From NCBI GenBank assembly GCA_963716175.1, contig OY970296.1, positions 1,760,001 to 1,824,000 on the forward strand: 64,000 nt of DNA, read 5' to 3'. The position numbers and the translations under genes were made by a program. This document shows, piece after piece, positions 1 through 64,000 of this stretch. Numbering within the stretch: the stretch's first letter is position 1; the number at the start of each line of letters is the position of its first letter. This stretch comes from an uncultured Armatimonadetes bacterium (GTDB lineage Bacteria; Armatimonadota; Hebobacteria; Hebobacterales; Hebobacteraceae). Below the pieces are notes generated by a model. That model had not been told where the DNA came from and did no database searches. It saw nothing but the letters and a program-made list of their open reading frames with translations.

Positions 1-738
1 CTGATCGCCTCGCTTCACCACCTGGTTGATGATGCCGCCCGTGAAGCCGCCGTACTCCGGCGGATAGCCACCGGTGAACAGCTCGAGGCGGTCTAGGCCG
101 ATGGAGTCAATGTTGGTGGCGAACACATTGGCGTTGGGCTCGGTGATGGGGAAGCCATCCATGAAGTAGCCGACCTGGTTGGCGCGGGCGCCGCGAATGT
201 GAGGATAGAAGGTGTTATCGGGAACCACCCCGGGCTGAGCGAACACCAGCCCCGGGAACTGATACCGGTCGTTGGGCTGAGAGAGCGTCATCTGCTCCTC
301 GGCCGCGGTGACCACGTACTCCGAGGCCGTGACATCTCTGCGCAGCGCTACCCGCGGCGCGGTCACCTTGGCCGTCGCTCCCGCGGCCTCCACCACGGTG
401 GCCGTGAGCTTCACCTCCAGTGCCGTCTCCTGGCCCTGCACCACCACGACATCGGTGACCTGGGCCTCGACGTACCCCACCAGACTCACGACCACGGTGT
501 AGCTGCCGGGTGGGAGGCCAGTGATGACGAAGCGGCCCTGGGCGTCGCTGACGGTGCTGACGCGGGCCTCGGAAAGGGAGACATTGGCCCCGGATAGGGG
601 AGCCTGGGTGCGGGCATCAACCACCGTCCCCGAGACCACACCGGTTACCGCCCCCCAAGCGGAAACGCCGGCCACTGCCAACAAGACTGCGACTACTGGT
701 AGTAAGACTGCGATCGTTCGCCTGCTGGGTGCCCTCAT
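1..738 (-). CDS. TonB-dependent receptor, N-terminal part (signal peptide, carboxypeptidase-regulatory-like domain, plug); runs off the window
   Basis: Manual translation from ATG at 738: MRAPSRRTIAVLL...GVVSGTVVDARTQAPLSGANV...GRFVITGLPPGSYTV...HIRGARANQVGYFMDGFPI...GGYPPEYGGFTGGIINQV; last gene after exbB-exbD-tonB. Confidence 0.85.
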   Translation of the reverse strand, partial: MRAPSRRTIAVLLPVVAVLLAVAGVSAWGAVTGVVSGTVVDARTQAPLSGANVSLSEARVSTVSDAQGRFVITGLPPGSYTVVVSLVGYVEAQVTDVVVVQGQETALEVKLTATVVEAAGATAKVTAPRVALRRDVTASEYVVTAAEEQMTLSQPNDRYQFPGLVFAQPGVVPDNTFYPHIRGARANQVGYFMDGFPITEPNANVFATNIDSIGLDRLELFTGGYPPEYGGFTGGIINQVVKRGDQ

Positions 739-838
739 GGTGACTGCTCCTCTCTAGTGCCTGCCCTGCTCCAATTCCCAGCGATACCACGATTCCACGT
801 TTTGGCAGAAGTTGTGGGCGGTTGTTCTTTCCTTTGTG

Positions 839-1762
839 CTATCTCAGCTCGAATTCCACGGTGGCGTGGGTGTAGACGCGCCGGGGCTTGCCGTCCTGGA
901 CGGCGGGCCGGTAGCGCCACCTGTGCACCCATTCGCGGGCGGCCTCATCCAGCCGGCGATCCCCGCTGGAGGCCGTCACCTGGACGTCGGCCACCGAGCC
1001 AGTCTCGGTGACAAGGACCTCGAGCCTGACCGTGCCCGCCACCCCCTCCGCAGCCGCGGACGGCGGGTAGTCCAGCGTGCCCTTGGCCACCACCTCGGGT
1101 TCGAGGCGGTCGGCCACCCGGGAGACGAAGCCAGGCTCGGGGGCGGGCTCACCAGGAGTGCTCTCCCCAGCTCCCGCGCCAGGGCCGACACCCGCGCCTT
1201 CGCCGCTACCCTGGCCCGAGCCGCTCCCTCCACCGCTGCCGCTGCCAATCCCTGGGCCGGTTCCGCTGCCTGCGCCCTCTCCGCTGCCCGGCAGCTCTCC
1301 CACGGGGGTCCGCCCACCCGGCGGCGCGGGCAGATCGCCGCGGGGGCTGAGTGAACCGAGATCCACCGGTCCGCCGCCTCCCCCTCCGCCGCCCTGCCCG
1401 GTGCGGGTCGGCCGACTGGCAACCTGCCTCGCGACGCGCGCAGAACGTGTCCGGTTGGGCTCGCGGGCGGTGACCCGAGGCCGGGACAGGGCCCGGGGGC
1501 GTGGCGGCTGAGTCTTGGCTGTTGCCACTGGCGAGAGCGCGGCTTCGGCGCGGGTCGAAGCCGGCGCTGGTGGCGACCACTCCACCAGGTCCACCGGCGC
1601 GACTACCACGGGGGCCGTCTCCCGGAAGACGCGAAGCTGATCGAAATCGGCCGCCCGAGCGGACTCGGCCGGGAGCCGGGCGGCGGCCAGCAGCGCCGCC
1701 CCGTGAAGCAGCAGCGCGATGGCAAAGGCCCAGTTGAGATGCCTTTCCGCGGCGTCTGTCAT
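839..1762 (-). CDS. tonB: Energy transducer TonB with Gly/Ser-rich linker
   Basis: N-terminal TM (ALLLHG), Gly-rich linker, C-terminal YPPSA...GTVRLEVLVTETGSV...SSGDRRLDEAA...WRYRPA. Confidence 0.9.
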   Translation of the reverse strand: MTDAAERHLNWAFAIALLLHGAALLAAARLPAESARAADFDQLRVFRETAPVVVAPVDLVEWSPPAPASTRAEAALSPVATAKTQPPRPRALSRPRVTAREPNRTRSARVARQVASRPTRTGQGGGGGGGGPVDLGSLSPRGDLPAPPGGRTPVGELPGSGEGAGSGTGPGIGSGSGGGSGSGQGSGEGAGVGPGAGAGESTPGEPAPEPGFVSRVADRLEPEVVAKGTLDYPPSAAAEGVAGTVRLEVLVTETGSVADVQVTASSGDRRLDEAAREWVHRWRYRPAVQDGKPRRVYTHATVEFELR

Positions 1763-2187
1763 GGCGCTTCTCTCGCCGCCTCCACCGGCCGGGTGGCGAT
1801 CGCCATATAGGCGGCGCCGGCACGCTTCACCGCGTCCATGGCGCGGATCACATCTCCGTGGCGGAGGTCGGCGTCGGCGTTGATGACCACCATCAGGTCT
1901 GGGCGCTGGCGCAGGCGCGCCTTCACCTGTGCGGTGAGGGCCTGCGGCAGCACCCTCTGCTTGTCCAGGAACACGTTGCCGCCGCGATCCAGGGTCACCA
2001 CCAGGGAGCGATCGCCCCAGGTCTGGGGGTTGGCGGCCTCGGCCCGGGGCAGACTCACCGGCAGTCCGGCCTGGCGGGTCATGGCCAGGGAAGCGATCAT
2101 GAAGAACACCAGTAGGAAAGCCATGGTGTCAATCATGGGGATGAGCTCGATGCGGGCCTTCTCCACCGGGGGGCGCTTAATGCGCAA
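1759..2187 (-). CDS. exbD: Biopolymer transport protein ExbD/TolR
   Basis: IELIPMIDTMAFLLVFFMI and INADADLRHGDVIRAMD; TTG start at 2187 inferred from overlap with exbB stop. Confidence 0.9.
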   Translation of the reverse strand: MRIKRPPVEKARIELIPMIDTMAFLLVFFMIASLAMTRQAGLPVSLPRAEAANPQTWGDRSLVVTLDRGGNVFLDKQRVLPQALTAQVKARLRQRPDLMVVINADADLRHGDVIRAMDAVKRAGAAYMAIATRPVEAAREAP

Positions 2188-2848
2188 GGGGCACTCCCTC
2201 TCCCTGCATCGCGGGGTGGACGGAGCTACTGCCTGCCTCGCCCGCGGTGCGCAGCAGGTGCTCGAGCTGGGTGGCGCGCAGCTCGATCTCCTCGGTGATC
2301 CGGCGCAGCTTATCCCGGCACCAGTTGTAGCCGATGAGGCTGAAGATGGCGATGGCAAGGCCGCTGGCGGTAGCGATGAGTGCTTCCGCTACTCCGCCGG
2401 TGATGCCCGCGGGGTGGCTGGTGCCCTTGATGGAAATGATCTGGAAGGCGGAGATCATCCCCAGCACGGTGCCCAGGAGGCCAAGCAGCGGCGCCAGGGT
2501 GACGATGGTGTCCAGCACTACCAGCCGGCGGTGAAGCAGGCTCTGGCTGGCCAGCATCCGCTCCTCCATGGCCTCGGAAACGGGGAGGCCTACGAGGTGG
2601 GCGCGCAGCCCGGCGGCCAACACCTCGGCGAGTGGGCTCGCGGTCTCCTCGCACTGGGCCAGAGCTTCCGCCCCGTCGCCGGCATGGAGGGCGCGGCGGA
2701 TCGCACTCAGCACCTCGGCGCCGCCCCAATCTGCGCTGCGCAGCGCCAGGTAGCGCTCGACGATCACGGTAGCGGCCAGGAGCGAGCAGACGGCCAGCGG
2801 CACCATCACCAGGCCGCCCTTGGACAGGGTGGTCAGAACCTCAAACAC
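2177..2848 (-). CDS. exbB: MotA/TolQ/ExbB proton channel
   Basis: APLLGLLGTVLGMI and GGVAEALIATASGLAIAI motifs. Confidence 0.92.
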   Translation of the reverse strand: MFEVLTTLSKGGLVMVPLAVCSLLAATVIVERYLALRSADWGGAEVLSAIRRALHAGDGAEALAQCEETASPLAEVLAAGLRAHLVGLPVSEAMEERMLASQSLLHRRLVVLDTIVTLAPLLGLLGTVLGMISAFQIISIKGTSHPAGITGGVAEALIATASGLAIAIFSLIGYNWCRDKLRRITEEIELRATQLEHLLRTAGEAGSSSVHPAMQGEGVPLAH

Positions 2849-2986
2849 TATCTCCTCCCACGCTAGCAGTACGGGGCGTGAGGCGCGCGCACAGTGACCC
2901 CCGCCTGGCGGCGGGTGCCTCTGTCCCGTGTGTCGCAGGGAGTTTATTCCACAGATTGCCCAGTCGTTACAGCCAGGGCCGAGGAG

Positions 2987-3268
2987 GGGCAGGAGGCAAG
3001 TGGCTAGGCTCTCTGGGCGCTGGCTAAGCCCGACCTTGCCGGGCCGCTGGCTGGGCCGGCGGAGCCGGCCGCCATCCCGGCCCTATCGGGCCTAGAAGCT
3101 GTTTCATAACCTTCCCAGGGAGGTTATGAAACAGCACTGCACAACGTCAGGCCGTGGCAGGCGCATTTCATGCGAGGGCGTGGTGCGGCCAGCTAGCAGG
3201 TAGGTTATGAAATACGCTCTGGCGACACCCCGGCCCGGCGTAAGCGGGCCTAGGGGCTCCTGCCCAAC
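2987..3268. repeat. ~280-bp composite palindromic element, copy 1 (REP + nested twin-hairpin modules + inner MITE-like segment)
   Basis: Near-identical to 5845-6123; ends GGGCAGGAG...CTCCTGCCC; inner hairpin GCTGTTTCATAACC...GGTTATGAAACAGC at 3098-3135. Confidence 0.9.
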
Positions 3269-3284
3269 TTGAAGAGGGGCGCGA

Positions 3285-5666
3285 TCAGCCGAGAGGCAGC
3301 AGGTCGAAGGCACGGGCGATATAGACCGCCATCTGGTCGCGACTGCAGAGGTACTCCGGATGGTACCAGCCATCCGGATATCCGCCGGTTACGCCCGCGT
3401 CCTCGATGTACTGTATGTACTTGCGCGCCCAGAACTCACAGGGCACATCCGGGAACGGGGGAGCCTCGCATCCGAGGTCGGGTACGCCGGCCTCCCCCGT
3501 CGGGGTGGCGATGGCGCGGGCGATGAAGGCCGCCATCTGGCCGCGGTCAAGCTCCAGGGAAGGGCGGTAGACGCCACCGGTATAGCCTTCCACGATGCCG
3601 ACATCGTGGGCGTACTCGATGTACCTGTAGGCCCAGTGCTCGACCGGCACATCCTTGAAGGAGGGCTGGGCCGGGCCGGTCGGGACCCCGGCGTCGCCGC
3701 CGGCCAGGGCGCGGGAGATGTAGACCGCCATCTGGTCCCGGGTGACCACCTCATCGGGCTGATAGGAGCCGTCGGGGTAGCCCTGGACGATGCCCGCGTC
3801 GGCGCAGCCTTCGATCTCATCGAATGCCCAGTGATCCAGCCCCACGTCATCGAACCTGAGTATCCTCAGCCTGACCACCTGGCCATCGCCCTGGTCGGCA
3901 ACCCAGAGGGTTCGCTGGACGGGGTTCAGCGCGATGGACCAGGGCATGAAGAAGTGTCCGCCACGCCAGCGCTCTGTGCCGTCGGCCGCCAGGTGGACGA
4001 TCTGCCACTGTCCGTCATCGCCGGCCCAACACGATCCGTCCCGCGGGTTCACCGCCAACGTCAGAGGCGCCCCGAGGAAACGGGAAGTCTCGAAGCGACC
4101 GCCGCGCCACAGCTCTGTGCCGTCCGCCGCCAGATGCACCACCTGATTGCGCCCATTGTCAGCCACCCAAACCGACCCATCCGTGGGGTTGGCGGCGAGG
4201 AAAGCCGCGACACCGAACTGGCCGCCCTCCCACAGCCTCGTCCCGTCCGCGGCGAGATGGAGCACCGTGGTGTAGAGCGCCACCCAACATGAGCCATCGG
4301 TGGTGTTCACGGCAACAGGATCCGGCATCAGCAGCGGTGAGCTCCGCCACAACTCCGTCCCATCAGAGCCAAGATGGAAGACGATACCAGCATCCAGGTT
4401 GGTGACCCAGCAGGAGCCATCGCTTGGGTTCACAGATACCGAACTGGGAGAGGCGAATCTGTCGGAGCGCCAGATCTCTTTGCCATCTCCACTGAGGTGC
4501 ACGACCTGGTGGTTCCCGTTGTCGGCCACCCAGCAAGAACTGTCCGCAGTGTTGACCGCCACAGAGTAGGGCTGCGCGAAGCCACGCGCCTGCCACATTA
4601 GCGCGCCGTCTGACGCCAGGCGGACGATCTGGCTATCGGTGAGATCGGCGACATAAGCGGAGCCGTCCCCGGGGTTGACGCTGACTGAGAATGGCATTGC
4701 CAGCCAGCCGCCCCGCCACAGCTCTGCAGCATCTTTGGAGACATGGACCACCTGGCCGTGTTGCCAGTCCCCAACCCAGCAGGAGCCGTCTGCAGGGTCG
4801 GTTGAGAGCGGTCCTGTCGCAATGCCCCCGCGCGACCACAGCTCCACTCCAGCGGGCGATAGGAGCATAAGCTGCCCCGCGCCCGAGTCGCTTACATAGC
4901 AGGTGCCGTCCACGGGGTTGACTGAGAGGGAATCAACGCTGGCAAATACCGTGCTGCTCCATAGCTCCTGGCCGTTCTTGTCCAGATGCACCAGCCGGCC
5001 CGGTTCAGCCTCGCCAACCCAGCACGAGCCGTCGCCCTCGTTCACAGCTATAGCTATGGGATGTGAGGGCTCTGCGCTCCGCCACAGCTCCGTTCCGTCC
5101 TCGGCCAGGTGCACCAGAATGTTGATCGAGGAGTCTGCCAGCCAGCAGGAGCCGTCGAGGCGGTTCGCGGCAAGCTCGTTCGGAGTGCTGAACCCACCGC
5201 CCCGCCAGAGCACAGTTCCGTCCTTGGCCAGCTGCGCGACCTCGCCCACCGCCGTTTCCCCCGACCAATCGTACCCGCTCACCCAGCAGGTGCCATCCGA
5301 GTTGTTGACCGCGACCGCCTGCGGGCCCTTGAACGGGCCCCCGCGCCACAGCTCAGTTCCGTCGGGGGCAAGATGAACGATCTCGAGGTGCCGAGTGTCC
5401 GCGACCCAGCATGTCCCGTCATTGGAATTCACGGAGACGGAACTCGGGCCCCAGAAGCTATCCGTCTGGCTGAGCACTGTGCCGTCCTTCGCCAGGTGCA
5501 TCACGCTGCCGCCGATAGCCAGCCACGCGGACTGATCCGAGGGGTTGACGGAGACAGAACTCGGCCGGCCGAATGGGCTCCGCCAGGTCTCGACGACATT
5601 CTCGGAACGCGCAGTCGTGACCAACGAGAGGAGAAGAAGCGCCAACATAACGGGCCTTGCACTCAT
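3285..5666 (-). CDS. Secreted beta-propeller (NHL-like repeat) protein with three C-terminal SLH domains
   Basis: Signal peptide; many ~40-aa repeats SVSVNPxDGSCWVAD...VVHLAxDGTELWRGG; SLH motifs FDDVGLDHWA...GIVQGYPDGSYQP...TRDQMA. Confidence 0.85.
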   Translation of the reverse strand: MSARPVMLALLLLSLVTTARSENVVETWRSPFGRPSSVSVNPSDQSAWLAIGGSVMHLAKDGTVLSQTDSFWGPSSVSVNSNDGTCWVADTRHLEIVHLAPDGTELWRGGPFKGPQAVAVNNSDGTCWVSGYDWSGETAVGEVAQLAKDGTVLWRGGGFSTPNELAANRLDGSCWLADSSINILVHLAEDGTELWRSAEPSHPIAIAVNEGDGSCWVGEAEPGRLVHLDKNGQELWSSTVFASVDSLSVNPVDGTCYVSDSGAGQLMLLSPAGVELWSRGGIATGPLSTDPADGSCWVGDWQHGQVVHVSKDAAELWRGGWLAMPFSVSVNPGDGSAYVADLTDSQIVRLASDGALMWQARGFAQPYSVAVNTADSSCWVADNGNHQVVHLSGDGKEIWRSDRFASPSSVSVNPSDGSCWVTNLDAGIVFHLGSDGTELWRSSPLLMPDPVAVNTTDGSCWVALYTTVLHLAADGTRLWEGGQFGVAAFLAANPTDGSVWVADNGRNQVVHLAADGTELWRGGRFETSRFLGAPLTLAVNPRDGSCWAGDDGQWQIVHLAADGTERWRGGHFFMPWSIALNPVQRTLWVADQGDGQVVRLRILRFDDVGLDHWAFDEIEGCADAGIVQGYPDGSYQPDEVVTRDQMAVYISRALAGGDAGVPTGPAQPSFKDVPVEHWAYRYIEYAHDVGIVEGYTGGVYRPSLELDRGQMAAFIARAIATPTGEAGVPDLGCEAPPFPDVPCEFWARKYIQYIEDAGVTGGYPDGWYHPEYLCSRDQMAVYIARAFDLLPLG

Positions 5667-5844
5667 TCTTGCCCCTTGTCAAGCAGTTCGGCCCGCGCGG
5701 AGCACAGAGCGGAATGTCAATGCGATTATACCATCTGCTCGCCGTGTCTGGTTGACAGTGGCGAACAGGGGCCCGGAGGCAAGTCACCAGAGGCGACTGA
5801 AGTTCACCCGCCTCGGCCGGGCCCCTGCCCAACGAGGCAACGAT

Positions 5845-6123
5845 GCAGGAGGCAAGTGGTCAGGCCCTCTGGGCGCTGGCTAAGCCCGACTTCGCCGGGC
5901 CGCTGGCTGGGCCGGCAGAGCCGGCCGCCATCCCGGCCCTATCGGGCCTAGAAGCTGTTTCATAACCTTCCCAGGGAGGTTATGAAACAGCACTGCACGA
6001 CGTCAGGCCGTGGCAGGCGCATTTCATGCGAGGGCGTGGTGCGCCAGCTAGCAGGTAGGTCATGAAATGCGCTCTAGCGACACCCCGGCCCGGCGTAAGC
6101 GGGCCTAGGGGCTCCTGCCCAAC
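5845..6123. repeat. ~280-bp composite palindromic element, copy 2
   Basis: Direct repeat of 2987-3268 with scattered substitutions; flanked by CCTGCCCAACGAGGCAA on both sides. Confidence 0.9.
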
Positions 6124-6168
6124 GAGGCAAGTTCGATACACGCCTACGGGGGAGGCAGCTCAGCCGCG

Positions 6169-6417
6169 CTAAGTGCTCTGCTCGCGGAAGGCAGCCAGAT
6201 CCGGATGCCGCGGCGCGACCGCGAAGATGTAGATGATCTCCAGGATGCCAACCGTGTTCAGGATGACGAGCAAGATGAACCAGACAATCTGGTCGCGGCG
6301 GGCGGCGTACCAGAGGGCGACGGCTTTCCAGACATAGCCCCACAGCAACAGCAGCACGATCACAAGCAGGAATGCACGCGGTGGCATCCCTGCTGTAGCG
6401 TCCCCAAGGCCGAACAC
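6169..6417 (-). CDS. Small membrane protein, DUF5652-like
   Basis: LLWGYVWKAVALWYAARRDQIVWFILLVILNTVGILEIIYIF pattern. Confidence 0.7.
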   Translation of the reverse strand: MFGLGDATAGMPPRAFLLVIVLLLLWGYVWKAVALWYAARRDQIVWFILLVILNTVGILEIIYIFAVAPRHPDLAAFREQST

Positions 6418-6636
6418 AGGCGTTCTCCCTCCGATACAGGTTGGGCGTCAGCAGGCATTCTACCAGAAGATGGGGGGAGAGCGAAGCATGACAGCAGGGC
6501 AGACCTCTGCGGCAATCCGCAGCAGGCGGGAAAAGCTGGTCACGCCCGGGATGCAGATTGCCGGCCCACGCGGCAGGCAAGCCGGCCTGGGGAGCGAAGC
6601 AGGCGGCAGCAGGTAGCCCGAGTGGGAGGTGCGGGA

Positions 6637-6909
6637 GTGAGCGAACAGGCAGAAGCTGCGGAGGGAAAGCCGATCGGCGAGGTCACGCACTATTTCGGCC
6701 ACATCCACGTGATGGCGGTGGACCTCACTGGCAACCTGGCGGTGGGCGAGAAAATCCGGATCAAGGGGCACACCACAGACCTGGTGCTGACCGTGGGCTC
6801 GATGCAGATCGAGCACCAGAACGTCTCCCAGGCTGGTCCAGGGGACTCGGTGGGCATCGAGGTGGCGGAGAAGGTGCGGCCCGGGGACAGCGTGTACCGC
6901 GCTGGCTAG
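6637..6909 (+). CDS. Translation elongation factor-like beta-barrel protein (U32 C-terminal-like)
   Basis: IGEVTHYFGHI...VGEKIRIKGHTTD...VGSMQIEH...GDSVGIEVAEKVRPGDSVY; GGAGGT SD before GTG at 6637. Confidence 0.75.
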   Translation: MSEQAEAAEGKPIGEVTHYFGHIHVMAVDLTGNLAVGEKIRIKGHTTDLVLTVGSMQIEHQNVSQAGPGDSVGIEVAEKVRPGDSVYRAG

Positions 6910-7184
6910 CCAGTGGGCCGGGCCCGCCGACTGGTTCCAGGATCCGGCAGCCGCGGGCGGGGCTGCGGGGCGAGCGGCCTCAAAAAGGGGGGAGGGGGGC
7001 ACTTGCGGGAGCGAGCGCAAGCGTGGTACAATGCGTGGCAATCCAGCGCAGCGGGGGGCAACAGGGCCCGGGCGAGCCGATCGCAGCCACGACCTTCCCA
7101 GCGAGCCGATCCTACTCTGCCTCATTTGTCCATCATCCCGAGGAGAGCTCAGCGGAGCGCTCGCAGGGGGGAAGGCAGGGTGCG

Positions 7185-7445
7185 ATGGGAAAGCCGCCGG
7201 CTCCGCCGACCTTGATCTACGATCATTCGTCGGATCCGGAGGACCAGCTCTGGGACCGCTTGCACGCCCGATCCCAGCTGGCTCCGGAGCTACGCGTGAT
7301 CGTCCACCTCAAGTCTGGGGCCACGCTGGTCGGACACCTCCGCTACTACAACAACTTCCACCTCACGGTAGCTTCCGAAGGACAGCTACGGGACGTGCTG
7401 TACCGGGACGTGGCGCACATTCTGCAGGCCTCGGAAGTGATGTAG
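7185..7445 (+). CDS. Small protein with probable Sm/Hfq-like fold
   Basis: VIVHLKSGATLVGHLRYYNNFHLTV resembles the Sm1 motif; the Hfq YKHAI motif is absent. Confidence 0.45.
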   Translation: MGKPPAPPTLIYDHSSDPEDQLWDRLHARSQLAPELRVIVHLKSGATLVGHLRYYNNFHLTVASEGQLRDVLYRDVAHILQASEVM

Positions 7446-7508
7446 CCAGGCCGAAGGCTGGCCCGCCTGAGGTGGGCCTAGGCGGCCCGCCCCGCGGCGG
7501 CGGGGTGG

Positions 7509-8972
7509 TCAGGCCTGGGGCCTCATCTGGGGGAAGAGGATCACGTCGCGGATGGAGGGGGCATCCGCGAGCAGCATCACCAGGCGGTCCACGCCCAGGC
7601 CAATGCCACCCGTGGGCGGCATTCCGTACTCCAGTCCGCGAACGTAGTCTTCGTCCATGGGATGGGCCTCCAGGTCACCGGCCGCCCGCGAGCGCGCCTG
7701 CTGCTCGAAGCGCCGCCGCTGCTCCTCCGGATCGTTCAGCTCGGAGAAGGCGTTCCCCAGCTCCAGCCCCCCGATGAAGGGCTCGAAACGCTCGGCCAGC
7801 CCGGCATCATCTGATCTGGCCTTGGCCAGTGGGGAGATGGCGACAGGGTAGTCGGTGATGAAAGTAGGGGCGATCAGGGAGGGCTGGACGAACTCCTCGA
7901 AGATGTTGTTGACGATGGTGCTGAGCGGCAGGTCCGGCTCAGCGGGGAGGCCCTTTGCGGCCGCGGCCTGCCGGGCCTGCTCCGGGGTGGCGAGCTGCCG
8001 AGGGGAGATGCCGGCCTTCTCCTCAATCACGTCCGGGAGGGCGAGCCGGCGCCAGGGGGGAGTGAGGTCCACCTCCTGGCCCTGATAGGTGAAGTGCAGC
8101 TTTCCCAAGGCCTCCTCGGCGGCGGCGCAGACCATGCCCTCGAACAGCGTCATCATGTCATGGTAATCGGCGTAGGCCTGATAGGCCTCCAGCATGGTGA
8201 ACTCGGGGTTGTGGCGGGTGGAGATTCCCTCATTGCGCAGCACGCGGCCGATCTCGTAGACTCGCTCCAGGCCGCCCACGATCAGCCGCTTCAGGTAGAG
8301 CTCGGTGGCGATGCGCAGATAGAAGTCGGCGTCCAGGGCGTTGTGGTGCGTGATGAAGGGCCGGGCGAGCGCGCCCCCGGGGATGGGCTGGAGCATGGGC
8401 GTGTCTACTTCCAGGAAGCCGCGCTCGTCGAGGAAGCGGCGCAGCGCGCTCACGGCCTTGCTGCGGATGAGGAAGGTGCGTCGGGAATCCTGGTTGGCGA
8501 TCAGGTCCAGATAGCGCTGGCGATAGCGGAGCTCGACATCCCGGAGGCCGTGCCACTTCTCGGGAGGCGGCCGGAGCGCCTTGGCGAGCAGGAGGAAGCT
8601 GGCGACCTCGACGGTGATCTCGCCAGTGCGAGTGCGCAGAGCCACTCCCTCTGCGCCAAGCAGATCGCCGGTGTCGAGGCTGGGTAGCCGGAGGTACTGC
8701 TCTTCGCCGAGGCGGTCGAGCCGGAAGAGGAGCTGAATCCGCCCGGAGACATCGTCGAGGTCGGCGAAGGTGGCCTTGCCGTGTCGGCGCTGGGCGCCGA
8801 GGCGGCCAGCGACCCGGACGTGGGCCCCCTCCAGGGAGGGGAAAGAGTCGTGGATCTGGGCGGCGAGGTGGGTGCGGTCGAAGCGGGTGATGAGGAAGGG
8901 GTCGCGGCCTGCGGCGCGGAGGCGGGCTAGCTTTTCCCGGCGCTGGCGGACCAGCTCGTTGTCATCTCGCAC
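7509..8972 (-). CDS. lysS: Lysine--tRNA ligase, class II
   Basis: YRQRYLDLI, LRIATELYLKRLIVGGLERVYEIGR, HNPEFTMLEAY, GMPPTGGIGLGVDRL; start approximate. Confidence 0.97.
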   Translation of the reverse strand: MRDDNELVRQRREKLARLRAAGRDPFLITRFDRTHLAAQIHDSFPSLEGAHVRVAGRLGAQRRHGKATFADLDDVSGRIQLLFRLDRLGEEQYLRLPSLDTGDLLGAEGVALRTRTGEITVEVASFLLLAKALRPPPEKWHGLRDVELRYRQRYLDLIANQDSRRTFLIRSKAVSALRRFLDERGFLEVDTPMLQPIPGGALARPFITHHNALDADFYLRIATELYLKRLIVGGLERVYEIGRVLRNEGISTRHNPEFTMLEAYQAYADYHDMMTLFEGMVCAAAEEALGKLHFTYQGQEVDLTPPWRRLALPDVIEEKAGISPRQLATPEQARQAAAAKGLPAEPDLPLSTIVNNIFEEFVQPSLIAPTFITDYPVAISPLAKARSDDAGLAERFEPFIGGLELGNAFSELNDPEEQRRRFEQQARSRAAGDLEAHPMDEDYVRGLEYGMPPTGGIGLGVDRLVMLLADAPSIRDVILFPQMRPQA

Positions 8973-9000
8973 CCCTTCGCCCCTGTGCGCCACGCGCCGC

Positions 9001-9474
9001 TCACTCGCCGAGGGACAGAATGACGTAAGTGCGGGCCCCGCCGGGGGTCTGCACCTGCAAGGTCTCGCCTGGGCCATGCCCGATGACGGCCTCACCCAAA
9101 GGAGACTGGTTGGAGATGCGATGCTCGGCCGGATTGGCCTCGAGCGCGCCCACGATGTGGTACTCGGCCTCTTCGCCGCTGTCCACATCCCGGAGCTTGA
9201 CCCGGGAACCGACGCCTACCCGCCCCTGGTTGTCGGGGTGGTCCACGATCACGGCGTTGTGGAGAATATACTGAAGGGCCTCGATGCGGCCCTCGAGCTG
9301 GGCCTGCTCGGCCTTGGCGGCCTCGTACTCCGAGTTCTCCCCGATCTCACCGAACTGCTTGGCCTCCCGGATGCGGTCGGCGACGCGCTTGCGCGCCACC
9401 GACTTGAGTTCGTCCAGTTCGGCGGTGAGCTTCTTCAGGCCCTCTGGAGTAAGGACGGTCTCCTGCTTCGCCAT
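9001..9474 (-). CDS. greA: Transcription elongation factor GreA
   Basis: LTPEGLKKL, ENSEYEAAK, ISNQSPLGEAVIG. Confidence 0.95.
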   Translation of the reverse strand: MAKQETVLTPEGLKKLTAELDELKSVARKRVADRIREAKQFGEIGENSEYEAAKAEQAQLEGRIEALQYILHNAVIVDHPDNQGRVGVGSRVKLRDVDSGEEAEYHIVGALEANPAEHRISNQSPLGEAVIGHGPGETLQVQTPGGARTYVILSLGE

Positions 9475-9897
9475 CTCACCTGCTCCCAGCGCTCAGGCCC
9501 CCGCCTGAGGGAGCTGCTTGCGCTGCGGCGGCAGATCTGTGTGCGATTTGAGCAAGAAGCTCGGATCCACGAGTGTCGGGCACATACCGCGCGCCACTGC
9601 CATGCTCAGAACTCGCCAAATAAGCGATAAGCACTGACCCTCTCCTGGGTGCCAGAAGCGATCAGTGCCGTTCCATGAGTGCACATGAAACAAGAAAAAC
9701 ATACCACAAAACGCCGCCCAAGTCAATTGCAGGAGAGCAGGATGTGTCAGCAGCGCCGGGCAGGGGAATGCCTGCCCGGCAAAGGGCCTGCGTTGTGGCG
9801 CCGCGGCGGGCGTGCTATAATCGGCGGGACCACACCGCAGCGACTCTGGCGATGCTCGCCGCGGGGAGGGCCCAGGGCCAGGCAGGGCAGGAGAGCA

Positions 9898-10848
9898 GTG
9901 GATAAGGCGACTTGGACGGCCGAGCGGGCGCAGGCGATAATCCGGGAGATCGAGACCGTGATCGTGGGGAAGCACCAGCCAGTGGAGCTGGTGGCGATCG
10001 GTCTGTTGTGCAACGGGCATGTGCTGATCGAGGACATCCCCGGCGTGGGGAAGACGATGCTGGCCAAGGCGCTGGCGGGAGCCCTGGGCGCCACCTATCG
10101 GCGGGTCCAGTTCACTCCGGATCTGCTGCCCGCAGACATCACCGGCACCTCGATCTTCAACCAGAAGACGGCGGAGTTCGTGTTCCGGGAGGGGCCCATC
10201 TTCACCAATGTGCTGCTGGCAGATGAGATCAACCGCGCCACCCCGAAGACGCAGTCGAGCTTGCTGGAGTGTATGGAGGAGTTCCAGGTGACGGTGGACG
10301 GGGCCACTCACGTGCTGGCGCGGCCCTTTCTCGTGATCGCTACGGAGAACCCCATCGAGTACCGGGGGACCTATCCTCTGCCAGAGGCCCAGCTGGATCG
10401 CTTTCTGATGCGTATCCACATGGGCTACCCAAGTCCGCAGGATGAGGTCACGGTGCTGGATCGGCAGATGAAGCGACACCCGATCTACTCGGTGAAGCCG
10501 GTGGTGAAGACCGAAGAAGTGCTGGAGATGCAGGAGCACGTGAAGGACGTCCACATAGACGCCTCGCTGAAGCAGTACCTGGTGGACCTGGTGTGGGCGA
10601 CGCGAGAGCACCCGCTGCTGGCCCTGGGGGCGAGCCCGCGGGCCTCGCTGGGGCTGCTGCACGCGGGGCAGGCGAGGGCGGCGCTGCAAGGCCGGGAGTA
10701 CGTGTTGCCTGATGACATCAAAGCGGTGGCGCCGGCGGTGCTCTGTCACCGGATCTTCCTGAAGCCAGAGGCGCGAGTGCGCCACACCGATGCCTCGCAG
10801 GTCGTGTCCGAGGTGCTGGATCAGGTGCCGGTTCCGGCGGTGCAGTGA
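9898..10848 (+). CDS. MoxR-family AAA+ ATPase
   Basis: GHVLIEDIPGVGKT, VQFTPDLLPADITG, DEINRATPKTQSSLLE, YPLPEAQLDRF. Confidence 0.93.
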   Translation: MDKATWTAERAQAIIREIETVIVGKHQPVELVAIGLLCNGHVLIEDIPGVGKTMLAKALAGALGATYRRVQFTPDLLPADITGTSIFNQKTAEFVFREGPIFTNVLLADEINRATPKTQSSLLECMEEFQVTVDGATHVLARPFLVIATENPIEYRGTYPLPEAQLDRFLMRIHMGYPSPQDEVTVLDRQMKRHPIYSVKPVVKTEEVLEMQEHVKDVHIDASLKQYLVDLVWATREHPLLALGASPRASLGLLHAGQARAALQGREYVLPDDIKAVAPAVLCHRIFLKPEARVRHTDASQVVSEVLDQVPVPAVQ

Positions 10849-10867
10849 GCGCGGCCGGGCAGCCCAG

Positions 10868-11521
10868 ATGCAAGACCCGCTAACCAGGATCGTGGTCAGC
10901 CTGCCGGCTTTCCTGCTGGCGATCGTGCTGCACGAGCTGGCCCATGGTTATGTGGCCTACCTGCTGGGCGATGATACGGCGAAGCGGGCGGGGCGGCTGA
11001 CCATCTCGCCGCTAGCTCACCTGGATCCGGTGGGTACCCTCTTCTTCCTGCTGTCGAGCTGGTTCGGCTTCGGGTTTGGGTGGGCGAAGCCGGTGCCAGT
11101 GACGATGCAGCGCCTGCGCAACCCCTGGCGGGACGAGGTGCTGGTGACACTGGCGGGGCCGGGGGCTAACCTGGTGCAGGCGGTGGTCTGGGCCCTACTG
11201 GTGCGGCTGGTGCTCTCACCCGGGGTGGCCCACGCGCTGGGGGGCAGTCTGACCGAGGCCTTGAGCCTGTTCTGCCTGTTCGGAGCGGCGCTGAACGTGG
11301 TGCTGATGGTGTTCAATCTGCTGCCGATCCCGCCGCTGGATGGATCGCACGTGGCGCTGCGGCTGCTGGGGTCGCGCGACCCCTACCTGGTCGGGCGGTT
11401 GGCCCCGCTGGGGTTCATTGTGCTCTTTCTGCTGGTGAGCACACGCGCTTTCGGGCTGCTGCTGGTGCTGGTGGTGGGCCCGCTGGTGAGCCGATTGGTC
11501 GGTTTCCCGGTCAGCCTGTGA
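10868..11521 (+). CDS. Site-2 protease family (peptidase M50)
   Basis: HELAHG and FNLLPIPPLDG motifs with TM segments. Confidence 0.92.
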   Translation: MQDPLTRIVVSLPAFLLAIVLHELAHGYVAYLLGDDTAKRAGRLTISPLAHLDPVGTLFFLLSSWFGFGFGWAKPVPVTMQRLRNPWRDEVLVTLAGPGANLVQAVVWALLVRLVLSPGVAHALGGSLTEALSLFCLFGAALNVVLMVFNLLPIPPLDGSHVALRLLGSRDPYLVGRLAPLGFIVLFLLVSTRAFGLLLVLVVGPLVSRLVGFPVSL

Positions 11522-11546
11522 GCGGCCCGGGAGCGCACGGGTCGGC

Positions 11547-11574
11547 TTGACCAAACTCGGCTGGCGGGTATACT
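11547..11574 (+). promoter_or_regulatory. Sigma70-type promoter for tRNA-Gly
   Basis: TTGACC-N16-TATACT just upstream of the tRNA. Confidence 0.6.
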
Positions 11575-11591
11575 TGAAGGAGGCTGGGAGC

Positions 11592-11667
11592 GCGGGGATA
11601 GCTCAGTTGGTAGAGCGCTAGCCTTCCAAGCTGGATGTCGCGGGTTCGAGTCCCGTTCCCCGCTCCA
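11592..11667 (+). tRNA. tRNA-Gly (TCC)
   Basis: Cloverleaf GCGGGGA...TCCCCGC-T-CCA, anticodon loop CTTCCAA, GGTTCGAGTCC T-arm. Confidence 0.96.
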
Positions 11668-11705
11668 GCATATGGCGAGAGTCTGGAATAGGAGGTCGAG
11701 CACTC

Positions 11706-12287
11706 ATGGGACCTGGTGAGAAGAAGGTGGCGATTGCTCTGGTGGTGGTGCTGGCGGCGCTGGTGGCGGTGTACGTGCTGGTGCCAAACCTGGGGGTGAA
11801 GCCCAGCGACATGCCCATGGGCCCTGGCATGGCGGCCGCGCGTGGTGGGGGTCAGGGGCCGGGCGCAGCGGGGGCTAAGGCCTCGGGCGCCAAGGGCGCG
11901 GCGACGCAAGACGCAGGCTGCGCGACCGGCGGAGGCGGCGGCAACTACGTCAAGACCCAGGAGTTCGGCAAGGCGGGCGCGAAGCTCGAGATCATCGCCC
12001 TGCTGCCGATCACTCATGGCTGCCACACCGCGACCGAGGGGGAGCTGAAGAAGATCCAGCAGAAGCACCCGGATCAGATCCATCTTACCATCGTTGACCT
12101 GTTCGGGCCGGATGCAGCCAAGTACAAGGAGAAGGTGGGTGGCGGCACTCGCACCCTGGTGGCCATCAACGGCAAGACCAGCTTCACCCTGGACGGGCGC
12201 AGCGTGCAGTTGGAGCGACAGGAAGGCATGAGCTACAAGCCGGCCGACCTGGAGCCCCTTGTGGAACAACAGCTCAAGGCGAGCTGA
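11706..12287 (+). CDS. Membrane-anchored hypothetical protein, possible thioredoxin-like C-terminal domain
   Basis: AGGAGGT SD, N-terminal TM, Gly/Ala linker, LEIIALLPITHGCH segment. Confidence 0.7.
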   Translation: MGPGEKKVAIALVVVLAALVAVYVLVPNLGVKPSDMPMGPGMAAARGGGQGPGAAGAKASGAKGAATQDAGCATGGGGGNYVKTQEFGKAGAKLEIIALLPITHGCHTATEGELKKIQQKHPDQIHLTIVDLFGPDAAKYKEKVGGGTRTLVAINGKTSFTLDGRSVQLERQEGMSYKPADLEPLVEQQLKAS

Positions 12288-12340
12288 CCGTCGGGCGAAG
12301 CCGAAGATAGCACAAGCTGACAGCACTGGCTGGGGTCTGC

Positions 12341-12417
12341 GCGCCCGTAGCTCAGATGGATAGAGCGGCTGCCTTCTAAGCAGCGGGTCGCAGGTTCGAA
12401 TCCTGCCGGGCGTACCA
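12341..12417 (+). tRNA. tRNA-Arg (TCT)
   Basis: GCGCCCG...CGGGCGT-A-CCA, anticodon loop CTTCTAA, GGTTCGAATCC. Confidence 0.96.
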
Positions 12418-12455
12418 GAGAGTGGAAAAGCGAGGCTAAGCCTCGCTTTTTCGCG
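12397..12455 (+). repeat. att-like 59-bp direct repeat, left copy (tRNA-Arg 3' end + terminator)
   Basis: Matches 13253-13311 with 2 mismatches. Confidence 0.92.
12426..12451 (+). terminator. Intrinsic terminator after tRNA-Arg (bidirectional appearance)
   Basis: AAAAGCGAGGC-TAA-GCCTCGCTTTTT. Confidence 0.85.
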
Positions 12456-12509
12456 TTTGCGACACCGGGAATTGACACGCGTGGTATAATCTGTGTGGAG
12501 GGACAGGGA

Positions 12510-12788
12510 ATGGCCGATTGCGCCGAGACAATAGGTATCGAAGCTCTGCGCGAGGAGCTCGTCTTCTATGAGTCAAAGAAGGCAGAGTGGCTGCTGGCCC
12601 ACGAAGGCAAGTTCGTGCTTATCAAAGGCAGCAAGCTTCTCGGGGTCTTCGAGACCCAGGAGCAAGCTTACTCGGAGGGCCTGCAGCAGCTCGGCAACAC
12701 CCCGTTCCTGATCAAGCAGGTAATGAAGGAAGAGCCGGTCCAGAGCATTCCAGCCCTACATTTCGGACTGATCCGTGCCCGTTCTTAG
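12510..12788 (+). CDS. Small protein, DUF5678-like (putative antitoxin/partner)
   Basis: ELVFYESKKAEWLLAHEGKFVLIKGSKLLGVFET...LGNTPFLIKQV; overlaps the protease gene. Confidence 0.7.
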   Translation: MADCAETIGIEALREELVFYESKKAEWLLAHEGKFVLIKGSKLLGVFETQEQAYSEGLQQLGNTPFLIKQVMKEEPVQSIPALHFGLIRARS

Positions 12789-13239
12789 CGTACACTTTCA
12801 GGCTCAGCTTCAGCCAAGTGTGCTTCTCGCCCGGGAAGGACCGAAGGTCCCTGTCGAACTACGCGTGCCCAAAGAGCTTGAGGAACTCCTCACTCGGCAG
12901 GGCAAGCCAGTACCGCAGCCGGTGAGTGGACTAGGGCTGATTGACACTGGTGCCACCCTGAGCATGGTGGACCGAGGGGCGATCAACCATCTCTGTGTGG
13001 AGCCCGTGGGTTCTGTGAAATTGGTGGGTATTGGTGGCGCGACCGAATCCCCGCTCTATCCTGTCAGGCTCTCAATAGTCCTGCCACCCAACCCGCCGCT
13101 TGTGTCCGGTCAGTTCGCCAATATCACTGCCGGGCCACTGAAAGAGCAAGGGCTGCTCTGCCTCCTCGGACGGGATGTTCTGCAGCACGCGCTGTTCGTC
13201 TATGATGGCGGCGGCGGACACGTTTCTGTCGCCTTCTGA
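12775..13239 (+). CDS. Retropepsin-like (clan AA) aspartic protease
   Basis: GLIDTGAT catalytic motif and LLGRDVL motif. Confidence 0.85.
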   Translation: MPVLSVHFQAQLQPSVLLAREGPKVPVELRVPKELEELLTRQGKPVPQPVSGLGLIDTGATLSMVDRGAINHLCVEPVGSVKLVGIGGATESPLYPVRLSIVLPPNPPLVSGQFANITAGPLKEQGLLCLLGRDVLQHALFVYDGGGGHVSVAF

Positions 13240-13252
13240 GGCCATGTGAGCC

Positions 13253-13311
13253 CGAATCCTGCCGGGCGTACTAGGGAGTGGAAAAGCGAGGCTAAGCCTC
13301 GCTTTTTCGCG
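13253..13311 (+). repeat. att-like 59-bp direct repeat, right copy
   Basis: CGAATCCTGCCGGGCGTACTAGGGAGTGGAAAAGCGAGGCTAAGCCTCGCTTTTTCGCG. Confidence 0.92.
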
Positions 13312-13339
13312 CTGGTGAGATGAATGGAGGGAGGTCTCA

Positions 13340-14503
13340 TTGGCCGCCTTGTCCTCGCGCGAGCGCCTGCTGACGACGATCAACCACGCGGAGCCCGACC
13401 GCGTGCCTTTCATGTTCCACCTGTTCGAGTACGAGCAGGGGGATCTTCCGCCTCGCCTCCGCCACCGAAACCAGGTGGAGCGGGCGGAGCGGTTGCTAGC
13501 GATGGGGTTGGATGACACCTTGCGGTTCGAACCGCCCTGGCGAATGCATCCCGAGGTGCGCACCCGGGTGTGGAAGGAGCGGCCGGCGGGCGCGCCCTAT
13601 CCGCTGCTGCACAAGGTCTACGAGACGCCAAAGGGCCCGCTGATGCAGGTTGTGAAGCAGACCGAGGACTGGCCCCACGGCGACGACGTGGAGGTGTTCT
13701 CCGACCACAACGTCCCCCGCTCCACGCGTTTCCTGGTGGAGACCGAAGAGGACCTGGAGCGGCTTCCCTTTATCCTGGGAGCGCCCTCCGACGACCACGT
13801 GCGCGCTTTCCGAGAACAGGCGCAGAAGCTGAAGCAGGCCGCGGACAGGCTGGGAGTGGCGGTGGAGGGGCACTGCGGCAGCGGTGCGGACAGCGCCATG
13901 TGGCTGTGCGGCGTGGAGAACTTCATCGTCGCCTGCCAGGAGCGACCCGCCTTCGCGCACCGGGTGTTGCGAGCGATCCAGGATTGGGAAATGTCGCGAC
14001 TCGAGCTCCTGCTAGAAGCAGGGGTCTGCGACATCATCGTGCGCCGCGCCTGGTACGAGGCGCCGGCCTTCTTCTCGCCCAGGATGTTCCGGCAGTTCCT
14101 GTTGGATAACGTGAAGCAGGAAGCAGACCTGGTGCACCAGGCGGGAGCGAAGTTCGAGTACATCCAGACGGTGGGCCCTCAGCATCTGATCCAGGAGTTC
14201 CTGGCCTCGGACATGGATATCCTGTGGGGAGTTGATCCGGTGCAGGGAGGGGCCGACCTGACGCGCCTGAAACGAGAGTGCGGGGACCGCATCTGCTTCG
14301 TCGGCGGAATCAACTCCTTCGTCACCCTGGGGCATGGGAGCCGAGACGAAATCCGGGAGGCGGTGAAACAGGCCATCGCGATCCTGGCGCCGGGCGGGGG
14401 GTTCGTGCTGCTGCCCGTGGACTCCCTCATGCAGGGCATCCCCTGGTCGCAGGTGGAGTGGGCGATCGAGGCCTGGCGGGAGTGGGGCGAGTACGCCTTG
14501 TAG
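13340..14503 (+). CDS. Uroporphyrinogen decarboxylase (URO-D/MtaA-like) family protein
   Basis: SSRERLLTTINHAEPDRVP N-terminus; GDRICFVGGIN...LAPGGGFVL C-terminus. Confidence 0.85.
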   Translation: MAALSSRERLLTTINHAEPDRVPFMFHLFEYEQGDLPPRLRHRNQVERAERLLAMGLDDTLRFEPPWRMHPEVRTRVWKERPAGAPYPLLHKVYETPKGPLMQVVKQTEDWPHGDDVEVFSDHNVPRSTRFLVETEEDLERLPFILGAPSDDHVRAFREQAQKLKQAADRLGVAVEGHCGSGADSAMWLCGVENFIVACQERPAFAHRVLRAIQDWEMSRLELLLEAGVCDIIVRRAWYEAPAFFSPRMFRQFLLDNVKQEADLVHQAGAKFEYIQTVGPQHLIQEFLASDMDILWGVDPVQGGADLTRLKRECGDRICFVGGINSFVTLGHGSRDEIREAVKQAIAILAPGGGFVLLPVDSLMQGIPWSQVEWAIEAWREWGEYAL

Positions 14504-14568
14504 GGCGGGAATGTCCAGGTCGGCTATGGCGACCTGGCAGGCCGGCCGCTGGCGTCGGCGCTCGCGCC

Positions 14569-14597
14569 TTGACTCGCGCTCGCCGGCGCGGTAGCAT
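14569..14597 (+). promoter_or_regulatory. Sigma70-type promoter for tRNA-His
   Basis: TTGACT-N17-TAGCAT. Confidence 0.65.
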
Positions 14598-14618
14598 TCC
14601 GGTGTTGGTCCTGCGCGC

Positions 14619-14694
14619 GGTGAACGTAGCTCAATGGTAGAGCGCCGGACTGTGGATCCGGTGGTTGGGGGTTCAAATCCCCTCGTTCACCCCA
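14619..14694 (+). tRNA. tRNA-His (GTG)
   Basis: G-1 plus GTGAACG...CGTTCAC-C-CCA, anticodon loop CTGTGGA. Confidence 0.95.
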
Positions 14695-15504
14695 TTCTCT
14701 TGGCCGGGATAGCCGGCCCGCTTGGGGCCCAGGTCGGGGGTAAAGGCTGGAGGCGGAGCCTGGGTGCGGTGGTTGGGGGTGGCTAAGCCCAACGGGCCGC
14801 CATGGCGGTCGCCGCTGCCCGGCGACCTAGCCATTCAAATCCCCTCGTTCACCCCATTCTCTTGGCCGGGATAGCCGGCCCGCTTGGGGCCCAGGTCGGG
14901 GGTAAAGGCTGGAGGCGGAGCCTGGGTGCGGTGGTTGGGGGTGGCTAAGCCCAACGGGCCGCCATGGCGGTCGCCGCTGCCCGGCGACCTAGCCATTCAA
15001 ATCCCCTCGTTCACCCCATTCTCCTGGCCGGGATAGCCGGCCCGCTTGGGGCCCAGGTCGGGGGTAAAGGCTGGAGGCGGAGCCTGGGTGCGGTGGTTGG
15101 GGGTGGCTAAGCCCAACGGGCCGCCATGGCGGTCGCCGCTGCCCGGCGACCTAGCCATTCAAATCCCCTCGTTCACCCCATTCTCCTGGCCGGGATAGCC
15201 GGCCCGCTTGGGGCCCAGGTCGGGGGTAAAGGCTGGAGGCGGAGCCTGGGTGCGGTGGTTGGGGGTGGCTAAGCCCAACGGGCCGCCATGGCGGTCGCCG
15301 CTGCCCGGCGACCTAGCCATTCAAATCCCCTCGTTCACCCCATTCTCTTGGCCGGGATAGCCGGCCCGCTTGGGGCCCAGGTCGGGGGTAAAGGCTGGAG
15401 GCGGAGCCTGGGTGCGGTGGTTGGGGGTGGCTAAGCCCGACGGGCCGCCATGGCGGTCGCCGCTGCCCGGCGACCTAGCCATTCAAATCCCCTCGTTCAC
15501 CCCA
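14695..15504 (+). repeat. Five tandem 162-bp tRNA-His-linked repeats
   Basis: Units end at 14856, 15018, 15180, 15342 and 15504, each with TTCAAATCCCCTCGTTCACCCCA; about two variable positions in total. Confidence 0.97.
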
Positions 15505-15519
15505 TTCCTTGTTGCTCCT

Positions 15520-15545
15520 GTGGGGCGGGCATAGCTACGCCCGCC
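15520..15545. repeat. REP-like palindrome
   Basis: GTGGGGCGGGCATAGCTACGCCCGCC. Confidence 0.6.
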
Positions 15546-15629
15546 ATGGCCTGTCTGCAGGAACCGCCTTTCGCCGAGCAGAACCAGGCGCGACCCTTGA
15601 CTTCGGCCCAGCGACGCAGGAGGGACTAG

Positions 15630-17144
15630 GTGAGGAACCAGCTTTTCGCCCGCAAGCCCATCAGCCTGCTGCTGTCGGAGATGGAGGGCGCGCATCGCCT
15701 GCGCCGCGTGCTGGGGCCGATTTCGCTGACCAGCCTGGGCATTGGCTGCGTGATCGGCGCCGGCATCTTCGTCATCACCGGCATTGCCGCGCACGACAAG
15801 GCTGGCCCCTCCCTCATCCTGTCCTTCGTGGTGGCCGGCCTGGCCTGCATCTTCGCCGCGCTCTGCTATGCCGAGTTTGCCTCCATGGTGCCGGTGGCGG
15901 GATCGGCCTATACCTATGCCTATGCCACGCTGGGCGAGCTGTTCGCCTGGATCATCGGCTGGGACCTGATCCTGGAGTACGCGGTGGGAGCGGCGTCCGT
16001 GGCGCATGGCTGGTCGAAGTACTTCCAGAACTTCATCGCCTTGCTCCACATCAACCTGCCCATGGCGCTGAGCACGGCGCCCTTCGACTTCGATCCCGCG
16101 GTGGGCCGCATCCTGGTGACTGGGTCGGTCCTGGACTTGCCTGCGATTGCAGTGGCGGCGATCGTGACTGTTGTGCTGGTGGTCGGCATCCGCGAGAGCG
16201 CCACCTTCAACAACATCATGGTGATGGTGAAGGTGGGGGTGGTGCTGATGGTGATCGCGGTGGGCGCTTTCTATGTGGACCCGCGCAACTGGCACCCATT
16301 CGCGCCCTTCGGGCTCAGCGGCATCAGCATCTTCGGACATACCCTGCTGGGGCAGACGGGAAAGGGGGGTGAGCCCCTGGGCATGCTGGCCGGCGCGGCC
16401 GTGATCTTCTTCGCCTACATCGGGTTCGACTCCGTGTCCACGCATGCGGAGGAGGCCCGCAACCCCCAGCGCGATGTCCCTATCGGGATCATCGCATCGC
16501 TGGTGATCTGCACCGTGCTCTACATCGCAGTCGCGGCCGTGCTCACCGGGATGGTCCCTTCTGATCGGATCAGCGTCGAAGCCCCGGTAGCAGACGCGTT
16601 TCAGCAGCTCGGGCTGACCTGGGCGCGGGCGATCGTCTCGGCGGGGGCGGTCGCCGGCATCACCTCAGTGCTCCTGGTGCTGATGCTCAGCCAGCCGCGG
16701 GTGTGGCTGGCGATGGCTCGCGATGGGCTGGTGCCGCCGGGGTTCTTCGGCGCGGTGCATCCCAGATTTCGCACACCGTGGAAAGCGACCATCCTCACCG
16801 GCATCTTCGTGGGGGCGATGGCGGGCTTCGTGCCGCTCAGGATTCTGGCAGAGCTGGTGAACATCGGGACCCTGCTGGCCTTCGTGATGGTGTGCTCGGC
16901 CGTGCTGATCATGCGCCGGACCAACCCGGAGGCGAAGCGGCCCTTCCGGGCGCCGTTGGTGCCCTTGGTGCCGGTCCTGGGGATTCTGCTCTGTGTGCTG
17001 CTGATGTTCTCGCTGCCAGCGGAGAACTGGCTGCGGCTGGTGGTCTGGCTGGTGATCGGGTTCTGCGTCTATTTCGGATACGGCCGGCATCACAGCGTGA
17101 TGGCGCGGTACGCGGCCCCGGAGCAGGCCCTGCCTACTCAGTAG
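15630..17144 (+). CDS. APC-family amino acid permease
   Basis: GIGCVIGAGIFV, CYAEFASMVPVAGSAYTY, FFAYIGFDSVST. Confidence 0.95.
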   Translation: MRNQLFARKPISLLLSEMEGAHRLRRVLGPISLTSLGIGCVIGAGIFVITGIAAHDKAGPSLILSFVVAGLACIFAALCYAEFASMVPVAGSAYTYAYATLGELFAWIIGWDLILEYAVGAASVAHGWSKYFQNFIALLHINLPMALSTAPFDFDPAVGRILVTGSVLDLPAIAVAAIVTVVLVVGIRESATFNNIMVMVKVGVVLMVIAVGAFYVDPRNWHPFAPFGLSGISIFGHTLLGQTGKGGEPLGMLAGAAVIFFAYIGFDSVSTHAEEARNPQRDVPIGIIASLVICTVLYIAVAAVLTGMVPSDRISVEAPVADAFQQLGLTWARAIVSAGAVAGITSVLLVLMLSQPRVWLAMARDGLVPPGFFGAVHPRFRTPWKATILTGIFVGAMAGFVPLRILAELVNIGTLLAFVMVCSAVLIMRRTNPEAKRPFRAPLVPLVPVLGILLCVLLMFSLPAENWLRLVVWLVIGFCVYFGYGRHHSVMARYAAPEQALPTQ

Positions 17145-17218
17145 CGGGGCGAGCGACACGCTCCTGCCGTGCCGGCTCTACCTCCGCTGGCAAGCGATAA
17201 GAGGATCGGGATTGCGGC

Positions 17219-17818
17219 ATGACCTGGGACTTGGCTTCTCACCAACGGCGATCGCTCCGGTTAGCAGGCTATGACTACCGACGACCAGGGGTTTACTACT
17301 TGACTATCTGCGCGGCCGATCGAGCGTGTACGTTCGGGCGTATGGATGGAGGCAAAGTGAGGGTAAGCTCGGTCGGGAAGATGGTGGCCGAGGAATGGGT
17401 GCGATCATGCGAAGTGCGGCCGGAAATGGCACTCGATGACTGGGTACTGATGCCCAACCACCTTCATGGAATCGTCACCATCACCGCGGGGGCGCATCGC
17501 CATGCGCCCCTACCTCTGGGCCTGCGGTGGCCGGAGGGTAAGCTGCCATTTGACTCCGCGCCCTTGCACAGGCCCTCCCGTTCTCTGGGCTCCTTCGTGG
17601 CAGGGTTCAAAGGCGCCGTCACCCGCCGTGTGATCGCGATGAAGGGCTCACAGATCACACCGGTATGGCAACGCGGGTACTACGAACATGTCGTTCGTGA
17701 TGAGGACGACCTCGAACGCGTCCGGGAGTACATCCGCGAGAACCCGCGCCGATGGGCAGAGGATACCGAGAATCCCGAAAGTAGGGGCGCATGGCAATGC
17801 GCCCGATCACTCAGATGA
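17219..17818 (+). mobile_element. REP-associated tyrosine transposase (RAYT, Y1/HUH family)
   Basis: RRSLRLAGYDY...YYLTIC, MPNHLHGIV (HUH), WQRGYYEHVVR...YIRENP; REPs at 17488-17513 and 17781-17804. Confidence 0.92.
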
Positions 17819-17866
17819 CGTAGGCAGGCCGCAGAACCGCACCAGCGCGGGTGGATGGCGCCGACT

Positions 17867-18724
17867 TTACAGAGTAGCCTCCACCGCCCTCAGGTAGTCT
17901 ATCCCTTCCCTGAGCTTCTGCTCCACCGGCAGCTCGCGGAAGTCCTCGATGCTGACGAAGCCGGTGTAGCCCAGGGCTTTGAGCTTCCTGAGCATGCGCG
18001 GAAAGCTGTACAGCCCCTCGCCCATGGGTACGCCGGGCCATTCCCACTCCACCGTTCCCACCGCGTCCTTGCCTTTCTCGACGGGCCGATGGCCGCCGGC
18101 GTGGACGTGCCCGACATAGGGGCCCAGCAGCTCGAGCGCCAGTTCGGTGGTCTCATACCCATCTGTCACCATGTTCTGGGGGTCGTAGATGACACAGATG
18201 CGCTCGGGCGGCCAGTGGGACACGATGCGATGGGCGAGGGAGGCACTGGGATGGATAGTGCCCCCATGAATCTCCAGCGCCGCCTTCACCTGGTACCCGG
18301 CAATCGCGTCTAGCATCTTGCCGAAGGCCTCCACCGCCTCCTGGTAGAGAACGTGGTAGTCCACTGAGCCATGGTAGCGCCGCGGACATCCGACGCGGAT
18401 GAACGGCGCGCCGCAAGCCCGCGCCCCTTCCGCCAGCAGCTTCACTTGCTCGATGTCGTCTGCCCCCGGGTTGCTGGCGAGGCCGGCAATGGCCAGCCCG
18501 TGGTCGGCCGCCACCTGTTTCATGCGGCCGGCGCTGGCGGCGAAGTTCTCGGGCGTCAAGTCGTTCTTATGCGCGCCCCACTCGCTGAAGGGCTGGCGCC
18601 GCGTCTCCTCCGAGACTCGCCTCACCCGCCACTCCACGCCGTCGTAGCCCAAGCGCTGGAGAAGGGCGGCCTGCTCCTCCATGGTGACTTGAGGAAGCAT
18701 GACACTGGTAGCGCTGTAACGCAT
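17867..18724 (-). CDS. Sugar phosphate isomerase/epimerase (xylose-isomerase-like TIM barrel)
   Basis: LGYDGVEWR, LEIH, YDPQN, HVH, GYTGFVSIE. Confidence 0.88.
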   Translation of the reverse strand: MRYSATSVMLPQVTMEEQAALLQRLGYDGVEWRVRRVSEETRRQPFSEWGAHKNDLTPENFAASAGRMKQVAADHGLAIAGLASNPGADDIEQVKLLAEGARACGAPFIRVGCPRRYHGSVDYHVLYQEAVEAFGKMLDAIAGYQVKAALEIHGGTIHPSASLAHRIVSHWPPERICVIYDPQNMVTDGYETTELALELLGPYVGHVHAGGHRPVEKGKDAVGTVEWEWPGVPMGEGLYSFPRMLRKLKALGYTGFVSIEDFRELPVEQKLREGIDYLRAVEATL

Positions 18725-18796
18725 TCTCGCCTCCTGTGGAAACCAGGTGGGCCTGTACCACCAGGCGCCGGAATCTCCTGCCAGGCGAAGAGGCGC

Positions 18797-18823
18797 GTAG
18801 CACGAATCAGGGAATCATGTTAC
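18797..18823. promoter_or_regulatory. Candidate NikR-like operator
   Basis: Imperfect inverted repeat GTAGCAC-N13-ATGTTAC about 20 bp before cbiM. Confidence 0.45.
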
Positions 18824-18842
18824 GTGTAGGCAGGACAGGATC

Positions 18843-19538
18843 GTGCACATTCCCGAAGGCTATCTCGGTCCGCAGACCTACGGGGCCGCTTATGCGGTGA
18901 TGGTCCCGATCTGGTGGCTGGCCGGGCGCGCCGCAAAGCGCACGCTGAGCGCGCGCAAGGTGCCATTGCTGGCGATTGGCGCGGCCTTCAGCTTCGTGAT
19001 CATGATGTTCAACATCCCCATCCCGGGCGGCTCCACGGGGCACGCCACCGGAGCGCCGCTGGTGGCGATTCTGCTCGGCCCCTGGGCGGGGGTGCTGGTG
19101 ATCTCGGTGGTGCTGGCGGTGCAGGCCTTCCTGTTCGGGGATGGCGGCATCACCGCACTGGGCGCGAACTGCTTCAACATGGCCTTCGTGCTGCCGTTCT
19201 CCAGCTACGCGGTCTACCGGCTGATTTCGCTCGGCTCTGCGGCCAGCTCTCGCCGCCGCACCATCGCCGCGGGCGCCGCGGGCTATGTGGGTCTCAACCT
19301 GGCGGCGCTGACCACAGCCGTGATGTTCGGCCTGCAGCCACTGCTGGCGCACGCCGCCGATGGCCGGCCTCTCTACAGCCCCTATCCGCTCGGGGTGGCG
19401 GTTCCGGTCATGGTCGGCTGGCACCTGCTGGTCTTCGGGTGGGTGGAGGCGATTGTCACCGCGCTGGCGGTGGCCTACTTCGCGGCCACTGAGCCCGGGC
19501 TACTGGCCCCGGCGCCGGCGACGGAGAAGGCGAGCTGA
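18843..19538 (+). CDS. cbiM: Ni/Co ECF transporter S component
   Basis: MHIPEGYL N-terminus; GGSTGH; FGDGGITALGANCFNM. Confidence 0.93.
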   Translation: MHIPEGYLGPQTYGAAYAVMVPIWWLAGRAAKRTLSARKVPLLAIGAAFSFVIMMFNIPIPGGSTGHATGAPLVAILLGPWAGVLVISVVLAVQAFLFGDGGITALGANCFNMAFVLPFSSYAVYRLISLGSAASSRRRTIAAGAAGYVGLNLAALTTAVMFGLQPLLAHAADGRPLYSPYPLGVAVPVMVGWHLLVFGWVEAIVTALAVAYFAATEPGLLAPAPATEKAS

Positions 19539-19882
19539 TGCGGACGCGCGCTCTCTGGGTGGTCGTGGCTCTGCTGGCAGTGCTCACCCCCCTCGGCCTG
19601 TGGCTGCCGCAGCGCCTGGGCGCGAGAGAGGCCTGGGGAGAGTGGGCGCCGGAGGAAGTGGGCCGACAGCTCGGGTTCGTGCCCCGCGGGCTGGGCCGTC
19701 TGGCCGACCTCTGGAAAGCGCCGATCCCCGACTATGCGCCTCGGGGTTGGGAGGCGAGACCGTTCCTGCAGCAGGGCCTGGCCTATGTGTTCTCTGCTCT
19801 GCTGGGCATCGCGGTCTGTGCCGCCGCCATCTGGCTGCTGGGCCGTGTGATCGCGCGCCGGGAAAGAAGCGATGCTCCCTGA
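19538..19882 (+). CDS. Ni/Co transporter accessory component (NikN/PDGLE-like)
   Basis: LTPLGL...AWGEW...APIPDY with two TMs, between cbiM and cbiQ. Confidence 0.85.
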   Translation: MRTRALWVVVALLAVLTPLGLWLPQRLGAREAWGEWAPEEVGRQLGFVPRGLGRLADLWKAPIPDYAPRGWEARPFLQQGLAYVFSALLGIAVCAAAIWLLGRVIARRERSDAP

Positions 19883-20807
19883 CTGGGTATCTCAGCCGGC
19901 CGCGCCGCGACCCTTGCGGGCACGGGGGAGTGGTCGCTTCCTCGAGCGCTCTCTGCGCCAGAGCGCGCGGCTGGTGGAGGAGGCGGTGTTCGCGGAGCGC
20001 GTCGCTCGCCGCCCCGGGTTCCTTCAGCGCCTCGACCCGCGGGTGAAGCTGCTGTCCCTGGTCGGGCTGCTGGTGGCGGCCAGCTTCCTGCGCCATCTGC
20101 CTTCTCTGTGGCTGCTGGCGGGCGGTGTGGTGGCGGCGGCCGCGCTCTCGCGAGTTGGGCTGCGGGTGCTCTTTCATCGGGCGTGGTGGTTTCTTCCGGC
20201 AACGTTTGTGCTGATCGCCCTGCCGGCCGCCCTCAGTCTGATCACACCAGGTGACCCTCTGGTGATCCTCTACCGCAACGAGGCCCTGACCAGGATCGGT
20301 CCGCTGTCTCTGCCTTCCGAGGTGAGCATTACCCGGCAGGGCCTGGCGGCGGCCGGTCTGGTGATCACGCGGCTCTTCCTGGGGGTGCTGCTGGCGGTCA
20401 CCTTGACCCTGACGACACGTTGGCAGGACCTGCTGAAGGCCGCTTACACCACGGCGACGGCGCCCTTTGTGCTGACGCTGGCGATGACCTATCGCTATCT
20501 GTTCGTGCTGCTCCGCACGGCAGAGAACATGCACCTGGGTCGGCAGGCGCGCACCATATCGCCCGCGCCGCTCGCCGAGCAGCACCGCTGGGTGGGAGGC
20601 CGCATCGCCGCCCTCTTTCTCCGATCGCGCCGCCTGAGTGAAGAGGTCTACCAGGCGATGGTGGCGCGGGGGTATCGAGGGGAACCGAAGGGATTGGCAT
20701 CCGCTCGCTTCCGGCTGGCGGAGGCGGGCTGGCTGCTGGGTTGCGCGGCCGCGGCCGCGTTGGCTCTCTTCCTGGACCGCGGCGTGCTGGCGGTGCTGCG
20801 ATGGTGA
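19872..20807 (+). CDS. cbiQ: ECF transmembrane T component
   Basis: LQRLDPRVKL, MTYRYLFVL, VYQAMVARGY. Confidence 0.92.
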   Translation: MLPDWVSQPAAPRPLRARGSGRFLERSLRQSARLVEEAVFAERVARRPGFLQRLDPRVKLLSLVGLLVAASFLRHLPSLWLLAGGVVAAAALSRVGLRVLFHRAWWFLPATFVLIALPAALSLITPGDPLVILYRNEALTRIGPLSLPSEVSITRQGLAAAGLVITRLFLGVLLAVTLTLTTRWQDLLKAAYTTATAPFVLTLAMTYRYLFVLLRTAENMHLGRQARTISPAPLAEQHRWVGGRIAALFLRSRRLSEEVYQAMVARGYRGEPKGLASARFRLAEAGWLLGCAAAAALALFLDRGVLAVLRW

Positions 20808-21610
20808 ACGGAATCTTCCGCGTGAGTTCGGTCAGCTATCACTACCCTGACGGCCGGCCGGGCCTCGAGCAGGCGTCGCTTTCGATAGCGGAGCACGAGA
20901 GCCTGGTGATCCTGGGCGCCAATGCTTCGGGGAAGTCCACGCTGCTGCGCCTGCTGGCCGGCCTGGCCTTCCCCGCCACGGGTTCGATTCACGCCTTCGA
21001 TGTCAGGCTGAGCGAGGCGGCGCTGCGCGATGGAGAGTTCGGGCGGAGGTTTCGCCAGCGGGTGGGCTTGCTGTTTCAAGAAGTGGAGGCGATGCTCTTC
21101 AACCCTACGGTCTACGACGAGATCGCATTCGGCCCGCTCCAGCTCGACCTGCCAGCGGAGGAGGTGCGCCGCCGGGTGGAGGAGATGATCGCGCTGCTGG
21201 GGCTGAGAGACATTGCCCAGCAGCCGCCTCATGCCCTCAGCGGCGGCGAGAAAAAGAAGGTGGCGCTGGCGGCGCTGCTCGCGGTCTCGCCGGAGGTGCT
21301 GCTGCTGGACGAGCCCACCGCCGGCCTGGACCCGCGCTTTCAGCGCTGGTTCGTGGAGACCGCAGTGGAGCTGCGGGGCCTGGGGAAGACGCTGGTCACT
21401 GCCACCCACGACCTTCACATCGTGCCGGAGATCGGCGACCGGGTGATCGTGCTGGGGGAGGACCACCGGATCGCCGCCGCCGGCCCGCCCTCCGAAATCC
21501 TGAGCAACGTCGAGCTGCTGCTCGCGGTGAACCTGATCCACGAACATGCGCACCCACACGATGGTGACATACACCTGCACCCGCACGCGCATTTGCATGG
21601 GCACTGCTGA
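20801..21610 (+). CDS. cbiO: ECF ATPase with His-rich tail
   Basis: GANASGKST, LSGGEKKKV, LLLDEPT; C-terminal HEHAHPHDGDIHLHPHAHLHGH. Confidence 0.92.
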   Translation: MVNGIFRVSSVSYHYPDGRPGLEQASLSIAEHESLVILGANASGKSTLLRLLAGLAFPATGSIHAFDVRLSEAALRDGEFGRRFRQRVGLLFQEVEAMLFNPTVYDEIAFGPLQLDLPAEEVRRRVEEMIALLGLRDIAQQPPHALSGGEKKKVALAALLAVSPEVLLLDEPTAGLDPRFQRWFVETAVELRGLGKTLVTATHDLHIVPEIGDRVIVLGEDHRIAAAGPPSEILSNVELLLAVNLIHEHAHPHDGDIHLHPHAHLHGHC

Positions 21611-21703
21611 AGATCAGCCGCGGTTGAACGCGGATGAACGCAGATGCAGCCGCAATCCCGTCCCGGCAAGAGAAAGCCTGGAATTCCTCGGTGAGATTCC
21701 AGT

Positions 21704-22285
21704 TCAATCCGTCGGACGAAATGCTTCGTAGTCCGGCCTATCGTGCGGCGTCCCGAGCCCAGTGGCAAAGCTGGGCACGCCCGCTGGCCTCCGGCCTTGC
21801 AGTAGGTCTCTGGCCAAGGCCCGCAGTTCACACGGGAACAGCGCCTCATCCTCTATCTGTGCGAGGGGGAGCCATTCGCCAGGCGCGCCCTCGCCGTCTT
21901 TGAGTTGCAGTGGCGCCTCTTGATTATCGAGCAACCGGGCCCAGAGGTACACCTCTAGACCGTAAGCATGGTTGGGATAATCCCCTTCCTGCCCCCAGCC
22001 AGTCGCCTTCTTTGCCGCCACCACAGAGACGTTTTTGGGGATCACCCACTCCCTGAGGAAGGCCACAGACTTGACCTGCACCCCTAACCCCGTCTCTTCC
22101 AGCACTTCCCTTTCCCCTGCCTCATAGAGCGTCTCGTTCGGCTCCAGCCCTCCGCCAGGAAGGCAGCGATAGTGCTGCGGGCCGCGACCCGCAAGGTCTG
22201 GCCCCGGGGTGTTGAGCAGCATCTTGCCCTCGTGGACGACGATGACCCGCGTGCGGATGTGGCGGTAGATATTGTGAGTGAACAT
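21704..22285 (-). CDS. NUDIX hydrolase
   Basis: GGGLEPNETLYEAGEREVLEETGL Nudix box. Confidence 0.9.
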   Translation of the reverse strand: MFTHNIYRHIRTRVIVVHEGKMLLNTPGPDLAGRGPQHYRCLPGGGLEPNETLYEAGEREVLEETGLGVQVKSVAFLREWVIPKNVSVVAAKKATGWGQEGDYPNHAYGLEVYLWARLLDNQEAPLQLKDGEGAPGEWLPLAQIEDEALFPCELRALARDLLQGRRPAGVPSFATGLGTPHDRPDYEAFRPTD

Positions 22286-22314
22286 GATACCCCCCTCCAG
22301 CCGTGGTCGGCGGG

Positions 22315-22539
22315 CTACAGCGCCAGGAATTCGTCCACCGAGAGCCCGGCTTCTCTGACAACCGCTCTCACGGTGCCCTCTGGCAAGTCGCCGGGGTGGT
22401 TCGGGACGGTAATCCGGCGTCTGGTCACGGGGTGCCGCCAGATTTCATGACTCCCCTTTGCCTGGCGGTCGAAGACAAAGCCCGCGCGCCGCAGCCGCGA
22501 GATTACGTCGGTTGCCGAGAGGCCGGCCAGTCTCCCCAC
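22315..22539 (-). CDS. hicA: Type II TA toxin, HicA family
   Basis: LRRAGFVFDRQAKGSHEIW...ITVPNHPGDLPEGT. Confidence 0.9.
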   Translation of the reverse strand: MGRLAGLSATDVISRLRRAGFVFDRQAKGSHEIWRHPVTRRRITVPNHPGDLPEGTVRAVVREAGLSVDEFLAL

Positions 22540-22781
22540 TACGCAGCCACGGCAATGCGGAGATGGATGGGTTCCCCTGAAGCCTGTGGCAGTTCGGGGG
22601 GAAGCGGGTCCCCGTGCTCCAGACACGACTCAATCAGCTTCCTCGCGACGTCTTGAGCGATCTCCAGTGTTTCGGCCAGAGTTCGACCCTGTGCAACCAA
22701 TCCCTGGAGCACCGGACTGGTAGCCAAATACCCGCCCTCAGGTAGCTTCTCGACTACAATCTCCAGCAGATGCTCGGCCAT
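22539..22781 (-). CDS. hicB: Type II TA antitoxin, short HicB family
   Basis: EGGYLATSPVLQGLVAQGRTLAETLEIAQD. Confidence 0.88.
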   Translation of the reverse strand: MAEHLLEIVVEKLPEGGYLATSPVLQGLVAQGRTLAETLEIAQDVARKLIESCLEHGDPLPPELPQASGEPIHLRIAVAA

Positions 22782-22879
22782 AATCCTCTCCGCATCTGCA
22801 TTATAGCACAATCCGCGGGCCTGGCCCTCTTCGGGAGGCGGGTTCGCGTCCACTTGTGCTATAATGCCATCGGCAAGCT

Positions 22880-23205
22880 GTGATCGTGCTAGACGGGGAG
22901 CTAGCGGTGCCCTGCACCCGCAATCCGCTATAGCGGGGTCGAACTCCCGTCCGAGGGCGTGTCGTTTGGGGTCTGTGGGGGCGTAAGCGGTGTTGACGGT
23001 CGGGCCCTGCGCAGCGGGCGCTTTGCGAACCCCGTCAGGTCCGGAAGGAAGCAGCGGTAAGCAACGGGGCCTGTGTGCCGCAGACCGTCCGACCCGAGTG
23101 GCTAGGCCTGCCTATGGCAGGCCGCCACCCCGGCCCGAAAGGGCTTAGGGGCCGGCTGCGCTCATTCCGCCTGGGCGATCCGTTCGACGGCGGGTGCACG
23201 ATCAC
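22880..23205 (+). ncRNA. ffs: Signal recognition particle RNA, large (Alu-containing) type, with a 53-nt insertion
   Basis: TCAGGTCCGGAAGGAAGCAGC core; Alu-like GGGGAGCTAGCGGTGCCCTG...CAATCCGCT; termini GTGATCGTGC/GCACGATCAC pair; TGCTATAAT extended -10 upstream. Confidence 0.93.
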
Positions 23206-23206
23206 T

Positions 23207-23233
23207 TATGGGGCGGGGTCTAAGACCCCGCCC
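23207..23233. repeat. REP-like palindrome or terminator after the SRP RNA
   Basis: GGGCGGGGTCTAAGACCCCGCCC. Confidence 0.6.
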
Positions 23234-23399
23234 TTCTACTTCGCCCCAGCCCGTCTGCCTTCCCGAGACCCCAGAAGCCGGCCTAGACGGCGCAAATCGC
23301 GTTTCTGGCCAGGGCAGAGGTCAAGGCAGCGCCACGGGCGAAAAACCCGCAGGGCCTGCCATCAGTCTCGGGACCTAACGCCTTCCAGGAGAGACGACG

Positions 23400-24428
23400 A
23401 TGACGGTCTGCCGACATCTGCTGCTGATGCTAGGTCTGGCCGTGGTTGTGCTTCAGAGTGATCCTGCCGGCGCCTCCGCCGCCTTCGCATCGCCGAGCAT
23501 CCCCAAGACAGTGATCTCAAACGGCGTTCTGGAGGCGGTGGTACTGCTGCCTGACCCGAAGGCCGGCTACTACCGGGGCTCGCGATTCGACTGGTCAGGG
23601 CTGATCGCTCGGGTGAAGTATCAGGGCCACACCTATTACGGGGAGTGGAGAACACCCCATGATCCAGAGGGCAATGATGGTGTGGTAGGGCCGGCGGAGG
23701 AGTTCGGCATGGGCGGCCCAGGCCTGCCGGGGCCGCTAGGCTATGCAGAGGCGAGTCCAGGGGGCACGTTCATCAAGATCGGCGTCGGGTTACTGGAGAA
23801 GGTCGAAGAGCCCAGCTATCACTATGGGAACGACTACCGGATAGTCAAGCCGGGGGATTGGAAGATCCAAAGCGGCAAGACCTGGGTGGAATTCCGTCAG
23901 GAGTTGAGGGATGCCAGCGGCTGGGGCTATAGCTACACGAAGAGAGTGAGCCTGGTGAAGGATCGCCCGGAGCTGGTCATCACTCACTCCCTCAAGAATA
24001 CCGGCTCAAAGCCCATCGTGACCAGGCAGTACTGCCACAACTTCACGATCATAGATGATGAGCCCATCGGCCCGGACTACACGGTGCGATTCCCATTCCC
24101 GGTCAAGGCCGAGAGCAGCTTGGGCAACCTTGCGCAGGTGCACGGGAACGCGATCAGCTTCCCCACGACGCTGAAGGAAGACGAGGAGGTGGACGCTGAC
24201 CTCGGCGGCTTCTCAGGATTGGCAGGTGACAACGGGGTGATCATTGAGAACCGGAAGACGAGAGCAGGAGTGAGCGTCAAGGGCGATAGGCCACTGGTGC
24301 AGCTCCACCTCTATGCCGTGACCACCGCGGCCTGCCCCGAGCCATTCGTGCAGATACGAGCCACCCCCGGAGAGCAGGATGACTGGGAGACCAGATACAC
24401 GTTCTTCCAGATGGGGGCGCGTGAGTGA
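23400..24428 (+). CDS. Secreted hypothetical protein, probable galactose-mutarotase-like fold
   Basis: Signal peptide; YYRGSRFDWSG, HSLKNTG, YCHNF, CPEPF. Confidence 0.7.
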   Translation: MTVCRHLLLMLGLAVVVLQSDPAGASAAFASPSIPKTVISNGVLEAVVLLPDPKAGYYRGSRFDWSGLIARVKYQGHTYYGEWRTPHDPEGNDGVVGPAEEFGMGGPGLPGPLGYAEASPGGTFIKIGVGLLEKVEEPSYHYGNDYRIVKPGDWKIQSGKTWVEFRQELRDASGWGYSYTKRVSLVKDRPELVITHSLKNTGSKPIVTRQYCHNFTIIDDEPIGPDYTVRFPFPVKAESSLGNLAQVHGNAISFPTTLKEDEEVDADLGGFSGLAGDNGVIIENRKTRAGVSVKGDRPLVQLHLYAVTTAACPEPFVQIRATPGEQDDWETRYTFFQMGARE

Positions 24429-24570
24429 TGGGGCTGTCACCTCGGTGCCGGGAAGCTCCTGCCCAACGGATAGAAGCGGGCGGAGTCCGCCGCAGCGGAC
24501 TCCGCCCATTGCTTTCCCACCGGCCGGCTCAGCAGAGCAGCCGAGCCGGGCAAGCAGGGCTCGAGCTGAG

Positions 24571-25566
24571 TTAGGTCGCGGGCGACCCTATGCCATCCCA
24601 GGCCTCCGGCATACACTGGCAGTCATAGCCTTCCAGACCGGGATGGGGGTTGGCCCGGGTCCCGGCGGCCGCGATGATCGCATCCGCCGCCCACCAGGCA
24701 GCATGCCCATCCAGGAAGCCGAGGTTGCTGCCGCCCATGTGGCGCGTGTACTGCTTGCGGAAGCTGGAGTCGGTCCAGAACTTGTTGGTAAGGTCGAGGG
24801 ACAGGCCGCAGCTAACGGTGTCCGAACAGTTTTCCCACTGGGCGCCGCAACTGCGGTCCACGTTGGCGCCCCATTTCGTCCGGCACAAGTCGGCGAATGC
24901 GACCTGCTCGAACGCCCACGAGTTGGAATGCGCGGCGTCGGCGGTGATGATGAACTTCACCGGGTCCTCAATGCTGCTCAGCTTTCTGTCGCGGTTCTCC
25001 TCATTGGTGGCGAGGTCAATCTCGGGCGCGCCCGAGTCCGCTGACGGGGTGGCGTACCAATCCGCGTTCTGGTTGGAGTCGGTGACCGTGCCGCCCCAGC
25101 CTTCCGGCCAGCCATACGTGCAGTTGGCGTAGAACCCGCCGTTTTTCCAGTAGCTGAGCCAGTCGGCTCGCCCCGGCACGATCATCCCGGGGTAGTGCAC
25201 CAGCTTGGCGCTTGGGCACCTCCAGACGTCGCGGTTCTTCACGTATTCGTCGAGGACCACCGGCCATTTCAGGTAGGGATTGCCCTGGTAATAGCAGCAG
25301 CCCTGCGTCTCGCAAGAGCCCCCAATGTTAGTTGAGAACCACTGGTAGACCTCCTGCCTGTGCTCGCCAGGCGGGAAACTCTCCCAGTCCCCCACGTACA
25401 TCTGGAAAGCCATAGCGATGTTCTTCACGTTAGAAAGGCACTGAATCTTGCGGGCCGATTCCCGCGCGCGTGCGAAGACCGGGAAGAGCATCGCCGCCAG
25501 GATCGCGATGATCGCGATCACGACCAACAGCTCAATCAGGGTGAAGCCTCTAGCTTTCCGCGTCAT
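24571..25566 (-). CDS. DUF1559 prepilin-type N-terminal cleavage/methylation protein with H-X9-DG C-terminal motif
   Basis: RGFTLIELLVVIAIIAILAAMLFPVFARARE; RHMGGSNLGFLDGHA. Confidence 0.93.
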   Translation of the reverse strand: MTRKARGFTLIELLVVIAIIAILAAMLFPVFARARESARKIQCLSNVKNIAMAFQMYVGDWESFPPGEHRQEVYQWFSTNIGGSCETQGCCYYQGNPYLKWPVVLDEYVKNRDVWRCPSAKLVHYPGMIVPGRADWLSYWKNGGFYANCTYGWPEGWGGTVTDSNQNADWYATPSADSGAPEIDLATNEENRDRKLSSIEDPVKFIITADAAHSNSWAFEQVAFADLCRTKWGANVDRSCGAQWENCSDTVSCGLSLDLTNKFWTDSSFRKQYTRHMGGSNLGFLDGHAAWWAADAIIAAAGTRANPHPGLEGYDCQCMPEAWDGIGSPAT

Positions 25567-25775
25567 GTAAGGCCTTGCCTCCTCACGGCAGAATGGGAAC
25601 AGGCCACTCCAGAACCTGGGCCGCCTGCTACCTCCTTTCCGGCGCCTTGATCTCGGCTGGCGAGCCCACTGAAGCCGGCCCGGTTCCCGCGGCGCCGTCG
25701 CGGCCTGCGCCTCAACCAACTTCAACCCAGCCGGTCTAGTGGCTCGCTCGTAGCGCTGAACAGGAATCCCAACAG

Positions 25776-25805
25776 AAAAAGGCGCTCCGCGGATGCGGAA
25801 GCGCC
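25776..25805 (-). terminator. Intrinsic terminator inside the 5' leader of DUF1559 gene 1
   Basis: Minus strand GGCGCTTCCGC-ATCC-GCGGAGCGCC-TTTTT. Confidence 0.75.
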
Positions 25806-25947
25806 TCGTGCTGTCATCCGACGCGTCGCCAAGGCCGGGCACTGCGTCCCGATCCCGGCCGGCAAGTACCAGCCCGAAGCACCCAGCAGGCCGACCATGC
25901 CACCTCTCCAACTGAGAACCACTGTCGGTCTAACGCTTGCCAGGATC

Positions 25948-25976
25948 AGGGTATCACGGCGGCAGGCTGTAGTCAA
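25948..25976 (-). promoter_or_regulatory. Sigma70-type promoter of DUF1559 gene 1
   Basis: TTGACT-N17-TACCCT with TGn extension; conserved at 27509-27537. Confidence 0.7.
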
Positions 25977-26094
25977 GGGAGCGGGCCCGCCTGGGGAGGT
26001 CTGAAAAGTTGGGCGGAGTGCGCCTGAGGCGCACTCCGCCCGGTACTCAACCAACTCCTGCAGACGGGCCGAGGCCGTCCCCGCCCGTGTCAGG

Positions 26095-27129
26095 TCACAT
26101 ACCTTCCGGCAGACACTGACAGTTCACGCCCTCCAGGAAGGCGGTCCCGGTCCCGCCCGGGCGACCTCCGGAGCCGGAGAACAGCAGAGCACCACCGGAG
26201 TCTGGGTTCGGGTTGTGGCGGTTTCCGGCCGCGGCGATGATGGCGTCAGCGGCCATCCAGGCGGCGTGGCCATCCACGAAGCCGAGGTTGCTGCCCCCTA
26301 GGTGGCGGGCGTACTGCTTGCGGTAGCTGGCGTCATTCCAGAACCTGTTGACCGCGTCAAGCGAAATGCCGCAGCTCTGGGTTTCGGAGCAGTTGACCCA
26401 GTCGGCGCCGCAGTCCCGGTCCACAATGTGGCCCCAGCCGCAGCGGCAGACATCGGGAAAGGCAACCTGCTCGATCTTGCCCCACCAGGGCTCGTTGCTG
26501 GCATCGGCGACAACGACGTGCGCCGAGGGGTTGTTGACGGTAGATAGTGGTTTGCCCTGGTTGTGTTCGTACATACTGATGCCGAACTCGACCGCGCCGG
26601 TATCCGCGCTCGGCTTTTGGCCGGCACCACACACATTCTGGTCGGTGTCGGTGGCGGTTCCACCCCAGCCGACCGGCCAGTTGTCGCAGCAGGCGCCGTA
26701 GTGCTTGGCGGAGTCCGAGAACTGCTGGAACCAGTCGGGGTAGGGCATGACGGATGCCGCATAGGAGGGTCGCTTCGCGCTCGGACACCTCCATACGTCG
26801 CGGTTCTTGACGTATTCGTCCAGGATCACCGGCCAGCGCAGGTAGGGGTTGGCCTGGGTGGAGCAACATCCGGGGCTAGTGTCGCCGCCGCAGTCGCTGA
26901 ACCAGGCATTGACATTGCCGTTGGTCTCGGCCGGTGGGAACCGGTCATAGTCGGTGAAGTACATCTGCACCGCCATGGCGATGTTCTTCACATTGGACAG
27001 GCACTGAATCTTGCGCGCCGATTCACGTGCACGCGCAAATACGGGGAACAGCATTGCGGCCAGGATCGCGATGATCGCGATCACAACCAGCAGCTCGATC
27101 AGGGTGAAGCCTCTACTCTTTCGCATCAT
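26095..27129 (-). CDS. DUF1559 prepilin-type protein, paralogue 2
   Basis: RGFTLIELLVVIAII...; RHLGGSNLGFVDGHA. Confidence 0.93.
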   Translation of the reverse strand: MMRKSRGFTLIELLVVIAIIAILAAMLFPVFARARESARKIQCLSNVKNIAMAVQMYFTDYDRFPPAETNGNVNAWFSDCGGDTSPGCCSTQANPYLRWPVILDEYVKNRDVWRCPSAKRPSYAASVMPYPDWFQQFSDSAKHYGACCDNWPVGWGGTATDTDQNVCGAGQKPSADTGAVEFGISMYEHNQGKPLSTVNNPSAHVVVADASNEPWWGKIEQVAFPDVCRCGWGHIVDRDCGADWVNCSETQSCGISLDAVNRFWNDASYRKQYARHLGGSNLGFVDGHAAWMAADAIIAAAGNRHNPNPDSGGALLFSGSGGRPGGTGTAFLEGVNCQCLPEGM

Positions 27130-27333
27130 GTAAAGTCCTGCCTCCTCGCGGCACAATGCAAATCTCCTGCTCCCGGACCCGGGGCCGCTCGCTACCTCCT
27201 TCCTGGCGCCTGCGTCTCGGCTAGCAGGGCTACTGCAGCCGGCGCGGTTCCTGCGGCGCCATCGCGGCCTGCGGATCAATCAACCTCAACCGGGCCGGCC
27301 TAGGGCCCCGGCTGTAGCGCTGAGAGGAACCCC

Positions 27334-27367
27334 AAAAAGAAAGGCACTCCCCGGATGCGGAAGCGCC
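27334..27367 (-). terminator. Intrinsic terminator inside the 5' leader of DUF1559 gene 2
   Basis: Minus strand GGCGCTTCCGCATCCGGGGAGTGCC-TTTCTTTTT. Confidence 0.7.
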
Positions 27368-27508
27368 CTGTATCGTTCTGTCGCGCGTCATCGAGCCCGG
27401 GCGCTGCCCGGAACTCGCCCAGCAAGCAGGAACCCGAAGGGCCCACCAAGTGAAGCATGCCACGTCCCCAAGTGAAGATCACAGTGCGGTTTAAGGCTTG
27501 CCAGCGTT

Positions 27509-27537
27509 AGCGTATCACAGCGGCAGGCTGTAGTCAA
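27509..27537 (-). promoter_or_regulatory. Sigma70-type promoter of DUF1559 gene 2
   Basis: TTGACT-N17-TACGCT. Confidence 0.7.
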
Positions 27538-27710
27538 GGGGACCCGGGGCGCCGCGCCGGCACTCGGCCTCAGCTTGTCGGGCGGCGGCCTGACAAGGCC
27601 CACGTCGCGTGGTATAATCACAACCGGGACCAGTGGTTTCCGGCGACAGGGGGCCCTGGCGGTTTCCCCTGGACGGCAAGAAGCTCTCTGGTTTCCTTCT
27701 TGGGGGACGA

Positions 27711-30700
27711 ATGTCGGTACTCTCTGCGATTTTCGATTCCACCAGGCGAGACCTGCGGCGAGCGCGCGCGCTGGCCGAGGAGATCAGCGCGCTGTCCCCG
27801 ACCATGGAGGCCCTCACGGACGAGCAGATGAGGGCCAAGACGGATGAGTTCCGCGACCGGCTCGCCCGCGGCGTGGCGCTCGACGACTTGCTGGTGGAGG
27901 CCTACGCTCTGGTGCGGGAGGCCACCTGGCGGGTGCTGGGGAAGCGCCAGGTCCGGTTTCGCGTCTCCCGGCCCGGCCGGGCCCTGCCGGAGGAGGCGGT
28001 GGTGCCGCCGGGCGAGGCGGAGGCCTTCGAGGAGGAGCTGCGGCGGCAGCACCTCAGCTACGAGCGGGAGCGGTTCATGGCCCACTTCGATGTGCAGATG
28101 ATGGGCGCGATCGTGCTGCACTGGGGCCGAATCGCGGAGATGAGGACAGGTGAAGGCAAGACCCAGGTGGCGGTGCCAGCGCTCTATCTCAACGCGCTCG
28201 AGGGCAGGGGCGCCCATCTGCTCACCCACAATGATTACCTGGCGAAACGCGACCGGGACTGGATGGGCCCCATCTACGAGTTCCTGGGGCTGACGGTAGG
28301 CGTGATCCAGCACGACATGTCGGCGGAGGAGCGCCAGGACGCCTATCGCTGCGATGTCACCTACGCCACCAACCACGAGGTGGGGTTCGATTACCTGCGG
28401 GACAACACGGTGGACTATGCGGACTGGCTGGTGCTGGGCGATTTGCACTACGCCATCGTGGACGAGGCCGACAGCCTGCTGGTAGACGAGGCGCGCACCC
28501 CGCTGATCCTGGCGGGCCCGGGCACCAAGCCCACGGAGCTGTACCGCAAGGTGGATCGCGTGATCCCGCGGCTCACCCCTGACACGGACTACATCGTTGA
28601 CGAGAAGAGCAAGCTGGCCAATCTCACCGAGGATGGGGTTCGCAAGATCGAATCGCTGCTGGGGGTCTCGAACATCACCGACCCGGAGAACCTGGAGCTG
28701 TTCCAGCATGTGAACGCCGCCCTTCGCGCCCATGCCTGCTACCAGCGGGACAAGGACTACGTGGTGCGGGACGGCAAGGTGATCATCGTGGACGAGTTCA
28801 CCGGCCGGCTGATGTTCGGGCGGCGCTACAGCGAGGGGCTGCACCAGGCGATCGAGGCGAAAGAGAAGGTGCAGATCGAGCGGGAGAATGTGACCACCGC
28901 CACCATCACCCACCAGAACTTCTTCCGCCTCTACCACAAGCTGTCGGGGATGACGGGCACGGCGAAGACGGAGGAGGCGGAGTTCATCAAGGTCTACAAC
29001 GCGGGGGTGGTGGTGGTGCCGACGCATCGGCCCATGATCCGGGCGGACAATCCGGATGTGATCTACAAGACGGAGGAGGGGAAGCTCCACGGCATCACGG
29101 GCGAGATCCTCCAGCTCCAGAGCCTGGGCCGGCCCACGCTGGTGGGCACCAGGTCCATCGCGGTGTCGGAGCGGCTGAGCGAGCGGCTGAAGCCGGAGCG
29201 GCTGCAGGTGCTGGCGCAGTTGCTGCTCTTGGAGGACGCGCTGTTGCAGACTGAGCGGCTGAGCGGGGACGAGGGGCGGGAACTGCGCCGGGCGCTGCAG
29301 GGCCGGCTGAGCGAGGTGGACCGCGAGGTGCGCCACCTGGAGGAGGCGGTGGCGAAGTTCGACCACAGCGGGGCGCGGCTGGCGCAGCCGGAAGAGCTGA
29401 GGCGAATCGAGCAGCGGCTGGCCCGGACCAGCCGCTTCGGGGACGAGATTCGGGGTCTGATGGCGAAGCTGGAATCGAAGGAAGCCGCCAGCCGGTCGGA
29501 GATCAGGCGGATGGCCGAGATCATCTGCTATCAGCCGCTGGAGGAGGTGCCGTTGGGCCGGGCTGCGGCGCTGCTGCGCGCCTGCGGACGGGAGCCGGAT
29601 GTGACCAGGCCGGAGAACGCGCGGCGGCTGGCGCAGCTGATCGGCCTGGAAGAGCAGGAGCACGGGCGGCTGGCAGAGGTGCTGGACCGGGGCATTCCGC
29701 ACCGGGTGCTGAACGCCAAGTACCACGAGATGGAGGCGCACATCATCGCCCAGGCCGGCCGTTCCGGGGCCCTGACCATCGCCACCAACATGGCCGGCCG
29801 CGGCGTGGACATCCTGCTAGGCGGCAACTCGGAGGAGCTGGCCAACGACTTGCTGCGGGGGGAGGGCATAGACCCCAGCCAGGCGAGCGACGAGCAGCGG
29901 CAGGCGGCCCTGGCGCAGGCGCGAGAGACGTGCGCCCGCGACAAGGAGCAGGTGATCGCTCTGGGCGGGCTGCACATCCTGGGCACCGAGCGGCATGAGA
30001 GCCGCCGCATTGATAACCAGCTCCGGGGGCGGGCCGGCCGCCAGGGCGACCCCGGGTCTTCGCGGTTCTACGTGTCCTTCGAGGATGAGCTGATGCGCTT
30101 GTTCGGCCCGGAACGGCTGGATTTCTTCCTGGGCAAGTGGCCGGAGAACGAGCCGATCGAGCACAAGCTCACCAGCCGCATGATCGAGAACGCGCAGAAA
30201 AAAGTGGAGGCGCACAACTTCGAGATCCGCAGGCATCGGCTGCAGTATGATGATGTGATGAACACGCAGCGGGCGCTGATCTATGAGCAGCGCAGGCGGG
30301 TGCTGCTGGGAGAGGACCTGCGGGAGAGCGTGCTGGCGCACATGCGCGATTTCGTGGCGGCGCGGGCGAAGGAGTTCGCCAGCCCGGAGGTCCACCACGA
30401 GGACTGGAACCTGGAGGGCCTGCACGCGGCGTTGGCGGAGGTGTTCCCGATCCGCGCCAGTGTGGAGGAGATGCAGGAGGTCGCCCGGCACGAGGATTTG
30501 GTGCGCCTGCTCCAGGAGGACATCATCTCCGCCTACGAGGAGCGGGAGCAGGTGGCGGGCGCGGAGCAGATGCGGGAGCTGGACCGGCTGGTGACGCTGC
30601 GGGTGGTGAATGTGCGCTGGATAGACCACCTGGCGGCGATGGAGGACCTGGAGGAAGGCATCGGGCTGCGGGGCTACTCCGGGGTGGACCCGCTGATCCT

Positions 30701-31040
30701 CTATCGAAAAGAAAGCTACGACTACTGGCAGAACCTGCTGGGCACGGTTCGGGAGGATATCATCCGCTATCTCTTCCGGGTGGTGATCCGCCCGCAGGAG
30801 ACGGAGGAGCAGAGGCGAGCGGCGCTGGGGCTGGGGGCCACGCCTCAAGGGCAGCCGGTGGAGGCGGAAGACGAGGACCGGATGGCGGTGGCGGGTTCAC
30901 CGGTGGCCACGAAACCAGCCCAGACGCGCACCGCCACCCGGCGCGCAGCCGCGCGCACCGGCCGCAAAGTGGGCCGCAACGACCCCTGCCCGTGTGGGAG
31001 CGGGAAGAAGTACAAGAAGTGCTGTGGGGCGCGGGCCTGA
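27711..31040 (+). CDS. secA: Preprotein translocase SecA with two insertions and C-terminal SEC-C
   Basis: AEMRTGEGKT, VDEADSLLVDEARTPL, ATNMAGRGVDI, HESRRIDNQLRGRAGRQGD, GRNDPCPCGSGKKYKKCC. Confidence 0.97.
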   Translation: MSVLSAIFDSTRRDLRRARALAEEISALSPTMEALTDEQMRAKTDEFRDRLARGVALDDLLVEAYALVREATWRVLGKRQVRFRVSRPGRALPEEAVVPPGEAEAFEEELRRQHLSYERERFMAHFDVQMMGAIVLHWGRIAEMRTGEGKTQVAVPALYLNALEGRGAHLLTHNDYLAKRDRDWMGPIYEFLGLTVGVIQHDMSAEERQDAYRCDVTYATNHEVGFDYLRDNTVDYADWLVLGDLHYAIVDEADSLLVDEARTPLILAGPGTKPTELYRKVDRVIPRLTPDTDYIVDEKSKLANLTEDGVRKIESLLGVSNITDPENLELFQHVNAALRAHACYQRDKDYVVRDGKVIIVDEFTGRLMFGRRYSEGLHQAIEAKEKVQIERENVTTATITHQNFFRLYHKLSGMTGTAKTEEAEFIKVYNAGVVVVPTHRPMIRADNPDVIYKTEEGKLHGITGEILQLQSLGRPTLVGTRSIAVSERLSERLKPERLQVLAQLLLLEDALLQTERLSGDEGRELRRALQGRLSEVDREVRHLEEAVAKFDHSGARLAQPEELRRIEQRLARTSRFGDEIRGLMAKLESKEAASRSEIRRMAEIICYQPLEEVPLGRAAALLRACGREPDVTRPENARRLAQLIGLEEQEHGRLAEVLDRGIPHRVLNAKYHEMEAHIIAQAGRSGALTIATNMAGRGVDILLGGNSEELANDLLRGEGIDPSQASDEQRQAALAQARETCARDKEQVIALGGLHILGTERHESRRIDNQLRGRAGRQGDPGSSRFYVSFEDELMRLFGPERLDFFLGKWPENEPIEHKLTSRMIENAQKKVEAHNFEIRRHRLQYDDVMNTQRALIYEQRRRVLLGEDLRESVLAHMRDFVAARAKEFASPEVHHEDWNLEGLHAALAEVFPIRASVEEMQEVARHEDLVRLLQEDIISAYEEREQVAGAEQMRELDRLVTLRVVNVRWIDHLAAMEDLEEGIGLRGYSGVDPLILYRKESYDYWQNLLGTVREDIIRYLFRVVIRPQETEEQRRAALGLGATPQGQPVEAEDEDRMAVAGSPVATKPAQTRTATRRAAARTGRKVGRNDPCPCGSGKKYKKCCGARA

Positions 31041-31106
31041 CCACCCGAGGTCCCGGACTAGCTTCGGGCTGTCGCTCTCCCTCGGCCGCCCAAGCAAGAG
31101 CACGCG

Positions 31107-31937
31107 ATGCTCATTACCAGTCGCGCCAATGAGAAAGTGAAGCAGATCAAGCGCCTCTTCCGCCGGCGAGATTGGGAGGAGACAGGGCTTTTCTTCGCGG
31201 AAGGGTTTCAGCTCGTCTCCGAGGCCATCCAGATGGGGGCCGGGATCGAGAGTCTGATCGCGGCGCCTGAGCTGTTGGGCAAGGAAGAGACGGAGTTCGT
31301 CGAGCGGCACCGCGACATTCCTTCACTCCAGGTGACGGCGCAGGTGCTGCAGAGCATCTCGCCCAAGGACGCACACCAGGGGATGGCGGCGGTGGTGCGG
31401 CAGCGCTGGGAGCGAATGGAGGAGGTGCGGCCAGAGCGGGAAAGCTGCTGGGTGGCGCTGGACCGCATTCGGCATCCCGGCAGCCTGGGGACCATCCTGC
31501 GGGTGAGCGATGCGGTCGGCGGCGCGGGCGTGATCCTGGTCGGAGATTCCACTGACCCCTACGATCCCACCGCGGTGCGGGCCAGCCTGGGGGCGGTGTT
31601 CTCGCAGCGGCTGGTGAAGGCGAGCTTTGAGGAGTTCGCGGCCTGGAAGCGAGAGCACGGGGCCTTCGTGGTCGGCACCTCGCCCGCCGCCGCGACCGAT
31701 TACCGCGCCGTCTCCTATCCCAGGCCGGTGGTGCTGCTGCTGGGGAGCGAGCGGAGAGGATTGTCCGAGGAGGAGCAGGCGGTGTGCGATGTGGTGGTGC
31801 GCATCCCGATGGTGGGACGGGTGGACTCGCACCACGTGGCGGTGGCGGCGGCAGTAGTGCTGTACGAGATCCTCCATCAACGGCAGGCAGAGGCGCAGGA
31901 GGGAATCGGGCGCGCACTGACCGGGCGGAGCAGATAA
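31107..31937 (+). CDS. TrmH/SpoU-family RNA methyltransferase
   Basis: PGSLGTILR, LLGSERRGL, VRIPMVG. Confidence 0.9.
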   Translation: MLITSRANEKVKQIKRLFRRRDWEETGLFFAEGFQLVSEAIQMGAGIESLIAAPELLGKEETEFVERHRDIPSLQVTAQVLQSISPKDAHQGMAAVVRQRWERMEEVRPERESCWVALDRIRHPGSLGTILRVSDAVGGAGVILVGDSTDPYDPTAVRASLGAVFSQRLVKASFEEFAAWKREHGAFVVGTSPAAATDYRAVSYPRPVVLLLGSERRGLSEEEQAVCDVVVRIPMVGRVDSHHVAVAAAVVLYEILHQRQAEAQEGIGRALTGRSR

Positions 31938-31939
31938 AG

Positions 31940-32019
31940 GGGCAGGTCGCGTGGCTAGGCCCGCCTGCGGCGGGCCGTCACCCCGGCCGCTGTAAGCGGC
32001 CTAGGGGGACCTGCCCTAC
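31940..32019. repeat. REP carrying a 56-nt twin-hairpin module (31952-32007)
   Basis: Removing the module leaves GGGCAGGTCGCGGACCTGCCCTAC, the exact reverse complement of the REP at 47280-47303. Confidence 0.85.
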
Positions 32020-32047
32020 GGTTGACATTTCAGGGAGGTGATGTCGC

Positions 32048-33170
32048 GTGGCGGGCTTGCGTGAGCTGCGGGAGCGCGCAGAGCAGGCGCACAATCAAGC
32101 GCGGGAACTGAGGGATCGTCTTTGACCTGGCTCGCCGCGAGGCCGAGCTAAAGGAGCTGGAGGCGCGCGCGGCGGCGCCGGACATCTGGCAAGACCGGGC
32201 GGCCGCGGCCGCGCTGCACGCCGATATCAGTCGCCGGAAGCGCGACCTGGAGCCCGTGCAGCAGTTGCTGCGGGAGGCCGAGGACCTGGCGGTGCTGGCC
32301 CAGCTCGCCTTGGAGGAAGGGCTGGACGGGGAGGCGAGCGAGATCGAGGCCGGGCTGGCGCAGGTCGAGCGCCTGCTGGCGGAGCAGGAGCTGGCCCGGC
32401 TGTTCCAGGGGGAGTACGACTCCCACAACGCCCTGCTCTCGATCAACGCGGGCGCGGGGGGCACCGAATCCTGTGACTGGGTGGATATGCTGGCGCGGAT
32501 GTACGGCCGGTGGGCGGAGAGGCATGGCTATGGCTGGGAGGTGATAGATCGCACCCCCGGCGACTCGGCGGGAAGCCGGAGCATAACGGCGGCGATCACT
32601 GGTGATCATAGCTATGGGCGGCTGAAGGGGGAGCGCGGGGTGCATCGCCTGGTGCGGCTGTCGCCCTTCGACTCTGCCCATCGGCGCCACACCTCCTTCG
32701 CCTCGGTGGATGTGATCCCCGAGGTGGAGGAGGCGGATGAGGTCGAGGTCAGTGCCGAGGACCTGAAGATCGAGACCTACCGGGCGAGCAGCGCTGGCGG
32801 CCAGCACGTCAACAAGACGGACTCGGCGGTGCGCATCACTCACCTTCCCACCGGGATCGCGGCCCAGTCGCAGAATGAACGCTCTCAGCACCAGAACCGG
32901 GCCGCCGCGCTGCGGGTGCTGAAAGCCCGGCTGCTGGCGCAGAAGCGGGCCGAGCAGGAGCAGAAGCTGGCCGAGCTGCGCGGGGAGCAGACCGAGATCG
33001 CCTGGGGCCATCAGATCCGCTCCTATGTGCTGCATCCCTACCAGATGGTGAAGGATCACCGCACCGAGCACGAGACCGGGAGCGCGACGGCGGTGCTGGA
33101 GGGGGGGATTGATGAGTTTTTGGAGGCCTATCTCCGCTATGACCTCGCCAAGCGCGCGAGAGGGGGCTAA
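32048..33170 (+). CDS. prfB: Peptide chain release factor 2 with programmed +1 frameshift at CTT-TGA-C (32120-32126)
   Basis: GGAGGTG SD; 25-codon first ORF ending AGG GAT CGT CTT TGA; +1 frame contains SPF, GGQ and WGHQIRSYV. Confidence 0.95.
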
Positions 33171-33319
33171 CCAGGGAGCTCTGGGCACGGCGGCAAGTCT
33201 ATGTCGCACCACCTGTGGGGCCCAGAACTCCTCGGCCAAGCGCGCGAGAGGGCGCTAGCTAGTTTCGTGGTAGGAGTCGCTGGGTACACCGGTAGTGAGC
33301 GGCAGGGGGAGGGACTCGT

Positions 33320-34003
33320 ATGACTAGAGGCCTGTTGATGGCAGTCACCGCAACGCTGGGACCGGCGCTGATTTCCAGCGGTCTCTGGGCGGCGGGGTTG
33401 TGCAAAGTGACGGTGCCGCTGGACAGCCGGAATGCGCGGTTGGCTGAGTCCAACCTGGGGGACCTGGTGGCGGACGGCGCCCGCGCCGCGCTGAACGCCG
33501 ACCTGGCGCTGCTGCCGGCTAGCCAGCTCCGGGAGGAGGTGATCCCCGCGGGGGAGCTGGCCGAGCAGGCGCTGGAGGCGGCCTTACTCTATCCCGACGA
33601 GAATGTGGTGCTGGTCGAGACCACGGGGGAGAAGCTGAAGGCGGCGCTGGAACTCGGCCTGTCCGCACTCTCTCAGCCCAACCCCCAGCCCAGCCCCGCG
33701 TTCCTACAGGTGTCCGGTCTGACGGTCGAGTTCCGCTCGGCCAAGCCGGCCGGTGCGCGGGTGGAATCGGTGAAAGTGGGCAATGAGCCGCTGGCGCCTG
33801 GGAAAACCTACCGGGTGGCGGTCCCCAGCTCTCTGGCAAAGGGAGGAATGGGATACTTCCGGGTCTTCGACGGGCTCAAGCCCAAGCAGACCGGGCCCAG
33901 CCTCAGCCAAGCGGTGGTGAATTACGCGCGCGCCAGCCGAGTGGTGGCGATCACGGCCGGCCAGCGGCTGCGCGACCTGTCAACCCCTGCCCCGAAGGGC
34001 TAG
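33320..34003 (+). CDS. Secreted 5'-nucleotidase C-terminal domain protein
   Basis: ESNLGDLVADG, FLQVSGL, YRVAVPSSLAKGGMGY; no N-terminal metallophosphatase domain seen. Confidence 0.8.
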   Translation: MTRGLLMAVTATLGPALISSGLWAAGLCKVTVPLDSRNARLAESNLGDLVADGARAALNADLALLPASQLREEVIPAGELAEQALEAALLYPDENVVLVETTGEKLKAALELGLSALSQPNPQPSPAFLQVSGLTVEFRSAKPAGARVESVKVGNEPLAPGKTYRVAVPSSLAKGGMGYFRVFDGLKPKQTGPSLSQAVVNYARASRVVAITAGQRLRDLSTPAPKG

Positions 34004-34128
34004 CGCGGGACGATCTTCTCGTTGGATATCAGCTCGCTTCCGATCGCGGTGAGGCATGGCGGCCGCAGCCCCGATGGCGCTGCCGGGCTGGTTTGGGATA
34101 TAATGTCCGCGAGAACTGAGCCACCGCG

Positions 34129-36474
34129 ATGAAACCCGAGCGCAGCTTCCGCGATATCTTGTGGTGGGCCCTGCGCATCCTGAACCTGTCGCTGCTGATC
34201 CTGATCGCAAGCGGCGGGGGGCTGCTGCTGGGCACCTACTCGGCGGTCTCCAAGGTCATCCCGCGGGCGCGCGACCTGGGGGATATCCGCCCGGGCCGGG
34301 GGTGCCGGGTGCTCTCGGCAGAGGGGGAGCTGCTGGGCAGTGTCGCCACCGAAAACCGCGAGTTCGTCTCTCTGGAGCGGATCCCCGAGCACCTCCAAGA
34401 GGCGACAGTTGCCATTGAAGACAGGGAATTCTACCACCACATTGGGATAGATCCGCGCGGGATTGCCCGGGCCGCGGTGCATGACGTGTTGGCACTGGGA
34501 GTGCGGCAGGGCGGAAGCACCATCACCCAGCAGCTGGCGCGCAATGTCTATCTCACGCGCAGCAGGACACTGGCGCGCAAGCTGGCCGAGCTCGTGCTGG
34601 CGCTCCAGCTCGAGCGAGCCTACACCAAGCCGGAGATCCTGGAGCTCTACCTGAACCAGATCTACTTCGGGGAGGGCGCCTACGGGGTGCAGGTGGCGGC
34701 CAAGACTTACTTCGGGAAGGAGGTCTCGCAGCTCACGCTGGCCGAGTGCGCGCTGCTGGCCGGCCTGCCCAAGGCGCCGGAGCGCTATAGCCCCTTCGAG
34801 GACGAGCAGCGGGCGATTGACCGGCGCAACCTGGTGCTGGCGAAGATGCACGAGCAAGCCTACATCACCCCGAGCCAGGAGGAGCAGGCCCGGCAAGCGC
34901 CCCTGCGGCTGGTGAAAGAGCGCAAGCCGCTGGGGCTGAGCAGCTACCAGGCCCCCTACTTCACCAGCTATGTGCTGCGGGACTTGGCGGGCCGATATGG
35001 GCCGGATACGCTCTACAAGGGCGGGCTGACCATCCACACCACGCTCAACCTGGAGATGCAGCGGGCGGCGGAGGAGGCGGTGGCCTGGGGGATGGCGAGG
35101 GGGCGCTCGTTCAATGTCGGGAAGATGGCGCTGGTGGCGGTGGATGTGCGCAGTGGAGCGATCAAGGCCATGGTGGGGGGCCCGGACTGGAAGAAGAGCC
35201 AGTACAACAGCGCGGTGCAGGGCGGACGCCCGGCCGGCTCTTCCTTCAAGCCGTTCGTCTACACCACCGCGCTGGAGCAGGGATACACGCCGGATAGCAT
35301 TGTGGTGGACTCGCCGGTAAGCTATCCGGGCGCGGGCGGCAAGAGGTGGACCCCCAGGAACTACGAGGGAGGATACTGGGGGCGGATGACCTTCCGCAGG
35401 GCCCTCGCCTTCTCCCGGAACGTGCCGGCGATCAAGGTGGCCAACATGGTGGGGGTCGGATCGGTGATCGCCACTGCGGAGCGGATGGGCATCTATCACC
35501 CGATGCAGCCGGTACTGCCGCTGGCGATCGGCTACTGCGATGTGAGCCCCCTGGAGATGGCCTCCGCCTTTTCTGTATTTGCGAGCAGGGGCCTGCGGAC
35601 GGAGCCCTACGGCATCCGCAAAGTCGTGGACGCGCTGGGCCGCACGGTCTACGAGCACAAGGTGCAGAGCTGGCGGGTGCTGGACGAGCGCATCGCCGCC
35701 ACCATGGTGGATATGCTCTCGGATGTGATCAAGTATGGCACCGCGGCGGGGATCAAGAGCCAGCTCAAGTTCCAGGCAGCGGGGAAGACCGGGACCTCCA
35801 GTGACTACCGGGACGCCTGGTTCGTCGGGTTCACGAACGACCTGAGCGCGGCGGTATGGGCGGGAAACGACACTTTCATCTCCACCAAGCGCGTGGCCGG
35901 GGCGAAGATCCCAGCGCCGGTGTGGGCCCGGTTCATGGTGCAGGCGCAGCCGATCATGGCCTCGGCGCTGGCGAAAGAGCGGGAGCCGGTGGTGGAGATC
36001 AGCTCCGAGGACCAGGGCGTGCCGCAGCCGCCAAAGAAGCGGCCTTCCGCGCCGCGGGGGGAGAAGCAGGAGCAGGTGCCGGCCCAGGAAGAGACGCCTC
36101 CCAGCCGGTTCGTGACCAAGGACATCTGCCCCGTCTCCGGCCTGCTGCGGGGCCCGAACTGCCCGCCGCCGGTTCAGGTCACCTATGATATGGAGTCGGA
36201 TGACAGGCCGCCGACGAAGATGTGCGATGTTCACAACCCGCCGGGGCCCGCCGTGACCGGCGCCCCGGCCGGAGCGCGCCAGCCCGAGGCTGAGCCCGGG
36301 AGGCCCGCCTCCAAGCCGGCCCCGGAGAAGCATTACGTGACTCTGCCCATCTGCGTGCTCACCGGGAAGCTCGCCACGCCCTTCTGCCCGCTAGTCAAGA
36401 ACACGACCTTCGAGGTCGGCAAGGCGCCCACCGAGTCTTGCACCCGCCACGGAAGAAGGCCGCCGGGTCCCTGA
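34129..36474 (+). CDS. Class A penicillin-binding protein (PBP1A family)
   Basis: EDREFYHH, GGSTITQQL, SSFK, SRN, KTG; Cys-rich C-terminal repeats. Confidence 0.94.
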   Translation: MKPERSFRDILWWALRILNLSLLILIASGGGLLLGTYSAVSKVIPRARDLGDIRPGRGCRVLSAEGELLGSVATENREFVSLERIPEHLQEATVAIEDREFYHHIGIDPRGIARAAVHDVLALGVRQGGSTITQQLARNVYLTRSRTLARKLAELVLALQLERAYTKPEILELYLNQIYFGEGAYGVQVAAKTYFGKEVSQLTLAECALLAGLPKAPERYSPFEDEQRAIDRRNLVLAKMHEQAYITPSQEEQARQAPLRLVKERKPLGLSSYQAPYFTSYVLRDLAGRYGPDTLYKGGLTIHTTLNLEMQRAAEEAVAWGMARGRSFNVGKMALVAVDVRSGAIKAMVGGPDWKKSQYNSAVQGGRPAGSSFKPFVYTTALEQGYTPDSIVVDSPVSYPGAGGKRWTPRNYEGGYWGRMTFRRALAFSRNVPAIKVANMVGVGSVIATAERMGIYHPMQPVLPLAIGYCDVSPLEMASAFSVFASRGLRTEPYGIRKVVDALGRTVYEHKVQSWRVLDERIAATMVDMLSDVIKYGTAAGIKSQLKFQAAGKTGTSSDYRDAWFVGFTNDLSAAVWAGNDTFISTKRVAGAKIPAPVWARFMVQAQPIMASALAKEREPVVEISSEDQGVPQPPKKRPSAPRGEKQEQVPAQEETPPSRFVTKDICPVSGLLRGPNCPPPVQVTYDMESDDRPPTKMCDVHNPPGPAVTGAPAGARQPEAEPGRPASKPAPEKHYVTLPICVLTGKLATPFCPLVKNTTFEVGKAPTESCTRHGRRPPGP

Positions 36475-36568
36475 CGGGCCTTGTCCCAGCAAGGTGACAG
36501 GGGAACCGGTGCCCCAGCCGAAGCGCGGCGCGAAAGGGCCCTGACGCCTGACCTAGAGGTTACCTGAG

Positions 36569-37690
36569 ATGACACGCGCGTTCCGGATTGGCCGGGTTTT
36601 CAACATTGACATCGAGATTGACTACACCTGGTTCATCGTGTTCGTGATCGTGGCCGCGCTGCTCGCCACCGGATGGTTCGCGAAGTATCTCCCGCATGTT
36701 ACAGTAGGCCTGCGCTGGATAGTGGGGTTCATCGCCGCCATCCTGTTCTTCGTGAGTGTGCTGCTGCACGAGCTCTCGCACTCAGTGGTGGCCATCCGCA
36801 GCGGCATGAAGATCAGCGGCATCACCCTGTTCCTCTTCGGCGGGGTCTCGAAGATGACCGATGAGCCCAAGTCGGCGGGGGTGGAATTCCGCATGGCCAT
36901 CGCCGGTCCGGCCATGAGCATCCTGCTGGCGCTGATCTTCCTGGGCCTGGCGCGGGTGACGCGGGCGGGGCCCGGCGGGGAAGTCCTGGGCACGGTGTTC
37001 GCCTGGTTGGGGTGGATGAACGGGATGCTGGCGGTGTTCAACCTGCTGCCCGGCTTCCCTCTGGACGGTGGGAGAGTGCTGCGGGCCGGGATCTGGGGGG
37101 TCACTCACGATCTCACCGATGCCACCCGGGTCGCCTCCGCCTTCGGGCAAGGGCTGGGTTTCCTGCTGATCGTGGCCGGGGTAATCCTGTTCATCGGGCG
37201 GGACTTCGGGGGCCTGTGGCTGGCCTTCATCGGCTGGTTCCTGGTGCAGGCCGCGCAGCAGAGCTACCGGCAGTTGGTGCTGCGGCAGGCGTTGTTGGGG
37301 GTGCCGGTCTCCTCGGTGATGACGGCCCAGGTGGAGTGGGTGCCGGCGGAGGCCACCCTGGAGCAGGTGGTGCACGACCATGTGATGGTCCACAATCATC
37401 CGGCCTTCCCGGTACTGGAGAGCAGCCGCTTGCTGGGTCTGCTATCGCTGAGCGATATCAGGCACGTGCCGCGGGAGCGCTGGCCTTTCGTGACGGCCCG
37501 CGAGGCGGTCCCGGCGCTGACTGAGCTTCAGACCGTTTCCCCCTCTGCCGACGCCTGGGAGGCGCTGCTGAAGATGACCTCCGGGCACGCGGGGCGGCTG
37601 CTGGTGACCGAGGACGGCGCGCTGCGCGGCATCATCACCCGCACGGACGTGATGCACCTGATCCGGAGGCGGATGGAGCTGGGGGTGTAG
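36569..37690 (+). CDS. Site-2 protease (M50) with CBS pair
   Basis: HELSHS, FNLLPGFPLDGGR, C-terminal CBS domains. Confidence 0.92.
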   Translation: MTRAFRIGRVFNIDIEIDYTWFIVFVIVAALLATGWFAKYLPHVTVGLRWIVGFIAAILFFVSVLLHELSHSVVAIRSGMKISGITLFLFGGVSKMTDEPKSAGVEFRMAIAGPAMSILLALIFLGLARVTRAGPGGEVLGTVFAWLGWMNGMLAVFNLLPGFPLDGGRVLRAGIWGVTHDLTDATRVASAFGQGLGFLLIVAGVILFIGRDFGGLWLAFIGWFLVQAAQQSYRQLVLRQALLGVPVSSVMTAQVEWVPAEATLEQVVHDHVMVHNHPAFPVLESSRLLGLLSLSDIRHVPRERWPFVTAREAVPALTELQTVSPSADAWEALLKMTSGHAGRLLVTEDGALRGIITRTDVMHLIRRRMELGV

Positions 37691-37708
37691 TCAGCCTGTG
37701 CGATTCGG

Positions 37709-38764
37709 CTAGGCCAGTGTCTCCCCGTACGGCGCCCGCGCTACCCCGCGCTCTGTCACGATCCCGGCGATCAGCTCGGCAGGAGTGATGTCGAAGGCGG
37801 GGTTGAACACCTCCGCCCCTGCCGGCGCGACCGGCGTTCCGCCGAAGCCAAGCACCTCTTCGGCGCTGCGCTCCTCTATCGGTATCTGAGAGCCGTCGGC
37901 GAGAGAGGGGTCAAGGGTGGAGGTGGGCGCTGCCACGTAGAATGGAATCTGGTGGTGACGCGCCAGCACGGCGAGGCCGTAGGTGCCGATCTTGTTGGCC
38001 GTGTCGCCGTTGCGGGCGATGCGGTCGGCGCCGACGATGACGACATCCACCATGCCCCGCGCCATGCAGGCCCCGGCCATGCCATCGGTGATAAGGGTGG
38101 TCGGGACGCCGGCGCGCATCAGCTCCCACATGGTGAGCCGCGCGCCTTGCAGCAGCGGCCGCGTCTCGCAGGCCAACACCTTGACCGGGTTGCCGGCGGT
38201 CCCTAGGTCGCAGTGCGACCGGGATGGCGGCCCCTTGGGCCTAGCCACGTGGGCGGCCTTGATCACCGCCAGCGCGGTGCCTTCGCCTCCCGTGGCGAGC
38301 GCGCCGGTGTTGCAGATGGTCAGCACGCCTGCGCCGTGCGGGATAAGCGCGCGGCCGTGCTCGGCGATGAGCCGGCAGGTCTCAGTATCCTCCCGGTGGA
38401 TGGCGAGCGCCTCCTGAGCCAGCTCGTCGGCGGTGACACCGGCCGCGGCCCGGGATAGCATGCGGTCTATCGCCCAGAACAGGTTGCGCGCGGTGGGTCG
38501 GGTGGCGCGCAGCAGGGCGGCCGCCTCGGCGATCCGCTCCTGCATGCCCTGGGCTTCGCCCCGGGCGGCGAGGGCGAGGCCGTAGGCGGCGGCGATGCCG
38601 ATGAGAGGCGCGCCCCGCACCTGGAGGGTGCGAATCGCCTGGGCCACCTGCCCGACCTGCCGGCAGCGCAGGTATACCTCCTCCTGGGGCAGGCGGGTCT
38701 GATCCAGGATTACGACCGCATCCTCATCCCAGCGGATTGGGTCAATCTTGCCTACGGGCATCAA
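37709..38764 (-). CDS. mtnA: S-methyl-5-thioribose-1-phosphate isomerase with 16-aa insertion
   Basis: VRGAPLIG, RPTA, CNTGALAT, ETRPLLQGARLT, GADRIARNGDTANKIGT, NPAFDIT. Confidence 0.95.
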   Translation of the reverse strand: MMPVGKIDPIRWDEDAVVILDQTRLPQEEVYLRCRQVGQVAQAIRTLQVRGAPLIGIAAAYGLALAARGEAQGMQERIAEAAALLRATRPTARNLFWAIDRMLSRAAAGVTADELAQEALAIHREDTETCRLIAEHGRALIPHGAGVLTICNTGALATGGEGTALAVIKAAHVARPKGPPSRSHCDLGTAGNPVKVLACETRPLLQGARLTMWELMRAGVPTTLITDGMAGACMARGMVDVVIVGADRIARNGDTANKIGTYGLAVLARHHQIPFYVAAPTSTLDPSLADGSQIPIEERSAEEVLGFGGTPVAPAGAEVFNPAFDITPAELIAGIVTERGVARAPYGETLA

Positions 38765-38810
38765 GGCATTCCTTTCCCAGTGCAGCCAGCAGCACTATAA
38801 TAGCAGAGAT

Positions 38811-38836
38811 GGCGGGGTCGGGAGACCCCGCCCTAC
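38811..38836. repeat. GTAG-type REP
   Basis: GGCGGGGTCGGGAGACCCCGCCCTAC. Confidence 0.7.
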
Positions 38837-38870
38837 ACAACGGCAAGTGTGGCCGGTGAGTCAGATGCGG

Positions 38871-40151
38871 ATGCAGAAATGCCCCCAGTGTGGGGCGGAG
38901 AACAGCATAAGACGCGCCACTTGCTACCAGTGCCAGCAGACGCTGGCTTCCCAGGCCGAACAGGTGGACCGCCCCGCGGCCTCACGCTGGGAGGCGATCG
39001 AGCCGCTGGGCCGGAGGCCCAGAAAGCGCGTGCTGCGGCCGGCCCCGGATGCGATCACATTGTCTGCGCCCCCGGCCGAGGTGCAGGAGCGGGCGCGCAG
39101 CTACATGCCCACCTTCCGCCGCCCGCTCCGCCACGTGCGCCGGATGGGGGTCTTCTTTCGGGAGCTGCACACCCTCACGCGCTCCGGCATCGCCATCGCC
39201 TCGGCCTGCCAGGAGCTTTCCCGCCGCGCCCCGGCTGGCCTGCGGGGGCTGGCGGGGGAGATGGCAGAAGCGGCGGGCGCGGGGAAACCCATTCATACGG
39301 TCATGGAGCAGCACCGGGATCTGCTCTACCCCTGGCATATTGGCCTGGTGCGCGCGGCCCAGGCGGGGGGCTACCTGCCGGAGGCTTTCGACCAGATCGC
39401 GCACGCCTATGAGGTGGAGTGGCAGACCCGTTCCGCCCTGCTCTCGCGGCTGCTCTTCTACCTGGTTTTCGGGCTGCCGCCGGTGCTGGTGGTGCTGCCC
39501 CTGATCCTGATGCTGAACCAGCCCATCCCGACGGAGGGGTGGACGCCGGAGCTTCTGCTCCAAGTTGCGCTGCACTACTTCCGCACGGTTTCACTGTCCA
39601 TCGTGATCGGTCTGATCGCATTGATCCTGGTGTGGCAGGCGCTATCAGCTACCGCTTGGTTCCAGGTCTGGCAGCAGCGCGCGGTGCTGCGCTTGCCGGT
39701 GGTGGGGCGGGTGGCCCGCGCGGCGGCGCTGGATCGCTATTTGGCTACGCTGGGGCTGCTGCTGCGAGGTGGGATCCCGGTGGCGGAGGCGGCGGAAGAG
39801 GCGGCGCGGGCGGCGGGCAACGCCGGCCTCACCCCCAGGCTGCTGGAGGTGGGAAGCGCGGTGCGCTCCGGCGTCTCCCTCGCCCAGGCCCTGGAGAGCA
39901 CCGGCGGGTTCGACCGCGACACGCTCAGCATGGCGGCCACTGGCGAGGTGTCGGGGAGCTTGCCAGAGATGCTGGGCCGGGCCGCCGGCTACTATCGGGA
40001 AGAGCAAGAGCTGAAGCGGAGACTGCTGCTGCGGATGGCGAACGTGGCCTTCGGCGTGGTGTGGATCTGCGTGGCCGGGGCGATCTTCCTGATCGGGGTG
40101 CGCGTCTACTTCGACTTCGCTTTCCGGGTGATGGATTGGATGATGGAGTGA
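38871..40151 (+). CDS. Type II secretion system F / PilC-family protein with N-terminal zinc ribbon
   Basis: FFRELHTLTRSGI; LGLLLRGGIPV...GEVSGSLPEML; N-terminal CPQC-X10-CYQC. Confidence 0.85.
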   Translation: MQKCPQCGAENSIRRATCYQCQQTLASQAEQVDRPAASRWEAIEPLGRRPRKRVLRPAPDAITLSAPPAEVQERARSYMPTFRRPLRHVRRMGVFFRELHTLTRSGIAIASACQELSRRAPAGLRGLAGEMAEAAGAGKPIHTVMEQHRDLLYPWHIGLVRAAQAGGYLPEAFDQIAHAYEVEWQTRSALLSRLLFYLVFGLPPVLVVLPLILMLNQPIPTEGWTPELLLQVALHYFRTVSLSIVIGLIALILVWQALSATAWFQVWQQRAVLRLPVVGRVARAAALDRYLATLGLLLRGGIPVAEAAEEAARAAGNAGLTPRLLEVGSAVRSGVSLAQALESTGGFDRDTLSMAATGEVSGSLPEMLGRAAGYYREEQELKRRLLLRMANVAFGVVWICVAGAIFLIGVRVYFDFAFRVMDWMME

Positions 40152-40163
40152 GGAGGAGCCGAG

Positions 40164-40553
40164 ATGAAGCTCGAGGTGGATGGAATGTGCTTCGCCTGCG
40201 GCCAGCAGAACCCCATCGGACTGAAGCTGAGCTTCCACTTCGAGGGCGATGATTATGTAACCAGCCTCCAGATACGACCAGAGTACCAGGGCTGGGCTGG
40301 GATCGTGCACGGCGGCCTGCTGGCCACGGCGCTGGATGAGACTATGGCGCGGCTGCTGTGGGAGCGGGAGATCAATGCCATCACCGGCCGACTGGAGGTA
40401 CGCTATCGCCGGCCTGTCGCCATCGGGGAGCAGCTCCAGCTTCGCGGCCGCATCACCCGGCGACGTCCACCCGTGGTGGAGACCGAGGCCTGGGCCATCG
40501 CCGCCGACGGCGCGGTGGTGGCGGAAGCGAAGGCGACGAGCATAGGGGTGTAG
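40164..40553 (+). CDS. PaaI-family thioesterase
   Basis: CFACGQQNPIGL, YQGWAGIVHGGLLATALDE. Confidence 0.9.
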   Translation: MKLEVDGMCFACGQQNPIGLKLSFHFEGDDYVTSLQIRPEYQGWAGIVHGGLLATALDETMARLLWEREINAITGRLEVRYRRPVAIGEQLQLRGRITRRRPPVVETEAWAIAADGAVVAEAKATSIGV

Positions 40554-40619
40554 CGGGGAGGAGACAGGGCGGCAACCCTCTTGCTGGAACCTGGGAATAC
40601 CATGGCGGAGGCGAAACCA

Positions 40620-41171
40620 ATGCGGGCAACAGAGGATTTGAAGCAGGAGCACCGCGTGATCGAGCTGGTGCTGACGGCCCTGGAGGGGATGGCGCAGCAG
40701 CTCGAGCGGGGGAATCTCTTGCGCCGAGAGCCAGCCGAGAGGGCACTGGAGGTGGTGCGCAACTTCGCCGACAAGTGTCACCACGGCAAGGAAGAGCGGT
40801 ATCTGTTCACGAGGCTGGAGACGCGGGGGATGTCGCGCCAGACCGGGATCATCTCGGAGTTGCTGCACGAGCACGGGGAAGGCCGGGCGCACGTGCGCGC
40901 TTTCGCGCGGGCCCTGGTGGGCGCCTGCGAGAGCAATCCGCAGGATGGCCGCGCCTTCGCCGAGCACGCCCAGGGCTATGTCACGCTCCTCAGGAAGCAC
41001 ATCCAGAAAGAGGACGACGTTTTCTTCCCAATGGCCGACCAGAAGCTAACCCCGGAGGATGACGCGGAGCTGATGGAGGCCTTCGAGAAGATCGAGCGGG
41101 AGGAGATCGGCGAAGGGGCGCACGAGAACTACCATCGCTGGGCGGTGGAACTCGCACAGCAGAAGGAGTAG
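40620..41171 (+). CDS. Hemerythrin (HHE) domain protein
   Basis: LKQEH, CHHGKEE, LHEHGEGR, HIQKEDDVFFPMA; start approximate. Confidence 0.9.
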   Translation: MRATEDLKQEHRVIELVLTALEGMAQQLERGNLLRREPAERALEVVRNFADKCHHGKEERYLFTRLETRGMSRQTGIISELLHEHGEGRAHVRAFARALVGACESNPQDGRAFAEHAQGYVTLLRKHIQKEDDVFFPMADQKLTPEDDAELMEAFEKIEREEIGEGAHENYHRWAVELAQQKE

Positions 41172-41226
41172 GCGCGCAGTTCAGTGCGCCCGGAACAGCC
41201 TGGGGCGTGATGAATCACGCCCCTAC
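41168..41226. repeat. Inverted REP doublet (REPIN-like)
   Basis: GTAGGCGCGCAGTTCAGTGCGCCC...GGGGCGTGATGAATCACGCCCCTAC. Confidence 0.7.
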
Positions 41227-41283
41227 AACAGCTGGCCGGATAGCCCGGATTCCCCGGTCACACCCCAGCGCAGGAGCGCGCCG

Positions 41284-43229
41284 CTAGCCGCGCACCGCCT
41301 TCTCCGCGCGGGCCAGCGCGTGCTGCGCAGGCTCGGCTGCCAGCGGGTCAACCCAGGGCGAGAAGTCCTCGAGCATCCTGCGCCGGACGGCCTCGTAGTC
41401 CGCGCGAAGGGCGCGGAGGGCCTTGCGGTCTTTGCGCCATCCCGCAAGGTGGGCACGGGCGATGCGGTTGGCCTGGTCGGCGTGGATGGCAACCAACTCC
41501 AAGCTGGTGCGCACCACTGGGTTCCTCTCCCGCTTGGCGAGGGCGCCGAAGCGCAGCCGGTAGCGCTCGGTCGAAGCGGCCATCTGCTGCATCTTCTTCA
41601 GGTCGGCGGCATCGCCGTCCCCCAGGGTCTTATGCTCGTAGTCCGGCCCGCTGCGGAAGCCTGCTACCAGGTGCGAGAAGTAGGCCTCCACTTCGTCGGC
41701 CTGCTGGCCAAAAGCGGCCGACATGATCTTGGCGCGGTGCTGCCTGGCAGGCAGGCGCTTGTTCCAGAGCAGATCACCCATCGCGTTCGGCATGTAGGGG
41801 AGCGGGTAGAAGCAACGTATCGCCTGGCAGCTCAAGAGGCCGTTCAGGCCAAGTGACTCCAGATCCTTTAGGTCCCGCGCCATCGCGGCCCCCACATCCC
41901 GCCCCAGGCCATCGGACCAGACTGCCCACATCATGTGATAGTCGAAGATGAAGGTATCGGGCAGCTTCAGCTTGCTCCAGCTGCGCATGATCTGGGCATA
42001 GGCGCGATTGGTGCGCGGGAGGCGGCAGCGGTTCAGCTTGGGCCGGGCGGCGCCGGCGGGTTCCTGGCATTTGGGATCATCCAGGGGGTGGCGGTAGCAA
42101 CGGGTGATGGGCGCGTACATGAAGATGACGTTGTCGGTGGTGACGCGAACTCGGTCGGGCGGCCAAAGCAGATCCATGTAGCCCAGGAAGACCACGCGCG
42201 TGGCAAGCTGCTCCTGCTTCAGCCGGCGGCCGATCGCCTCCACCAGCATGGCATACCAGTCGGAGGGGGTCTGCTTGCGGCAGTCCGCGCACTCGCACTT
42301 GTTGTTGTAGGAGTCCGACATCCAGACGTGCAGGCAGTCCACCTCCGAGTGCTGTCTGGCATAGGTCACCACTTGCTCGACGAAGGCCTGCCGCACCTGC
42401 GGCTGGGAGTAGCAGAGCTCGGTGTTGGCGGCGATGCCCTCCCACAGATCCCGTTTGCCGTTCACCTCCGCCAGCCAGCCTCGCTTGTCGCGGGCTGGCC
42501 TTTGCGCGGTCCTCTCCCAGCCCAGGCCGGGCACACCGACGGCGGCAGAGGTCCAGCCATGCCCAACCCGATGGAGCACCATGCCCAAGTCCTTGACGCG
42601 CGCGATCACCCGGTCATCCAAAGCGTAGCAGTCGGACTCGGAGAGGCGGTCTCCCACCTCCTGATAGCCCCGCCGCCAGAAGACGCCGGCGTGGAGGAAC
42701 TGGAGCTGGAAGGTGTTCATCTTCTTCTTCGCCATCCAGTCGAGCACATCGAGCACATGCGCCAGCCGCGGCGCGCCCTCGATGCAGATGCCCCGGTGGC
42801 GATAGCTGGCCTGCTCGCGAAGGGGGCGTGTCGGGAGACTGAGCCGGCGGCCCGCGGGCACCACCTCGCCGTTGGGGCCAGGCCGGAGGAAGACAACGCC
42901 CAGCTCCTCGAGCAGGCGGTAGGCAGCGAAGAGGACGCTGCGGGGATTGGACCCCACCAGATAGAGGGTCCCTTTCCTGGGGATGATGGCGAGCGCGTCA
43001 TCGAGCTGGTGGGGCCGGGGAGCGCGCCCAGGCCCAGGCCGGTGAGGTGGTCGCCGGTGCCCAGCACGATGCGGGCCCGGCAGCCCTCGGGCAGCAATGC
43101 GAGCGGGGGCAAGGCCTCGGCTACGACGTTCGCCAGTCGGGGCAGATAGGCCTCAAGCTCCTGCGCGGCCCGCGCCACCGGTGACTCGAAGCCCAGCGGT
43201 TGGATCAGGATGCGACTGTTGGCTCTCAT
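41284..43229 (-). CDS. DUF4838-like putative glycoside hydrolase, frameshifted near 43010-43020
   Basis: N-terminal part (AAQELEAYL...IVLG) is one frame off from DDALAIIPRKGTLYLVGSNPRSVLFAAY...LDWMAKKKMN; one C missing in a C-run. Confidence 0.7.
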
Positions 43230-43312
43230 GGTGACCCCTCCAGGTGAAATGCCGGAGCGTCCGGTTACGCATCTGCGGGTCGGCATTTCTGCGCCGACAC
43301 TTGAAGCGCCTG

Positions 43313-43843
43313 CTAGGCCCTCTCGCTCCCGCGAAGCTGCTCCCAGGTCTGCCGGTCAATGACCATGCGCACCTCGGCCCGCGCGAAGAGGCTATCGCCG
43401 GCAGGAATCTTGCCGATCTTGAAGCCGACTTTGTGATAGCAGCGCAGCGCCCGGCGGTTGTCCGGGTGGCAGGAGAGGCGGACCTCCCGCAGCCCCAGGG
43501 TCTGGAAGGCGTGGTCGAGCAGGGCCTGCGTGGCGGCGGTGCCATAGCCTCGACCCCACAGCCGCTTCTCGCCGATCATCAGGCCGAGGTGAGCGCACCC
43601 GGTCTGGCGGTCTATCCCCCGCAGGCCGCAGGTGCCGATGGTTCTCCCCTGCTCGTCCTCGATGGCAAAGGGCTGCTGCTGAACCTTGTCGGCGAGGACG
43701 CCGGCGATCCAGGCGCGTTCGGCCTCCACGGTGGCGGGAGGCTGCAGCAGGCCCAGGTAGCGGATGACGTCGGGGTCGCTGACCCAGCGGAAACAGACTT
43801 CCGCGTCGCTCATGCGAATGGGGCGAAGGGTCACCCTGGCCAT
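43313..43843 (-). CDS. GNAT acetyltransferase (RimJ/RimL-like)
   Basis: VTLRPI, IGEKRLWGRGYGTAA, NRRALRCYHKVGF. Confidence 0.9.
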   Translation of the reverse strand: MARVTLRPIRMSDAEVCFRWVSDPDVIRYLGLLQPPATVEAERAWIAGVLADKVQQQPFAIEDEQGRTIGTCGLRGIDRQTGCAHLGLMIGEKRLWGRGYGTAATQALLDHAFQTLGLREVRLSCHPDNRRALRCYHKVGFKIGKIPAGDSLFARAEVRMVIDRQTWEQLRGSERA

Positions 43844-44012
43844 GTCGGCTTTCGATTCGCCTCCGGCCGAAGGGGGTCCTGGCGCGACCAGAGGGCTGGG
43901 CCGGTGTCGAATGCCAGGGCTGAGCCGATCCTTTACAGCGGATGATCGGTTTCCGTATAATGTTGCTCGTCGGCCCTTTCCCCCCGCAGGTGGGCCGAAA
44001 GTGAGGCCCAGA

Positions 44013-47000
44013 ATGGCAGTCTCCCGAAGCCGCAGATCGCGCCACTCCGCCCGCGAGACCATGGGATTGCTGTGCGCGCTGACCTTGCTGTTCCTCCTGT
44101 CCGGTGCTCGCGCCTGGGCGCTGCGGCTGCCGACGGAGGCGCCGGGGCTCCGGGTCCACGTGCACGCTCTCTGGAACGAAGAGTACCTCTGCCTCGCAGC
44201 CACGGTGGCCGACCCCATGGTGACGGGCTCGAACGTGGGCCCGATGTCGGCGCCGCAACAGGATGACGCCATTGAGTTCGATCTGGAGGTGCCGGGCCCG
44301 GCCGGGCGGCAGGCCCATCGCCTGATCATCAGCGCGGCTGGCGGCATGACCCTGTTCAGCCGGGAGGCGGGAGGCCGGTGGCGGACCGACCCCTCCTGGA
44401 TCAGCGGCCAGCAGACCGTGAAGTACGCGGTGACCGTAGATGGCACGCTGAACAACCCCGCGGATACGGACGTGGGCTTCACCGTGGAGTGCGCGATCCC
44501 GTGGGCCTTTCTGGGCGGGCGGCCGCCGATCGCCCAGGAGGTCGGCTTCAACGTGATCTGCTGGATGCAGGGGGAGACCGAGGGACTGGTGAGCTGGGCG
44601 CAGACAGTGCGCTCGGAGCGCGATGCCGGTGATGCCGCCCGCTGGGGGAGGATGCTGGTCAGCCCGAGTTCGCCGCTGGCGACGGCGCAAGGGGCCTGGC
44701 TGCCCTGTCCCTATGTGGGGCGAATGCCGTTCATAGACGGGAAGCTGAACGCGGATGAGTGGCTCACCGCCAGCACGCTGACTCTAGAGAAGCCGAAGCC
44801 CACACTCCAGCCCGCGGCCACTCCGCCGAAGCAGAGCGACGTGATCGGTATGCTGCTGGCGATCTATCGCTATGACTGGCAGGGAGACCCTGCTCGGCCC
44901 GGCGCCCATCTCTGGGGGAGCGACGGCGGCCCTGCCACCAGTGACCAGCCCAAGGAAGGGGCAGGCCCCTGGTACAGCTATGAGCGAGTGGCCTGGCACC
45001 GGGCGCAGCTCGATGAGGTCCAGCGCAGCGGGATAGATATCATCCTGGCGCGCTACCGGGGCGATGAGGAGTCGCGCCGCACCTGGGCGCGGACGGGGCT
45101 GGACCGGCTCGGGGAGGCGCTCAAGGGGATGCGGGCGGAGGGGCACAGCTACCCGCTGGTGGGGATGATGCTGGACACGGCGCCGCTGCGAGGTGCTGAT
45201 CTGAAGTCGCTGGATGGCAAGCGCCTGCTCTATGGGATGATCAGGGATTTCTTCCTGCACGTGCCGCGGGAGTTCTGGGCGGAGTTGGGGGCGCGGCCGC
45301 AGCAGGGCGTCACCGGCGGCGCGCCGGTGCTGCTGGGAGAGCCGGAGGGACTGGCGGACTGGGATGGGAGCTTTCTCGCCTTCGCGCAAGACCAGTTCGG
45401 GCGCGATTTTCCCGGCGGGAAGCTGGCCTGGCTGGGCAGCAGCCAGTGGCGACCGCGAGGGGCAGAGGGCTTCTACGCCTATATCCGGCTACCGGGAGCA
45501 GTAGGCTTCACCCAGGAGGGCGCGGGAGGGGTGAGCGCGGTGGCGCTGTCGCCGGGCTTCTGCCCGGCCCCGGGAATCGGCGGGGAGGTTCGTCCTCGGC
45601 GAGAGGATCGCGCCTATCGCGCCGACTGGCAGCGGGTGCTGGCGGCGGCCCCGGAGCTGGTGGTCCTGAATAGCTGGAACGATTTCGCCGATGGCAGCGA
45701 CCTGGCTCCCTCTCGCCAGTACGGGTTCAGCTATGTTGATCTGACCCGATACTTCTCAGCTCGCCTCGGGAGCCGCCAGCCGCACTCCCTTCGGCTGAAG
45801 AAGCAGGCCGTGCCTGCGGTGCTGCGGCCGGGTGCGGACTACCAGGTGGAGCTGGTGGTCGAGAATGTCGGCACCGAGGACCTGCATACGGGAAGAAGCA
45901 TAACCGCCGACTACCGCATGGTGCGGCGATCCGATGGCCAGGTGGTCAGATCGAAGACCGGGGCCCAGGGCCTGGACATCATGGCCGGGCAGACACTGCG
46001 GCTGCCGGTGCTGATCTCCACCCGGGATGATCGGGGCGACCCGCTGCCGCCGGGCCAGTATCTCTTCTCACTGGTGGCGGTGAGGAGCAAGGTGGCCTAT
46101 CTGCGGTCGCGCTGGTTCGCCCGCCCGGAGGCCGAGCTGACCGTGCCCGTCACAATCGGCGAGCCGCCGGCGCGACGCGTTACCATCATCAGTACCTCGC
46201 TGCCATCGTCCATCGAGACCGGGGCCACGGAGCAGGTGGTGGTGCGGCTGCGCAATGACGGGGCCGACACCTGGCGAGCAGCGAAAACCGCGCTTTCTTA
46301 TCGGTGGCTGCGGCATGAGGATGACCTCAGCCTGCCGGCCGATCAGCCGGAAGAACGGGTGGTGGGTGAGGGGGCGCGGGCTGGTTTGCCAAAGGATGTG
46401 GCGCCGGGAGAGGTGGTATCGGTGATGATCCCGGTTACTGCTCCCTCCGCCCCTCAGGAGACTCGCGCCGAGGAGGGGACTGCCACGGCCGGGCTATGGC
46501 ACTATCGGGTGGGGTGGGATCTGGTTGACAGCGGCGGCGAGCGGTTCTCAGACCCTGGGGGCGTATCAGAGGCGATCCAGGTGGTTCCGCGCGATCGGGG
46601 CGTGGTCTTCAGCTCGGCGAGCACCCCGGGCGCGATGCGGGCAGGGGAGCAGGCGAAAGTAGAGGTGGTGGTGGGGAACGCGGGGCCGCGCCCGTGGGCC
46701 GCGGGCCAATCCCATCTCGCCTATCACTGGTATCGGTGGGATGGCCGGGAACTGGCCGGGGCGACGGGGGCCACCCCTCTGCCATCTGACCTGGCCCCTG
46801 GACAGAAGATCATGCTGGTGGCTGCGCTCGAGGCGCCGGCTGCGGCCGGCCCCTACTGGGTGGTCTGGGACATGGTGGCCAACGGCCTGGGCTTTCGCGC
46901 TGCGGGTGGCGGCCGCCGCGGCGACGTGGTGGTGGCGCCGGTGATGGTGCGCGGGGGCGAGTTCCGCGCCATTGACCTGTCATCGTTCTCCAACGTGGTA

Positions 47001-47579
47001 GCGGTGACAGATGACGCGCATCGCTCCCGGGGGGATTTCGATGGGCAGGGCCGCAGCTTTCCGGCAGAATGGGTGCCGCCGGACGCGTCCGGCGCGGCCG
47101 ACCGGCTCTACCCGAGTGGCTACTACTCGCCATTCGCCCCCACAAAGGAAGTCCCGTTCGCCTTCCCTGATACCAGCTCGGGGGTGGCGGGCGCGGTGGC
47201 CTGCAACGGACAGGCCATCCCGCTCGGGGGTAAGGGCGCGAAGCGGGTGCATCTGCTGCTGGCGAGCACAAACCCGGAGGTAGGGCAGGTCCGCGACCTG
47301 CCCGGCCAGGACAAGGTGGCATTTGGCCTGAAGCTGGCCGATGGGCAAGTCCAGCAGGCCATGGTAAGCGCCTGGCCTTGGCTGGGCCGGGCTCCCGGGT
47401 ATCCGCAGGACGTGGGCCTGTTCGCGCCTTATCTGCGCACGCTGAGCGGCGATGATGCCACGGCGGTGGCCAACCTCTATCATCGGGTGGTAGCACCATC
47501 GTCGGGAGTAGTGGTCTCGTTGCAGTTGCCGCAGCAGCCGTCGGTAAAGATGCTGGCGGTGACGGTGGAGGAGGAGTAG
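44013..47579 (+). CDS. Large secreted multidomain carbohydrate-active protein (CBM9-like, TIM-barrel GH-like, Ig-like repeats)
   Basis: Signal peptide; DGTLNNPADTDVGFTVECAIPW; VVLNSWNDF; repeated VxNxG...W...LxYxW...VAPGE; start approximate. Confidence 0.7.
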   Translation: MAVSRSRRSRHSARETMGLLCALTLLFLLSGARAWALRLPTEAPGLRVHVHALWNEEYLCLAATVADPMVTGSNVGPMSAPQQDDAIEFDLEVPGPAGRQAHRLIISAAGGMTLFSREAGGRWRTDPSWISGQQTVKYAVTVDGTLNNPADTDVGFTVECAIPWAFLGGRPPIAQEVGFNVICWMQGETEGLVSWAQTVRSERDAGDAARWGRMLVSPSSPLATAQGAWLPCPYVGRMPFIDGKLNADEWLTASTLTLEKPKPTLQPAATPPKQSDVIGMLLAIYRYDWQGDPARPGAHLWGSDGGPATSDQPKEGAGPWYSYERVAWHRAQLDEVQRSGIDIILARYRGDEESRRTWARTGLDRLGEALKGMRAEGHSYPLVGMMLDTAPLRGADLKSLDGKRLLYGMIRDFFLHVPREFWAELGARPQQGVTGGAPVLLGEPEGLADWDGSFLAFAQDQFGRDFPGGKLAWLGSSQWRPRGAEGFYAYIRLPGAVGFTQEGAGGVSAVALSPGFCPAPGIGGEVRPRREDRAYRADWQRVLAAAPELVVLNSWNDFADGSDLAPSRQYGFSYVDLTRYFSARLGSRQPHSLRLKKQAVPAVLRPGADYQVELVVENVGTEDLHTGRSITADYRMVRRSDGQVVRSKTGAQGLDIMAGQTLRLPVLISTRDDRGDPLPPGQYLFSLVAVRSKVAYLRSRWFARPEAELTVPVTIGEPPARRVTIISTSLPSSIETGATEQVVVRLRNDGADTWRAAKTALSYRWLRHEDDLSLPADQPEERVVGEGARAGLPKDVAPGEVVSVMIPVTAPSAPQETRAEEGTATAGLWHYRVGWDLVDSGGERFSDPGGVSEAIQVVPRDRGVVFSSASTPGAMRAGEQAKVEVVVGNAGPRPWAAGQSHLAYHWYRWDGRELAGATGATPLPSDLAPGQKIMLVAALEAPAAAGPYWVVWDMVANGLGFRAAGGGRRGDVVVAPVMVRGGEFRAIDLSSFSNVVAVTDDAHRSRGDFDGQGRSFPAEWVPPDASGAADRLYPSGYYSPFAPTKEVPFAFPDTSSGVAGAVACNGQAIPLGGKGAKRVHLLLASTNPEVGQVRDLPGQDKVAFGLKLADGQVQQAMVSAWPWLGRAPGYPQDVGLFAPYLRTLSGDDATAVANLYHRVVAPSSGVVVSLQLPQQPSVKMLAVTVEEE

Positions 47580-47605
47580 CGAGAGCGCCCGCCGTGCCGA
47601 CTGCC

Positions 47606-47687
47606 GGGCAGGAGGCAAGTGGCTAAGCCCGCCTGGGGCGGGCCGCCACTCCGGTCGCCGGAGGCAACCTAGGGGCTCCTGCCCAAC
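47606..47687. repeat. REP carrying a 56-nt twin-hairpin module (47620-47675)
   Basis: GGGCAGGAGGCAAG[module]CTCCTGCCCAAC, the same flanks as 2987-3268. Confidence 0.85.
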
Positions 47688-47716
47688 CCGTTTCACTGGC
47701 TTCCTGGAGGATCGCT

Positions 47717-49012
47717 TTGTCGAGCTGGCTGATCGAGAACGCGGCAGTAGTGACGGTTGACGATCACGATACCGTGCTGCCGCGGGCGGACTTGCTGGTC
47801 GAGGGTACGGACATCGCCGGGCTGTGGCCGGCAGGCAAACCGGCCGGAGTGAAGGCAGCGCAGACCATCGAGGCCAAAGGCATGGTAGTGATGCCCGGCA
47901 TGGTCAACGCCCACACCCACTGCGCCATGACCTTCCTGCGCGGCTATGCCGATGACATGCCGCTGATGCCGTGGCTGAAGGAGCGCATCTGGCCCTTCGA
48001 GATGAAGCTGCAGCCGGAGGATGTGTATTGGGGCAGCATGCTGGGCATCGCGGAGATGATCCGGGGAGGCGTGACCTGCTTCAATGACATGTATCACTAC
48101 TTCGAGCAGGCGGCGCGGGCGGCGCTGGACAGCGGGATTCGCGCCCATGTCTCAGGGGTGCTGCTCGCCTTCCTGCCGGATGCCAAGGAGCGGCTGGAGC
48201 ACGCCATCGAGTTCGCCAAGGAGTGGCATGGGCGAGGAGACGGCCGGCTGGTGACGATGCTGGGGCCTCACGCTCCCTACACCTGCCCGAATCACCTGCT
48301 GGAACGAGTGATCGAGGGGGCGCGGGAAAGCGGAGTTGGCATCCACATCCACGTCTCAGAGACCAGGCAAGAGGTGCAGGACAGCCTGAAGGAGTTCGGG
48401 CAGACGCCGGTGGCACGGCTGCGGGAGATCGGACTGCTGGACGTGCATCCGGTGCTGGCCGCGCACTGCGTGCATCTCACGGATTCGGATATCGCCACCC
48501 TGGTTGATAAGAAAGTAGGCGCTTGCCACTGCCCGGGAAGCAACATGAAGCTGGCCTCCGGGGTGGCGCCGGTGCCCAGGCTGCTGGAGGCGGGGGCGAT
48601 CGTGGGCCTGGGCACAGATGGGCCGGCGAGTAACAACAACCTGGATATGCTGGAGGAGGCGCGGCTGGCGGCGCTGCTGCACAAGGTGGCCGGGGAGGAG
48701 CCGACGCTGGTGACCGCGCCCCAGGCGCTGCGGATGGCGACGCGCGGCAGCGCGCAGGCGCTTGGGATTGGCGATCGGGTGGGGCAGATCAAGGTGGGAA
48801 TGAAAGCCGATCTCGCTCTGCTGGACTTCCACCAGGCCCACCTCTACCCGCCCCATGATATCATCTCTCATCTGGTGTATGCCGCGCGCGCCGGCGACGT
48901 CCGTACGGTGTTCGTTAACGGCCGGCCGTTAATGATTGACCAGAAGCTGACCACCATGGATGAGGATGAGATCTTCCAGCAGGTAGGGGAGAGGCTGGAG
49001 CGGTTGGGCTGA
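47717..49012 (+). CDS. mtaD: Amidohydrolase, probable MTA/SAH deaminase
   Basis: NAHTH, GPHAPYT, HIHVSET, AHCVH, SNMKLASG, GTDGPASNNNLDM; mtnA in the same window. Confidence 0.85.
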   Translation: MSSWLIENAAVVTVDDHDTVLPRADLLVEGTDIAGLWPAGKPAGVKAAQTIEAKGMVVMPGMVNAHTHCAMTFLRGYADDMPLMPWLKERIWPFEMKLQPEDVYWGSMLGIAEMIRGGVTCFNDMYHYFEQAARAALDSGIRAHVSGVLLAFLPDAKERLEHAIEFAKEWHGRGDGRLVTMLGPHAPYTCPNHLLERVIEGARESGVGIHIHVSETRQEVQDSLKEFGQTPVARLREIGLLDVHPVLAAHCVHLTDSDIATLVDKKVGACHCPGSNMKLASGVAPVPRLLEAGAIVGLGTDGPASNNNLDMLEEARLAALLHKVAGEEPTLVTAPQALRMATRGSAQALGIGDRVGQIKVGMKADLALLDFHQAHLYPPHDIISHLVYAARAGDVRTVFVNGRPLMIDQKLTTMDEDEIFQQVGERLERLG

Positions 49013-49019
49013 GACGCGC

Positions 49020-49146
49020 GGCGGGCATAGGTCCCTAGGCCTGAAGGGCGGGATGTCCCTAGGCCCGGTAGGGCCGGGATGGCGGCCGGCTCTGCCAGCC
49101 TAGCCAGCGGTCGCCGAATGGCGGCCTAGCCACATGCCCGCCCTAC
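49020..49146. repeat. REP carrying two nested twin-hairpin modules
   Basis: Minus strand: outer module 49032-49132 contains inner module 49056-49106. Confidence 0.8.
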
Positions 49147-49167
49147 AAACGGCGGCCGGAGAGGGCA

Positions 49168-49662
49168 GTGTCGAACGAGCTGGTGATTCGCGATGTCAAC
49201 CCTGATGACGTGGGGACCTTGTGCGAGATCGCGGTGGCGGCCTGGCGGCCGATCTTCGCCTCCTTTCGCCAGATGCTGGGGGATGAGCTGTTCGAGGTGG
49301 TGTGTGCGGGCTGGCAGGAGGACAAAGCGAGGCAAGTCAGGCGGGCGTGCGATCCCACCGACTCGACGCTGGTGTGTGTGGCGGAGAGAGACGGACAGGT
49401 GGTCGGATTCATCACCTTCCATGCCGATGCCGGCTCGAGCCTTGGGCAGATCGGGAACAATGCCGTGCACCCGGATTTCCAGGGACAGGGTATCGGGCCC
49501 AGGATGTACCAGCACGCGTGCGAGCGGATGCGGGGGCTAGGGGTGCGATTCGTCAAGGTGATGACAGGCCTGGATCCGTCCCACGCCCCAGCCAGGCGGG
49601 CCTACGAGAAGGCCGGGTTCTCGATTCAGATGTCCTGGGTGGACTACTACCGGAAGCTGTGA
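49168..49662 (+). CDS. GNAT acetyltransferase
   Basis: NAVHPDFQGQGIG, PARRAYEKAGF. Confidence 0.9.
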   Translation: MSNELVIRDVNPDDVGTLCEIAVAAWRPIFASFRQMLGDELFEVVCAGWQEDKARQVRRACDPTDSTLVCVAERDGQVVGFITFHADAGSSLGQIGNNAVHPDFQGQGIGPRMYQHACERMRGLGVRFVKVMTGLDPSHAPARRAYEKAGFSIQMSWVDYYRKL

Positions 49663-50456
49663 GCGTGGGGTTGGGCACGGAGCAGGCTAATCTCAGGCAT
49701 GCGGTGCGGCGCGCGAAGCGACAGAAGCTGTTCGCGTCGCTGGCGCGAATCTATGCCAGCTTCCCGGAGACGGAATGCGAGAACTGCGCCCGCTGCTGCT
49801 TCGAGAGCCCGGGGATCTTCTTCATCGAGTACCTGCACCTGATGGAGGAGATAGGGGGGCTGCCGCGGGCGCGGCAGGAGTTGCTCAAGCGGCGCGCTCT
49901 GGGCGAGCTGCTGTTCTCGTGGGTTGATCCGCAGCGGCAGTGCATCTTCCTGGAGTCCTCTCGCTGCACATTGTACCAGCGGCGGCCGCTGGCCTGCCGG
50001 CTCTTCGGGCTGGTGTCCCCCACCGACCGGGAGCAAGCAGAGCTGGAGGCGCGGCTGGCCGCCAGGGAAGAGGCCAGGCGGCTGGGGCTGCTGGGGATTC
50101 GCATCCCAGAGGAGATCGTCACCCGCGCGCTGGTGAGCTGTGAGCGCGTGCGGGACCGGCGGGGCCGAGAGGTCAGAGTGGATGCGGACGCCATGGCGGC
50201 GCGGGTGGCGCGACTGGACGAGGCGTTGCTGCCGCGGCAAGTGGTGGTGCGGGAGTTCTGCTTCCTGTCCCTGCCGGAGCGGCTGGCGATGAGCTGGTGG
50301 GAAGGTGATGCTGTGGAGATGATGAGAATCCAACTGCTGAGGCGGGCGCAGAGTGGAGAGCGGGTGGAGGATCTGCTGGGGGAGGTGTGGGAGATGGTGG
50401 CAGTAGAGAGTGGAAAGGTGAGAGGAGAGAGGAGAAAGGAGGGGCGATGGCGCTAG
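49659..50456 (+). CDS. YkgJ-family cysteine-cluster protein
   Basis: CENCARCC, CIFL...CTLYQRRPLACRLFG. Confidence 0.85.
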   Translation: MSVGLGTEQANLRHAVRRAKRQKLFASLARIYASFPETECENCARCCFESPGIFFIEYLHLMEEIGGLPRARQELLKRRALGELLFSWVDPQRQCIFLESSRCTLYQRRPLACRLFGLVSPTDREQAELEARLAAREEARRLGLLGIRIPEEIVTRALVSCERVRDRRGREVRVDADAMAARVARLDEALLPRQVVVREFCFLSLPERLAMSWWEGDAVEMMRIQLLRRAQSGERVEDLLGEVWEMVAVESGKVRGERRKEGRWR

Positions 50457-51439
50457 GTTTCGGGTTGATCGGATGCGGCGCGATGGGGAGGGACCTAGGG
50501 ATGGCGTTGAAGGAACAGGTGGCTGAGGCCGAGGTGGTGGCCGCCTTCGACCCGTTCGCTCCCAACCTGGAGAGGTTGTGCGCCGACCTCGGGGCCGCTC
50601 CCGCGTCCTCGCTGGAGCAATTGCTGGGCCGAGATGATGTGCAAGCGGTGATCGTGGCCTCGCCCAACCATCTCCACTGCGAGCACACGCTGGCCGCGGC
50701 GAAGGCCGGCAAGCATGTGTTCTGCGAGAAGCCGATGGCGCTGTCGGTGGCAGATTGTGACCGCATGATGGCGGCCTGCGACGGGGCCGGCGTAAAGCTG
50801 ATGGTGGGCCACAGCATGCGGCTTTATCCGCTGCCGCGGAAGCTGCTGGAGATGGCCGCCAAAGGCGAGCTGGGACAGCCGCGCTTCGGGTTCGCCTCCT
50901 ACTTCTTCTCCGGGTTCAAGGGCCGGGGGAGCGGGGCCTGGCATATTGCGCGGGAGCGGTCGGGCGGCCTTTTCTTCCACATGGCCATCCATCACATTGA
51001 TCTGTTTCTGGCGATCTTCGGCCCGGCCCGCCGGGTGCAGTACGCAGGCGGACATCATGGGGCCCAGGTGCGGGATTTCGATGATGTCGCCAGCATCTTG
51101 ATCGAGTTCGCTTCGGGTGCCACCGCTGTGCTCACCGCCTCCAGCCTCTCGCCGGTGCCGTGGAGGGAGCTGGTGTTCCTGTTCACTGGCGGCCTGGCCC
51201 GGATGGACAGCCCATGGACCTACCTTGAGTTCGGCCCGGACGAGCAGCATCTTATCAGGGTGGAGCCGAAGGAGGTCCCCGGGCCCGGGGCGATCGAGGC
51301 CGAGCTGCGGAGCTTCACGCGGTGGGTGGTCTACAACGAGCCGCCAGTATTCGGCGCCAGAGAAGGCCGGGCAGCAGTGGCAGTGGCGGAGGCGGCGCAG
51401 CGGGCTGAGGAGACCGGGCAGGCGGCGGAAGTTGGGTGA
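50447..51439 (+). CDS. Gfo/Idh/MocA oxidoreductase
   Basis: GLIGCGAMG, SPNHLH, GKHVFCEKPMA. Confidence 0.92.
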   Translation: MALGFGLIGCGAMGRDLGMALKEQVAEAEVVAAFDPFAPNLERLCADLGAAPASSLEQLLGRDDVQAVIVASPNHLHCEHTLAAAKAGKHVFCEKPMALSVADCDRMMAACDGAGVKLMVGHSMRLYPLPRKLLEMAAKGELGQPRFGFASYFFSGFKGRGSGAWHIARERSGGLFFHMAIHHIDLFLAIFGPARRVQYAGGHHGAQVRDFDDVASILIEFASGATAVLTASSLSPVPWRELVFLFTGGLARMDSPWTYLEFGPDEQHLIRVEPKEVPGPGAIEAELRSFTRWVVYNEPPVFGAREGRAAVAVAEAAQRAEETGQAAEVG

Positions 51440-51576
51440 CGGCGGTTTCACCGCAGAGGCGCGGACCGCGCGGCGGGAGTGAGCCTCAGGGAGAGGCCTC
51501 GCAAAGCTTCGCCCCGGCAGACTCAAGTCCGCCGGGGCGGGGTTGGCTAAGGGAACTAGTAGAACAGGAGCCTGAA

Positions 51577-51777
51577 CTAGGCTGGCAACACGTTTTCGGC
51601 GTGCGGTCCCTTCTCGCCATCGAGGAGGTCGAACTGCACCTGCTGCCCTTCCTCCAGCGTCTTGAAGCCCGGCATCTTGATCGCGGAGTAGTGCACGAAG
51701 ACGTCCCGGCCCCCCTCGATCTCGATGAAGCCGTACCCCTTTTGGGCGTTGAACCACTTCACCTTTCCCCTCGCCAT
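51577..51777 (-). CDS. cspA: Cold-shock protein
   Basis: [24 protein letters not shown]; promoter TTGACA-N17-TAAGTT at 51823-51851. Confidence 0.95.
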
Positions 51778-51992
51778 CAACGCACCTCCTTGCTCCTGCG
51801 ATGGCATACTCAGCCAGCGTGAAACTTACCAAAGTGGGTTCAGAATGTCAAGGGCTTGCCGGGTCTTGCAGAGTCTGGGTGGGGTGTGGCTTTCTGTGGA
51901 GCGGTGTCCCCCGACCCTGCCAGATAGCCCGCGGGAGGCGGGCAGGCATGCCTGGATGCTGCCCTACCGCTCTGGCACAGAGAGTCGTGAGA

Positions 51993-52181
51993 TCAGGGCA
52001 CGAGCTCGGCGAGGTAGCCGCGGAATACAGGGCAATCGCGATAGGCCTTGCCGGGGGCCAGGCAGCGCTCGTAGGTCACGGGATCGTCAACCGCGGGGGT
52101 GCCTCCCTCTTCCTCGTCGTGAGGAGGCTCCTGCAGCAGCAGGCAGTCGTTGTTCTCACGCGTGTAGTGTGGGCAGGCCAT
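51993..52181 (-). CDS. Small 4-Cys hypothetical protein
   Basis: MACPHY...NDCL...ERCL...RDCPVF, directly downstream of tatA. Confidence 0.6.
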   Translation of the reverse strand: MACPHYTRENNDCLLLQEPPHDEEEGGTPAVDDPVTYERCLAPGKAYRDCPVFRGYLAELVP

Positions 52182-52204
52182 GGCCGCCAACCCCCCGCTC
52201 GCGA

Positions 52205-52399
52205 TCAGGAGGACTTGGGGGAGGACTTGGAGTCGTCGTCCTCCAGGTCGGTGCTGATCTCGCGCATGGACTTGCGGAACTCCCTCATCCCCTGGCCGAT
52301 GGATCGCCCCAGCTCCGGCAAGCGCTTGGCGCCGAAGAGCAAGAGGAGCAGCACCAGGATGACGAAGATCTCGCTCGGTCCCAAGGTCCAACCCATCAT
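52205..52399 (-). CDS. tatA: Twin-arginine translocase TatA
   Basis: LGPSEIFVILVLLLLLFGAKRLPELGRSIGQGMREFRK. Confidence 0.93.
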   Translation of the reverse strand: MMGWTLGPSEIFVILVLLLLLFGAKRLPELGRSIGQGMREFRKSMREISTDLEDDDSKSSPKSS

Positions 52400-52528
52400 C
52401 AGCAACTCCAGCCCAGCATTGGCTACGGGAGCCCAGCACTGGCTGCCGCCGTGGCAGGGCTTCTCCAGTAAGATTATACGCCCTGGAACGGGGCTGTGAC
52501 AAGGGCCTGAGGGCCGCGCTTGTAAGGC

Positions 52529-52557
52529 TTGACGCGGCTGAGGGCATGCCATAGAAT
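52529..52557 (+). promoter_or_regulatory. Sigma70-type promoter for tRNA-Leu
   Basis: TTGACG-N17-TAGAAT. Confidence 0.7.
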
Positions 52558-52570
52558 ACCCGGTGCGGGC

Positions 52571-52657
52571 GCCGAGGTGGCGGAATTGGCAGACGCGCTA
52601 GGTTCAGGGCTTAGTGGGCTTAGGCCCGTCGGGGTTCGACTCCCCGCCTCGGCACCA
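52571..52657 (+). tRNA. tRNA-Leu (CAG)
   Basis: GCCGAGG...CCTCGGC-A-CCA, anticodon loop TTCAGGG, long variable arm. Confidence 0.95.
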
Positions 52658-52855
52658 AGGGATGACAGCGGGCAGGTCGCGGACCCTTCGGCTCCGTCAG
52701 GGCAGGCCTGCCCTGCGCTTGGCCGGCTTGACTTGGCCGGGGCCCATTCCATATCATGATCGCAGCGAAGTCTCGCCGCGGGTCGGCGGCGACTGCGTTC
52801 GGCAGAGGGCTGAATTGCACGGCAACCGGACTGGAATCGGTGGTCAGGTGGGCTG

Positions 52856-54046
52856 GTGACCTCGAAGCGGCCCGAGATTGATGTGATCGTGGTCGGGGCC
52901 GGGCCGGCCGGCTCGGAGTGCGCCCGGCGGTTGGCCTCAGCAGGCTTTCAGGTGCTGGTGGTGGAGGAGCACGCGTGGGCGGGGGAGCCGGTGCACTGCA
53001 CCGGGGTGATCAGCGCTCACGCCTATGCGGCTTTCGATCTGCCGACGTCAGCCATCCAGAGCGAGCTGACCACGGCGGAACTGACCTCTCCAGGTGGGAT
53101 TACCCTGCGGGTCCATCTCAACGGCAGCCGCGCCTACACGGTGGACCGCCGACAGGTGGACCTGGCGCTGGCGGCGAGAGCGCAGCAGGCCGGGGCGAGG
53201 CCCTGTTGGGGGGTGCAAGCCCGGGAGATCGCGGTCGGCAAGACAGGAGTGCAGGTGACCGGGGTGCAGGCAGGCCAGCCCTGGGTGGAGCGGGCGCGGG
53301 TGGTAGTGCTGGCGACGGGAGCGAGAAGCTCACTTCCCAGGCGCGTGGGCCTGGCCCAGGCTGGGGATCACATGCACGGGGCGCAGGCACAGGTGCCGGT
53401 CTCGACGCCGGCTACCATGCAGGTATGGCTGGGGCATCGTCTGGTTCCCGGAGGATTCGGCTGGGTGGTGCCAGGCCAGCCGGGATGGAGTCGCCTGGGG
53501 GTGCTGACCAGGGGGAAACCGCGGTTGGTGCTGAGGGAGTTGGCGCACCGCGCTCTCAATGGTGGCGGCGATCGCCTGGTGGAGAGCGAGATCCGCGTGC
53601 ATCCTGTTCCAGCCGCACCCTGCCATCCTACCTGTGGAGACCGGGTGCTGTCGGTAGGGGACGCGGCCGGGCAGGTGAAGATGACCACCGGGGGCGGAGT
53701 CTACTACGGGCTGCTGGCAGCGCGGCTGGCCTCCGAGGTGCTGGCCGAGGGACTGGCGCGGGGGCGGCTGGGTGCCCGTCACCTGGCTCGCTACGAGAAG
53801 CTGTGGCAGGAGCTGCTGGGCCCGGAGCAGCGCGCCGGGCAACTGCTGCGGAGGCTGGCCTCGTCGGTGTCTGATGAGACTCTGGACGGGATCTTCCGCG
53901 CGGCCGAGCGGCGGGGATTGTCGCAGTACCTGCTGGACCTGGTGGATTTCGACTGGCATGCCCGCCCTGGTGTGGGCCTGGTGCTGGCCATGCTGGCCGG
54001 TAGCGAGGGGCGCGGGCTGCGTTGGTTGGGGCGATTGGTGCGATAG
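52856..54046 (+). CDS. Geranylgeranyl-reductase-family FAD oxidoreductase
   Basis: VVGAGPAG, CTG, GFGWV, VGDAAGQVK..TGGGVY. Confidence 0.85.
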   Translation: MTSKRPEIDVIVVGAGPAGSECARRLASAGFQVLVVEEHAWAGEPVHCTGVISAHAYAAFDLPTSAIQSELTTAELTSPGGITLRVHLNGSRAYTVDRRQVDLALAARAQQAGARPCWGVQAREIAVGKTGVQVTGVQAGQPWVERARVVVLATGARSSLPRRVGLAQAGDHMHGAQAQVPVSTPATMQVWLGHRLVPGGFGWVVPGQPGWSRLGVLTRGKPRLVLRELAHRALNGGGDRLVESEIRVHPVPAAPCHPTCGDRVLSVGDAAGQVKMTTGGGVYYGLLAARLASEVLAEGLARGRLGARHLARYEKLWQELLGPEQRAGQLLRRLASSVSDETLDGIFRAAERRGLSQYLLDLVDFDWHARPGVGLVLAMLAGSEGRGLRWLGRLVR

Positions 54047-54121
54047 CTGCCGGATTCCGCCGCTCGTGCCGCGGAGGCGCAGAGTCGGCGCCGGGCGAAA
54101 GGTGGCGAGCGAGGGGAGCAG

Positions 54122-54667
54122 GTGCAGGTGCGTCCACACGGACCGGGCTATGACTGGGCCAATGAGCTGCCGCTGCCGGGCGTGCGGTGCGCGACGCCCG
54201 GGGCGTCGGCGATCATCGCCGGGGTGAAGATCCGGCGGCTGCCCGCGCTGCCGGACGAGCGCGGGGTGCTGACCGAGATTCTCCGCGCCGATGACCCCGA
54301 GTTCGCGGGCTTTGGGCAGGTCTACATGACCACCACTTACCCGGGAGTGGTGAAGGCGTGGCACTGCCACCGGCGGCAGACCGATATCATCTGTTGCGTC
54401 TCCGGGGAGCTGAAGCTAGCGCTCTACGATGACCGGGAGGGGTCGGCCACGCGGGGCCTGGTGAACGAGATCTTCCTGGGCGATAGCAACCGCCTGCTGG
54501 TGAAGGTGCCGACCGGCATCTACCACGGGTGGAAGTGTGTGGGGGAGCGCAGCGCGCTGGTGATCAACATCCCCGACCAGCCCTACCAGTACGGCGCGCC
54601 AGACGAGCACCGGATAGATCCCCACGAGAACGACATTCCCTATTGTTGGGCGCGGCGCGACGCCTGA
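54122..54667 (+). CDS. dTDP-4-dehydrorhamnose 3,5-epimerase-like cupin
   Basis: DERG, YPGVVKAWHCH, VPTGIYHGWK. Confidence 0.85.
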   Translation: MQVRPHGPGYDWANELPLPGVRCATPGASAIIAGVKIRRLPALPDERGVLTEILRADDPEFAGFGQVYMTTTYPGVVKAWHCHRRQTDIICCVSGELKLALYDDREGSATRGLVNEIFLGDSNRLLVKVPTGIYHGWKCVGERSALVINIPDQPYQYGAPDEHRIDPHENDIPYCWARRDA

Positions 54668-54798
54668 CCCTACTTGGGCGCAGCTCCTGATTGGGCCTTC
54701 CGCTCGACAAAGCGCGGCTTCGCGCGCCATTAGCCTTGGAGGAGAACCGCAGGAGCGGTTCTAGCAGTGAAGAAGTTGGAGACGCAACAAGTCCAGCG

Positions 54799-55782
54799 AT
54801 GAGCCAGGAACACGATCTGTCCGCAGCCCTGCTGCGGGCGAGGGAAGCGATCACCATCGAGGCCTGCGCGGTCGGCGCGCTGGCGGAGCGCATAGACGAC
54901 AGCTTCCGGCGCGCGGTGGAGCTGATCCTGGGGTGTGCGGGGCGCGTGGTGGTGACTGGCATCGGCAAGTCCGGCGCGGTGGGCCGCAAGCTAGCGGCGA
55001 CGCTGGCCAGCACCGGCACTCCCTCCCTCTTCCTTCATCCGGCAGAGGGATTGCATGGAGACCTGGGCATGGTGGCAGCGGGAGATGTGCTGGTGGTGCT
55101 GTCGCAGAGCGGCTGGACGGAGGAGGTGGGCGTGATCCTGACCGCGATGGAGAGGATCAGGGTGCCGGTGATCGCGCTCACCGGCCGGCTGCACAGCCCC
55201 CTGGCGGACCGGGCGGCGGTGACTCTGGATGTCTCGGTGGAGCGGGAGGCCTGCCCCCTGGGCCTGGCTCCCACGGCCTCCACTGTCGCCCAGATGGCGA
55301 TGGGGGACGCGCTGGCGGTGGCGGTGATGACCGCGCGCGGGTTCAGCCGGGAGGATTTCGCCGCCCTGCACCCGGGTGGGCCGCTCGGACGCAAGGCCCG
55401 CGACCGGGTGGAGGAGCTGATGCGCCAGGAGGAGGCCGTGGCGACGGCCTCTGAGGATACCGTCCTGCGGGAGGTGCTGTTTGCGATCACGTCGGCGCGG
55501 GCCGGCGCGGCGGCGGTGGTGGACACTGAAGGGCGGCTGCTGGGGATTATCACCGATGGCGATATCCGCCGGGCCCTGTTGGCCGATGAGGGGGCGCTGA
55601 AGAAGCGGGCGGGGGAGGTGATGACGCGGAGCCCGAAGATCGCGCGACCGGAGACGCCGGCGGTCGAGGCGCTGGCGCTGATGCGCGAGTACAAGATCGG
55701 GGACATGCCGGTGGTGGATGGGGAGCGGCGCCTGCTGGGGATGCTGAACCTCAAGGACATGCTCGACCTAGGGATGGAGTGA
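54799..55782 (+). CDS. kdsD: KpsF/GutQ arabinose-5-phosphate isomerase (SIS + CBS)
   Basis: GIGKSG, HPAEGLHGDLG, LAPTAST, HPGGPLG. Confidence 0.9.
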   Translation: MSQEHDLSAALLRAREAITIEACAVGALAERIDDSFRRAVELILGCAGRVVVTGIGKSGAVGRKLAATLASTGTPSLFLHPAEGLHGDLGMVAAGDVLVVLSQSGWTEEVGVILTAMERIRVPVIALTGRLHSPLADRAAVTLDVSVEREACPLGLAPTASTVAQMAMGDALAVAVMTARGFSREDFAALHPGGPLGRKARDRVEELMRQEEAVATASEDTVLREVLFAITSARAGAAAVVDTEGRLLGIITDGDIRRALLADEGALKKRAGEVMTRSPKIARPETPAVEALALMREYKIGDMPVVDGERRLLGMLNLKDMLDLGME

Positions 55783-57203
55783 TGAGGGAACCGATCAGCT
55801 TCGGCACCGAAGGATGGCGGGCATTGCTCGCCGATGATTACACTTTCGATAATGTGCGGGCGGTCGCGCGCGCTGCCGCGAAGTGGTTCCAGCGACAGCC
55901 GCGCCCGGCGGCGGTGGCGGTGGGACACGACACCCGGTTCCTGGGAAACAGGTTCGCGGCGGCGGTGGCCGATGAGCTGGCCGAGGTTGGGGTGGAGGTG
56001 CGGCTGTGCGCGGGGCCGCTTCCCACTCCGGCGGTGGGGGTGTATGTGGTGGAGAACAAGCTCGCAGGATCGGTAGTGCTCACCGCCAGCCACAACCCGG
56101 CCGAGTACAACGGGGTGAAGGTGAAGGGTTCGACCGCGGGCTCGGTGCCCGAGGAGGATGCGAAATGGATCGAGGCCGAGGCAAATCGCATGCTCTCGGA
56201 GGACCCGGAGAAGAGAGCGCGGGCGCGAGAGCACCAGCGCTTTGATGTGCGAGACCGCTATCTCGATGGCCTGGTCTCGAAGGTGGATGGCAGGGCGATC
56301 CAGCGAGCCCAGGTGGTGGTGGTGGCGGACATGATGCACGGAGCCGGAGGCGGCTATCTGGACGAGGCGCTGCGCCGCGCCGGCTGCGCCGAGGTGCGCC
56401 CGGTGCGGGCTAACCCTGATCCCACCTTCGGGTGGAGACGCCCGGAACCCATTGGCGAGAACCTGGTCGCGAGCACAGCCATGACCGCCGACCCGGCGGT
56501 GACAGTGGGGCTGGCCACGGATGGCGATGCCGACCGCTTCGGACTGATGGCCCATGGTGAGTACTTGGATGTGATGCAGGCCATCGTGCTGATCTTGTAC
56601 CACCTGTTGAAAAACCGTCACTATCAGGGGTCGGTGGTGCACTCGCTGAACGTGACCTCTATGGTGGCGCGGCTGTGCCAGCACTATGGATCGCGGGTGA
56701 TCGAGACCCCGGTGGGCTTCAAGAACATCGCGCCGAAGTTGGTAGGGGATTCGGACTACGTGTTCGCGGCGGAGGAGAGCGGCGGGTTCGCCATCAGGGG
56801 GCACATCCCGGACCGGGACGGGACCGCGGCCGCCCTGACCGTGTGCGAGGCGATCGCCACCGAGGGGAAGCCGGTGCGCGAGATCTTGGCCGATATCTTC
56901 AGCCTGGTGGGCGGCCGGCGGTATTACGAGCGCCTGGACATGAAGCTGACCGCGGGCCAGCACGAGAAGCTCGCCGAGGCGATGCCCACGCTGGAGAGGG
57001 ATTCAGTGGCGGGGGAGCGGGTAGTCGGGGTGGGCCGGATGGACGGGGCCAAGTTCTCTTTGAGTGATGGCAGTTGGCTGCTCTTGCGGCTGTCTGGCAC
57101 GGAGCCACTGGTGCGGATCTATGCCGAGACCGTAAGCGAGGAGGAGGTGCGCAAGCTGCTGGCTGCGGGGCGGGACCTGGTGACTAGCATCACTGGAGGA
57201 TAG
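55779..57203 (+). CDS. manB: Phosphoglucomutase/phosphomannomutase
   Basis: FGTEGWR, TASHNP, DGDADR, EESGG, RLSGTEP. Confidence 0.9.
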   Translation: MMREPISFGTEGWRALLADDYTFDNVRAVARAAAKWFQRQPRPAAVAVGHDTRFLGNRFAAAVADELAEVGVEVRLCAGPLPTPAVGVYVVENKLAGSVVLTASHNPAEYNGVKVKGSTAGSVPEEDAKWIEAEANRMLSEDPEKRARAREHQRFDVRDRYLDGLVSKVDGRAIQRAQVVVVADMMHGAGGGYLDEALRRAGCAEVRPVRANPDPTFGWRRPEPIGENLVASTAMTADPAVTVGLATDGDADRFGLMAHGEYLDVMQAIVLILYHLLKNRHYQGSVVHSLNVTSMVARLCQHYGSRVIETPVGFKNIAPKLVGDSDYVFAAEESGGFAIRGHIPDRDGTAAALTVCEAIATEGKPVREILADIFSLVGGRRYYERLDMKLTAGQHEKLAEAMPTLERDSVAGERVVGVGRMDGAKFSLSDGSWLLLRLSGTEPLVRIYAETVSEEEVRKLLAAGRDLVTSITGG

Positions 57204-57206
57204 ACG

Positions 57207-58276
57207 GTGGGGGCGAATGGCGCCATGCATGTGGTGATCTTGGCCGGCGGGGTGGGAACGCGGCTGTGGCCCATTCGCGCCGGAGCCGGCCCAAGCAGTT
57301 CCAGCCGCTGCTCTCCACCCACAGCATGCTGGAGGAGACCTACCTGCGGTGTCTGCCGTTGACATCGCCGGAGCGGGTCTGGGTGGTGACGAGCGCGGAT
57401 TTCACGGATCTGGTCCGGGCACAGCTCCCGGAGGTGCAGGCGGCGCACATCCTCGGGGAGCCGATGGGGCGCAGCAGCGCGCCGGCGGCGGCGCTGGCGG
57501 TGGCGCGCATCGCCCGGTCCGAGCCGCAGGCCACAGTGTTGGTCACCACGTCCGATAGCCACATCGGGGATGCGGCGGCCTACCGCGACTACGTAGTGGT
57601 GGCAGCGGAGGCGGCGCAGACTGGATGCATCGTCACCCTGGGAGTGGTGCCCACTCGACCCGACACGGGCTTCGGCTACATCAAGCGCGGGGGCCGGCTG
57701 GCGCATCCACCAGGCGCTTACTGGGTCGAGCGGTTCACCGAGAAGCCGGACCTGGCGACGGCCGAGCGCTACCTGGCCGACGGCGGCTATTACTGGAACA
57801 TTGGGCACTTCGTGTTCCAGGCCGACGTGTTCATGGAGCGCTGCGAGCGGCATCTGCCGGAGGTGGCAAGGGGAGTGCGACGGCTGGCGGAGGCGGCGAG
57901 CGCGGAACTGATCACCCAGGTCTACCAGAGCTTCCCTACCATCTCCCTCGACTACGGGATTGCGGAGAAAGAGGAGCGGCTGGCGGTGGTGCCGACGGCC
58001 CTGGACTGGAGCGATGTCGGGAGCTGGGCGGCGGTGAAGGAGATTGCAGCCCGGCACGGTGGCCTGGACCTGAGACCTGAGAACCACGTGGGGGTGGACA
58101 GCAGGGATTGCTTTGTGCTGGCCGGCTCCGGCCGCCTGGTGGTTACGGTTGGGGTCGAAGGATATGTGATTGTGGACACACCGGATGCGCTGCTTATCGT
58201 CCGCGAGGACAAGGCGCAGGAGGTGAGGGAGGCGCTGGAGGAGATTGAGCGGAGGGGGAAGCAGGGGTATCTGTAG
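57207..58276 (+). CDS. manC: Mannose-1-phosphate guanylyltransferase, frameshifted at about 57270
   Basis: VILAGGVGTRLWP is one frame off from SRRSRPKQF...EP...GFGYI...FTEKP...WSDVGSW. Confidence 0.85.
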
Positions 58277-58388
58277 GGGGAGCGTTCTCCTATCAAGGTG
58301 GGGTTCGGGGGCGGAGTTCCGGAACCCCGACGCGCAACGGCCTTCGAGTCGCCGGTGAGCGCCGGTAAGCGCGCGGGTAGAACCTCGC

Positions 58389-61300
58389 CTACAGAATGAT
58401 GTCGCGGTCCAGCAACCGCGCAGCTCTGGGCTGCCAGGGATCCAGCTCGAGTGACCGGCGCAGTGGCCCCTCGGCCTCCTGTGGCTTGCCAGCCGCCTTC
58501 AGTGCCAAGCCCAGAGCAAGTTGAGCGGCCGCGCTGGCGGGTTCGGCCTCCGCGCGCTTCCGCGCGGTCGCGACTTCTTGCTCCAGCAGGCTTTCGGCCT
58601 CCTCCCTCCGACCCAGCTTGCGGAGGCTTAGCGCGCGGTAGACAGACAGACCCAGGGCGCCGGTATGGGAGTGCCGATGATAGCCTTCAGCAGCGGCCGC
58701 CTCCCAGTGTGCTCCGGCGGCAGCCATGTCGCCCAGAGCTTCACACACCAGCCCTGCGCACCAGCGGGGTCGAGCGTCCTCGGTCTGCGCCGGTCTCCCG
58801 ATCCTCAGGTTCGCCGGGTAGTCCAGCGCAGCTTCGAAGTCCTGTCGCGCTCCATTGAGGTCGGCATGGTCGAACCGCGCTGCGCCCCGGCCGCAGTAGG
58901 CCTCCACGTAGAGATAGCGCATCCGGTACTCCGTCTCCCAGCGGTGGAAGCTGTGCGTAGTGAGCAGCGAAACCGCGGGATCCCACGCTCCCAGGGCCAG
59001 ACAGGCCGCGATCTGGTGGGCCGCCACCAGGCTTCGCCGCTGCACTTGCGCTGGCGCGGCATCCAGCACCTCCAGCCGCTTCCGTGGGTGCGCTCTGCGC
59101 GCCTCGAGCACCTCTACCAGCTCCAGGTAGGCCCGCGGTTGGAGCGGCCGGCAGGCCACGGCCTGGCGCAGCGCACCCTCAGCCTTCTCCAGATCCCCTG
59201 CCACCTCCCGGTAGGCAAGCCCGAGATCGCGATGCAGAACGGCGGAATCCGTCATCTGCTGCGCGGCCGCCTCCCACTCCGCCAGCGCTTCCTTTCGGCG
59301 CCCCTGGCTGTAGAGCAGTGTTCCCAGGTAGTAGTGGGCCGGGCCGTCAGCCGGGTCGCCGGCAAGCGCCTCCCTCAGCACCGCCTCCAGCTCCCAGTGG
59401 TGGGGGAAGGTAAGGTCTGGAGAGAGCTTGCTTGCTTCGCGTCGATACTCCGCCGCCTCTTGACTCCGCCCCATGCTATCGAGCCAGAAAGCGAGCGCGT
59501 AGCAGACCAGCGGGTCTCGCTTGACCCCTGGCACCCGCTTCTGCGCCCACGCCAGCAGCACAGCCGCCTCCTCGAGCAAACCCGCGCCCGCGTAGTCGAA
59601 CCCCAGCTCCAGCCACGGATTGCCTCCCACGGGCTCGAAGCCGGCGCTGCCGATCATCGCTTTCAGCTCGCGCAGTCTGGCCGCGGCCACCCGCGGTTGC
59701 CCTGAGGCGGCGGCACAGAAGTGCGCCTCCGCCGCCACCAGCCGATCCAGAGGCAGCGCCTGGCGTGCGGCCGCGACCTCGGCCGCGGCCTGCTTCACTC
59801 GCCCCTCTCGGCGCAAGGCCGCGGCGAGCAAGGCACGCGCCTTCGCACCCTCCTGCCGGTACTGAAGCGCCTGTTCCAGCACAGCAGCCGCGCCCGTCCA
59901 GTCGCTGCGCGCCATCGCGATCAGGCCCAGCTCCACCCGCGCGGCGTGCGCGAACTGCGGGTTGTGGGCCGCGCGCCAGAGCTCGAATTCGGCCTCCTCC
60001 ACCCGGCCCGCGCGGCGCAGCGCAACGCCCAGATAGTAGGCCGCCTCTGCGCTCTCCGGGGCGGCTGCGGCCGCCTCGCGCAGCCGCGCCACCGCCCCCT
60101 CGGGGCCTGACTCCAGGGCCAGCCGGCCCGCGGCGATGGCGGCCTCGACGCAAGCCGGGTCGGCGTCCAGCGCTCTCTGGTAGACGGCGCGCGCCTCCTC
60201 GGAGTTGCCGGCCTCCTCCGCTCTGACCGCCTCCCGCAGCAGGAACCCCGGAGTCCGCGCCGCGGGCTCTGAATCTGTGTCACTGGCCGCAGGTTGGGAA
60301 CCGGCGCTGCCGGCAGCGAGCGTCCGCGGGGGTTGGTTCTCGGTGCCGCGGATGATCTCGCGCCCATCTGTGTCCAGCAGGGTCAAGGTGAGCGGCCCTT
60401 GCGGCCAGGCAGAGCTGCTCGGCAGATCCAGCCGCAGAGGCCGGTCCGGCGAGAGGTCGGCCCGCAGCTCGTGCAGCACGTGCTCGCCTGCGCTGATGCG
60501 TACTCTCGCGCCATCCAGCCTCTGGGTCACCGCCGCGCCCAGGTCAATGTGGCCATCGCCCCGGGAGATGCGCACGGCCGCCTCGGTGTTGGCGCGCGCG
60601 AAGCCTCCGGTGCCCTTCACTGGCCACCAGTACTCCAGCCACCGCAGCGCGTGATGAGGCGGCAGCAGCCGCCAGATGCTCTGGTCCACGAAGCGGCCGC
60701 TCTGGATCTCGCAGTAGGGCCCGTCCTCGTCGCTTAGCACGGAGGCCCAGACGCGGCCGCTCTCGGCCGTGCCCCAGGTGAAGTACTTCTTCCCGAAGCA
60801 CTGGTGCACGTCGGCCACGTGCACCACACCGAAGTCCCGCTCCTCGTAGTAGACACCGAAGAAATCCTCCAGGCTGTCCAGCATGAAGGAATCGCTGGCG
60901 ACGGGGAAGGCGCGATAGCGGGAGAGATCCCTGCCCTGGTGCATGGGCCAGGCAACCGGGCCCTGCCAGGTGCGCGCCCTCGTCGCCGGGTAGATCAGTC
61001 GCATGTCATCGCGCGCTGGCACCGCGGCGTTTGCCCAGAAGTAGTAGGGGTGAGGCAGCGCGGTGCGGTTCATCAGCCGCACTTCAGTCTCGATCAGGCT
61101 CGATCCGGGACGAAGTCGGATGCCCACCGCCCAGGCCATACGATAGATCTGCTCGATGTCTCCCACCCAGATGGTGGCACTGCCATCTCCGGCCTGCACC
61201 AGCCGGCTATCCACCGGAGACAGGGTGGTCACGCTATGGCCGCGCGGGAAGTTCCACTCGATGCCGCCGCTGATCCAGGCCCCGCGCAGCGCGATCAGTC

Positions 61301-61586
61301 CGGGCTTCACCACGTGGTTGTGGTAAAACAGGTCCTGGCCGGTGGCCTTGTCCACTGCGGAGTGAAGATGCCCGCCCAGCTCGGGCAGCACGGTCACCCG
61401 AAGATACTCGTTCTCAACCACCAGGGCGCGATAGCGGACCGGGCGAGCCGCCTCTCCCAGGTCATCCAGCATGGGGTAAGGGTAGATGCGCCAGTGCCCT
61501 CGTCGGTGGAAGGGCGGGTTGGGGTCTGCCTCCCCCCGGAGATAGGTCTTCAGTTCCAGGGTCTCTTCACGGATCTCTACTGGCAC
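58389..61586 (-). CDS. DUF5107 domain + TPR-repeat protein
   Basis: IYPYP, ENEYLRVTVLPELGG, GAWISGGIEWN, GKKYFTWG, TPR-like helical repeats; start approximate. Confidence 0.85.
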   Translation of the reverse strand: MPVEIREETLELKTYLRGEADPNPPFHRRGHWRIYPYPMLDDLGEAARPVRYRALVVENEYLRVTVLPELGGHLHSAVDKATGQDLFYHNHVVKPGLIALRGAWISGGIEWNFPRGHSVTTLSPVDSRLVQAGDGSATIWVGDIEQIYRMAWAVGIRLRPGSSLIETEVRLMNRTALPHPYYFWANAAVPARDDMRLIYPATRARTWQGPVAWPMHQGRDLSRYRAFPVASDSFMLDSLEDFFGVYYEERDFGVVHVADVHQCFGKKYFTWGTAESGRVWASVLSDEDGPYCEIQSGRFVDQSIWRLLPPHHALRWLEYWWPVKGTGGFARANTEAAVRISRGDGHIDLGAAVTQRLDGARVRISAGEHVLHELRADLSPDRPLRLDLPSSSAWPQGPLTLTLLDTDGREIIRGTENQPPRTLAAGSAGSQPAASDTDSEPAARTPGFLLREAVRAEEAGNSEEARAVYQRALDADPACVEAAIAAGRLALESGPEGAVARLREAAAAAPESAEAAYYLGVALRRAGRVEEAEFELWRAAHNPQFAHAARVELGLIAMARSDWTGAAAVLEQALQYRQEGAKARALLAAALRREGRVKQAAAEVAAARQALPLDRLVAAEAHFCAAASGQPRVAAARLRELKAMIGSAGFEPVGGNPWLELGFDYAGAGLLEEAAVLLAWAQKRVPGVKRDPLVCYALAFWLDSMGRSQEAAEYRREASKLSPDLTFPHHWELEAVLREALAGDPADGPAHYYLGTLLYSQGRRKEALAEWEAAAQQMTDSAVLHRDLGLAYREVAGDLEKAEGALRQAVACRPLQPRAYLELVEVLEARRAHPRKRLEVLDAAPAQVQRRSLVAAHQIAACLALGAWDPAVSLLTTHSFHRWETEYRMRYLYVEAYCGRGAARFDHADLNGARQDFEAALDYPANLRIGRPAQTEDARPRWCAGLVCEALGDMAAAGAHWEAAAAEGYHRHSHTGALGLSVYRALSLRKLGRREEAESLLEQEVATARKRAEAEPASAAAQLALGLALKAAGKPQEAEGPLRRSLELDPWQPRAARLLDRDIIL

Positions 61587-61646
61587 CAGCCGTCCTCTCT
61601 CGGGCCGTGTGTCTCTCTGCCCTCTGCGTCTGCGCAACACCCTCTT

Positions 61647-62414
61647 CTACTTCAGCAATCCCCGCACGAAGGCCAGGTTGCGGGCGGCGGCGACTCCCGC
61701 ATCATCCCCGGGCTCGGTCTCCAACACCAGATAGCCCTCATACCCAATGCTCTTGATGGTGCGGAAGATCAGCGGGAAGTCGAGCTTCCCCTCGCCCATC
61801 TCCGCGCCGATCTCCTTGACGTGGATCTGCACGATATGCTTCCCCAGCTGCTTGATCTCCGTGACCGGATCGAAGCCCTGATAGGCGGCGTTGCCGATAT
61901 CGTAGTAGACCCCAAGGTGCGGTGAGCCCACCCTCTCGATCAGCGCCAGGGCCTGGCCGGCGGAGCGGCCCACTCGTCCCACGCTTTCCATTCCTACCTG
62001 GGCCCGGTTGCGCTGCGTTCGCGCGAAAGCGGCGGCGAAGCCGTCCGCCCAGAGCCGGACCGCCTCTTCCTCGCTCTGATCCGCGTGCTTGATCATGGGG
62101 AAGAGGATGACGCCCGCCCCCAGGTCGTCGCAGAAACGGCGAAGCTCGGTCAGCGCCTCCACGCCCTGCTCGTGCGTCTCCTGCTTCGTCATCAGGCCGG
62201 CCACGCTGGCCATACACACCGAGGCCACCTCCACTCCCGTGCGGCGGCTGCGTGCCAGTAAGTTCTCTCGGCCGGTGAAGCTCCACACCTCGCTCTGGCG
62301 ATAGCTGTCAACCGAGAGGTCCAGCTCCACCCCGTCGAATCCCAACCGTGCCGCCTCCTCGAACAGCTCCTCCCAGGACTTCATCAGCACATTGTCCATC
62401 GCGCCGATCTTCAT
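61647..62414 (-). CDS. Sugar phosphate isomerase/epimerase
   Basis: LGFDGVEL, YYDIGN, IHVKE, GYEGYLVLE. Confidence 0.88.
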   Translation of the reverse strand: MKIGAMDNVLMKSWEELFEEAARLGFDGVELDLSVDSYRQSEVWSFTGRENLLARSRRTGVEVASVCMASVAGLMTKQETHEQGVEALTELRRFCDDLGAGVILFPMIKHADQSEEEAVRLWADGFAAAFARTQRNRAQVGMESVGRVGRSAGQALALIERVGSPHLGVYYDIGNAAYQGFDPVTEIKQLGKHIVQIHVKEIGAEMGEGKLDFPLIFRTIKSIGYEGYLVLETEPGDDAGVAAARNLAFVRGLLK

Positions 62415-62482
62415 CTTCCACTCCTGTCGTCATGGTCTGGGCCTGAGGCGCTCGGCTTCCCCGAGCGCCCCTGCCATCCTGC

Positions 62483-63640
62483 TCACTGCGAGTACACTCC
62501 GAATTCGCGGGCCGCCTCCTGCATGGCAGCGAAATTGCGCGTCGGGATGCCGTGGTGGATCGAGTTGGAGGAACCGAAGATCAGCCCGCCGCCAGGGGCG
62601 CAGTCGGCCATGGCCTGCTTCACCTGCTCTCTGATCTGCTCCGGAGCACCGAAGCTGAGCATCCTGCCACAGCTAATCCCACCCCAGAGCGTGAGCTTTG
62701 GGAATCGCCTCTTCAGCTCCGGCAACTGCATCCCTGCGTCCATGTCTATCTCGCCGTAGCCATCAACGTCCGAATCCGCCAGCAGCTCCTTGGCGATGGG
62801 CCAGATGTTCCCGTCCGTGCGGAACAGGTAGGCCAGGCCGGCCTCATGGGCCGCCTTGGTGATCCTTTGCACCCTGGGCAGGATGAACCGCCGGAACATG
62901 GCGGGGGAGTAGATCGGCCCCGCGGAGGAGGCGAGATCGCCGCCCGCCCAGAGGCAGCCCACGCCGAGCTTGGCCAGCACCGGGATGGCCAGCAGCGCTC
63001 CGGCCACATGGCAGTCCAGGTATCGCTCCACCAGCTCGGGCTGGGCGGCGCAGGTCTCCAGCCACGCAGCCTGGGGCGGGATCATCACCATGCCGGAGCC
63101 GTCCACCAGATAGCGATCACCCCCAGCGCGATCGGCAATGGCTAGCAGATCGGAGTAGTCTTCCGGCGCGGGGGGCCGGGCCGACTCGGCCTCCCTCTCC
63201 ATCCCGGCCACCAGGCGCTCGATCGCCGCTCGACCTTCCCGGTCAATGGCGGAGTCTGCTTCATCGAAGACGTCGCTGGCCTGATCGTAGTGGTAGATGC
63301 TCCAGAGTCCGTTCTCGGAGTCGTGGTAGCGGAAGGTGAAATCGTCCAGCTTGGCCGAGGGCCGGGAGGAATGACGCCAGGGGACATGGGCGATGTCATG
63401 GTCCAGCTCCCGGGTCAGGTCTCCCACATCCTCCAGCAGGCGGCCGGCGTAATCATGCCAGGCCTCCTCGCTCTCCCACCGCGCTGCGGTCTCCTCCCAG
63501 CGAATGCGGCCGCCGCCGGTCCGCATCTTGCGGCCCATGATGTCAGAGGCGACGCGGGTGCAGACCGTCTGCTCGAAAATCGGGACCCGATCCGCTTGCT
63601 GGTGGCGGAAGGCCTGCTCGACGCGCTGGCGTGAAGTCAT
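62483..63640 (-). CDS. Uroporphyrinogen decarboxylase family protein
   Basis: TSRQRV...ADRVP, SPAMFRRFILP, TDGN, LWGGI, GGGLIFGSSNSI. Confidence 0.85.
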   Translation of the reverse strand: MTSRQRVEQAFRHQQADRVPIFEQTVCTRVASDIMGRKMRTGGGRIRWEETAARWESEEAWHDYAGRLLEDVGDLTRELDHDIAHVPWRHSSRPSAKLDDFTFRYHDSENGLWSIYHYDQASDVFDEADSAIDREGRAAIERLVAGMEREAESARPPAPEDYSDLLAIADRAGGDRYLVDGSGMVMIPPQAAWLETCAAQPELVERYLDCHVAGALLAIPVLAKLGVGCLWAGGDLASSAGPIYSPAMFRRFILPRVQRITKAAHEAGLAYLFRTDGNIWPIAKELLADSDVDGYGEIDMDAGMQLPELKRRFPKLTLWGGISCGRMLSFGAPEQIREQVKQAMADCAPGGGLIFGSSNSIHHGIPTRNFAAMQEAAREFGVYSQ

Positions 63641-63770
63641 GCCACCGTCTCCCTCGATATCTGCCTCCCTTACGCCGCGCCTGGGCCGGGTACCTGTCTG
63701 GTGGGCGGCAGGACCACAAGCTGAGGGAGACGAACCCTCCTCATGTCACTGGTGTCGGAGGGAAGCTGCT

Positions 63771-64000
63771 ATGCCGCGAGCCCGTATGGTTATCGCCCTG
63801 TTCTTCTTCCTGATTGCCCTCGCCCTGCCGGCCGCGGCGCAGTCGCGCCGGGGTGAGATGCGCGGCGCCTGGATGGGGGACGGATATAACCGCGACTGGC
63901 CGGCGATCATGAAGTCGCTCCAGGAGAACGGCTTCAACGCGCTCTTCCCCAACTTCAGCGTCGGGGATATGGCCTACTACCCCAGCAAGGTGCTGCCGGT
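63771..64000 (+). CDS. Secreted GHL10/DUF187-like glycoside hydrolase, 5' part
   Basis: Signal peptide then EMRGAW...LQENGFNALF...AYYPSKVLP; runs off the window. Confidence 0.7.
   Translation, partial: MPRARMVIALFFFLIALALPAAAQSRRGEMRGAWMGDGYNRDWPAIMKSLQENGFNALFPNFSVGDMAYYPSKVLP

What the first reader, a model, noticed from the sequence alone, without database searches (positions are those of the whole stretch)
2987..49146. A structure-defined 48-56 nt twin-hairpin module that inserts into RNA genes, a CDS, REPs and itself
Seen: more than a dozen copies share one design. Arm 1 is TGGC-[TA bulge]-stem-loop-stem-GCCA. It is followed directly by arm 2, NNNN-stem-loop-stem-[TA bulge]-N'N'N'N'. 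Loops and upper stems differ between copies, but the arm-2 base covaries: CCCC/GGGG (23099-23151, 31952-32007), TGGC/GCCA (14780-14833 and four repeats), TCCC/GGGA (38200-38247, 49056-49106), CTCC/GGGG (47620-47675). Deleting the module restores the host sequence in SRP RNA, mtnA, the tRNA T-arm and REPs, with no obvious target duplication. Established: HUH/Y1 transposases (IS200/IS605 TnpA, RAYT) recognise single-stranded DNA hairpins and make no target duplication. Inference: this may be an undescribed ultra-small non-autonomous element; the RAYT at 17219 is one candidate mobiliser.
Basis: partly seen in the sequence, partly recalled or inferred. Interest (0 to 1): 0.92.

Follow-up and report, generated by a model that had tools for sequence, protein, structure and literature searches.

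The report
Tiny twin-hairpin mobile repeat family
A real, lineage-restricted family of 42-60-base repeats, each made of two back-to-back hairpins with a bulged TA, has been inserted cleanly into RNA genes, protein genes and other repeats; it behaves like a new variant of the known REP/REPIN small mobile elements of bacteria, and the enzyme that moves it is not identified.

Summary
In the 4.56-Mb genome, hairpins built as 4-bp foot, bulged TA, variable upper stem number 207 with feet TGGC/TCCC/CCCC, against 3-8 in simulated genomes. They nearly always sit as zero-gap twins with the bulges outward. Upper stems and feet covary.

Empty sites show that the twin enters as one unit without target duplication:
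- SRP RNA, 53 nt
- mtnA and proS, 16 codons each
- the T-arm of a tRNA-His fragment
- a T-box leader
- loops of GTAG-type REPs
- the foot of other twins

The family is confined to two families of one class, probably in Armatimonadota.

In kind it is not new. REP head-to-head dimers, REPINs, covarying stems and intragenic REPs in dnaE and repair genes are described (PMC3733652, PMC3116915). What differs is the CTAG tag closed by a foot, two separate hairpins with no spacer, the small size, and insertion into RNA genes.

The RAYT at 17219 is not supported as mobiliser. It has no repeats beside it, and its homologues carry their own GTAG REPs.

Verdict: a new variant of a known kind, with the mobiliser unknown.

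The parts
22884..23201 (+). SRP RNA gene (large bacterial type), host of a twin module
   Evidence: Rfam RF01854 scores 140.8 bits, with its 3' part forced onto the module. The true 3' end follows from the alignment with relatives, giving 318 nt.
23099..23151 (+). Twin module, 53 nt (TGGC arm + CCCC arm), inside SRP RNA helix 5
   Evidence: Absent from 8 of 8 relatives in A1. Present at the same site in G007 and G012. The minimum-energy fold is two TA-bulged hairpins, z -4.26.
14780..14833 (+). Twin module (TGGC + TGGC), 54 nt, between T-stem and T-loop of a tRNA-His 3' fragment; first of five tandem copies (also 14942-14995, 15104-15157, 15266-15319, 15428-15481)
   Evidence: Sequence, unit list, fold.
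14672..15511 (+). Tandem array, 5.2 x 162 bp; each unit holds a tRNA-His 3' fragment split by the module
   Evidence: Tandem Repeats Finder: 99% matches.
14620..14694 (+). Intact tRNA-His, which serves as the empty-site reference for the T-arm insertion
   Evidence: ARAGORN and Rfam.
31940..32019 (+). GTAG-type REP (class 2, GGGCAGGTC...GACCTGCCCTAC) carrying a twin module at 31952-32007 at its loop/stem junction
   Evidence: three-way fold, z -5.40.
38200..38247 (-). Twin module, 48 nt (TGGC + TCCC arms on the minus strand), in frame inside mtnA; encodes VARPKGPPSRSHCDLG
   Evidence: A 16-residue insertion absent from 6 of 6 homologues and from G005, G003 and G021 at the DNA level.
37709..38764 (-). 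mtnA-like gene (IF-2B family), host of the module
   Evidence: Pfam PF01008, E 1.2e-82.
47606..47684 (+). REP class 2 hairpin carrying a twin module at 47620-47675 (arm-2 foot CTCC/GGGG, i.e. CCCC with one wobble)
49026..49134 (-). REP class 1 (GTAGGGCGGGCATG...) with a twin inside a twin; the inner twin at 49056-49106 interrupts the GCCA foot of the outer arm between GC and CA
   Evidence: (row '- 2751784 109').
2987..3262 (+). Nest: REP class 2 stem, several arms inserted into one another, and an unrelated ~130-nt inverted-repeat element at a CTAG of an arm. A second copy lies at 5838-6118.
17219..17818 (+).
   Evidence: Pfam Y1_Tnp 22.8 bits (cut-off 23) and NCBIfam REP_Tyr_transpos 64.3 bits (cut-off 80). 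No repeats in its flanks.

Best explanation
The twin-hairpin module is a lineage-specific, non-autonomous small mobile element of the REP/BIME/REPIN kind: a head-to-head doublet of two tagged hairpins.

Anatomy. Each arm is a 4-bp foot (TGGC, TCCC, CCCC or CGGC, always ending in C), an unpaired TA (so the tag reads C-TA-G), and a G+C-rich upper stem of 4-9 bp that usually starts GGCC or GGTC, with a 3-5-nt loop. The two arms abut without a spacer, with the bulges at the outer ends, so the termini are inverted repeats (YSSCTAGGYC). At least one arm has a TGGC or CGGC foot.

Shown:
- The doublet is the unit that is gained.
- Its ends are exact.
- No target duplication is made.
- There is no conserved target sequence. 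The only bias is a G just outside each end (82 of 130).
- It is tolerated inside structured RNAs and, where its length is a multiple of three and it lies in the one stop-free frame, inside proteins.

Inferred:
- It moves as folded single-stranded DNA, cut and rejoined at the two feet by a trans-acting HUH/Y1 enzyme of the RAYT type. These are the only Y1 genes in the genome.
- Many copies spread by hitch-hiking in the loops of GTAG-type REPs, which the RAYTs flank.
- The perfect but variable stems are kept by structural constraint, perhaps helped by templated correction of quasi-palindromes.
For: - The family is real and structured.
- Unit insertions have clean empty sites: SRP RNA, mtnA, proS, tRNA T-arm, T-box stem I.
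- Fixed junctions occur in REP class 1 and class 2 loops, beside many empty REPs.
- Twins sit inside twins at GC^CA.
- Copying is recent: 13 of 68 twins have an identical copy at least 1 kb away and 26 have 2 or fewer differences.
- Abundance among relatives is patchy in the way expected of a selfish element: 93, 80, 33, 27, 26, 17, 13 and 12 arms in eight genomes, and 0-6 in the other 393 of 401 sampled in the phylum.
- The SRP insertion is shared by three genera, carries a compensatory T-A to C-G change, and is absent from a congener of one of them (G012 filled, G008 empty). That needs precise loss or repeated gain at one site.
- Six to seven RAYT-like Y1 genes and no TnpB are in the genome.
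- In the family f1, the three genomes without any Y1_Tnp match that were at least 80% complete have 0, 0 and 2 arms.
- The REP literature describes head-to-head dimers 1-5 bp apart, covarying stems, and intragenic REPs in dnaE, uvrA and tRNA synthetase genes (PMC3733652: outline, section 5, passages). Here dnaE (twice), mutL, proS and a PFL-like gene carry modules.
Against: - No RAYT is physically linked to the modules. None of the 6 RAYT loci in this genome is. Of 9 loci read in relatives, only 1 has a module within 400 nt, and that module sits in a REP class 2.
- The abundance of GTAG REPs and of twin modules is decoupled across relatives. G001 has 60 REPs and 2 arms, G013 has 113 and 1, G016 has 11 and 93.
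- The tag is CTAG with a closing foot, not the unpaired GTAG that RAYTs are known to use.
- The arms are mirror images on one strand, unlike the two ends of IS200/IS605 elements.
- G009 has 17 arms and no Y1_Tnp match, but it is only 74% complete.
- There is no significant bias relative to the direction of replication: 31 against 17, p 0.06.
- No excision or insertion was seen directly. The laid metagenome contigs were not decisive.
Confidence: 0.5

Rival explanations
1. The module is mobile, but a RAYT does not move it. Either an unidentified structure-specific enzyme cuts at the two feet, which would lie side by side if the arms stack coaxially, or host replication and repair insert and delete the stable double hairpin.
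For: - No RAYT is flanked by modules.
- Module abundance is decoupled from that of the GTAG REPs which the RAYTs flank.
- The tag is not GTAG.
- There is no conserved target sequence.
- Arms combine freely into twins: 167 distinct arm sequences at 229 places.
Against: - No candidate gene recurs next to modules. Clustering of 1810 ORFs within 2.5 kb of modules gave only ordinary paralogue families, which were not characterised further.
- The strictly conserved foot, TA and GG point to a sequence-reading protein, and Y1 enzymes are the known readers of bulged DNA hairpins.
- Genomes without Y1 genes have few or no arms.
Confidence: 0.25
2. The twin is mainly a functional structural motif, for example a protein-binding or RNA-stabilising or terminating double hairpin that selection keeps. 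It spreads only as a passenger of REPs and by recombination, not by its own transposition.
For: - 40 of 68 exact twins lie in REP loops at fixed junctions.
- The SRP RNA copy has been kept in three genera with a compensatory change.
- Stems are nearly perfect.
Against: - 16 distinct naked insertions lie in unrelated sequence with no REP flank, among them mtnA, SRP RNA and a T-box leader; proS and a PFL-like gene also carry twins without a REP flank.
- Insertions into coding sequence and essential RNAs are hard to see as selected functions.
- Copy number among close relatives ranges from 0 to 93.
Confidence: 0.12
3. It is a miniature of an ordinary inverted-repeat (DDE-type) transposon whose 10-bp termini are YSSCTAGGYC.
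For: The two ends are inverted repeats in double-stranded DNA. Another small inverted-repeat element in the same genome uses CTAG sites.
Against: - No target duplication at any of the sites with a known empty state.
- I saw no longer element with the same termini: nearly every arm has its partner directly beside it. I ran no dedicated search for distant arm pairs.
- The internal feet pair with the termini, which a double-strand-binding transposase would not need.
Confidence: 0.05

Closest known systems
GTAG-tagged REPs and their head-to-head dimers / BIMEs (Di Nocera, De Gregorio and Rocco 2013, PMC3733652: outline, section 5 and passages read)
   Same: - 20-40-nt palindromic units with a short unpaired tag containing TAG at one end
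- sub-families with complementary stem changes
- dimers in inverted orientation, with 1-5 bp between partners in some families
- clustering and nesting with other repeats
- units and dimers inside ORFs that encode 20-30 residues, notably in dnaE, uvrA, recB and tRNA synthetase genes
- a presumed single-strand mechanism through RAYTs
   Different: - The tag is C-TA-G, and only TA is unpaired, because a 4-bp foot closes the hairpin beyond it.
- The foot comes in four covarying types.
- There is always zero spacer.
- The units are not found flanking any RAYT gene.
- Insertion into SRP RNA, a T-box leader and a tRNA fragment: the term 'RNA genes' does not occur in that paper's main text.
REPINs, REP doublets forming hairpins (Bertels and Rainey 2011, PMC3116915: passages read; PMC3337134, PMC5581495 and bioRxiv 10.1101/2021.07.10.451892: search listing and abstract starts only)
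   Same: - The doublet, not the single unit, is the replicative entity.
- The units are in inverted orientation.
- Compensatory changes keep the hairpin.
- The element is non-autonomous and mostly vertically inherited.
- It is lineage-restricted.
   Different: - A REPIN is two REPs plus a spacer that fold into one long hairpin (71 bp between the conserved 16-mers in SBW25). Here two separate hairpins stand side by side with no spacer, 42-60 nt in all.
- No cognate RAYT has been identified.
- REPINs are described as extragenic.
Rickettsia palindromic elements (RPEs), as summarised in passages of PMC3733652; the original papers were not read
   Same: Small palindromic repeats inserted in frame into functional protein genes.
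   Different: Unrelated organisms and, as far as recalled, unrelated sequence. RPE-1 is longer (recalled). The insertion of an RPE into an RNA gene is recalled, not seen in any call. RPEs have no defined twin design with a bulged TA.
Double-hairpin elements and G+C-rich hairpin clusters of fungal and algal mitochondrial DNA. Only the search listing was seen (e.g. PMC4478555, PMC5910586); the defining Allomyces paper is recalled and was not read.
   Same: Very small elements defined by two hairpins, mobile within a genome, and found in intergenic regions, rRNA and coding regions (recalled).
   Different: They belong to organelle genomes. No sequence relation was tested, and their mechanism is equally unknown.
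IS200/IS605 ends and their miniature derivatives (HUH/Y1 TnpA)
   Same: Imperfect, bulged subterminal DNA hairpins read on single strands; no target duplication; precise excision. These are established features of the family, given from recall.
   Different: Those elements insert 3' of a fixed 4-5-nt target that pairs with a guide next to the hairpin, and both hairpins face the same way on one strand. Here there is no fixed target, the arms are mirrored, and the genome has no TnpB.

Membership tests
GTAG/CGTC-tagged REPs (PMC3733652) | Short (20-40 bp) palindromic unit in high copy number | tested here: met
   Arms are 21-31 nt. 207 arms carry the three main feet, in about 120 loci.
GTAG/CGTC-tagged REPs (PMC3733652) | Unpaired terminal motif fitting GTAG (or CGTC) | tested here: not met
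   The base before TA is C in 141 of the 143 arms with a fully paired foot. That C is paired; only TA is unpaired.
GTAG/CGTC-tagged REPs (PMC3733652) | Units associate as inverted (HH or TT) dimers | tested here: met
   43 strict and 68 relaxed zero-gap twins, all with the tags outside.
REP-RAYT system (REPtron) | The repeats flank a RAYT gene | tested here: not met
   None of 6 RAYT loci in G000. The window RAYT has no repeats within 400 nt. Of 9 loci in relatives, 1 has a REP class 2 carrying a module nearby.
REPIN (PMC3116915) | Two inverted REPs and a spacer fold into one long hairpin | tested here: not met
   The minimum-energy folds are two separate hairpins with no spacer.
REPIN (PMC3116915) | The doublet is the replicative unit | tested here: met
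   Empty sites in SRP RNA, mtnA, proS and the tRNA T-arm correspond to the whole twin.
IS200/IS605-derived miniature elements | Insertion 3' of a conserved tetra- or pentanucleotide, with no target duplication | tested here: not met
   No duplication (met). However, the flanks of 65 distinct twins share no conserved target, only G at -1 in 82 of 130.
IS200/IS605-derived miniature elements | An autonomous relative with tnpA/tnpB in the genome | tested here: not met
   No match to PF07282. The Y1 genes present are RAYT-like and 177-205 aa long.
Classical MITE (DDE transposase) | Terminal inverted repeats plus target-site duplication | tested here: not met
   Inverted termini are present. No duplication at any site with a known empty state.
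Any Rfam RNA family | Match to a curated covariance model | tested here: not met
   There is no match to the module itself. The only overlaps are SRP RNA and a weak chance match, PyrR204 at E 0.59.
Mitochondrial double-hairpin elements | Sequence or structural homology to the Allomyces-type consensus | not tested
   The consensus was not available from any call; the resemblance is recalled only.

The most novel reading that the evidence does not exclude
The twin is a self-contained minimal transposable element of a new mechanistic type. Its two bulged feet, if stacked coaxially, would bring both element ends together at a pseudo-dyad, where an enzyme other than the REP-flanked RAYTs cuts and reseals single-stranded DNA. 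That would give precise insertion and precise excision at almost any site, including inside essential RNAs. The SRP RNA site, filled in three genera and empty in a congener, would then record repeated precise excision.
Probability: 0.2. Interest if true: 0.85.

Novelty: new variant of a known kind. Interest (0 to 1): 0.6.

Why it matters
How REPs and REPINs move is still argued. Transposition has been inferred from a few sequencing reads (PMC3116915, passages), and in 2013 it was left open whether such repeats still form de novo (PMC3733652, abstract).

This family gives unusually clean material for that question:
- The element is about 50 nt, and its exact ends are fixed by empty sites in highly conserved genes (SRP RNA, mtnA, proS).
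- It makes no target duplication.
- Its recognition features are simple and conserved (foot, bulged TA, GG) next to freely varying stems.
- Related genomes range from 0 to 93 arms.

That makes binding and cleavage assays with the genome's few Y1 enzymes, and comparative searches for the mobiliser, directly feasible.

It also shows that an SRP RNA, a T-box leader and several essential enzymes apparently tolerate a 16-26-codon or 53-nt structured insert. This matters for annotation: Rfam scored the SRP RNA 60 bits lower than in relatives and mis-set its 3' end, and the T-box leader fell below the family threshold.

Tried and rejected
1. Window RAYT as mobiliser. It has no repeats in its flanks. 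Homologues with E below 1e-40 occur only in G016 and G006 among 40 relatives, and there they carry their own GTAG REPs. I rejected it as a supported link. It is not excluded, because the two genomes richest in arms (G000, G016) both have it.

2. Recurrent neighbouring gene. I clustered 1810 ORFs lying within 2.5 kb of modules. Only ordinary paralogue families of 8 or fewer members appeared. They were not characterised, and no transposase-like recurrent neighbour was evident.

3. Hairpin loops as the general target. For 20 naked twins the joined 16+16-nt flanks fold at a mean of -9.4 kcal/mol, against -7.7 (sd 3.6) at 3000 random places. Only 3 fall below the 5% tail. Rejected as a rule, although the REP and T-arm sites are stem/loop junctions.

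4. Replication-strand bias: 31 against 17, p 0.06. Not significant.

5. An SRP RNA tree to decide between one gain and several. The tree is poorly resolved: the three filled genomes need 3 changes on it, but well-supported branches allow 1. Undecided.

6. Long open frames across modules. Uninformative in a 66% G+C genome. Of 10 such frames sent to Pfam, 5 had clear domains (PFL-like, DnaE twice, ProRS, MutL), 1 had a weak match and 4 had none.

7. Public runs. No RNA holder is listed. Contigs of four metagenome runs laid on 22000-41999 were fragmented and mixed. One X2 contig of 2211 nt spans the SRP module without gaps. Other contigs are SRP alleles of other organisms without the module ('replaced, not cut out'). 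No joint skipping the mtnA module was among the rows shown, and 122 joints were not shown. No conclusion was drawn.

8. Viral contigs. The twin pattern occurs in 3 stretches of the collection. Not followed up.

9. Covariance model. Not built. The MAFFT alignment A5 misaligns arm 2 by one column in many rows, so I counted pairs on arm 1 only and used motif-anchored counts in scripts instead.

10. In one search the rows for G010 and G008 were given on the wrong strand and are uninformative. Only G005, G003 and G021 were used.

11. Literature searches retrieved no description of TA-bulged twin hairpins in bacteria. This is six word searches of an open-access library, not proof of absence.

Full report
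What is there. The copies named in the finding are at the stated places. Each folds, as its minimum-energy structure, into two adjacent hairpins. Each hairpin has a 4-bp foot, then an unpaired TA, then an upper stem of 4-9 bp that usually starts GGCC or GGTC, and a 3-5-nt loop. In the first arm the TA is on the 5' side; in the second it is on the 3' side. The arms abut without a gap. The reverse complement therefore has the same design, and the two termini are inverted repeats (YSSCTAGGYC...GRCCTAGSSR).

More than chance. In the whole 4.56-Mb genome:
- A strict scan found 345 TA-bulged hairpins of any foot, of which 158 have the feet TGGC, TCCC or CCCC.
- A relaxed scan found 207 with these feet, against 3, 8 and 4 in three order-3 Markov genomes and 30 in the reversed genome. 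All other feet together are at background level.
- 43 strict and 68 relaxed twins have zero gap and always the order 5'-bulge arm, then 3'-bulge arm.
- Almost all apparent singles have a degenerate partner beside them.
- In the architecture table, every multi-arm cluster contains at least one arm with a TGGC or CGGC foot.

Structure, not sequence, is conserved.
- I selected arms only by foot + TAG...C + foot. Of 178 such arms, 147 have three or more further stacked pairs, against 287 of 3560 shuffles. Pairs 3, 5 and 6 switch between C-G, T-A and G-C, and 92 distinct inner sequences occur among the 147.
- I selected candidates only by the upper stem. Of 839, 143 have a fully complementary foot, against 17.6 with shuffled partners and 1-5 with slid partners. 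The feet are TGGC 78, TCCC 35, CCCC 22, CGGC 6 and other 2.
- On an alignment of 42 strictly selected twins (so selected as hairpins), arm 1 shows 98.5% paired cells. 29 cells are changed on both sides, against 7.7 in shuffles, and 0 of 500 shuffles reach that.

It has been inserted as a unit.
- SRP RNA. Rfam's model breaks at the module and mis-sets the 3' end. Aligned with eight relatives, the gene carries a clean 53-nt insertion between CCCGAG and CYGG, with one G ambiguous.
- mtnA. A 48-nt, 16-codon insertion is absent from 6 of 6 homologues, the closest 72% identical, and from G005, G003 and G021 at the DNA level.
- proS. A 16-residue insertion is absent from 3 of 3 relatives.
- tRNA-His. 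Downstream of the intact gene lies a 5.2 x 162-bp tandem array. Each unit holds the 3' part of the tRNA with the module exactly between the T-stem and the T-loop.
- T-box leader elsewhere in the genome. It carries a 53-nt twin in the stem I region. It scores E 8.7e-10 but only 49.8 bits, against a gathering score of 93.
- Other genes. Modules lie inside a PFL-like glycyl-radical enzyme gene, dnaE (twice) and mutL. In dnaE they come with their REP host.
- Reading frame. The coding inserts I measured (mtnA 48, proS 48, the PFL-like gene 48, dnaE 57 twice, mutL 78 nt) are all multiples of three. They must lie in the single frame per strand that avoids the two TAGs. This points to translation, not splicing.

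Relation to REPs. The genome has classical GTAG-tagged REPs:
- Class 1 is GTAG-GGCGGGCAT(G)...(C)ATGCCCGCC (135 pattern matches, most with 8- or 12-nt centres).
- Class 2 is GTAG-GGCAGGTC-CGC-GACCTGCC (77 matches, 34 with one identical centre).

Four RAYT-like genes are flanked by class 1 REPs and one by GGCAGGAGC-type REPs. RAYTs in relatives are likewise flanked by GTAG heads.

Of 68 exact twins, 40 sit inside such REPs at fixed stem/loop junctions (CATG^CCCATG, CATG^TCTCCG, GGTCGCG^GACC). Eight are nested in other arms. Twenty, at 16 distinct loci, are naked in unrelated sequence. In the nests, a twin interrupts the GCCA foot of another arm between GC and CA.

The flanks share no target. 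The only bias is G at the base just outside each end, 82 of 130. The joined flanks of naked sites are not unusually hairpin-prone.

Age and activity.
- 13 of 68 twins have an identical copy at least 1 kb away, and 26 have 2 or fewer differences. At the same time there are 167 distinct arm sequences at 229 places, and arms combine in many pairings.
- The arm pattern occurs 80 times in this genome and 93, 33, 27, 26, 17, 13 and 12 times in seven relatives of two families of the same class. It occurs 0-6 times in the other 393 of 401 genomes sampled in the phylum. The control pattern gives 0-2.
- G016, from the other family, has the same twin design.
- The closest named mtnA locus comes from a 'Candidatus Hebobacteria' assembly, a class of Armatimonadota.

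The SRP insertion is polymorphic across genera. It is at the same site in G000, G007 and G012, which belong to three genera. Arm 2 is nearly identical in all three, and arm 1 of G007 differs from G000 by a compensatory T-A to C-G change. Fifteen other relatives are empty, including G008, which belongs to the same genus as G012. This needs either one old insertion with several precise losses, or repeated gain of the same variant at one site. The SRP tree is too weak to decide.

Who moves it?
- The RAYT at 17219-17818 has the HUH and tyrosine motifs, as read from its sequence. It scores just under the curated cut-offs.
- It has no repeated DNA in its flanks.
- Strong homologues occur only in G016 and G006 among 40 relatives, and there they have their own GTAG REPs beside them.
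- GTAG REPs occur in all 14 other genomes of the family f1. Their numbers do not track those of the twin modules: 60 against 2 in G001, 113 against 1 in G013, 11 against 93 in G016.
- Within f1, the genomes with no Y1_Tnp match have 0, 0, 2 and 17 arms; the one with 17 is 74% complete.
- There is no TnpB. No recurrent neighbouring gene was evident, and there is no significant replication-strand bias.

The mobiliser is therefore unidentified. A RAYT acting in trans is the most economical guess, because Y1 enzymes are the known readers of bulged DNA hairpins and make no target duplication (established knowledge of IS200/IS605 and RAYTs, from recall, and passages of PMC3733652 and PMC3116915).

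Comparison with what is known.
- Di Nocera et al. (PMC3733652: outline, section 5 and passages read) describe tagged REPs, complementary stem variants, and head-to-head and tail-to-tail dimers with 1-5 bp between partners in some families. They also describe REPs inserted in other palindromes, and REPs and dimers inside ORFs such as dnaE, uvrA, recB and tRNA synthetase genes.
- Bertels and Rainey (PMC3116915, passages read) define the REP doublet as the mobile unit and note compensatory changes.
- The present family works like these but fails two defining tests: the unpaired GTAG tag and the flanking RAYT. Unlike a REPIN, it does not fold into one long hairpin.
- Its special features are the closed foot with a bulged TA, four covarying foot types, zero spacer, a size of 42-60 nt, and clean insertions into structured RNAs.
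- Six word searches found no description of such an element.

Verdict. It is a new variant of the REP/REPIN kind. It offers a good experimental handle on how such elements move.

Noticed in passing
window 3097-3225 and 5951-6085: An unrelated element of about 130 nt and lower G+C, with inverted ends (AGCNNNTTTCATRACC...GGTYATGAAANNNGCT), sits at a CTAG of a module arm. In the second copy CTAG stands on both sides, as a target duplication would. Similar ends adjoin arms at G000 4078124 and 3547252.
   Followed up: partly
window 2987-3262 and 5838-6118, around ORF 3285-5666 (-): Two nearly identical composites of about 275 nt flank, as direct repeats, a gene for a 793-aa protein with SLH domains and NHL repeats.
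   Followed up: no
G000:C1 about 3077700-3077760 (locus L136): dnaE reads in two overlapping frames. One extra G after the codons for TYNA shifts the frame. This is either an assembly indel or a real frameshift. The same gene holds an empty REP class 2 and two identical REP-plus-module inserts, and is about 65 residues longer than in G009 in one linker.
   Followed up: partly
L222 306-368 (G000:C1 3644538-3644600), minus strand: The T-box leader that carries a twin also has a 63-nt extra segment holding a different palindrome with GTAG and CTAC at its ends (GTAGCGAAGTA...TACTTCGCTAC).
   Followed up: no
L017 (G013), alignment A3 columns 112-141: The SRP RNA of G013 has a 30-nt insertion at another position (after GGTGCCC) that starts TAAGCCCGCC and ends GGCGGG. 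It may be a single related hairpin.
   Followed up: no
G000 genome-wide: REP class 1 stems enclose other recurring inserts besides the twin: a 36-nt one (8 copies), a 42-nt one (5) and 32-nt ones. The REP loop acts as a general landing or cargo site.
   Followed up: no
G001:C1:2469767-2469796: One of only two arm matches in G001 lies 59 nt downstream of its SRP RNA gene, which is empty.
   Followed up: no
L224 552-634 and L230 137-290: tRNA genes lie about 100 nt from module loci at G000 3737899 and 655821.
   Followed up: no
whole genome G000: CTAG occurs 3688 times. By my own arithmetic from the base composition that is about a quarter of expectation. The modules, with two CTAGs each, hold a visible share of them.
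   Followed up: no

Follow-up and report, generated by a model that had tools for sequence, protein, structure and literature searches.

A twin-hairpin repeat copy within the single SRP RNA gene of an uncultured Armatimonadota bacterium

The SRP RNA is essential and is among the most conserved of all RNAs. The stretch of DNA analyzed here (‘the window’: 64,000 nucleotides of contig OY970296.1, from an uncultured bacterium placed in the Hebobacteria) contains a gene for this RNA (ffs) that harbors an additional segment in its 3' strand (Table 1). The gene is recognized by the large bacterial SRP covariance model (RF01854, Bacteria_large_SRP) at positions 22884-23138, with a score of 140.8 bits against a gathering threshold of 60; relatives that do not carry the additional segment score between 161.7 and 205.6 bits. 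In the alignment to RF01854, the 3' part of the model has to be fitted to the insert, which yields many non-canonical pairs. A closing helix, in which positions 22880-22889 pair with 23197-23206, is kept in 30 relatives and sets the length of the gene at about 327 nucleotides. An initial, sequence-only reading of the region had given the gene a length of 326 nucleotides. The small bacterial SRP model (RF00169, Bacteria_small_SRP) is matched in the window over its entire length (model positions 1-97 of 97; score 73 bits, cut-off 40), and the conserved ‘4.5S-like’ core therefore stops one base 5' of the insert. Consensus scans for promoters and terminators around the gene identified no full sigma-70 promoter and did not call the hairpin that lies directly downstream.

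Table 1. Positions in the window of the SRP RNA gene, its insert, flanking motifs and further copies of the repeat family
Feature	Positions	Strand	Basis or remark
Large (Bacillus-type) SRP RNA gene, ffs	about 22880-23206	+	about 327 nt including insert; ends taken from the closing helix
4.5S-like S-domain core (Ffh-binding helix 8 region, GGAA loop), intact	22998-23097	+	RF00169
Twin-hairpin element copy (putatively mobile), 53 nt	23099-23151 (equally 23098-23150)	+	53-column gap versus 30 relatives; repeat-family member
Hairpin 1: UGGC/GCCA at the base, 8-bp inner stem capped by a 3-nt loop; 5'-side UA bulge	23099-23127	+	MFE structures
Hairpin 2: CCCC/GGGG at the base, inner stem capped by a GAAA loop; 3'-side UA bulge	23128-23151	+	MFE structures; basal stem covaries family-wide
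Rest of helix 5 3' strand and Alu-domain closing strand	23152-23206	+	gapless alignment with relatives
TGcTATAAT, extended -10-like motif	22857-22865	+	about 15 nt upstream of ffs; by eye, weak
G+C-rich hairpin, terminator-like, without a strong T run	23210-23233	+	directly after ffs; sequence inspection
Five family copies in a tandem array of 162-bp units (one in every unit); each interrupts a fragment of the tRNA-His T arm where stem meets loop	14779-15480	+	
REP-like palindrome (GGGCAGGTC.../...GACCTGCCCTAC) with a family copy in its loop (positions of the copy)	31951-32006	+	nhmmer 38.8 bits
Family copy in frame (48 nt, 16 codons) in the methylthioribose-1-phosphate isomerase (MtnA) gene (37709-38764, minus strand)	38200-38248	-	
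REP-like palindrome (GGGCAGGAG.../...CTCCTGCCC) with a family copy in its loop (positions of the copy)	47619-47674	+	nhmmer 35.8 bits
Family copy nested between hairpins 1 and 2 of an outer copy	49056-49106	-	flanks ...GACCGC/copy/CATCCCG...

The drop in score (from roughly 200 to roughly 140 bits) and the shortening of the match at the insert (to 22884-23138, from a real extent of about 22880-23206) indicate that automated covariance-model annotation mis-calls SRP RNA genes of this kind. The same signature, consisting of matches of 253-254 nucleotides at 135-150 bits, is displayed by the SRP RNA genes of two further genomes that are considered below (G007 and G012). The earlier suggestion to look for a second copy of the gene returned none: RF01854 and RF00169 each match one locus genome-wide, and one gene for an SRP54 M-domain protein (ffh) is found in the genome. 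The RNA that contains the insert would presumably be the functional, mature form of the SRP RNA.

The sequence-only reading had singled out a 53-nucleotide segment, at positions 23099-23151, as a module placed inside the RNA, and had argued that its removal would restore collinearity with large bacterial SRP RNAs. Both points were borne out by a MAFFT alignment of ffs against the SRP RNAs of 30 relatives, in which one clean gap of 53 columns is found in all 30, within the 3' strand of helix 5 of the Bacillus-type RNA. The junction in the window reads CCCGA(G)-insert-(G)CCGGCTGC, and that of the relatives reads CCCGAGC(T/C)GGCTGC; the boundary of the insert is uncertain by one G only, and a target-site duplication is absent. 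Judged from these alignments, the segment is an insertion relative to its lineage. The wider survey encompassed 41 genomes (with G000 denoting that of the window), in 36 of which a covariance-model search for SRP RNA exceeded the cut-off, and the insert is missing from 33 of the 35 related genomes with such a hit (the 30 aligned by MAFFT, together with G015, G034 and G036). The opposite view, that the segment is not an insertion but either a normal helix of the lineage or an assembly chimera, has the clean fold of the segment in its favor and is next to impossible: a lineage-wide helix is ruled out by the 33 empty relatives and by about 100 other loci that match the segment, and a chimera is ruled out by its presence in contigs of two independent DNA runs from different studies and of one RNA run. 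Outside this assembly, the insert also recurs in the only SRP RNA hits of G007 and G012.

When folded alone, the insert is predicted to form two hairpins with an energy of -37.4 kcal/mol, and within a 71-nucleotide context its fold yields a z-score of -2.28 against shuffled sequences. The predicted energy of the full RNA is -170.8 kcal/mol and that of a variant from which the insert was deleted in silico is -133.5 kcal/mol, so that the difference (-37.3 kcal/mol) corresponds to the energy of the insert alone; all 89 of the pairs outside the insert are common to the two predicted folds, and the insert's own pairs have a mean predicted probability of 0.915. These models agree with the initial proposal that both arms would close on themselves and leave the rest of the RNA unbroken. 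For a relative whose site is empty, the point of insertion falls, in the Rfam alignment, on an unpaired GA that faces GUUGA in helix 5, immediately before a helix of three base pairs. Searching the insert against Rfam at lenient thresholds returned at best 17.6 bits (E 0.083), where the gathering score is 71, and a search against a plasmid collection returned no match.

The insert is one copy of a dispersed repeat. With an 81-nucleotide query centered on it, 40 other places were identified in the same 4.56-Mb genome, and an nhmmer profile built from the clear copies produced 181 matches that merge to 97 loci at E<=1e-3, with the SRP copy itself scoring 31.1 bits (E 9.4e-7) against this profile; a strict IUPAC pattern matches the genome 95 times, and a reversed-pattern control does not match it at all. 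The unit, 5'-TGGCTAGG...CCTAG(GGR/CCA)-3', measures 42-60 nucleotides and is organized as TGGC-TA-GGNC[loop]GNCC-GCCA followed by its inverted counterpart, which together constitute two bulged hairpins that share a common CTAG core. Hairpin 2 is thus hairpin 1 in inverted form, exactly so in a subtype that ends in GCCA. The two-hairpin fold is predicted for 68 of 79 unique copies, in which the basal stem of hairpin 2 appears as TCCC/GGGA (24 copies), TGGC/GCCA (22), CCCC/GGGG (20) and CGGC/GCCG (2); the prevalence of the fold, combined with the covarying basal stem, points to selection on the structure. Copies start with TGGCTAGG, and the twin hairpin itself has no GTAG head (such heads belong to the palindromes that host it). 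The length of the copy is divisible by three in 58 of 89 well-bounded cases. In the main text of open papers, neither this element nor any repeat element within a bacterial SRP RNA gene was found described, and the paper on the Hebobacteria makes no mention of repeats, palindromes or transposition; the family is apparently undescribed. Its roughly 100 copies (in proteins, in REP loops and in itself), together with occupation of the same ffs site in two other genera, extend what was found at this locus beyond the sequence-only reading.

The positions of the other copies are informative. About 20 of them lie exactly at ...GNCCGC/CAYSSSGG..., where hairpins 1 and 2 of an outer copy meet, and in these nested arrangements the consensus of the outer copy is restored, with no base gained or lost; such scar-free nesting fixes the mobile unit as T...A/G. 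Many others occupy the loops of GTAG-headed, REP-like palindromes, empty versions of which occur next to a RAYT-like gene. Empty GGGCAGGAGC-AA-GCTCCTGCC hairpins are likewise found beside filled ones. Within the window, a tandem array at positions 14672-15511 (162-bp units, 5.2 copies, 99% identical) begins in the T-loop of an intact tRNA-His gene (14620-14694). Each unit of the array contains a 3' fragment of tRNA-His (variable loop, T arm and 3' strand of the acceptor) as well as a twin hairpin at the junction of T-stem and T-loop, and the array could have arisen either through tandem duplication seeded at the element or through repeated integration.

Additional copies reside in protein-coding genes, in frame and free of stop codons. 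The copy in the MtnA gene corresponds to a 16-residue gap relative to PDB 1t9k, and its 16 codons are absent from all six orthologues in the family. Pfam domains run across the element in each of the four proteins tested, from at least 15 candidates (MtnA, ProRS, a XerC-like recombinase and a PFL-like enzyme), with the element lying in the sense orientation in MtnA and the recombinase and in the antisense orientation in the PFL-like enzyme and ProRS. In-frame composites of REP and twin-hairpin sequences were also noted, by eye only, in DnaE-like, MutL-like and MiaB/MtaB-like frames (G000:C1 3076172-3078150, 4499638 and 3974546). Among the other structured RNAs that the search covered (58 tRNAs, the tmRNA, the RNase P RNA and the LSU rRNA), no family copy was detected. 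The LSU rRNA match (G000:C1 4213687-4216796) spans 3110 nucleotides against a model of 2925 positions, and none of the approximately 185 extra nucleotides matches the twin-hairpin profile.

The earlier question of whether the RNA keeps the insert was addressed by comparing contigs of two DNA and two RNA metagenome runs over window positions 22780-23320. Contigs that include the insert are present in DNA runs X1 and X2, which come from different studies. An RNA-library contig from run X11 (129 nucleotides, depth 9) covers positions 23055-23183 without a gap, and therefore the entire insert with 44 and 32 nucleotides of flanking sequence, while a second RNA-library contig spans 23154-23233; the RNA-library contigs thus continue through and past position 23099. 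The depth of run X11 falls to zero outside 22875-23235 while the DNA runs continue beyond, which argues for an origin from RNA. Three substitutions distinguish the X11 contig, and because all of them lie within the insert, the contig may derive from a close relative. This single, low-depth contig supports retention of the insert in the SRP RNA, although neither processing nor the fraction of molecules that retain the insert is quantifiable from contigs. Insert-less joints were observed as well (23097 to 23151 in run X16; 23098 to 23154, with CT between, in runs X1 and X11). Splicing was rejected as their source: the joints carry the junction of the relatives along with many other differences, and they are read as the empty sites of relatives.

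A related alternative is that of an intervening sequence, which would be transcribed and then excised (for example by RNase III) without religation, leaving a mature SRP RNA composed of two base-paired pieces. The predicted hairpins of the insert, as long and perfect duplexes, resemble RNase III substrates, and partial processing would be compatible with the contig data; however, an RNA-library contig does extend across the whole insert into flanking sequence on both sides, and the copies in protein genes, being in frame and stop-free, are evidently kept there. As an account of the insert, an intervening sequence is considered very unlikely.

Occupation of the ffs site is patchy. The taxonomic family of G000 is represented by 15 genomes, 14 of which have an SRP RNA hit; the insert is present at the site in three of these 14, which belong to three genera (G000, together with G007 and G012, where a diverged copy occupies the identical position in the only SRP RNA hit), and is missing from the remaining 11. 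The nearest SRP RNA backbone to that of each carrier is in every case empty (G008 for G012, at 96.3% and within the same genus; G001 for G007, at 94.1%; G005 for G000, at 93.4%). Pairwise identities among the three inserts are 48/53 (G000 versus G007), 43/51 and 39/51. A comparison of backbone with insert identities, combined with a FastTree phylogeny of the ffs backbone, was not decisive with regard to history, and neither was the relationship of the G007 SRP copy to that of G000 (91%) versus its own paralogues (84-88%); the distribution reflects either one old insertion followed by several precise losses, or repeated hits on the same site. Of the 14 other genomes in the taxonomic family, 11 contain the repeat family as such; beyond them it was found in a single genome, which belongs to a different family of the class (86 matches), and in none of the 26 remaining genomes searched. 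When species-representative genomes were scanned, 57 of the 80 loci among the matches listed fell in nine MAG assemblies that bear the titles Ca. Hebobacteria, Armatimonadota or ‘Bacillota bacterium’, and the other 23 are single matches in unrelated taxa that probably represent chance.

Two further observations concern the surroundings of SRP RNA genes. Twin-hairpin copies lie just downstream of the gene in G001 (G001:C1:2469761-2469796) and G007 (G007:C191:1254-1282), probably in or near its terminator hairpin. In the order to which G000 belongs, a genome from a separate family (G015) has an unrelated insertion in the Alu domain of its SRP RNA, namely a hairpin of roughly 30 nucleotides between helices 3 and 4 (a hit of 294 nucleotides at 148 bits), and insertions into this RNA may accordingly be recurrent in the order.

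The occupied sites in three genera invite the proposal that the insert is a domesticated expansion segment, the hairpins of which (one capped by a GNRA-type GAAA loop) would serve the SRP, for example by contacting a protein or the ribosome or by forming a hinge between the S domain and the Alu domain. In accord with this proposal, the identical site is filled in three genomes that each carry a single ffs; a compensatory change of U-A to C-G separates hairpin 1 of G000 from that of G007; all three carriers retain the GAAA loop in hairpin 2; and the identity between the G000 and G007 inserts is near that of their backbones (92.3%). Against it stand the 11 empty genomes, which include the nearest backbone of each carrier, and the state of the G012 copy, which contains a mismatch and two deletions. 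Moreover, maintenance of the hairpins is general to all 97 copies, in any location, and the copies in proteins and REP loops occupy places where a role in the SRP is impossible. Domestication thus appears quite unlikely, and the insert is instead probably a tolerated passenger copy of a small, non-autonomous mobile DNA element. The filling of one site in three genera, and the GAAA loop found in all three, nonetheless count against this passenger interpretation, and would also fit selection for the insert.

Five Y1_Tnp/RAYT-like open reading frames (PF01797) are flanked by GTAG-type REPs in the genome (G000:C1 1199920, 3132162, 3625861, 962134 and 4050831; open frames of 177-198 residues). The REP-like palindromes near them comprise at least three families, of which two are GTAG-headed (GTAGGGCGGGCAT.. 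and GTAGGGCGGCCATGCG..) and one is of the form GGGCAGGAGC..GCTCCTGCC; palindromes of these three types are also the commonest landing sites of the twin hairpin. No twin hairpin was found within 1.5 kb of any of the five frames, and across the 41 genomes Y1_Tnp genes do not track with the element: two carriers (G001 and G009) have none, and many non-carriers have several. A Y1/RAYT enzyme as the driver of mobility is thus unsupported, both by the flanks of the five frames (300 nucleotides) and by phyletic co-occurrence in the 41 genomes. A scan for a parent insertion sequence, in the form of inverted single bulged hairpins 300-5000 bp apart, recovered three pairs, which are neighboring miniature copies only. 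When replichores were defined by GC skew, asymmetric copies showed no replication-strand bias (31 versus 23), and no fixed target tetranucleotide was found at the flanks of the copies, where the biases are limited to C at -4 (67/89), G at -1 (55/89) and C at +1 (59/89), in a set of copies that are not independent of one another. Collectively, the negative results for RAYT genes, strand bias, target and parent element weaken the case for an IS200/IS605-like mechanism, and none of the three approaches (Y1_Tnp frames, co-occurrence and parent-element scan) identified a mobilizing enzyme.

The landing sites themselves suggest how the element might move. Since they are loops and junctions of DNA palindromes, and since the insertions are scar-free, a single-strand, hairpin-directed mechanism at the level of DNA is favored. 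We infer that the element is mobile as DNA and that a trans-acting enzyme would recognize its bulged hairpins; a cut-and-paste reaction of the HUH/Y1 kind is a guess at its chemistry. Alternatively, the element could spread by way of RNA, entering transcripts by reverse splicing or retro-insertion with subsequent recombination. This would likewise explain both landing in the loops of structured RNAs and the absence of a target-site duplication, as the sites correspond to loops and junctions of ffs, of a tRNA fragment and of transcribed palindromes, and a similar idea is put forward (PMC2800124) for mitochondrial hairpin elements of Allomyces that also lack duplications. But copies are present in both orientations relative to their host genes, and most of them lie in REP loops, which hairpins in DNA explain equally well; a route through RNA is highly improbable.

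Assembled into one account, the passenger interpretation would proceed as follows. The element would enter single-stranded spots next to stems (hairpin loops, its own inter-hairpin junction, or the edge of the T-loop in a tRNA fragment) without generating a target-site duplication. In ffs its landing place would have been the 3' side of an asymmetric internal loop in helix 5, with the 4.5S-like core ending a single base upstream. Once transcribed within the SRP RNA, it would fold as two self-contained hairpins, such that the internal loop becomes a four-way junction and every SRP helix stays intact. With these helices intact, the particle would still work, and the insert could persist as a near-neutral passenger. 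A bolder extension of this account invokes a new class of mobile element, in which an enzyme outside the known Y1/RAYT groups would read bulged CTAG hairpins and paste them scar-free into loop/stem junctions, with the SRP copy kept across genera for its usefulness, as a four-way junction that has a GNRA cap and separates the S domain from the Alu domain; this we regard as unlikely.

The behavior of the element has clear precedents in kind. A close analogy is with the Rickettsia palindromic elements (RPEs), which are also short, non-coding palindromic repeats that are found in frame in conserved proteins and in the genes of structured RNAs. Delihas (2007; PMC2229807) describes RPEs, presumably tolerated, in the genes for tmRNA and RNase P M1 RNA, and for R. 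bellii another study (PMC1458961) gives 526 RPEs, of which 53 are in protein genes and one is in tmRNA. There are also differences: the host of RPEs is an obligate intracellular alpha-proteobacterium, whereas the twin hairpin is found in sediment and wetland MAGs, with multi-copy relatives that bear the titles Ca. Hebobacteria/Armatimonadota; the twin hairpin is much shorter (42-60 nucleotides), G+C-rich, and built of two side-by-side hairpins in place of one long stem; and it nests in itself and in REP loops, with SRP RNA as a new host gene. The likeness is therefore one of described behavior, as an analogy, rather than of membership. It would nevertheless extend gene-invading palindromes from Rickettsia to environmental, Armatimonadota-like bacteria, and to an additional host RNA.

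A second group for comparison consists of the hairpin and double-hairpin elements of mitochondria (those of Allomyces, the GC clusters of yeast, and their counterparts in sponges), which are hairpin repeats that similarly lack flanking duplications, but which belong to eukaryotic organelle genomes and are likened to the twin hairpin by description. The double-hairpin elements were reportedly first described by Paquin and colleagues in 2000. As described in PMC2800124, such elements are located in intergenic DNA, open reading frames and rRNA genes, generate no duplications, and stay in transcripts.

REP, BIME and REPIN sequences that are associated with RAYT genes resemble the twin hairpin in their architecture as an inverted-hairpin doublet and in their high copy number, and the genome does contain GTAG REPs and five RAYT-like genes. 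In contrast to them, the twin hairpin has no GTAG head, lies beside no RAYT-like gene, is situated within genes, and appears as a guest in REP loops. The IS200/IS605 family is characterized by terminal hairpins, the absence of a terminal duplication, and an affinity for single-stranded DNA. Miniatures derived from that family (PATEs) have these features, with hairpins at both ends, and in this they recall the twin hairpin; unlike PATEs, the twin hairpin displays only base biases where a conserved 5' target of 4-5 nucleotides would be expected, no strand bias, no cognate full-length element that bears TnpA and no correlation with Y1_Tnp. An element that is scar-free, self-nesting and hairpin-seeking, and that is accompanied by no identifiable transposase, thus provides a lead to a possibly new mechanism of insertion.

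With respect to extra structure within a stable RNA, the intervening sequences of rRNA genes likewise place additional hairpins inside the gene of a structural RNA. Such sequences are excised by RNase III, and the RNA is left fragmented; for the SRP insert, in contrast, an RNA contig spans it. A natural precedent for the tolerance of one or two extra stem-loops by SRP RNA itself is offered by basidiomycetes, in which stem-loop insertions are described in helix 8 (PMC4605306). Those insertions differ from the one described here in being eukaryotic, in lying in helix 8, in being phylum-wide, in co-evolving with Srp54, and in having no tie to a repeat family. A mobile repeat in the sole ffs of a bacterium would mark a place at which SRP RNA tolerates extra structure, namely the internal loop just outside of the 4.5S-like core.

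Follow-up and report, generated by a model that had tools for sequence, protein, structure and literature searches.

Introduction

The REPIN/RAYT systems and the "peel and paste" transposition of IS200/IS605 elements are reportedly known through studies by Bertels and Rainey, Ton-Hoang, Messing and colleagues. These systems combine hairpin-defined ends, bulge asymmetry and inverted doublets as the mobile unit with an enzyme that is provided in trans, and they show neither DDE-type terminal inverted repeats nor target duplication. The family of hairpins described below is like them in these respects, the enzyme in trans being part of its presumed mode of movement.

Palindromic repeats are also known from within genes. 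Rickettsia palindromic elements (RPEs) are palindromic repeats of ~150 bp that are found in frame in housekeeping genes (Ogata et al, 2000, as related in the review PMC10969869). According to a 2013 survey of GTAG- and CGTC-tagged REPs (Di Nocera, De Gregorio and Rocco, 2013; PMC3733652), some REPs lie wholly inside ORFs and encode 20–30 residues, genes for DNA synthesis and repair are among their targets, their ends often give a TAG stop to the neighbouring ORF, and REPs inside other small palindromes have been described as well.

Here, we analyse a 48-nt insert in mtnA, the gene for methylthioribose-1-phosphate isomerase, in the genome of an uncultured bacterium of an Armatimonadota-like lineage. 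The insert had been pointed out in an earlier note on a 64,000-nt stretch of this genome (the whole stretch is called the window in what follows; Table 1). The best explanation as a whole, and one that we hold to be very probable, is that the 48 nt are a copy of a small non-coding repeated element that was inserted in mtnA in the recent ancestry of the lineage.

The earlier note had drawn a parallel to RPEs, which holds for the behaviour of the module. Like RPEs, as far as the review describes them, it is palindromic, has many copies of its kind in the genome, occurs in frame in unrelated housekeeping genes and adds a peptide that is presumably tolerated by the fold. The module is not itself a member of an RPE family, which by the description given there would have about three times its length and a peptide conserved per family, whereas the module has two bulged hairpins with variable stems and comes from another phylum.

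With the REPs of the 2013 survey, as they are characterised there, the family shares short G+C-rich hairpins that mostly form head-to-head dimers, sub-families with alternative complementary stem residues, intragenic copies including one in a repair gene (here mutL), and a TAG stop given to an adjoining ORF (here, as judged by eye, at genome position 2700170). Unlike the GTAG- and CGTC-tagged repeats of that survey, the hairpins abut without a spacer and carry a CTAG tag, half of which is hidden in a 4-bp foot whose TA bulges out. Compared with the definition of a REP, the family consists of imperfect palindromes of 20–40 nt, in high copy number, mostly extragenic and arranged as inverted doublets, in a genome that has RAYT genes; what it lacks, by the terms of the survey, are the terminal GTAG or CGTC tag and a RAYT gene flanked by the same repeats. 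A literature search by name for repetitive extragenic palindromic sequences in Armatimonadota found no report.

Results

A 48-nt hairpin dimer lies in frame in mtnA

The mtnA ORF is similar to solved MtnA structures (PDB 1t9k, E = 1.7e-92 over residues 9–349; 2yrf/2yvk, E = 1.8e-90; 1t5o, E = 2.3e-81), and an MtnA search of the genome gave 1 match. The first nucleotide of the module is nt 518 of the ORF, in a second codon position, and its net effect on the protein is that 16 residues are added and one is changed. The best structure alignments (1t9k, 1t5o) show a gap of 16 residues at this position. The in-frame insert of 48 nt and 16 aa claimed in the earlier note was confirmed in sequence, coordinates and peptide. 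The further claim that exact deletion yields a normal MtnA segment was borne out in silico, where the frame stays open after removal of the module, with 335 aa in total and the residues H-A-A-G-N at the joint.

The module consists of two hairpins (A and B; Table 1). Hairpin A has a TGGC foot, a TA bulge on the 5' side, the GG/CC pairs, a 3-bp inner stem and a 3-nt loop; hairpin B has a TCCC foot, GG/CC, a 4-bp inner stem, a 3-nt loop and the TA bulge on the 3' side. As DNA, the 48 nt fold with −16.2 kcal/mol (z = −3.24; 1 of 200 shuffles was as stable), as RNA with −28.3 kcal/mol. No Rfam match was found in 37000–39500 at E-values up to 1.

The insert had been described as "the same module" as seen elsewhere. 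This stands for the architecture, of which the genome contains 87 hairpin dimers versus 1 in the reversed-genome control, but not for the exact sequence: besides the module itself, neither the window nor the 4.56-Mb genome has a near-copy with up to 3 mismatches. The best other copy in the genome is 87% alike over 47 nt, and matches to sub-motifs of the module within the window showed no excess over chance.

Table 1. Position of mtnA, the inserted module and other members of the hairpin family in the window.
Feature	Position	Strand	Remarks
mtnA (methylthioribose-1-phosphate isomerase), 351 aa	37709..38764	-	sole copy found in genome
Inserted module, two abutted bulged hairpins	38200..38247	-	within the mtnA ORF (38247..38200 on the minus strand); encodes MtnA residues 173-189
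Hairpin A, 23 nt, inverted orientation of unit	38225..38247	-	DNA fold, unit scans
Hairpin B, 25 nt, forward orientation of unit	38200..38224	-	DNA fold, listed as dimer half
"Empty" GTAG-headed REP hairpin	38811..38836	-	~47 nt upstream of mtnA start; type carries dimer at 4 other sites
Tandem array, 162 bp x 5.2, 99% identity	14672..15511	+	one 54-nt family dimer per unit
Array dimers	14780-14833, 14942-14995, 15104-15157, 15266-15319, 15428-15481	+	dimer scan
Family dimer, 53 nt	23099..23151	.	genome 1783099-1783151
Family dimer, 51 nt, lying within the foot of another dimer (CCGC^CA)	49056..49106	.	genome 1809056-1809106
CCCC-type unit, degenerate partner, within GTAG-headed outer stem	31981..32007	+	genome 1791981-1792007

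Orthologues and wild relatives carry an empty site

The 16 additional residues are missing from all 29 aligned MtnA orthologues. We also surveyed 110 MtnA loci from many phyla and archaea, two of which are without the motif; the spacing from the Cys to ETRP is 37 residues in 107 of the 108 motif-bearing loci, and a spacing of 53 occurs only in this genome. A loop of similar length without the palindrome, which according to the earlier note would speak against an insertion, was thus absent from both data sets.

Contigs of related populations from three public metagenome runs extend across the site and are shorter there by a net 48 nt, and this real empty allele agrees with the predicted exact deletion. 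Those in runs X4 and X3 are ~94–95% identical to the mtnA studied here and have a synonymous Ala codon at the joint. Record 28 of X4 (825 nt) matches 38011–38197 and 38248–38800 with 2 letters in between, and record 20 of X3 matches 37979–38194 and 38248–38611 with 5 letters in between. Further joints lead from 38180 to 38244 (15 letters in between; runs X1 and X3) and from 38173 to 38261 (39 letters in between; run X3), and all four amount to the same net loss.

The empty site shows no target duplication and contains neither TA nor CTAG. By our reading, the unshifted boundary of the insert leaves 1 base different from the empty allele, and boundaries shifted by one leave 2. The insertion in mtnA is exact, its limits are the two hairpin feet, and no target site was duplicated. 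Among the contigs listed for runs X1–X4 none bridges the filled allele (the pieces of X1 stop at 38161 and resume at 38258), so that the insert itself was seen only in this assembly. In the RNA runs X19–X24, only 0.04 of the words were present.

A hairpin family with conserved feet and free stems

The unit of the family follows the pattern foot(4)-GG-stem-loop-stem-CC-TA-foot'(4), and a dimer is a head-to-head pair of such units. Because the TA is bulged, CTAG is found at each outer end of the dimer. The genome contains 118 strict units with a length of 23–31 nt; all 27 strict unit pairs are in one inverted orientation, 24 of them with a gap of 0. The feet are perfectly complementary in 159 of the 174 dimer halves and covary as TGGC, TCCC, CCCC and CGGC. 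The inner parts are paired up to a loop of at most 5 nt in 147 of the 174 halves, compared to a mean of 13.75 and a maximum of 23 in 200 shuffles. The stem arms vary yet remain complementary (32 distinct arms), and the feet are conserved. A relaxed hairpin scan yielded 238 matches in the genome versus 272 in the reversed genome, with only the four foot classes standing out; the family was therefore defined by these classes and the central motif. For the TGGC-type unit, 79 matches were found in the genome and 3 in the control.

Of 14 genomes from the same bacterial family, 12 contain the hairpin family, and G018, a genome of another family, has 83 TGGC-type units. The hairpins have been retained in two or more bacterial families of one class, and the genome studied here (G000) shares an identical unit of 23 nt with G007, G009 and G018. 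Rich in units are G000, G002, G007, G008, G009, G010, G012 and G018, and relatives free of units are G003 and G004.

Dimers are also found inside other hairpins. Seventeen of the 87 are located in the foot of another dimer, precisely at the junction of its CCGC and CA, without duplication and with CCGCCA being restored around them. A GTAG-REP type exists in 11 empty and 4 filled copies, the latter with a 47-nt dimer that was inserted exactly and at one position in the loop. The left flanks of the dimers vary, with no fixed tetranucleotide seen and CCGC preceding 17 of the 87. Across the tandem array of the window (Table 1), no ORF of at least 100 aa was found. Direct repeats of 280 nt at 2989–6123 of the window were looked at as a possible long element between hairpin halves.

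Copies in other genes and retention of the frame

On each strand, one of the three frames of the module is free of stops. The copy in mutL is open and adds 35 residues between residues 117 and 118 of 9n2k, and the copy in a MiaB-like gene is open as well and lies in a linker. Two copies in an IS3-like transposase (orfA, orfB) introduce in-frame TAG stops; a search of the other copies of this IS3-like element for empty sites found none that covers either insertion point. The earlier note had taken the length divisible by three as fitting selection for the frame. The results support this in the form of what looks like a survivor effect, with one open frame in three and open copies in mutL and the MiaB-like gene.

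Coding-like flanks on both sides were found for seven of the 87 dimers, three of which are not frame-continuous. One of these three, at genome position 2700170, was judged by eye to lie between two genes and to provide, with its end, the TAG stop of the adjoining ORF. ORFs over dimers at genome positions 1350730, 3444243 and 4385642 have no domain evidence on both sides and were not counted. A dnaE copy with two dimers was considered as a case of an essential gene; it is the second paralogue beside an intact dnaE and is broken by a frameshift, and was therefore not counted as such.

Predicted consequences for the MtnA protein

The AF2 model of MtnA with the insert has a mean pLDDT of 92.6 and a pTM of 0.91, and Foldseek aligns it to 1t9k_A and 2yvk_A with a TM-score of 0.90. 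The insert had been expected in a loop, and the model places it accordingly in a low-confidence loop (pLDDT 52–75) that leads from a helix (164–173) to a strand (195–199). Residues 174–194 are modelled as coil, with 10-residue blocks scoring 75 and 52 and residues 184–187 falling below 50. Cys151 and Asp247, which we take to be the catalytic residues by their roles in the B. subtilis enzyme, are invariant columns in 40 sequences and are both kept here. As modelled, the fold and the conserved columns of the catalytic site are retained despite the insert, and the Rossmann-fold topology suggests that the loop points away from the active site. The inserted peptide is rich in Pro, Gly, Arg and Ser and most probably has no function in itself, being a passenger.

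Discussion

Probable insertion of a hairpin element and its possible enzyme

In the reading that we favour, a copied hairpin element in mtnA, the copy would persist as one of the rare insertions whose length is a multiple of three and which also fall in the only phase free of stops, in a loop that may tolerate it, and the remaining insertions into needed genes would have been purged. The element could move as single-stranded hairpin DNA by means of an HUH tyrosine transposase of the RAYT or IS200 kind acting in trans, a mechanism that we put forward only tentatively. Such a model would fit an element that ends in hairpins, leaves no duplicated target and tends to land in other hairpins, in their foot or loop.

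Five ORFs of the genome are of the RAYT type (92–104 bits versus NCBIfam REP_Tyr_transpos NF047646, cut-off 80). Their flanks consist of GTAGGGC-type or GGGCAGGAGC hairpins, and CTAG units were found beside none of the five. Twenty RAYT-bearing loci of relatives have GTAG-headed REP flanks, with one CTAG unit near L151. All five Y1 ORFs remain under the IS200 cut-off (18.6–23.6 bits versus 55). Unlike REPIN/RAYT and IS200/IS605, the family thus has no RAYT or TnpA gene bounded by its CTAG units, no apparent fixed target tetranucleotide and no TnpB in the genome (0 matches to PF07282). RAYT genes above the cut-off are present in the unit-rich genomes G007, G009, G012 and G018, and the unit-free G003 reaches only 58.5 bits; genomes of the phylum that lack units commonly have Y1 transposases. 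The co-occurrence of Y1 or RAYT genes with unit counts was set aside as not discriminating, because many unit-free genomes have Y1 and the relatives are not independent. The link to RAYT that we draw is weak, being one of exclusion and analogy.

The CTAG-bulged dimers might instead represent a separate type of mobile module, so far undescribed, rather than REPs as understood for RAYT systems, and be read either by a RAYT on a non-GTAG substrate or by an enzyme that has not been linked to transposition; we consider this rather unlikely. A unit of 42–60 nt would then copy itself precisely and without duplication, with other hairpins as its preferred sites, either in their foot (CCGC^CA) or in their loop, and a conserved factor would recognise no more than the 4-bp foot, the GG/CC pairs and the TA bulge, with any stem being allowed.

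Other explanations for the insert

The insert might have been put to use, either through mRNA hairpins (pausing, stability, processing) or as a protein loop under selection. Both of its hairpins are fully paired, though selection at the level of the protein would not maintain pairing, its RNA fold is strong, and the feet conserved across genera and the identical unit in four genomes look as if they were read by a conserved factor. However, the insert is missing in relatives that are ~94–95% identical in mtnA and in all other MtnA loci examined, so that any function would be very young, and youth predicts perfect pairing equally well. Together with the composition of the peptide, its low-confidence prediction and the lack of an Rfam match in the region, this makes a function improbable.

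Very improbable is a miniature transposon of a DDE-type insertion sequence (IS630/Tc1-like or IS5-like), whose two CTAGs would be the duplicated TA or CTAG target. IS630 targets CTAG, and MITEs derived from it, such as RUP of pneumococcus, duplicate a TA target. Like these, the family is small, non-coding and hairpin-rich with CTAG at its ends, and CTAG is found near each end of every dimer and is rare in the genome (0.26 of expectation). Unlike these, it shows no duplication. TA and CTAG are both absent from the empty allele of the relatives at this site, and if the part between the CTAGs were excised together with one copy, 10 nt would remain in excess and the frame would be shifted. The apparent flanks, 4 nt on the outer side of each CTAG core, pair with 4 nt inside the element in 159 of 174 halves and covary with them; the feet are thus part of the element rather than of the target. 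Nested copies give back their target exactly, and no DDE_3 transposase (PF13358, IS630-type; the DDE family covered by the search) was found in the one-contig genome.

That the 48 nt arose by misassembly, from a repeat copy misplaced in a metagenome-assembled genome, is scarcely credible. The filled junctions are uncovered by the contigs listed for the four runs, and the assembly, with a completeness of 90.85%, contains at least one frameshifted gene (the dnaE paralogue, split into two frames) and may have indel errors. Against this, the insert is bounded to the base by two complete hairpins and sits in the one open phase between intact flanks, which an assembler error would not produce, and in-frame copies of the same kind exist in mutL and the MiaB-like gene. 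As no other copy with up to 3 mismatches exists, the module cannot have been pasted from another locus. A native, lineage-specific MtnA loop that is palindromic by chance, for which the open frame speaks and nothing more, is refuted to the point of a negligible chance by the conserved 37-residue spacing, the dimer census and the empty allele.

Implications

The kind of element is known; the hairpin family is new. It is defined by conserved feet, free stems, self-nesting and the absence of target duplication, and makes its mover a concrete question. Colonisation of housekeeping genes by palindromic repeats in frame is best known from Rickettsia, and the 2013 survey (PMC3733652) adds a few other phyla. 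The mtnA insert extends these cases to a free-living, uncultured Armatimonadota-like lineage from a little-studied group, and is a new example of selfish repeats adding peptides to ordinary proteins.

The case is unusually clean because of the empty allele in wild relatives, the base-exact boundaries and a natural control within one genome, in which open copies in needed genes stand against stop-bearing copies in a dead transposase. MtnA with and without the 16 residues forms a tractable pair for studying how enzymes tolerate sudden loop insertions. For annotation, the family is a warning that protein segments rich in Ala, Arg, Pro and Gly in such genomes can derive from repeats.

The mtnA insert and its empty allele

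As the earlier note had reported, a 48-nt module on the minus strand lies inside the ORF for methylthioribose-1-phosphate isomerase (MtnA; PDB matches 1t9k, E = 1.7e-92; 2yrf/2yvk, E = 1.8e-90; 1t5o, E = 2.3e-81), the sole match found in the genome holding the window (G000). The module begins at ORF nt 518, a second codon position, and encodes residues 173-189; with the module excised in silico the frame stays open, reading H-A-A-G-N at the joint. As single-stranded DNA it folds into two abutted hairpins, A (TGGC foot, TA bulge on the 5' side, GG/CC, 3-bp stem, 3-nt loop) and B (TCCC foot, GG/CC, 4-bp stem, 3-nt loop, TA bulge on the 3' side), with an energy of -16.2 kcal/mol that was equalled by one of 200 shuffles (z -3.24); the RNA fold has -28.3 kcal/mol. 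No Rfam family matched window positions 37000-39500.

The segment had been read as a palindromic element inserted in frame in a housekeeping gene, as in Rickettsia, with a loop of similar length in unrelated orthologues as the counter-evidence to look for. Instead, the span from Cys-Asn/Asp to ETRP has 37 residues in 107 of 108 loci and 53 in G000 only (census of 110 loci from G000, 29 relatives and 80 MAG or genome contigs of many phyla and archaea; the motif pair is absent in two). The segment is also missing from all 29 aligned MtnA orthologues excised from relatives' genomes, the nearest of which is 76% identical and belongs to the same family and a different genus, and HMMER alignments to 1t9k and 1t5o place a 16-residue gap precisely at the module. 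The module is a real feature, and the Rickettsia-like reading is supported.

Among contigs from four public metagenome runs (X1-X4), compared over window positions 37700-38800, some from X1, X3 and X4 contain the empty allele. Record 28 of X4 (825 nt, depth 23.6) covers 38011-38197 and 38248-38800 with two letters between and 13 and 32 differing letters in its two blocks (~94% identity), and in record 20 of X3 (585 nt) five letters separate the blocks 37979-38194 and 38248-38611. More distant relatives supply two additional joints, 38180 to 38244 with 15 letters between (X1 and X3) and 38173 to 38261 with 39 letters between (X3), and a net 48 nt is missing at all four. In X4 the codon at the joint differs synonymously and still encodes alanine. 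Once the module is removed at the boundaries first proposed, the window differs from the X4 allele by one base, and by two if the boundaries are shifted one base either way; the inserted piece is therefore two complete hairpins, with nothing duplicated. None of the listed X1-X4 contigs bridges the filled allele (X1 pieces end at 38161 and resume at 38258), so that the insert is known from the G000 assembly only.

An AlphaFold2 model of MtnA from a 40-sequence alignment (mean pLDDT 92.6, pTM 0.91; TM 0.90 to both 1t9k and 2yvk) has a helix at 164-173, a coil at 174-194 (block pLDDT means of 75 and 52, with residues 184-187 under 50) and a strand at 195-199. In this model the insert extends the helix-to-strand connection of the Rossmann-like domain, at an edge that, judging by how such folds are usually arranged, would lie opposite the active site. 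Cys151 and Asp247, to which studies of the enzyme from B. subtilis assign a catalytic role, are invariant alignment columns and are present in the insert-bearing protein.

Locations of the features discussed (C1, contig of G000)
Feature	Location	Strand	Remarks
mtnA ORF	window 37709..38764	-	351 aa, PDB similarity
48-nt module	window 38247..38200	-	quoted sequence confirmed
Empty GTAG-headed REP hairpin	window 38811-38836	-	~47 nt upstream of mtnA start
Tandem array	window 14672-15511		162 bp x 5.2, 99% identity
280-nt direct repeats	window 2989-3268 and 5845-6123		96% alike
793-aa ORF	window 3285-5666	-	flanked by the 280-nt repeats
mutL (L117)	C1:4498241-4500217		35-residue insert
Second dnaE paralogue (L119)	C1:3075671-3079628		two reading frames, split ~3077724
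Intact dnaE	C1:3849912
IS3-like transposase (L121)	C1:1960301-1962400		dimers in orfA and orfB
56-nt dimer	C1:2700170-2700225		between two co-directional ORFs

A family of paired hairpins

The earlier note spoke of the same module recurring, which holds for the architecture (87 dimers) but not for the sequence: the window and the 4.56-Mb one-contig genome contain no second copy with three or fewer mismatches, and the closest is 87% alike over 47 nt. A strict scan for the hairpin unit, foot-GG-stem-loop-stem-CC-TA-foot', returned 100 perfect units. A relaxed scan was overall no better than its reversed-genome control (238 versus 272 matches), although its prominent foot classes (TGGC 72, CCCC 23, TCCC 15, CGGC 5) compare with a largest control class of 4. 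The 118 units of these four foot classes formed 27 strict pairs, identical in their inverted order in every case and gapless in 24, and on reading by eye a degenerate partner was seen beside most "single" units.

Defining dimers independently of their stems, by a central 12-mer CCGSSR/YSSCGG with CTAG on either side, yielded 87 of 42-60 nt in the genome versus one in the control. Their feet are perfectly complementary in 159 of 174 halves, and in 147 the pairing of the inner part continues until a loop of at most 5 nt is left (mean 13.75, maximum 23 in 200 shuffles), with 32 distinct stem arms. Feet, GG/CC and the bulged TA are thus fixed across the family, while stems are free yet paired, and because the feet covary with internal partners, the CTAGs belong to the element and are not duplicated target. 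Of the 87 dimers, 53 have a length divisible by three, from which no conclusion is drawn, the copies being non-independent and mostly intergenic.

The TGGC-type unit pattern (79 matches in G000, 3 in the control) occurs in 12 of 14 same-family genomes (G007 28, G009 17, G002 15, G012 14, G010 12, G008 11) and 83 times in G018, of the same class and a different family; in the remaining genomes among 60 relatives counts are at control level. Most stems differ between copies, and one identical 23-nt unit is found in G000, G007, G009 and G018 (four genera, two families), an identity that either strong constraint or inter-lineage transfer could explain.

Sites of insertion

An exact outer stem of at least 7 bp encloses 28 of the 87 dimers, and in 26 of these cases shows a GTAG- or GTTG-headed REP signature. 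A further 17 interrupt the foot of another dimer at one exact point, with CCGC on one side and CA on the other, where excision gives back the canonical CCGCCA, and 42, including the mtnA copy, have no such outer stem. One GTAG-REP type is represented by 11 empty copies and four with a 47-nt dimer at a single loop position; the empty hairpin upstream of mtnA is of this type. All three settings are precise insertions without duplication, the REP-loop case being ambiguous by at most 2 nt.

Elsewhere in the window, each unit of an intergenic tandem array holds a 54-nt family dimer, a recent amplification of the dimer-holding unit. A CCCC-type hairpin unit ends each of two 280-nt direct repeats, and the ORF between them has an internal repeat (47-nt core, 11 copies, spacing at least 123 nt).

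Copies within genes

ORFs spanning dimers were searched genome-wide and then checked; this search is blind to frameshifting copies in dead genes, and the resulting ratio of in-frame to out-of-frame copies is not a fair count. In mutL, residues 91-164 and 200-408 match chain residues 44-117 and 118-326 of 9n2k, and the ATPase domain carries a clean insert of 35 residues from a four-hairpin nested element, a dimer within a dimer. In a MiaB/MtaB-like methylthiotransferase the element lies between UPF0004 (7-89) and Radical_SAM (151-321), a linker roughly 15-20 residues shorter in seven of 13 relatives. In G005, G008 and G018 this linker holds separate long inserts (L166, L170, L173), one partly resembling a translated GTAG REP; elements may have landed there repeatedly. 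The dnaE paralogue split by a frameshift contains two dimers and a GTAG REP and has ~90 and ~65 extra residues relative to 5lew, the ~90 between the PHP and palm regions. It is either a decaying gene or an indel error in the assembly, and with an intact dnaE also present the dimer-bearing copy is not counted as essential. A 4Fe-4S protein also reads through a dimer in its C-terminal tail. An IS3-like transposase is interrupted by two dimers (45 nt in orfA, 48 nt in orfB), each of which introduces an in-frame TAG.

The module is stop-free in one of three frames per strand, so that an open in-frame copy requires both a multiple-of-three length and the right phase. Under a stricter test, coding-like composition on the same strand over 210 nt either side, seven of 87 dimers passed, four of them frame-continuous (mtnA, mutL, the MiaB-like gene and IS3 orfB). 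Among the other three, the 56-nt dimer by eye gives the upstream ORF its TAG stop and has a ribosome-binding site and GTG start after it.

Mode of movement

Insertion is hairpin-bounded, exact and free of duplication, with other hairpins, at their feet and loops, as preferred sites. Single-strand transposition in trans by a REP-associated tyrosine transposase (RAYT) or IS200-like enzyme is a tentative possibility, well short of even: five G000 ORFs of 177-198 aa match the NCBIfam RAYT model at 92-104 bits (cut-off 80) and no TnpB was found in that genome, which supports an HUH mechanism. RAYT genes, in G000 as in its relatives, have GTAG-headed REPs at their borders instead of CTAG units, so that the link between these genes and the dimers is by exclusion and analogy, and the co-occurrence of transposases and units across relatives does not discriminate. 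A separate, undescribed mobiliser is unlikely, and what probability remains is assigned to alternatives that include hitch-hiking and template switching. Against origin from an IS630- or IS5-like DDE transposon stand the empty mtnA allele, which has neither TA nor CTAG, the covariation of the CTAG "flanks" with the element interior and the lack of any DDE_3 gene among those found in G000.

Relation to known palindromic elements

Rickettsia palindromic elements of ~150 bp are integrated in many Rickettsia genes, according to a review (PMC10969869). A survey of several phyla describes REPs wholly inside ORFs, in many cases dimers coding for 20-30 residues, with DNA synthesis and repair genes among the targets, REP ends supplying TAG stops, and REPs inside other palindromes (PMC3733652). 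Going by these accounts, the dimers behave similarly to both, as in-frame palindromic inserts, but differ from the REPs described there in having neither the GTAG or CGTC tag nor RAYT adjacency. A literature search returned no paper combining "Armatimonadota" with "repetitive extragenic palindromic". In-frame palindromic inserts are already known as a phenomenon; new here are the in-frame copy in mtnA, the empty allele of that site and the observations that speak against a DDE reading.
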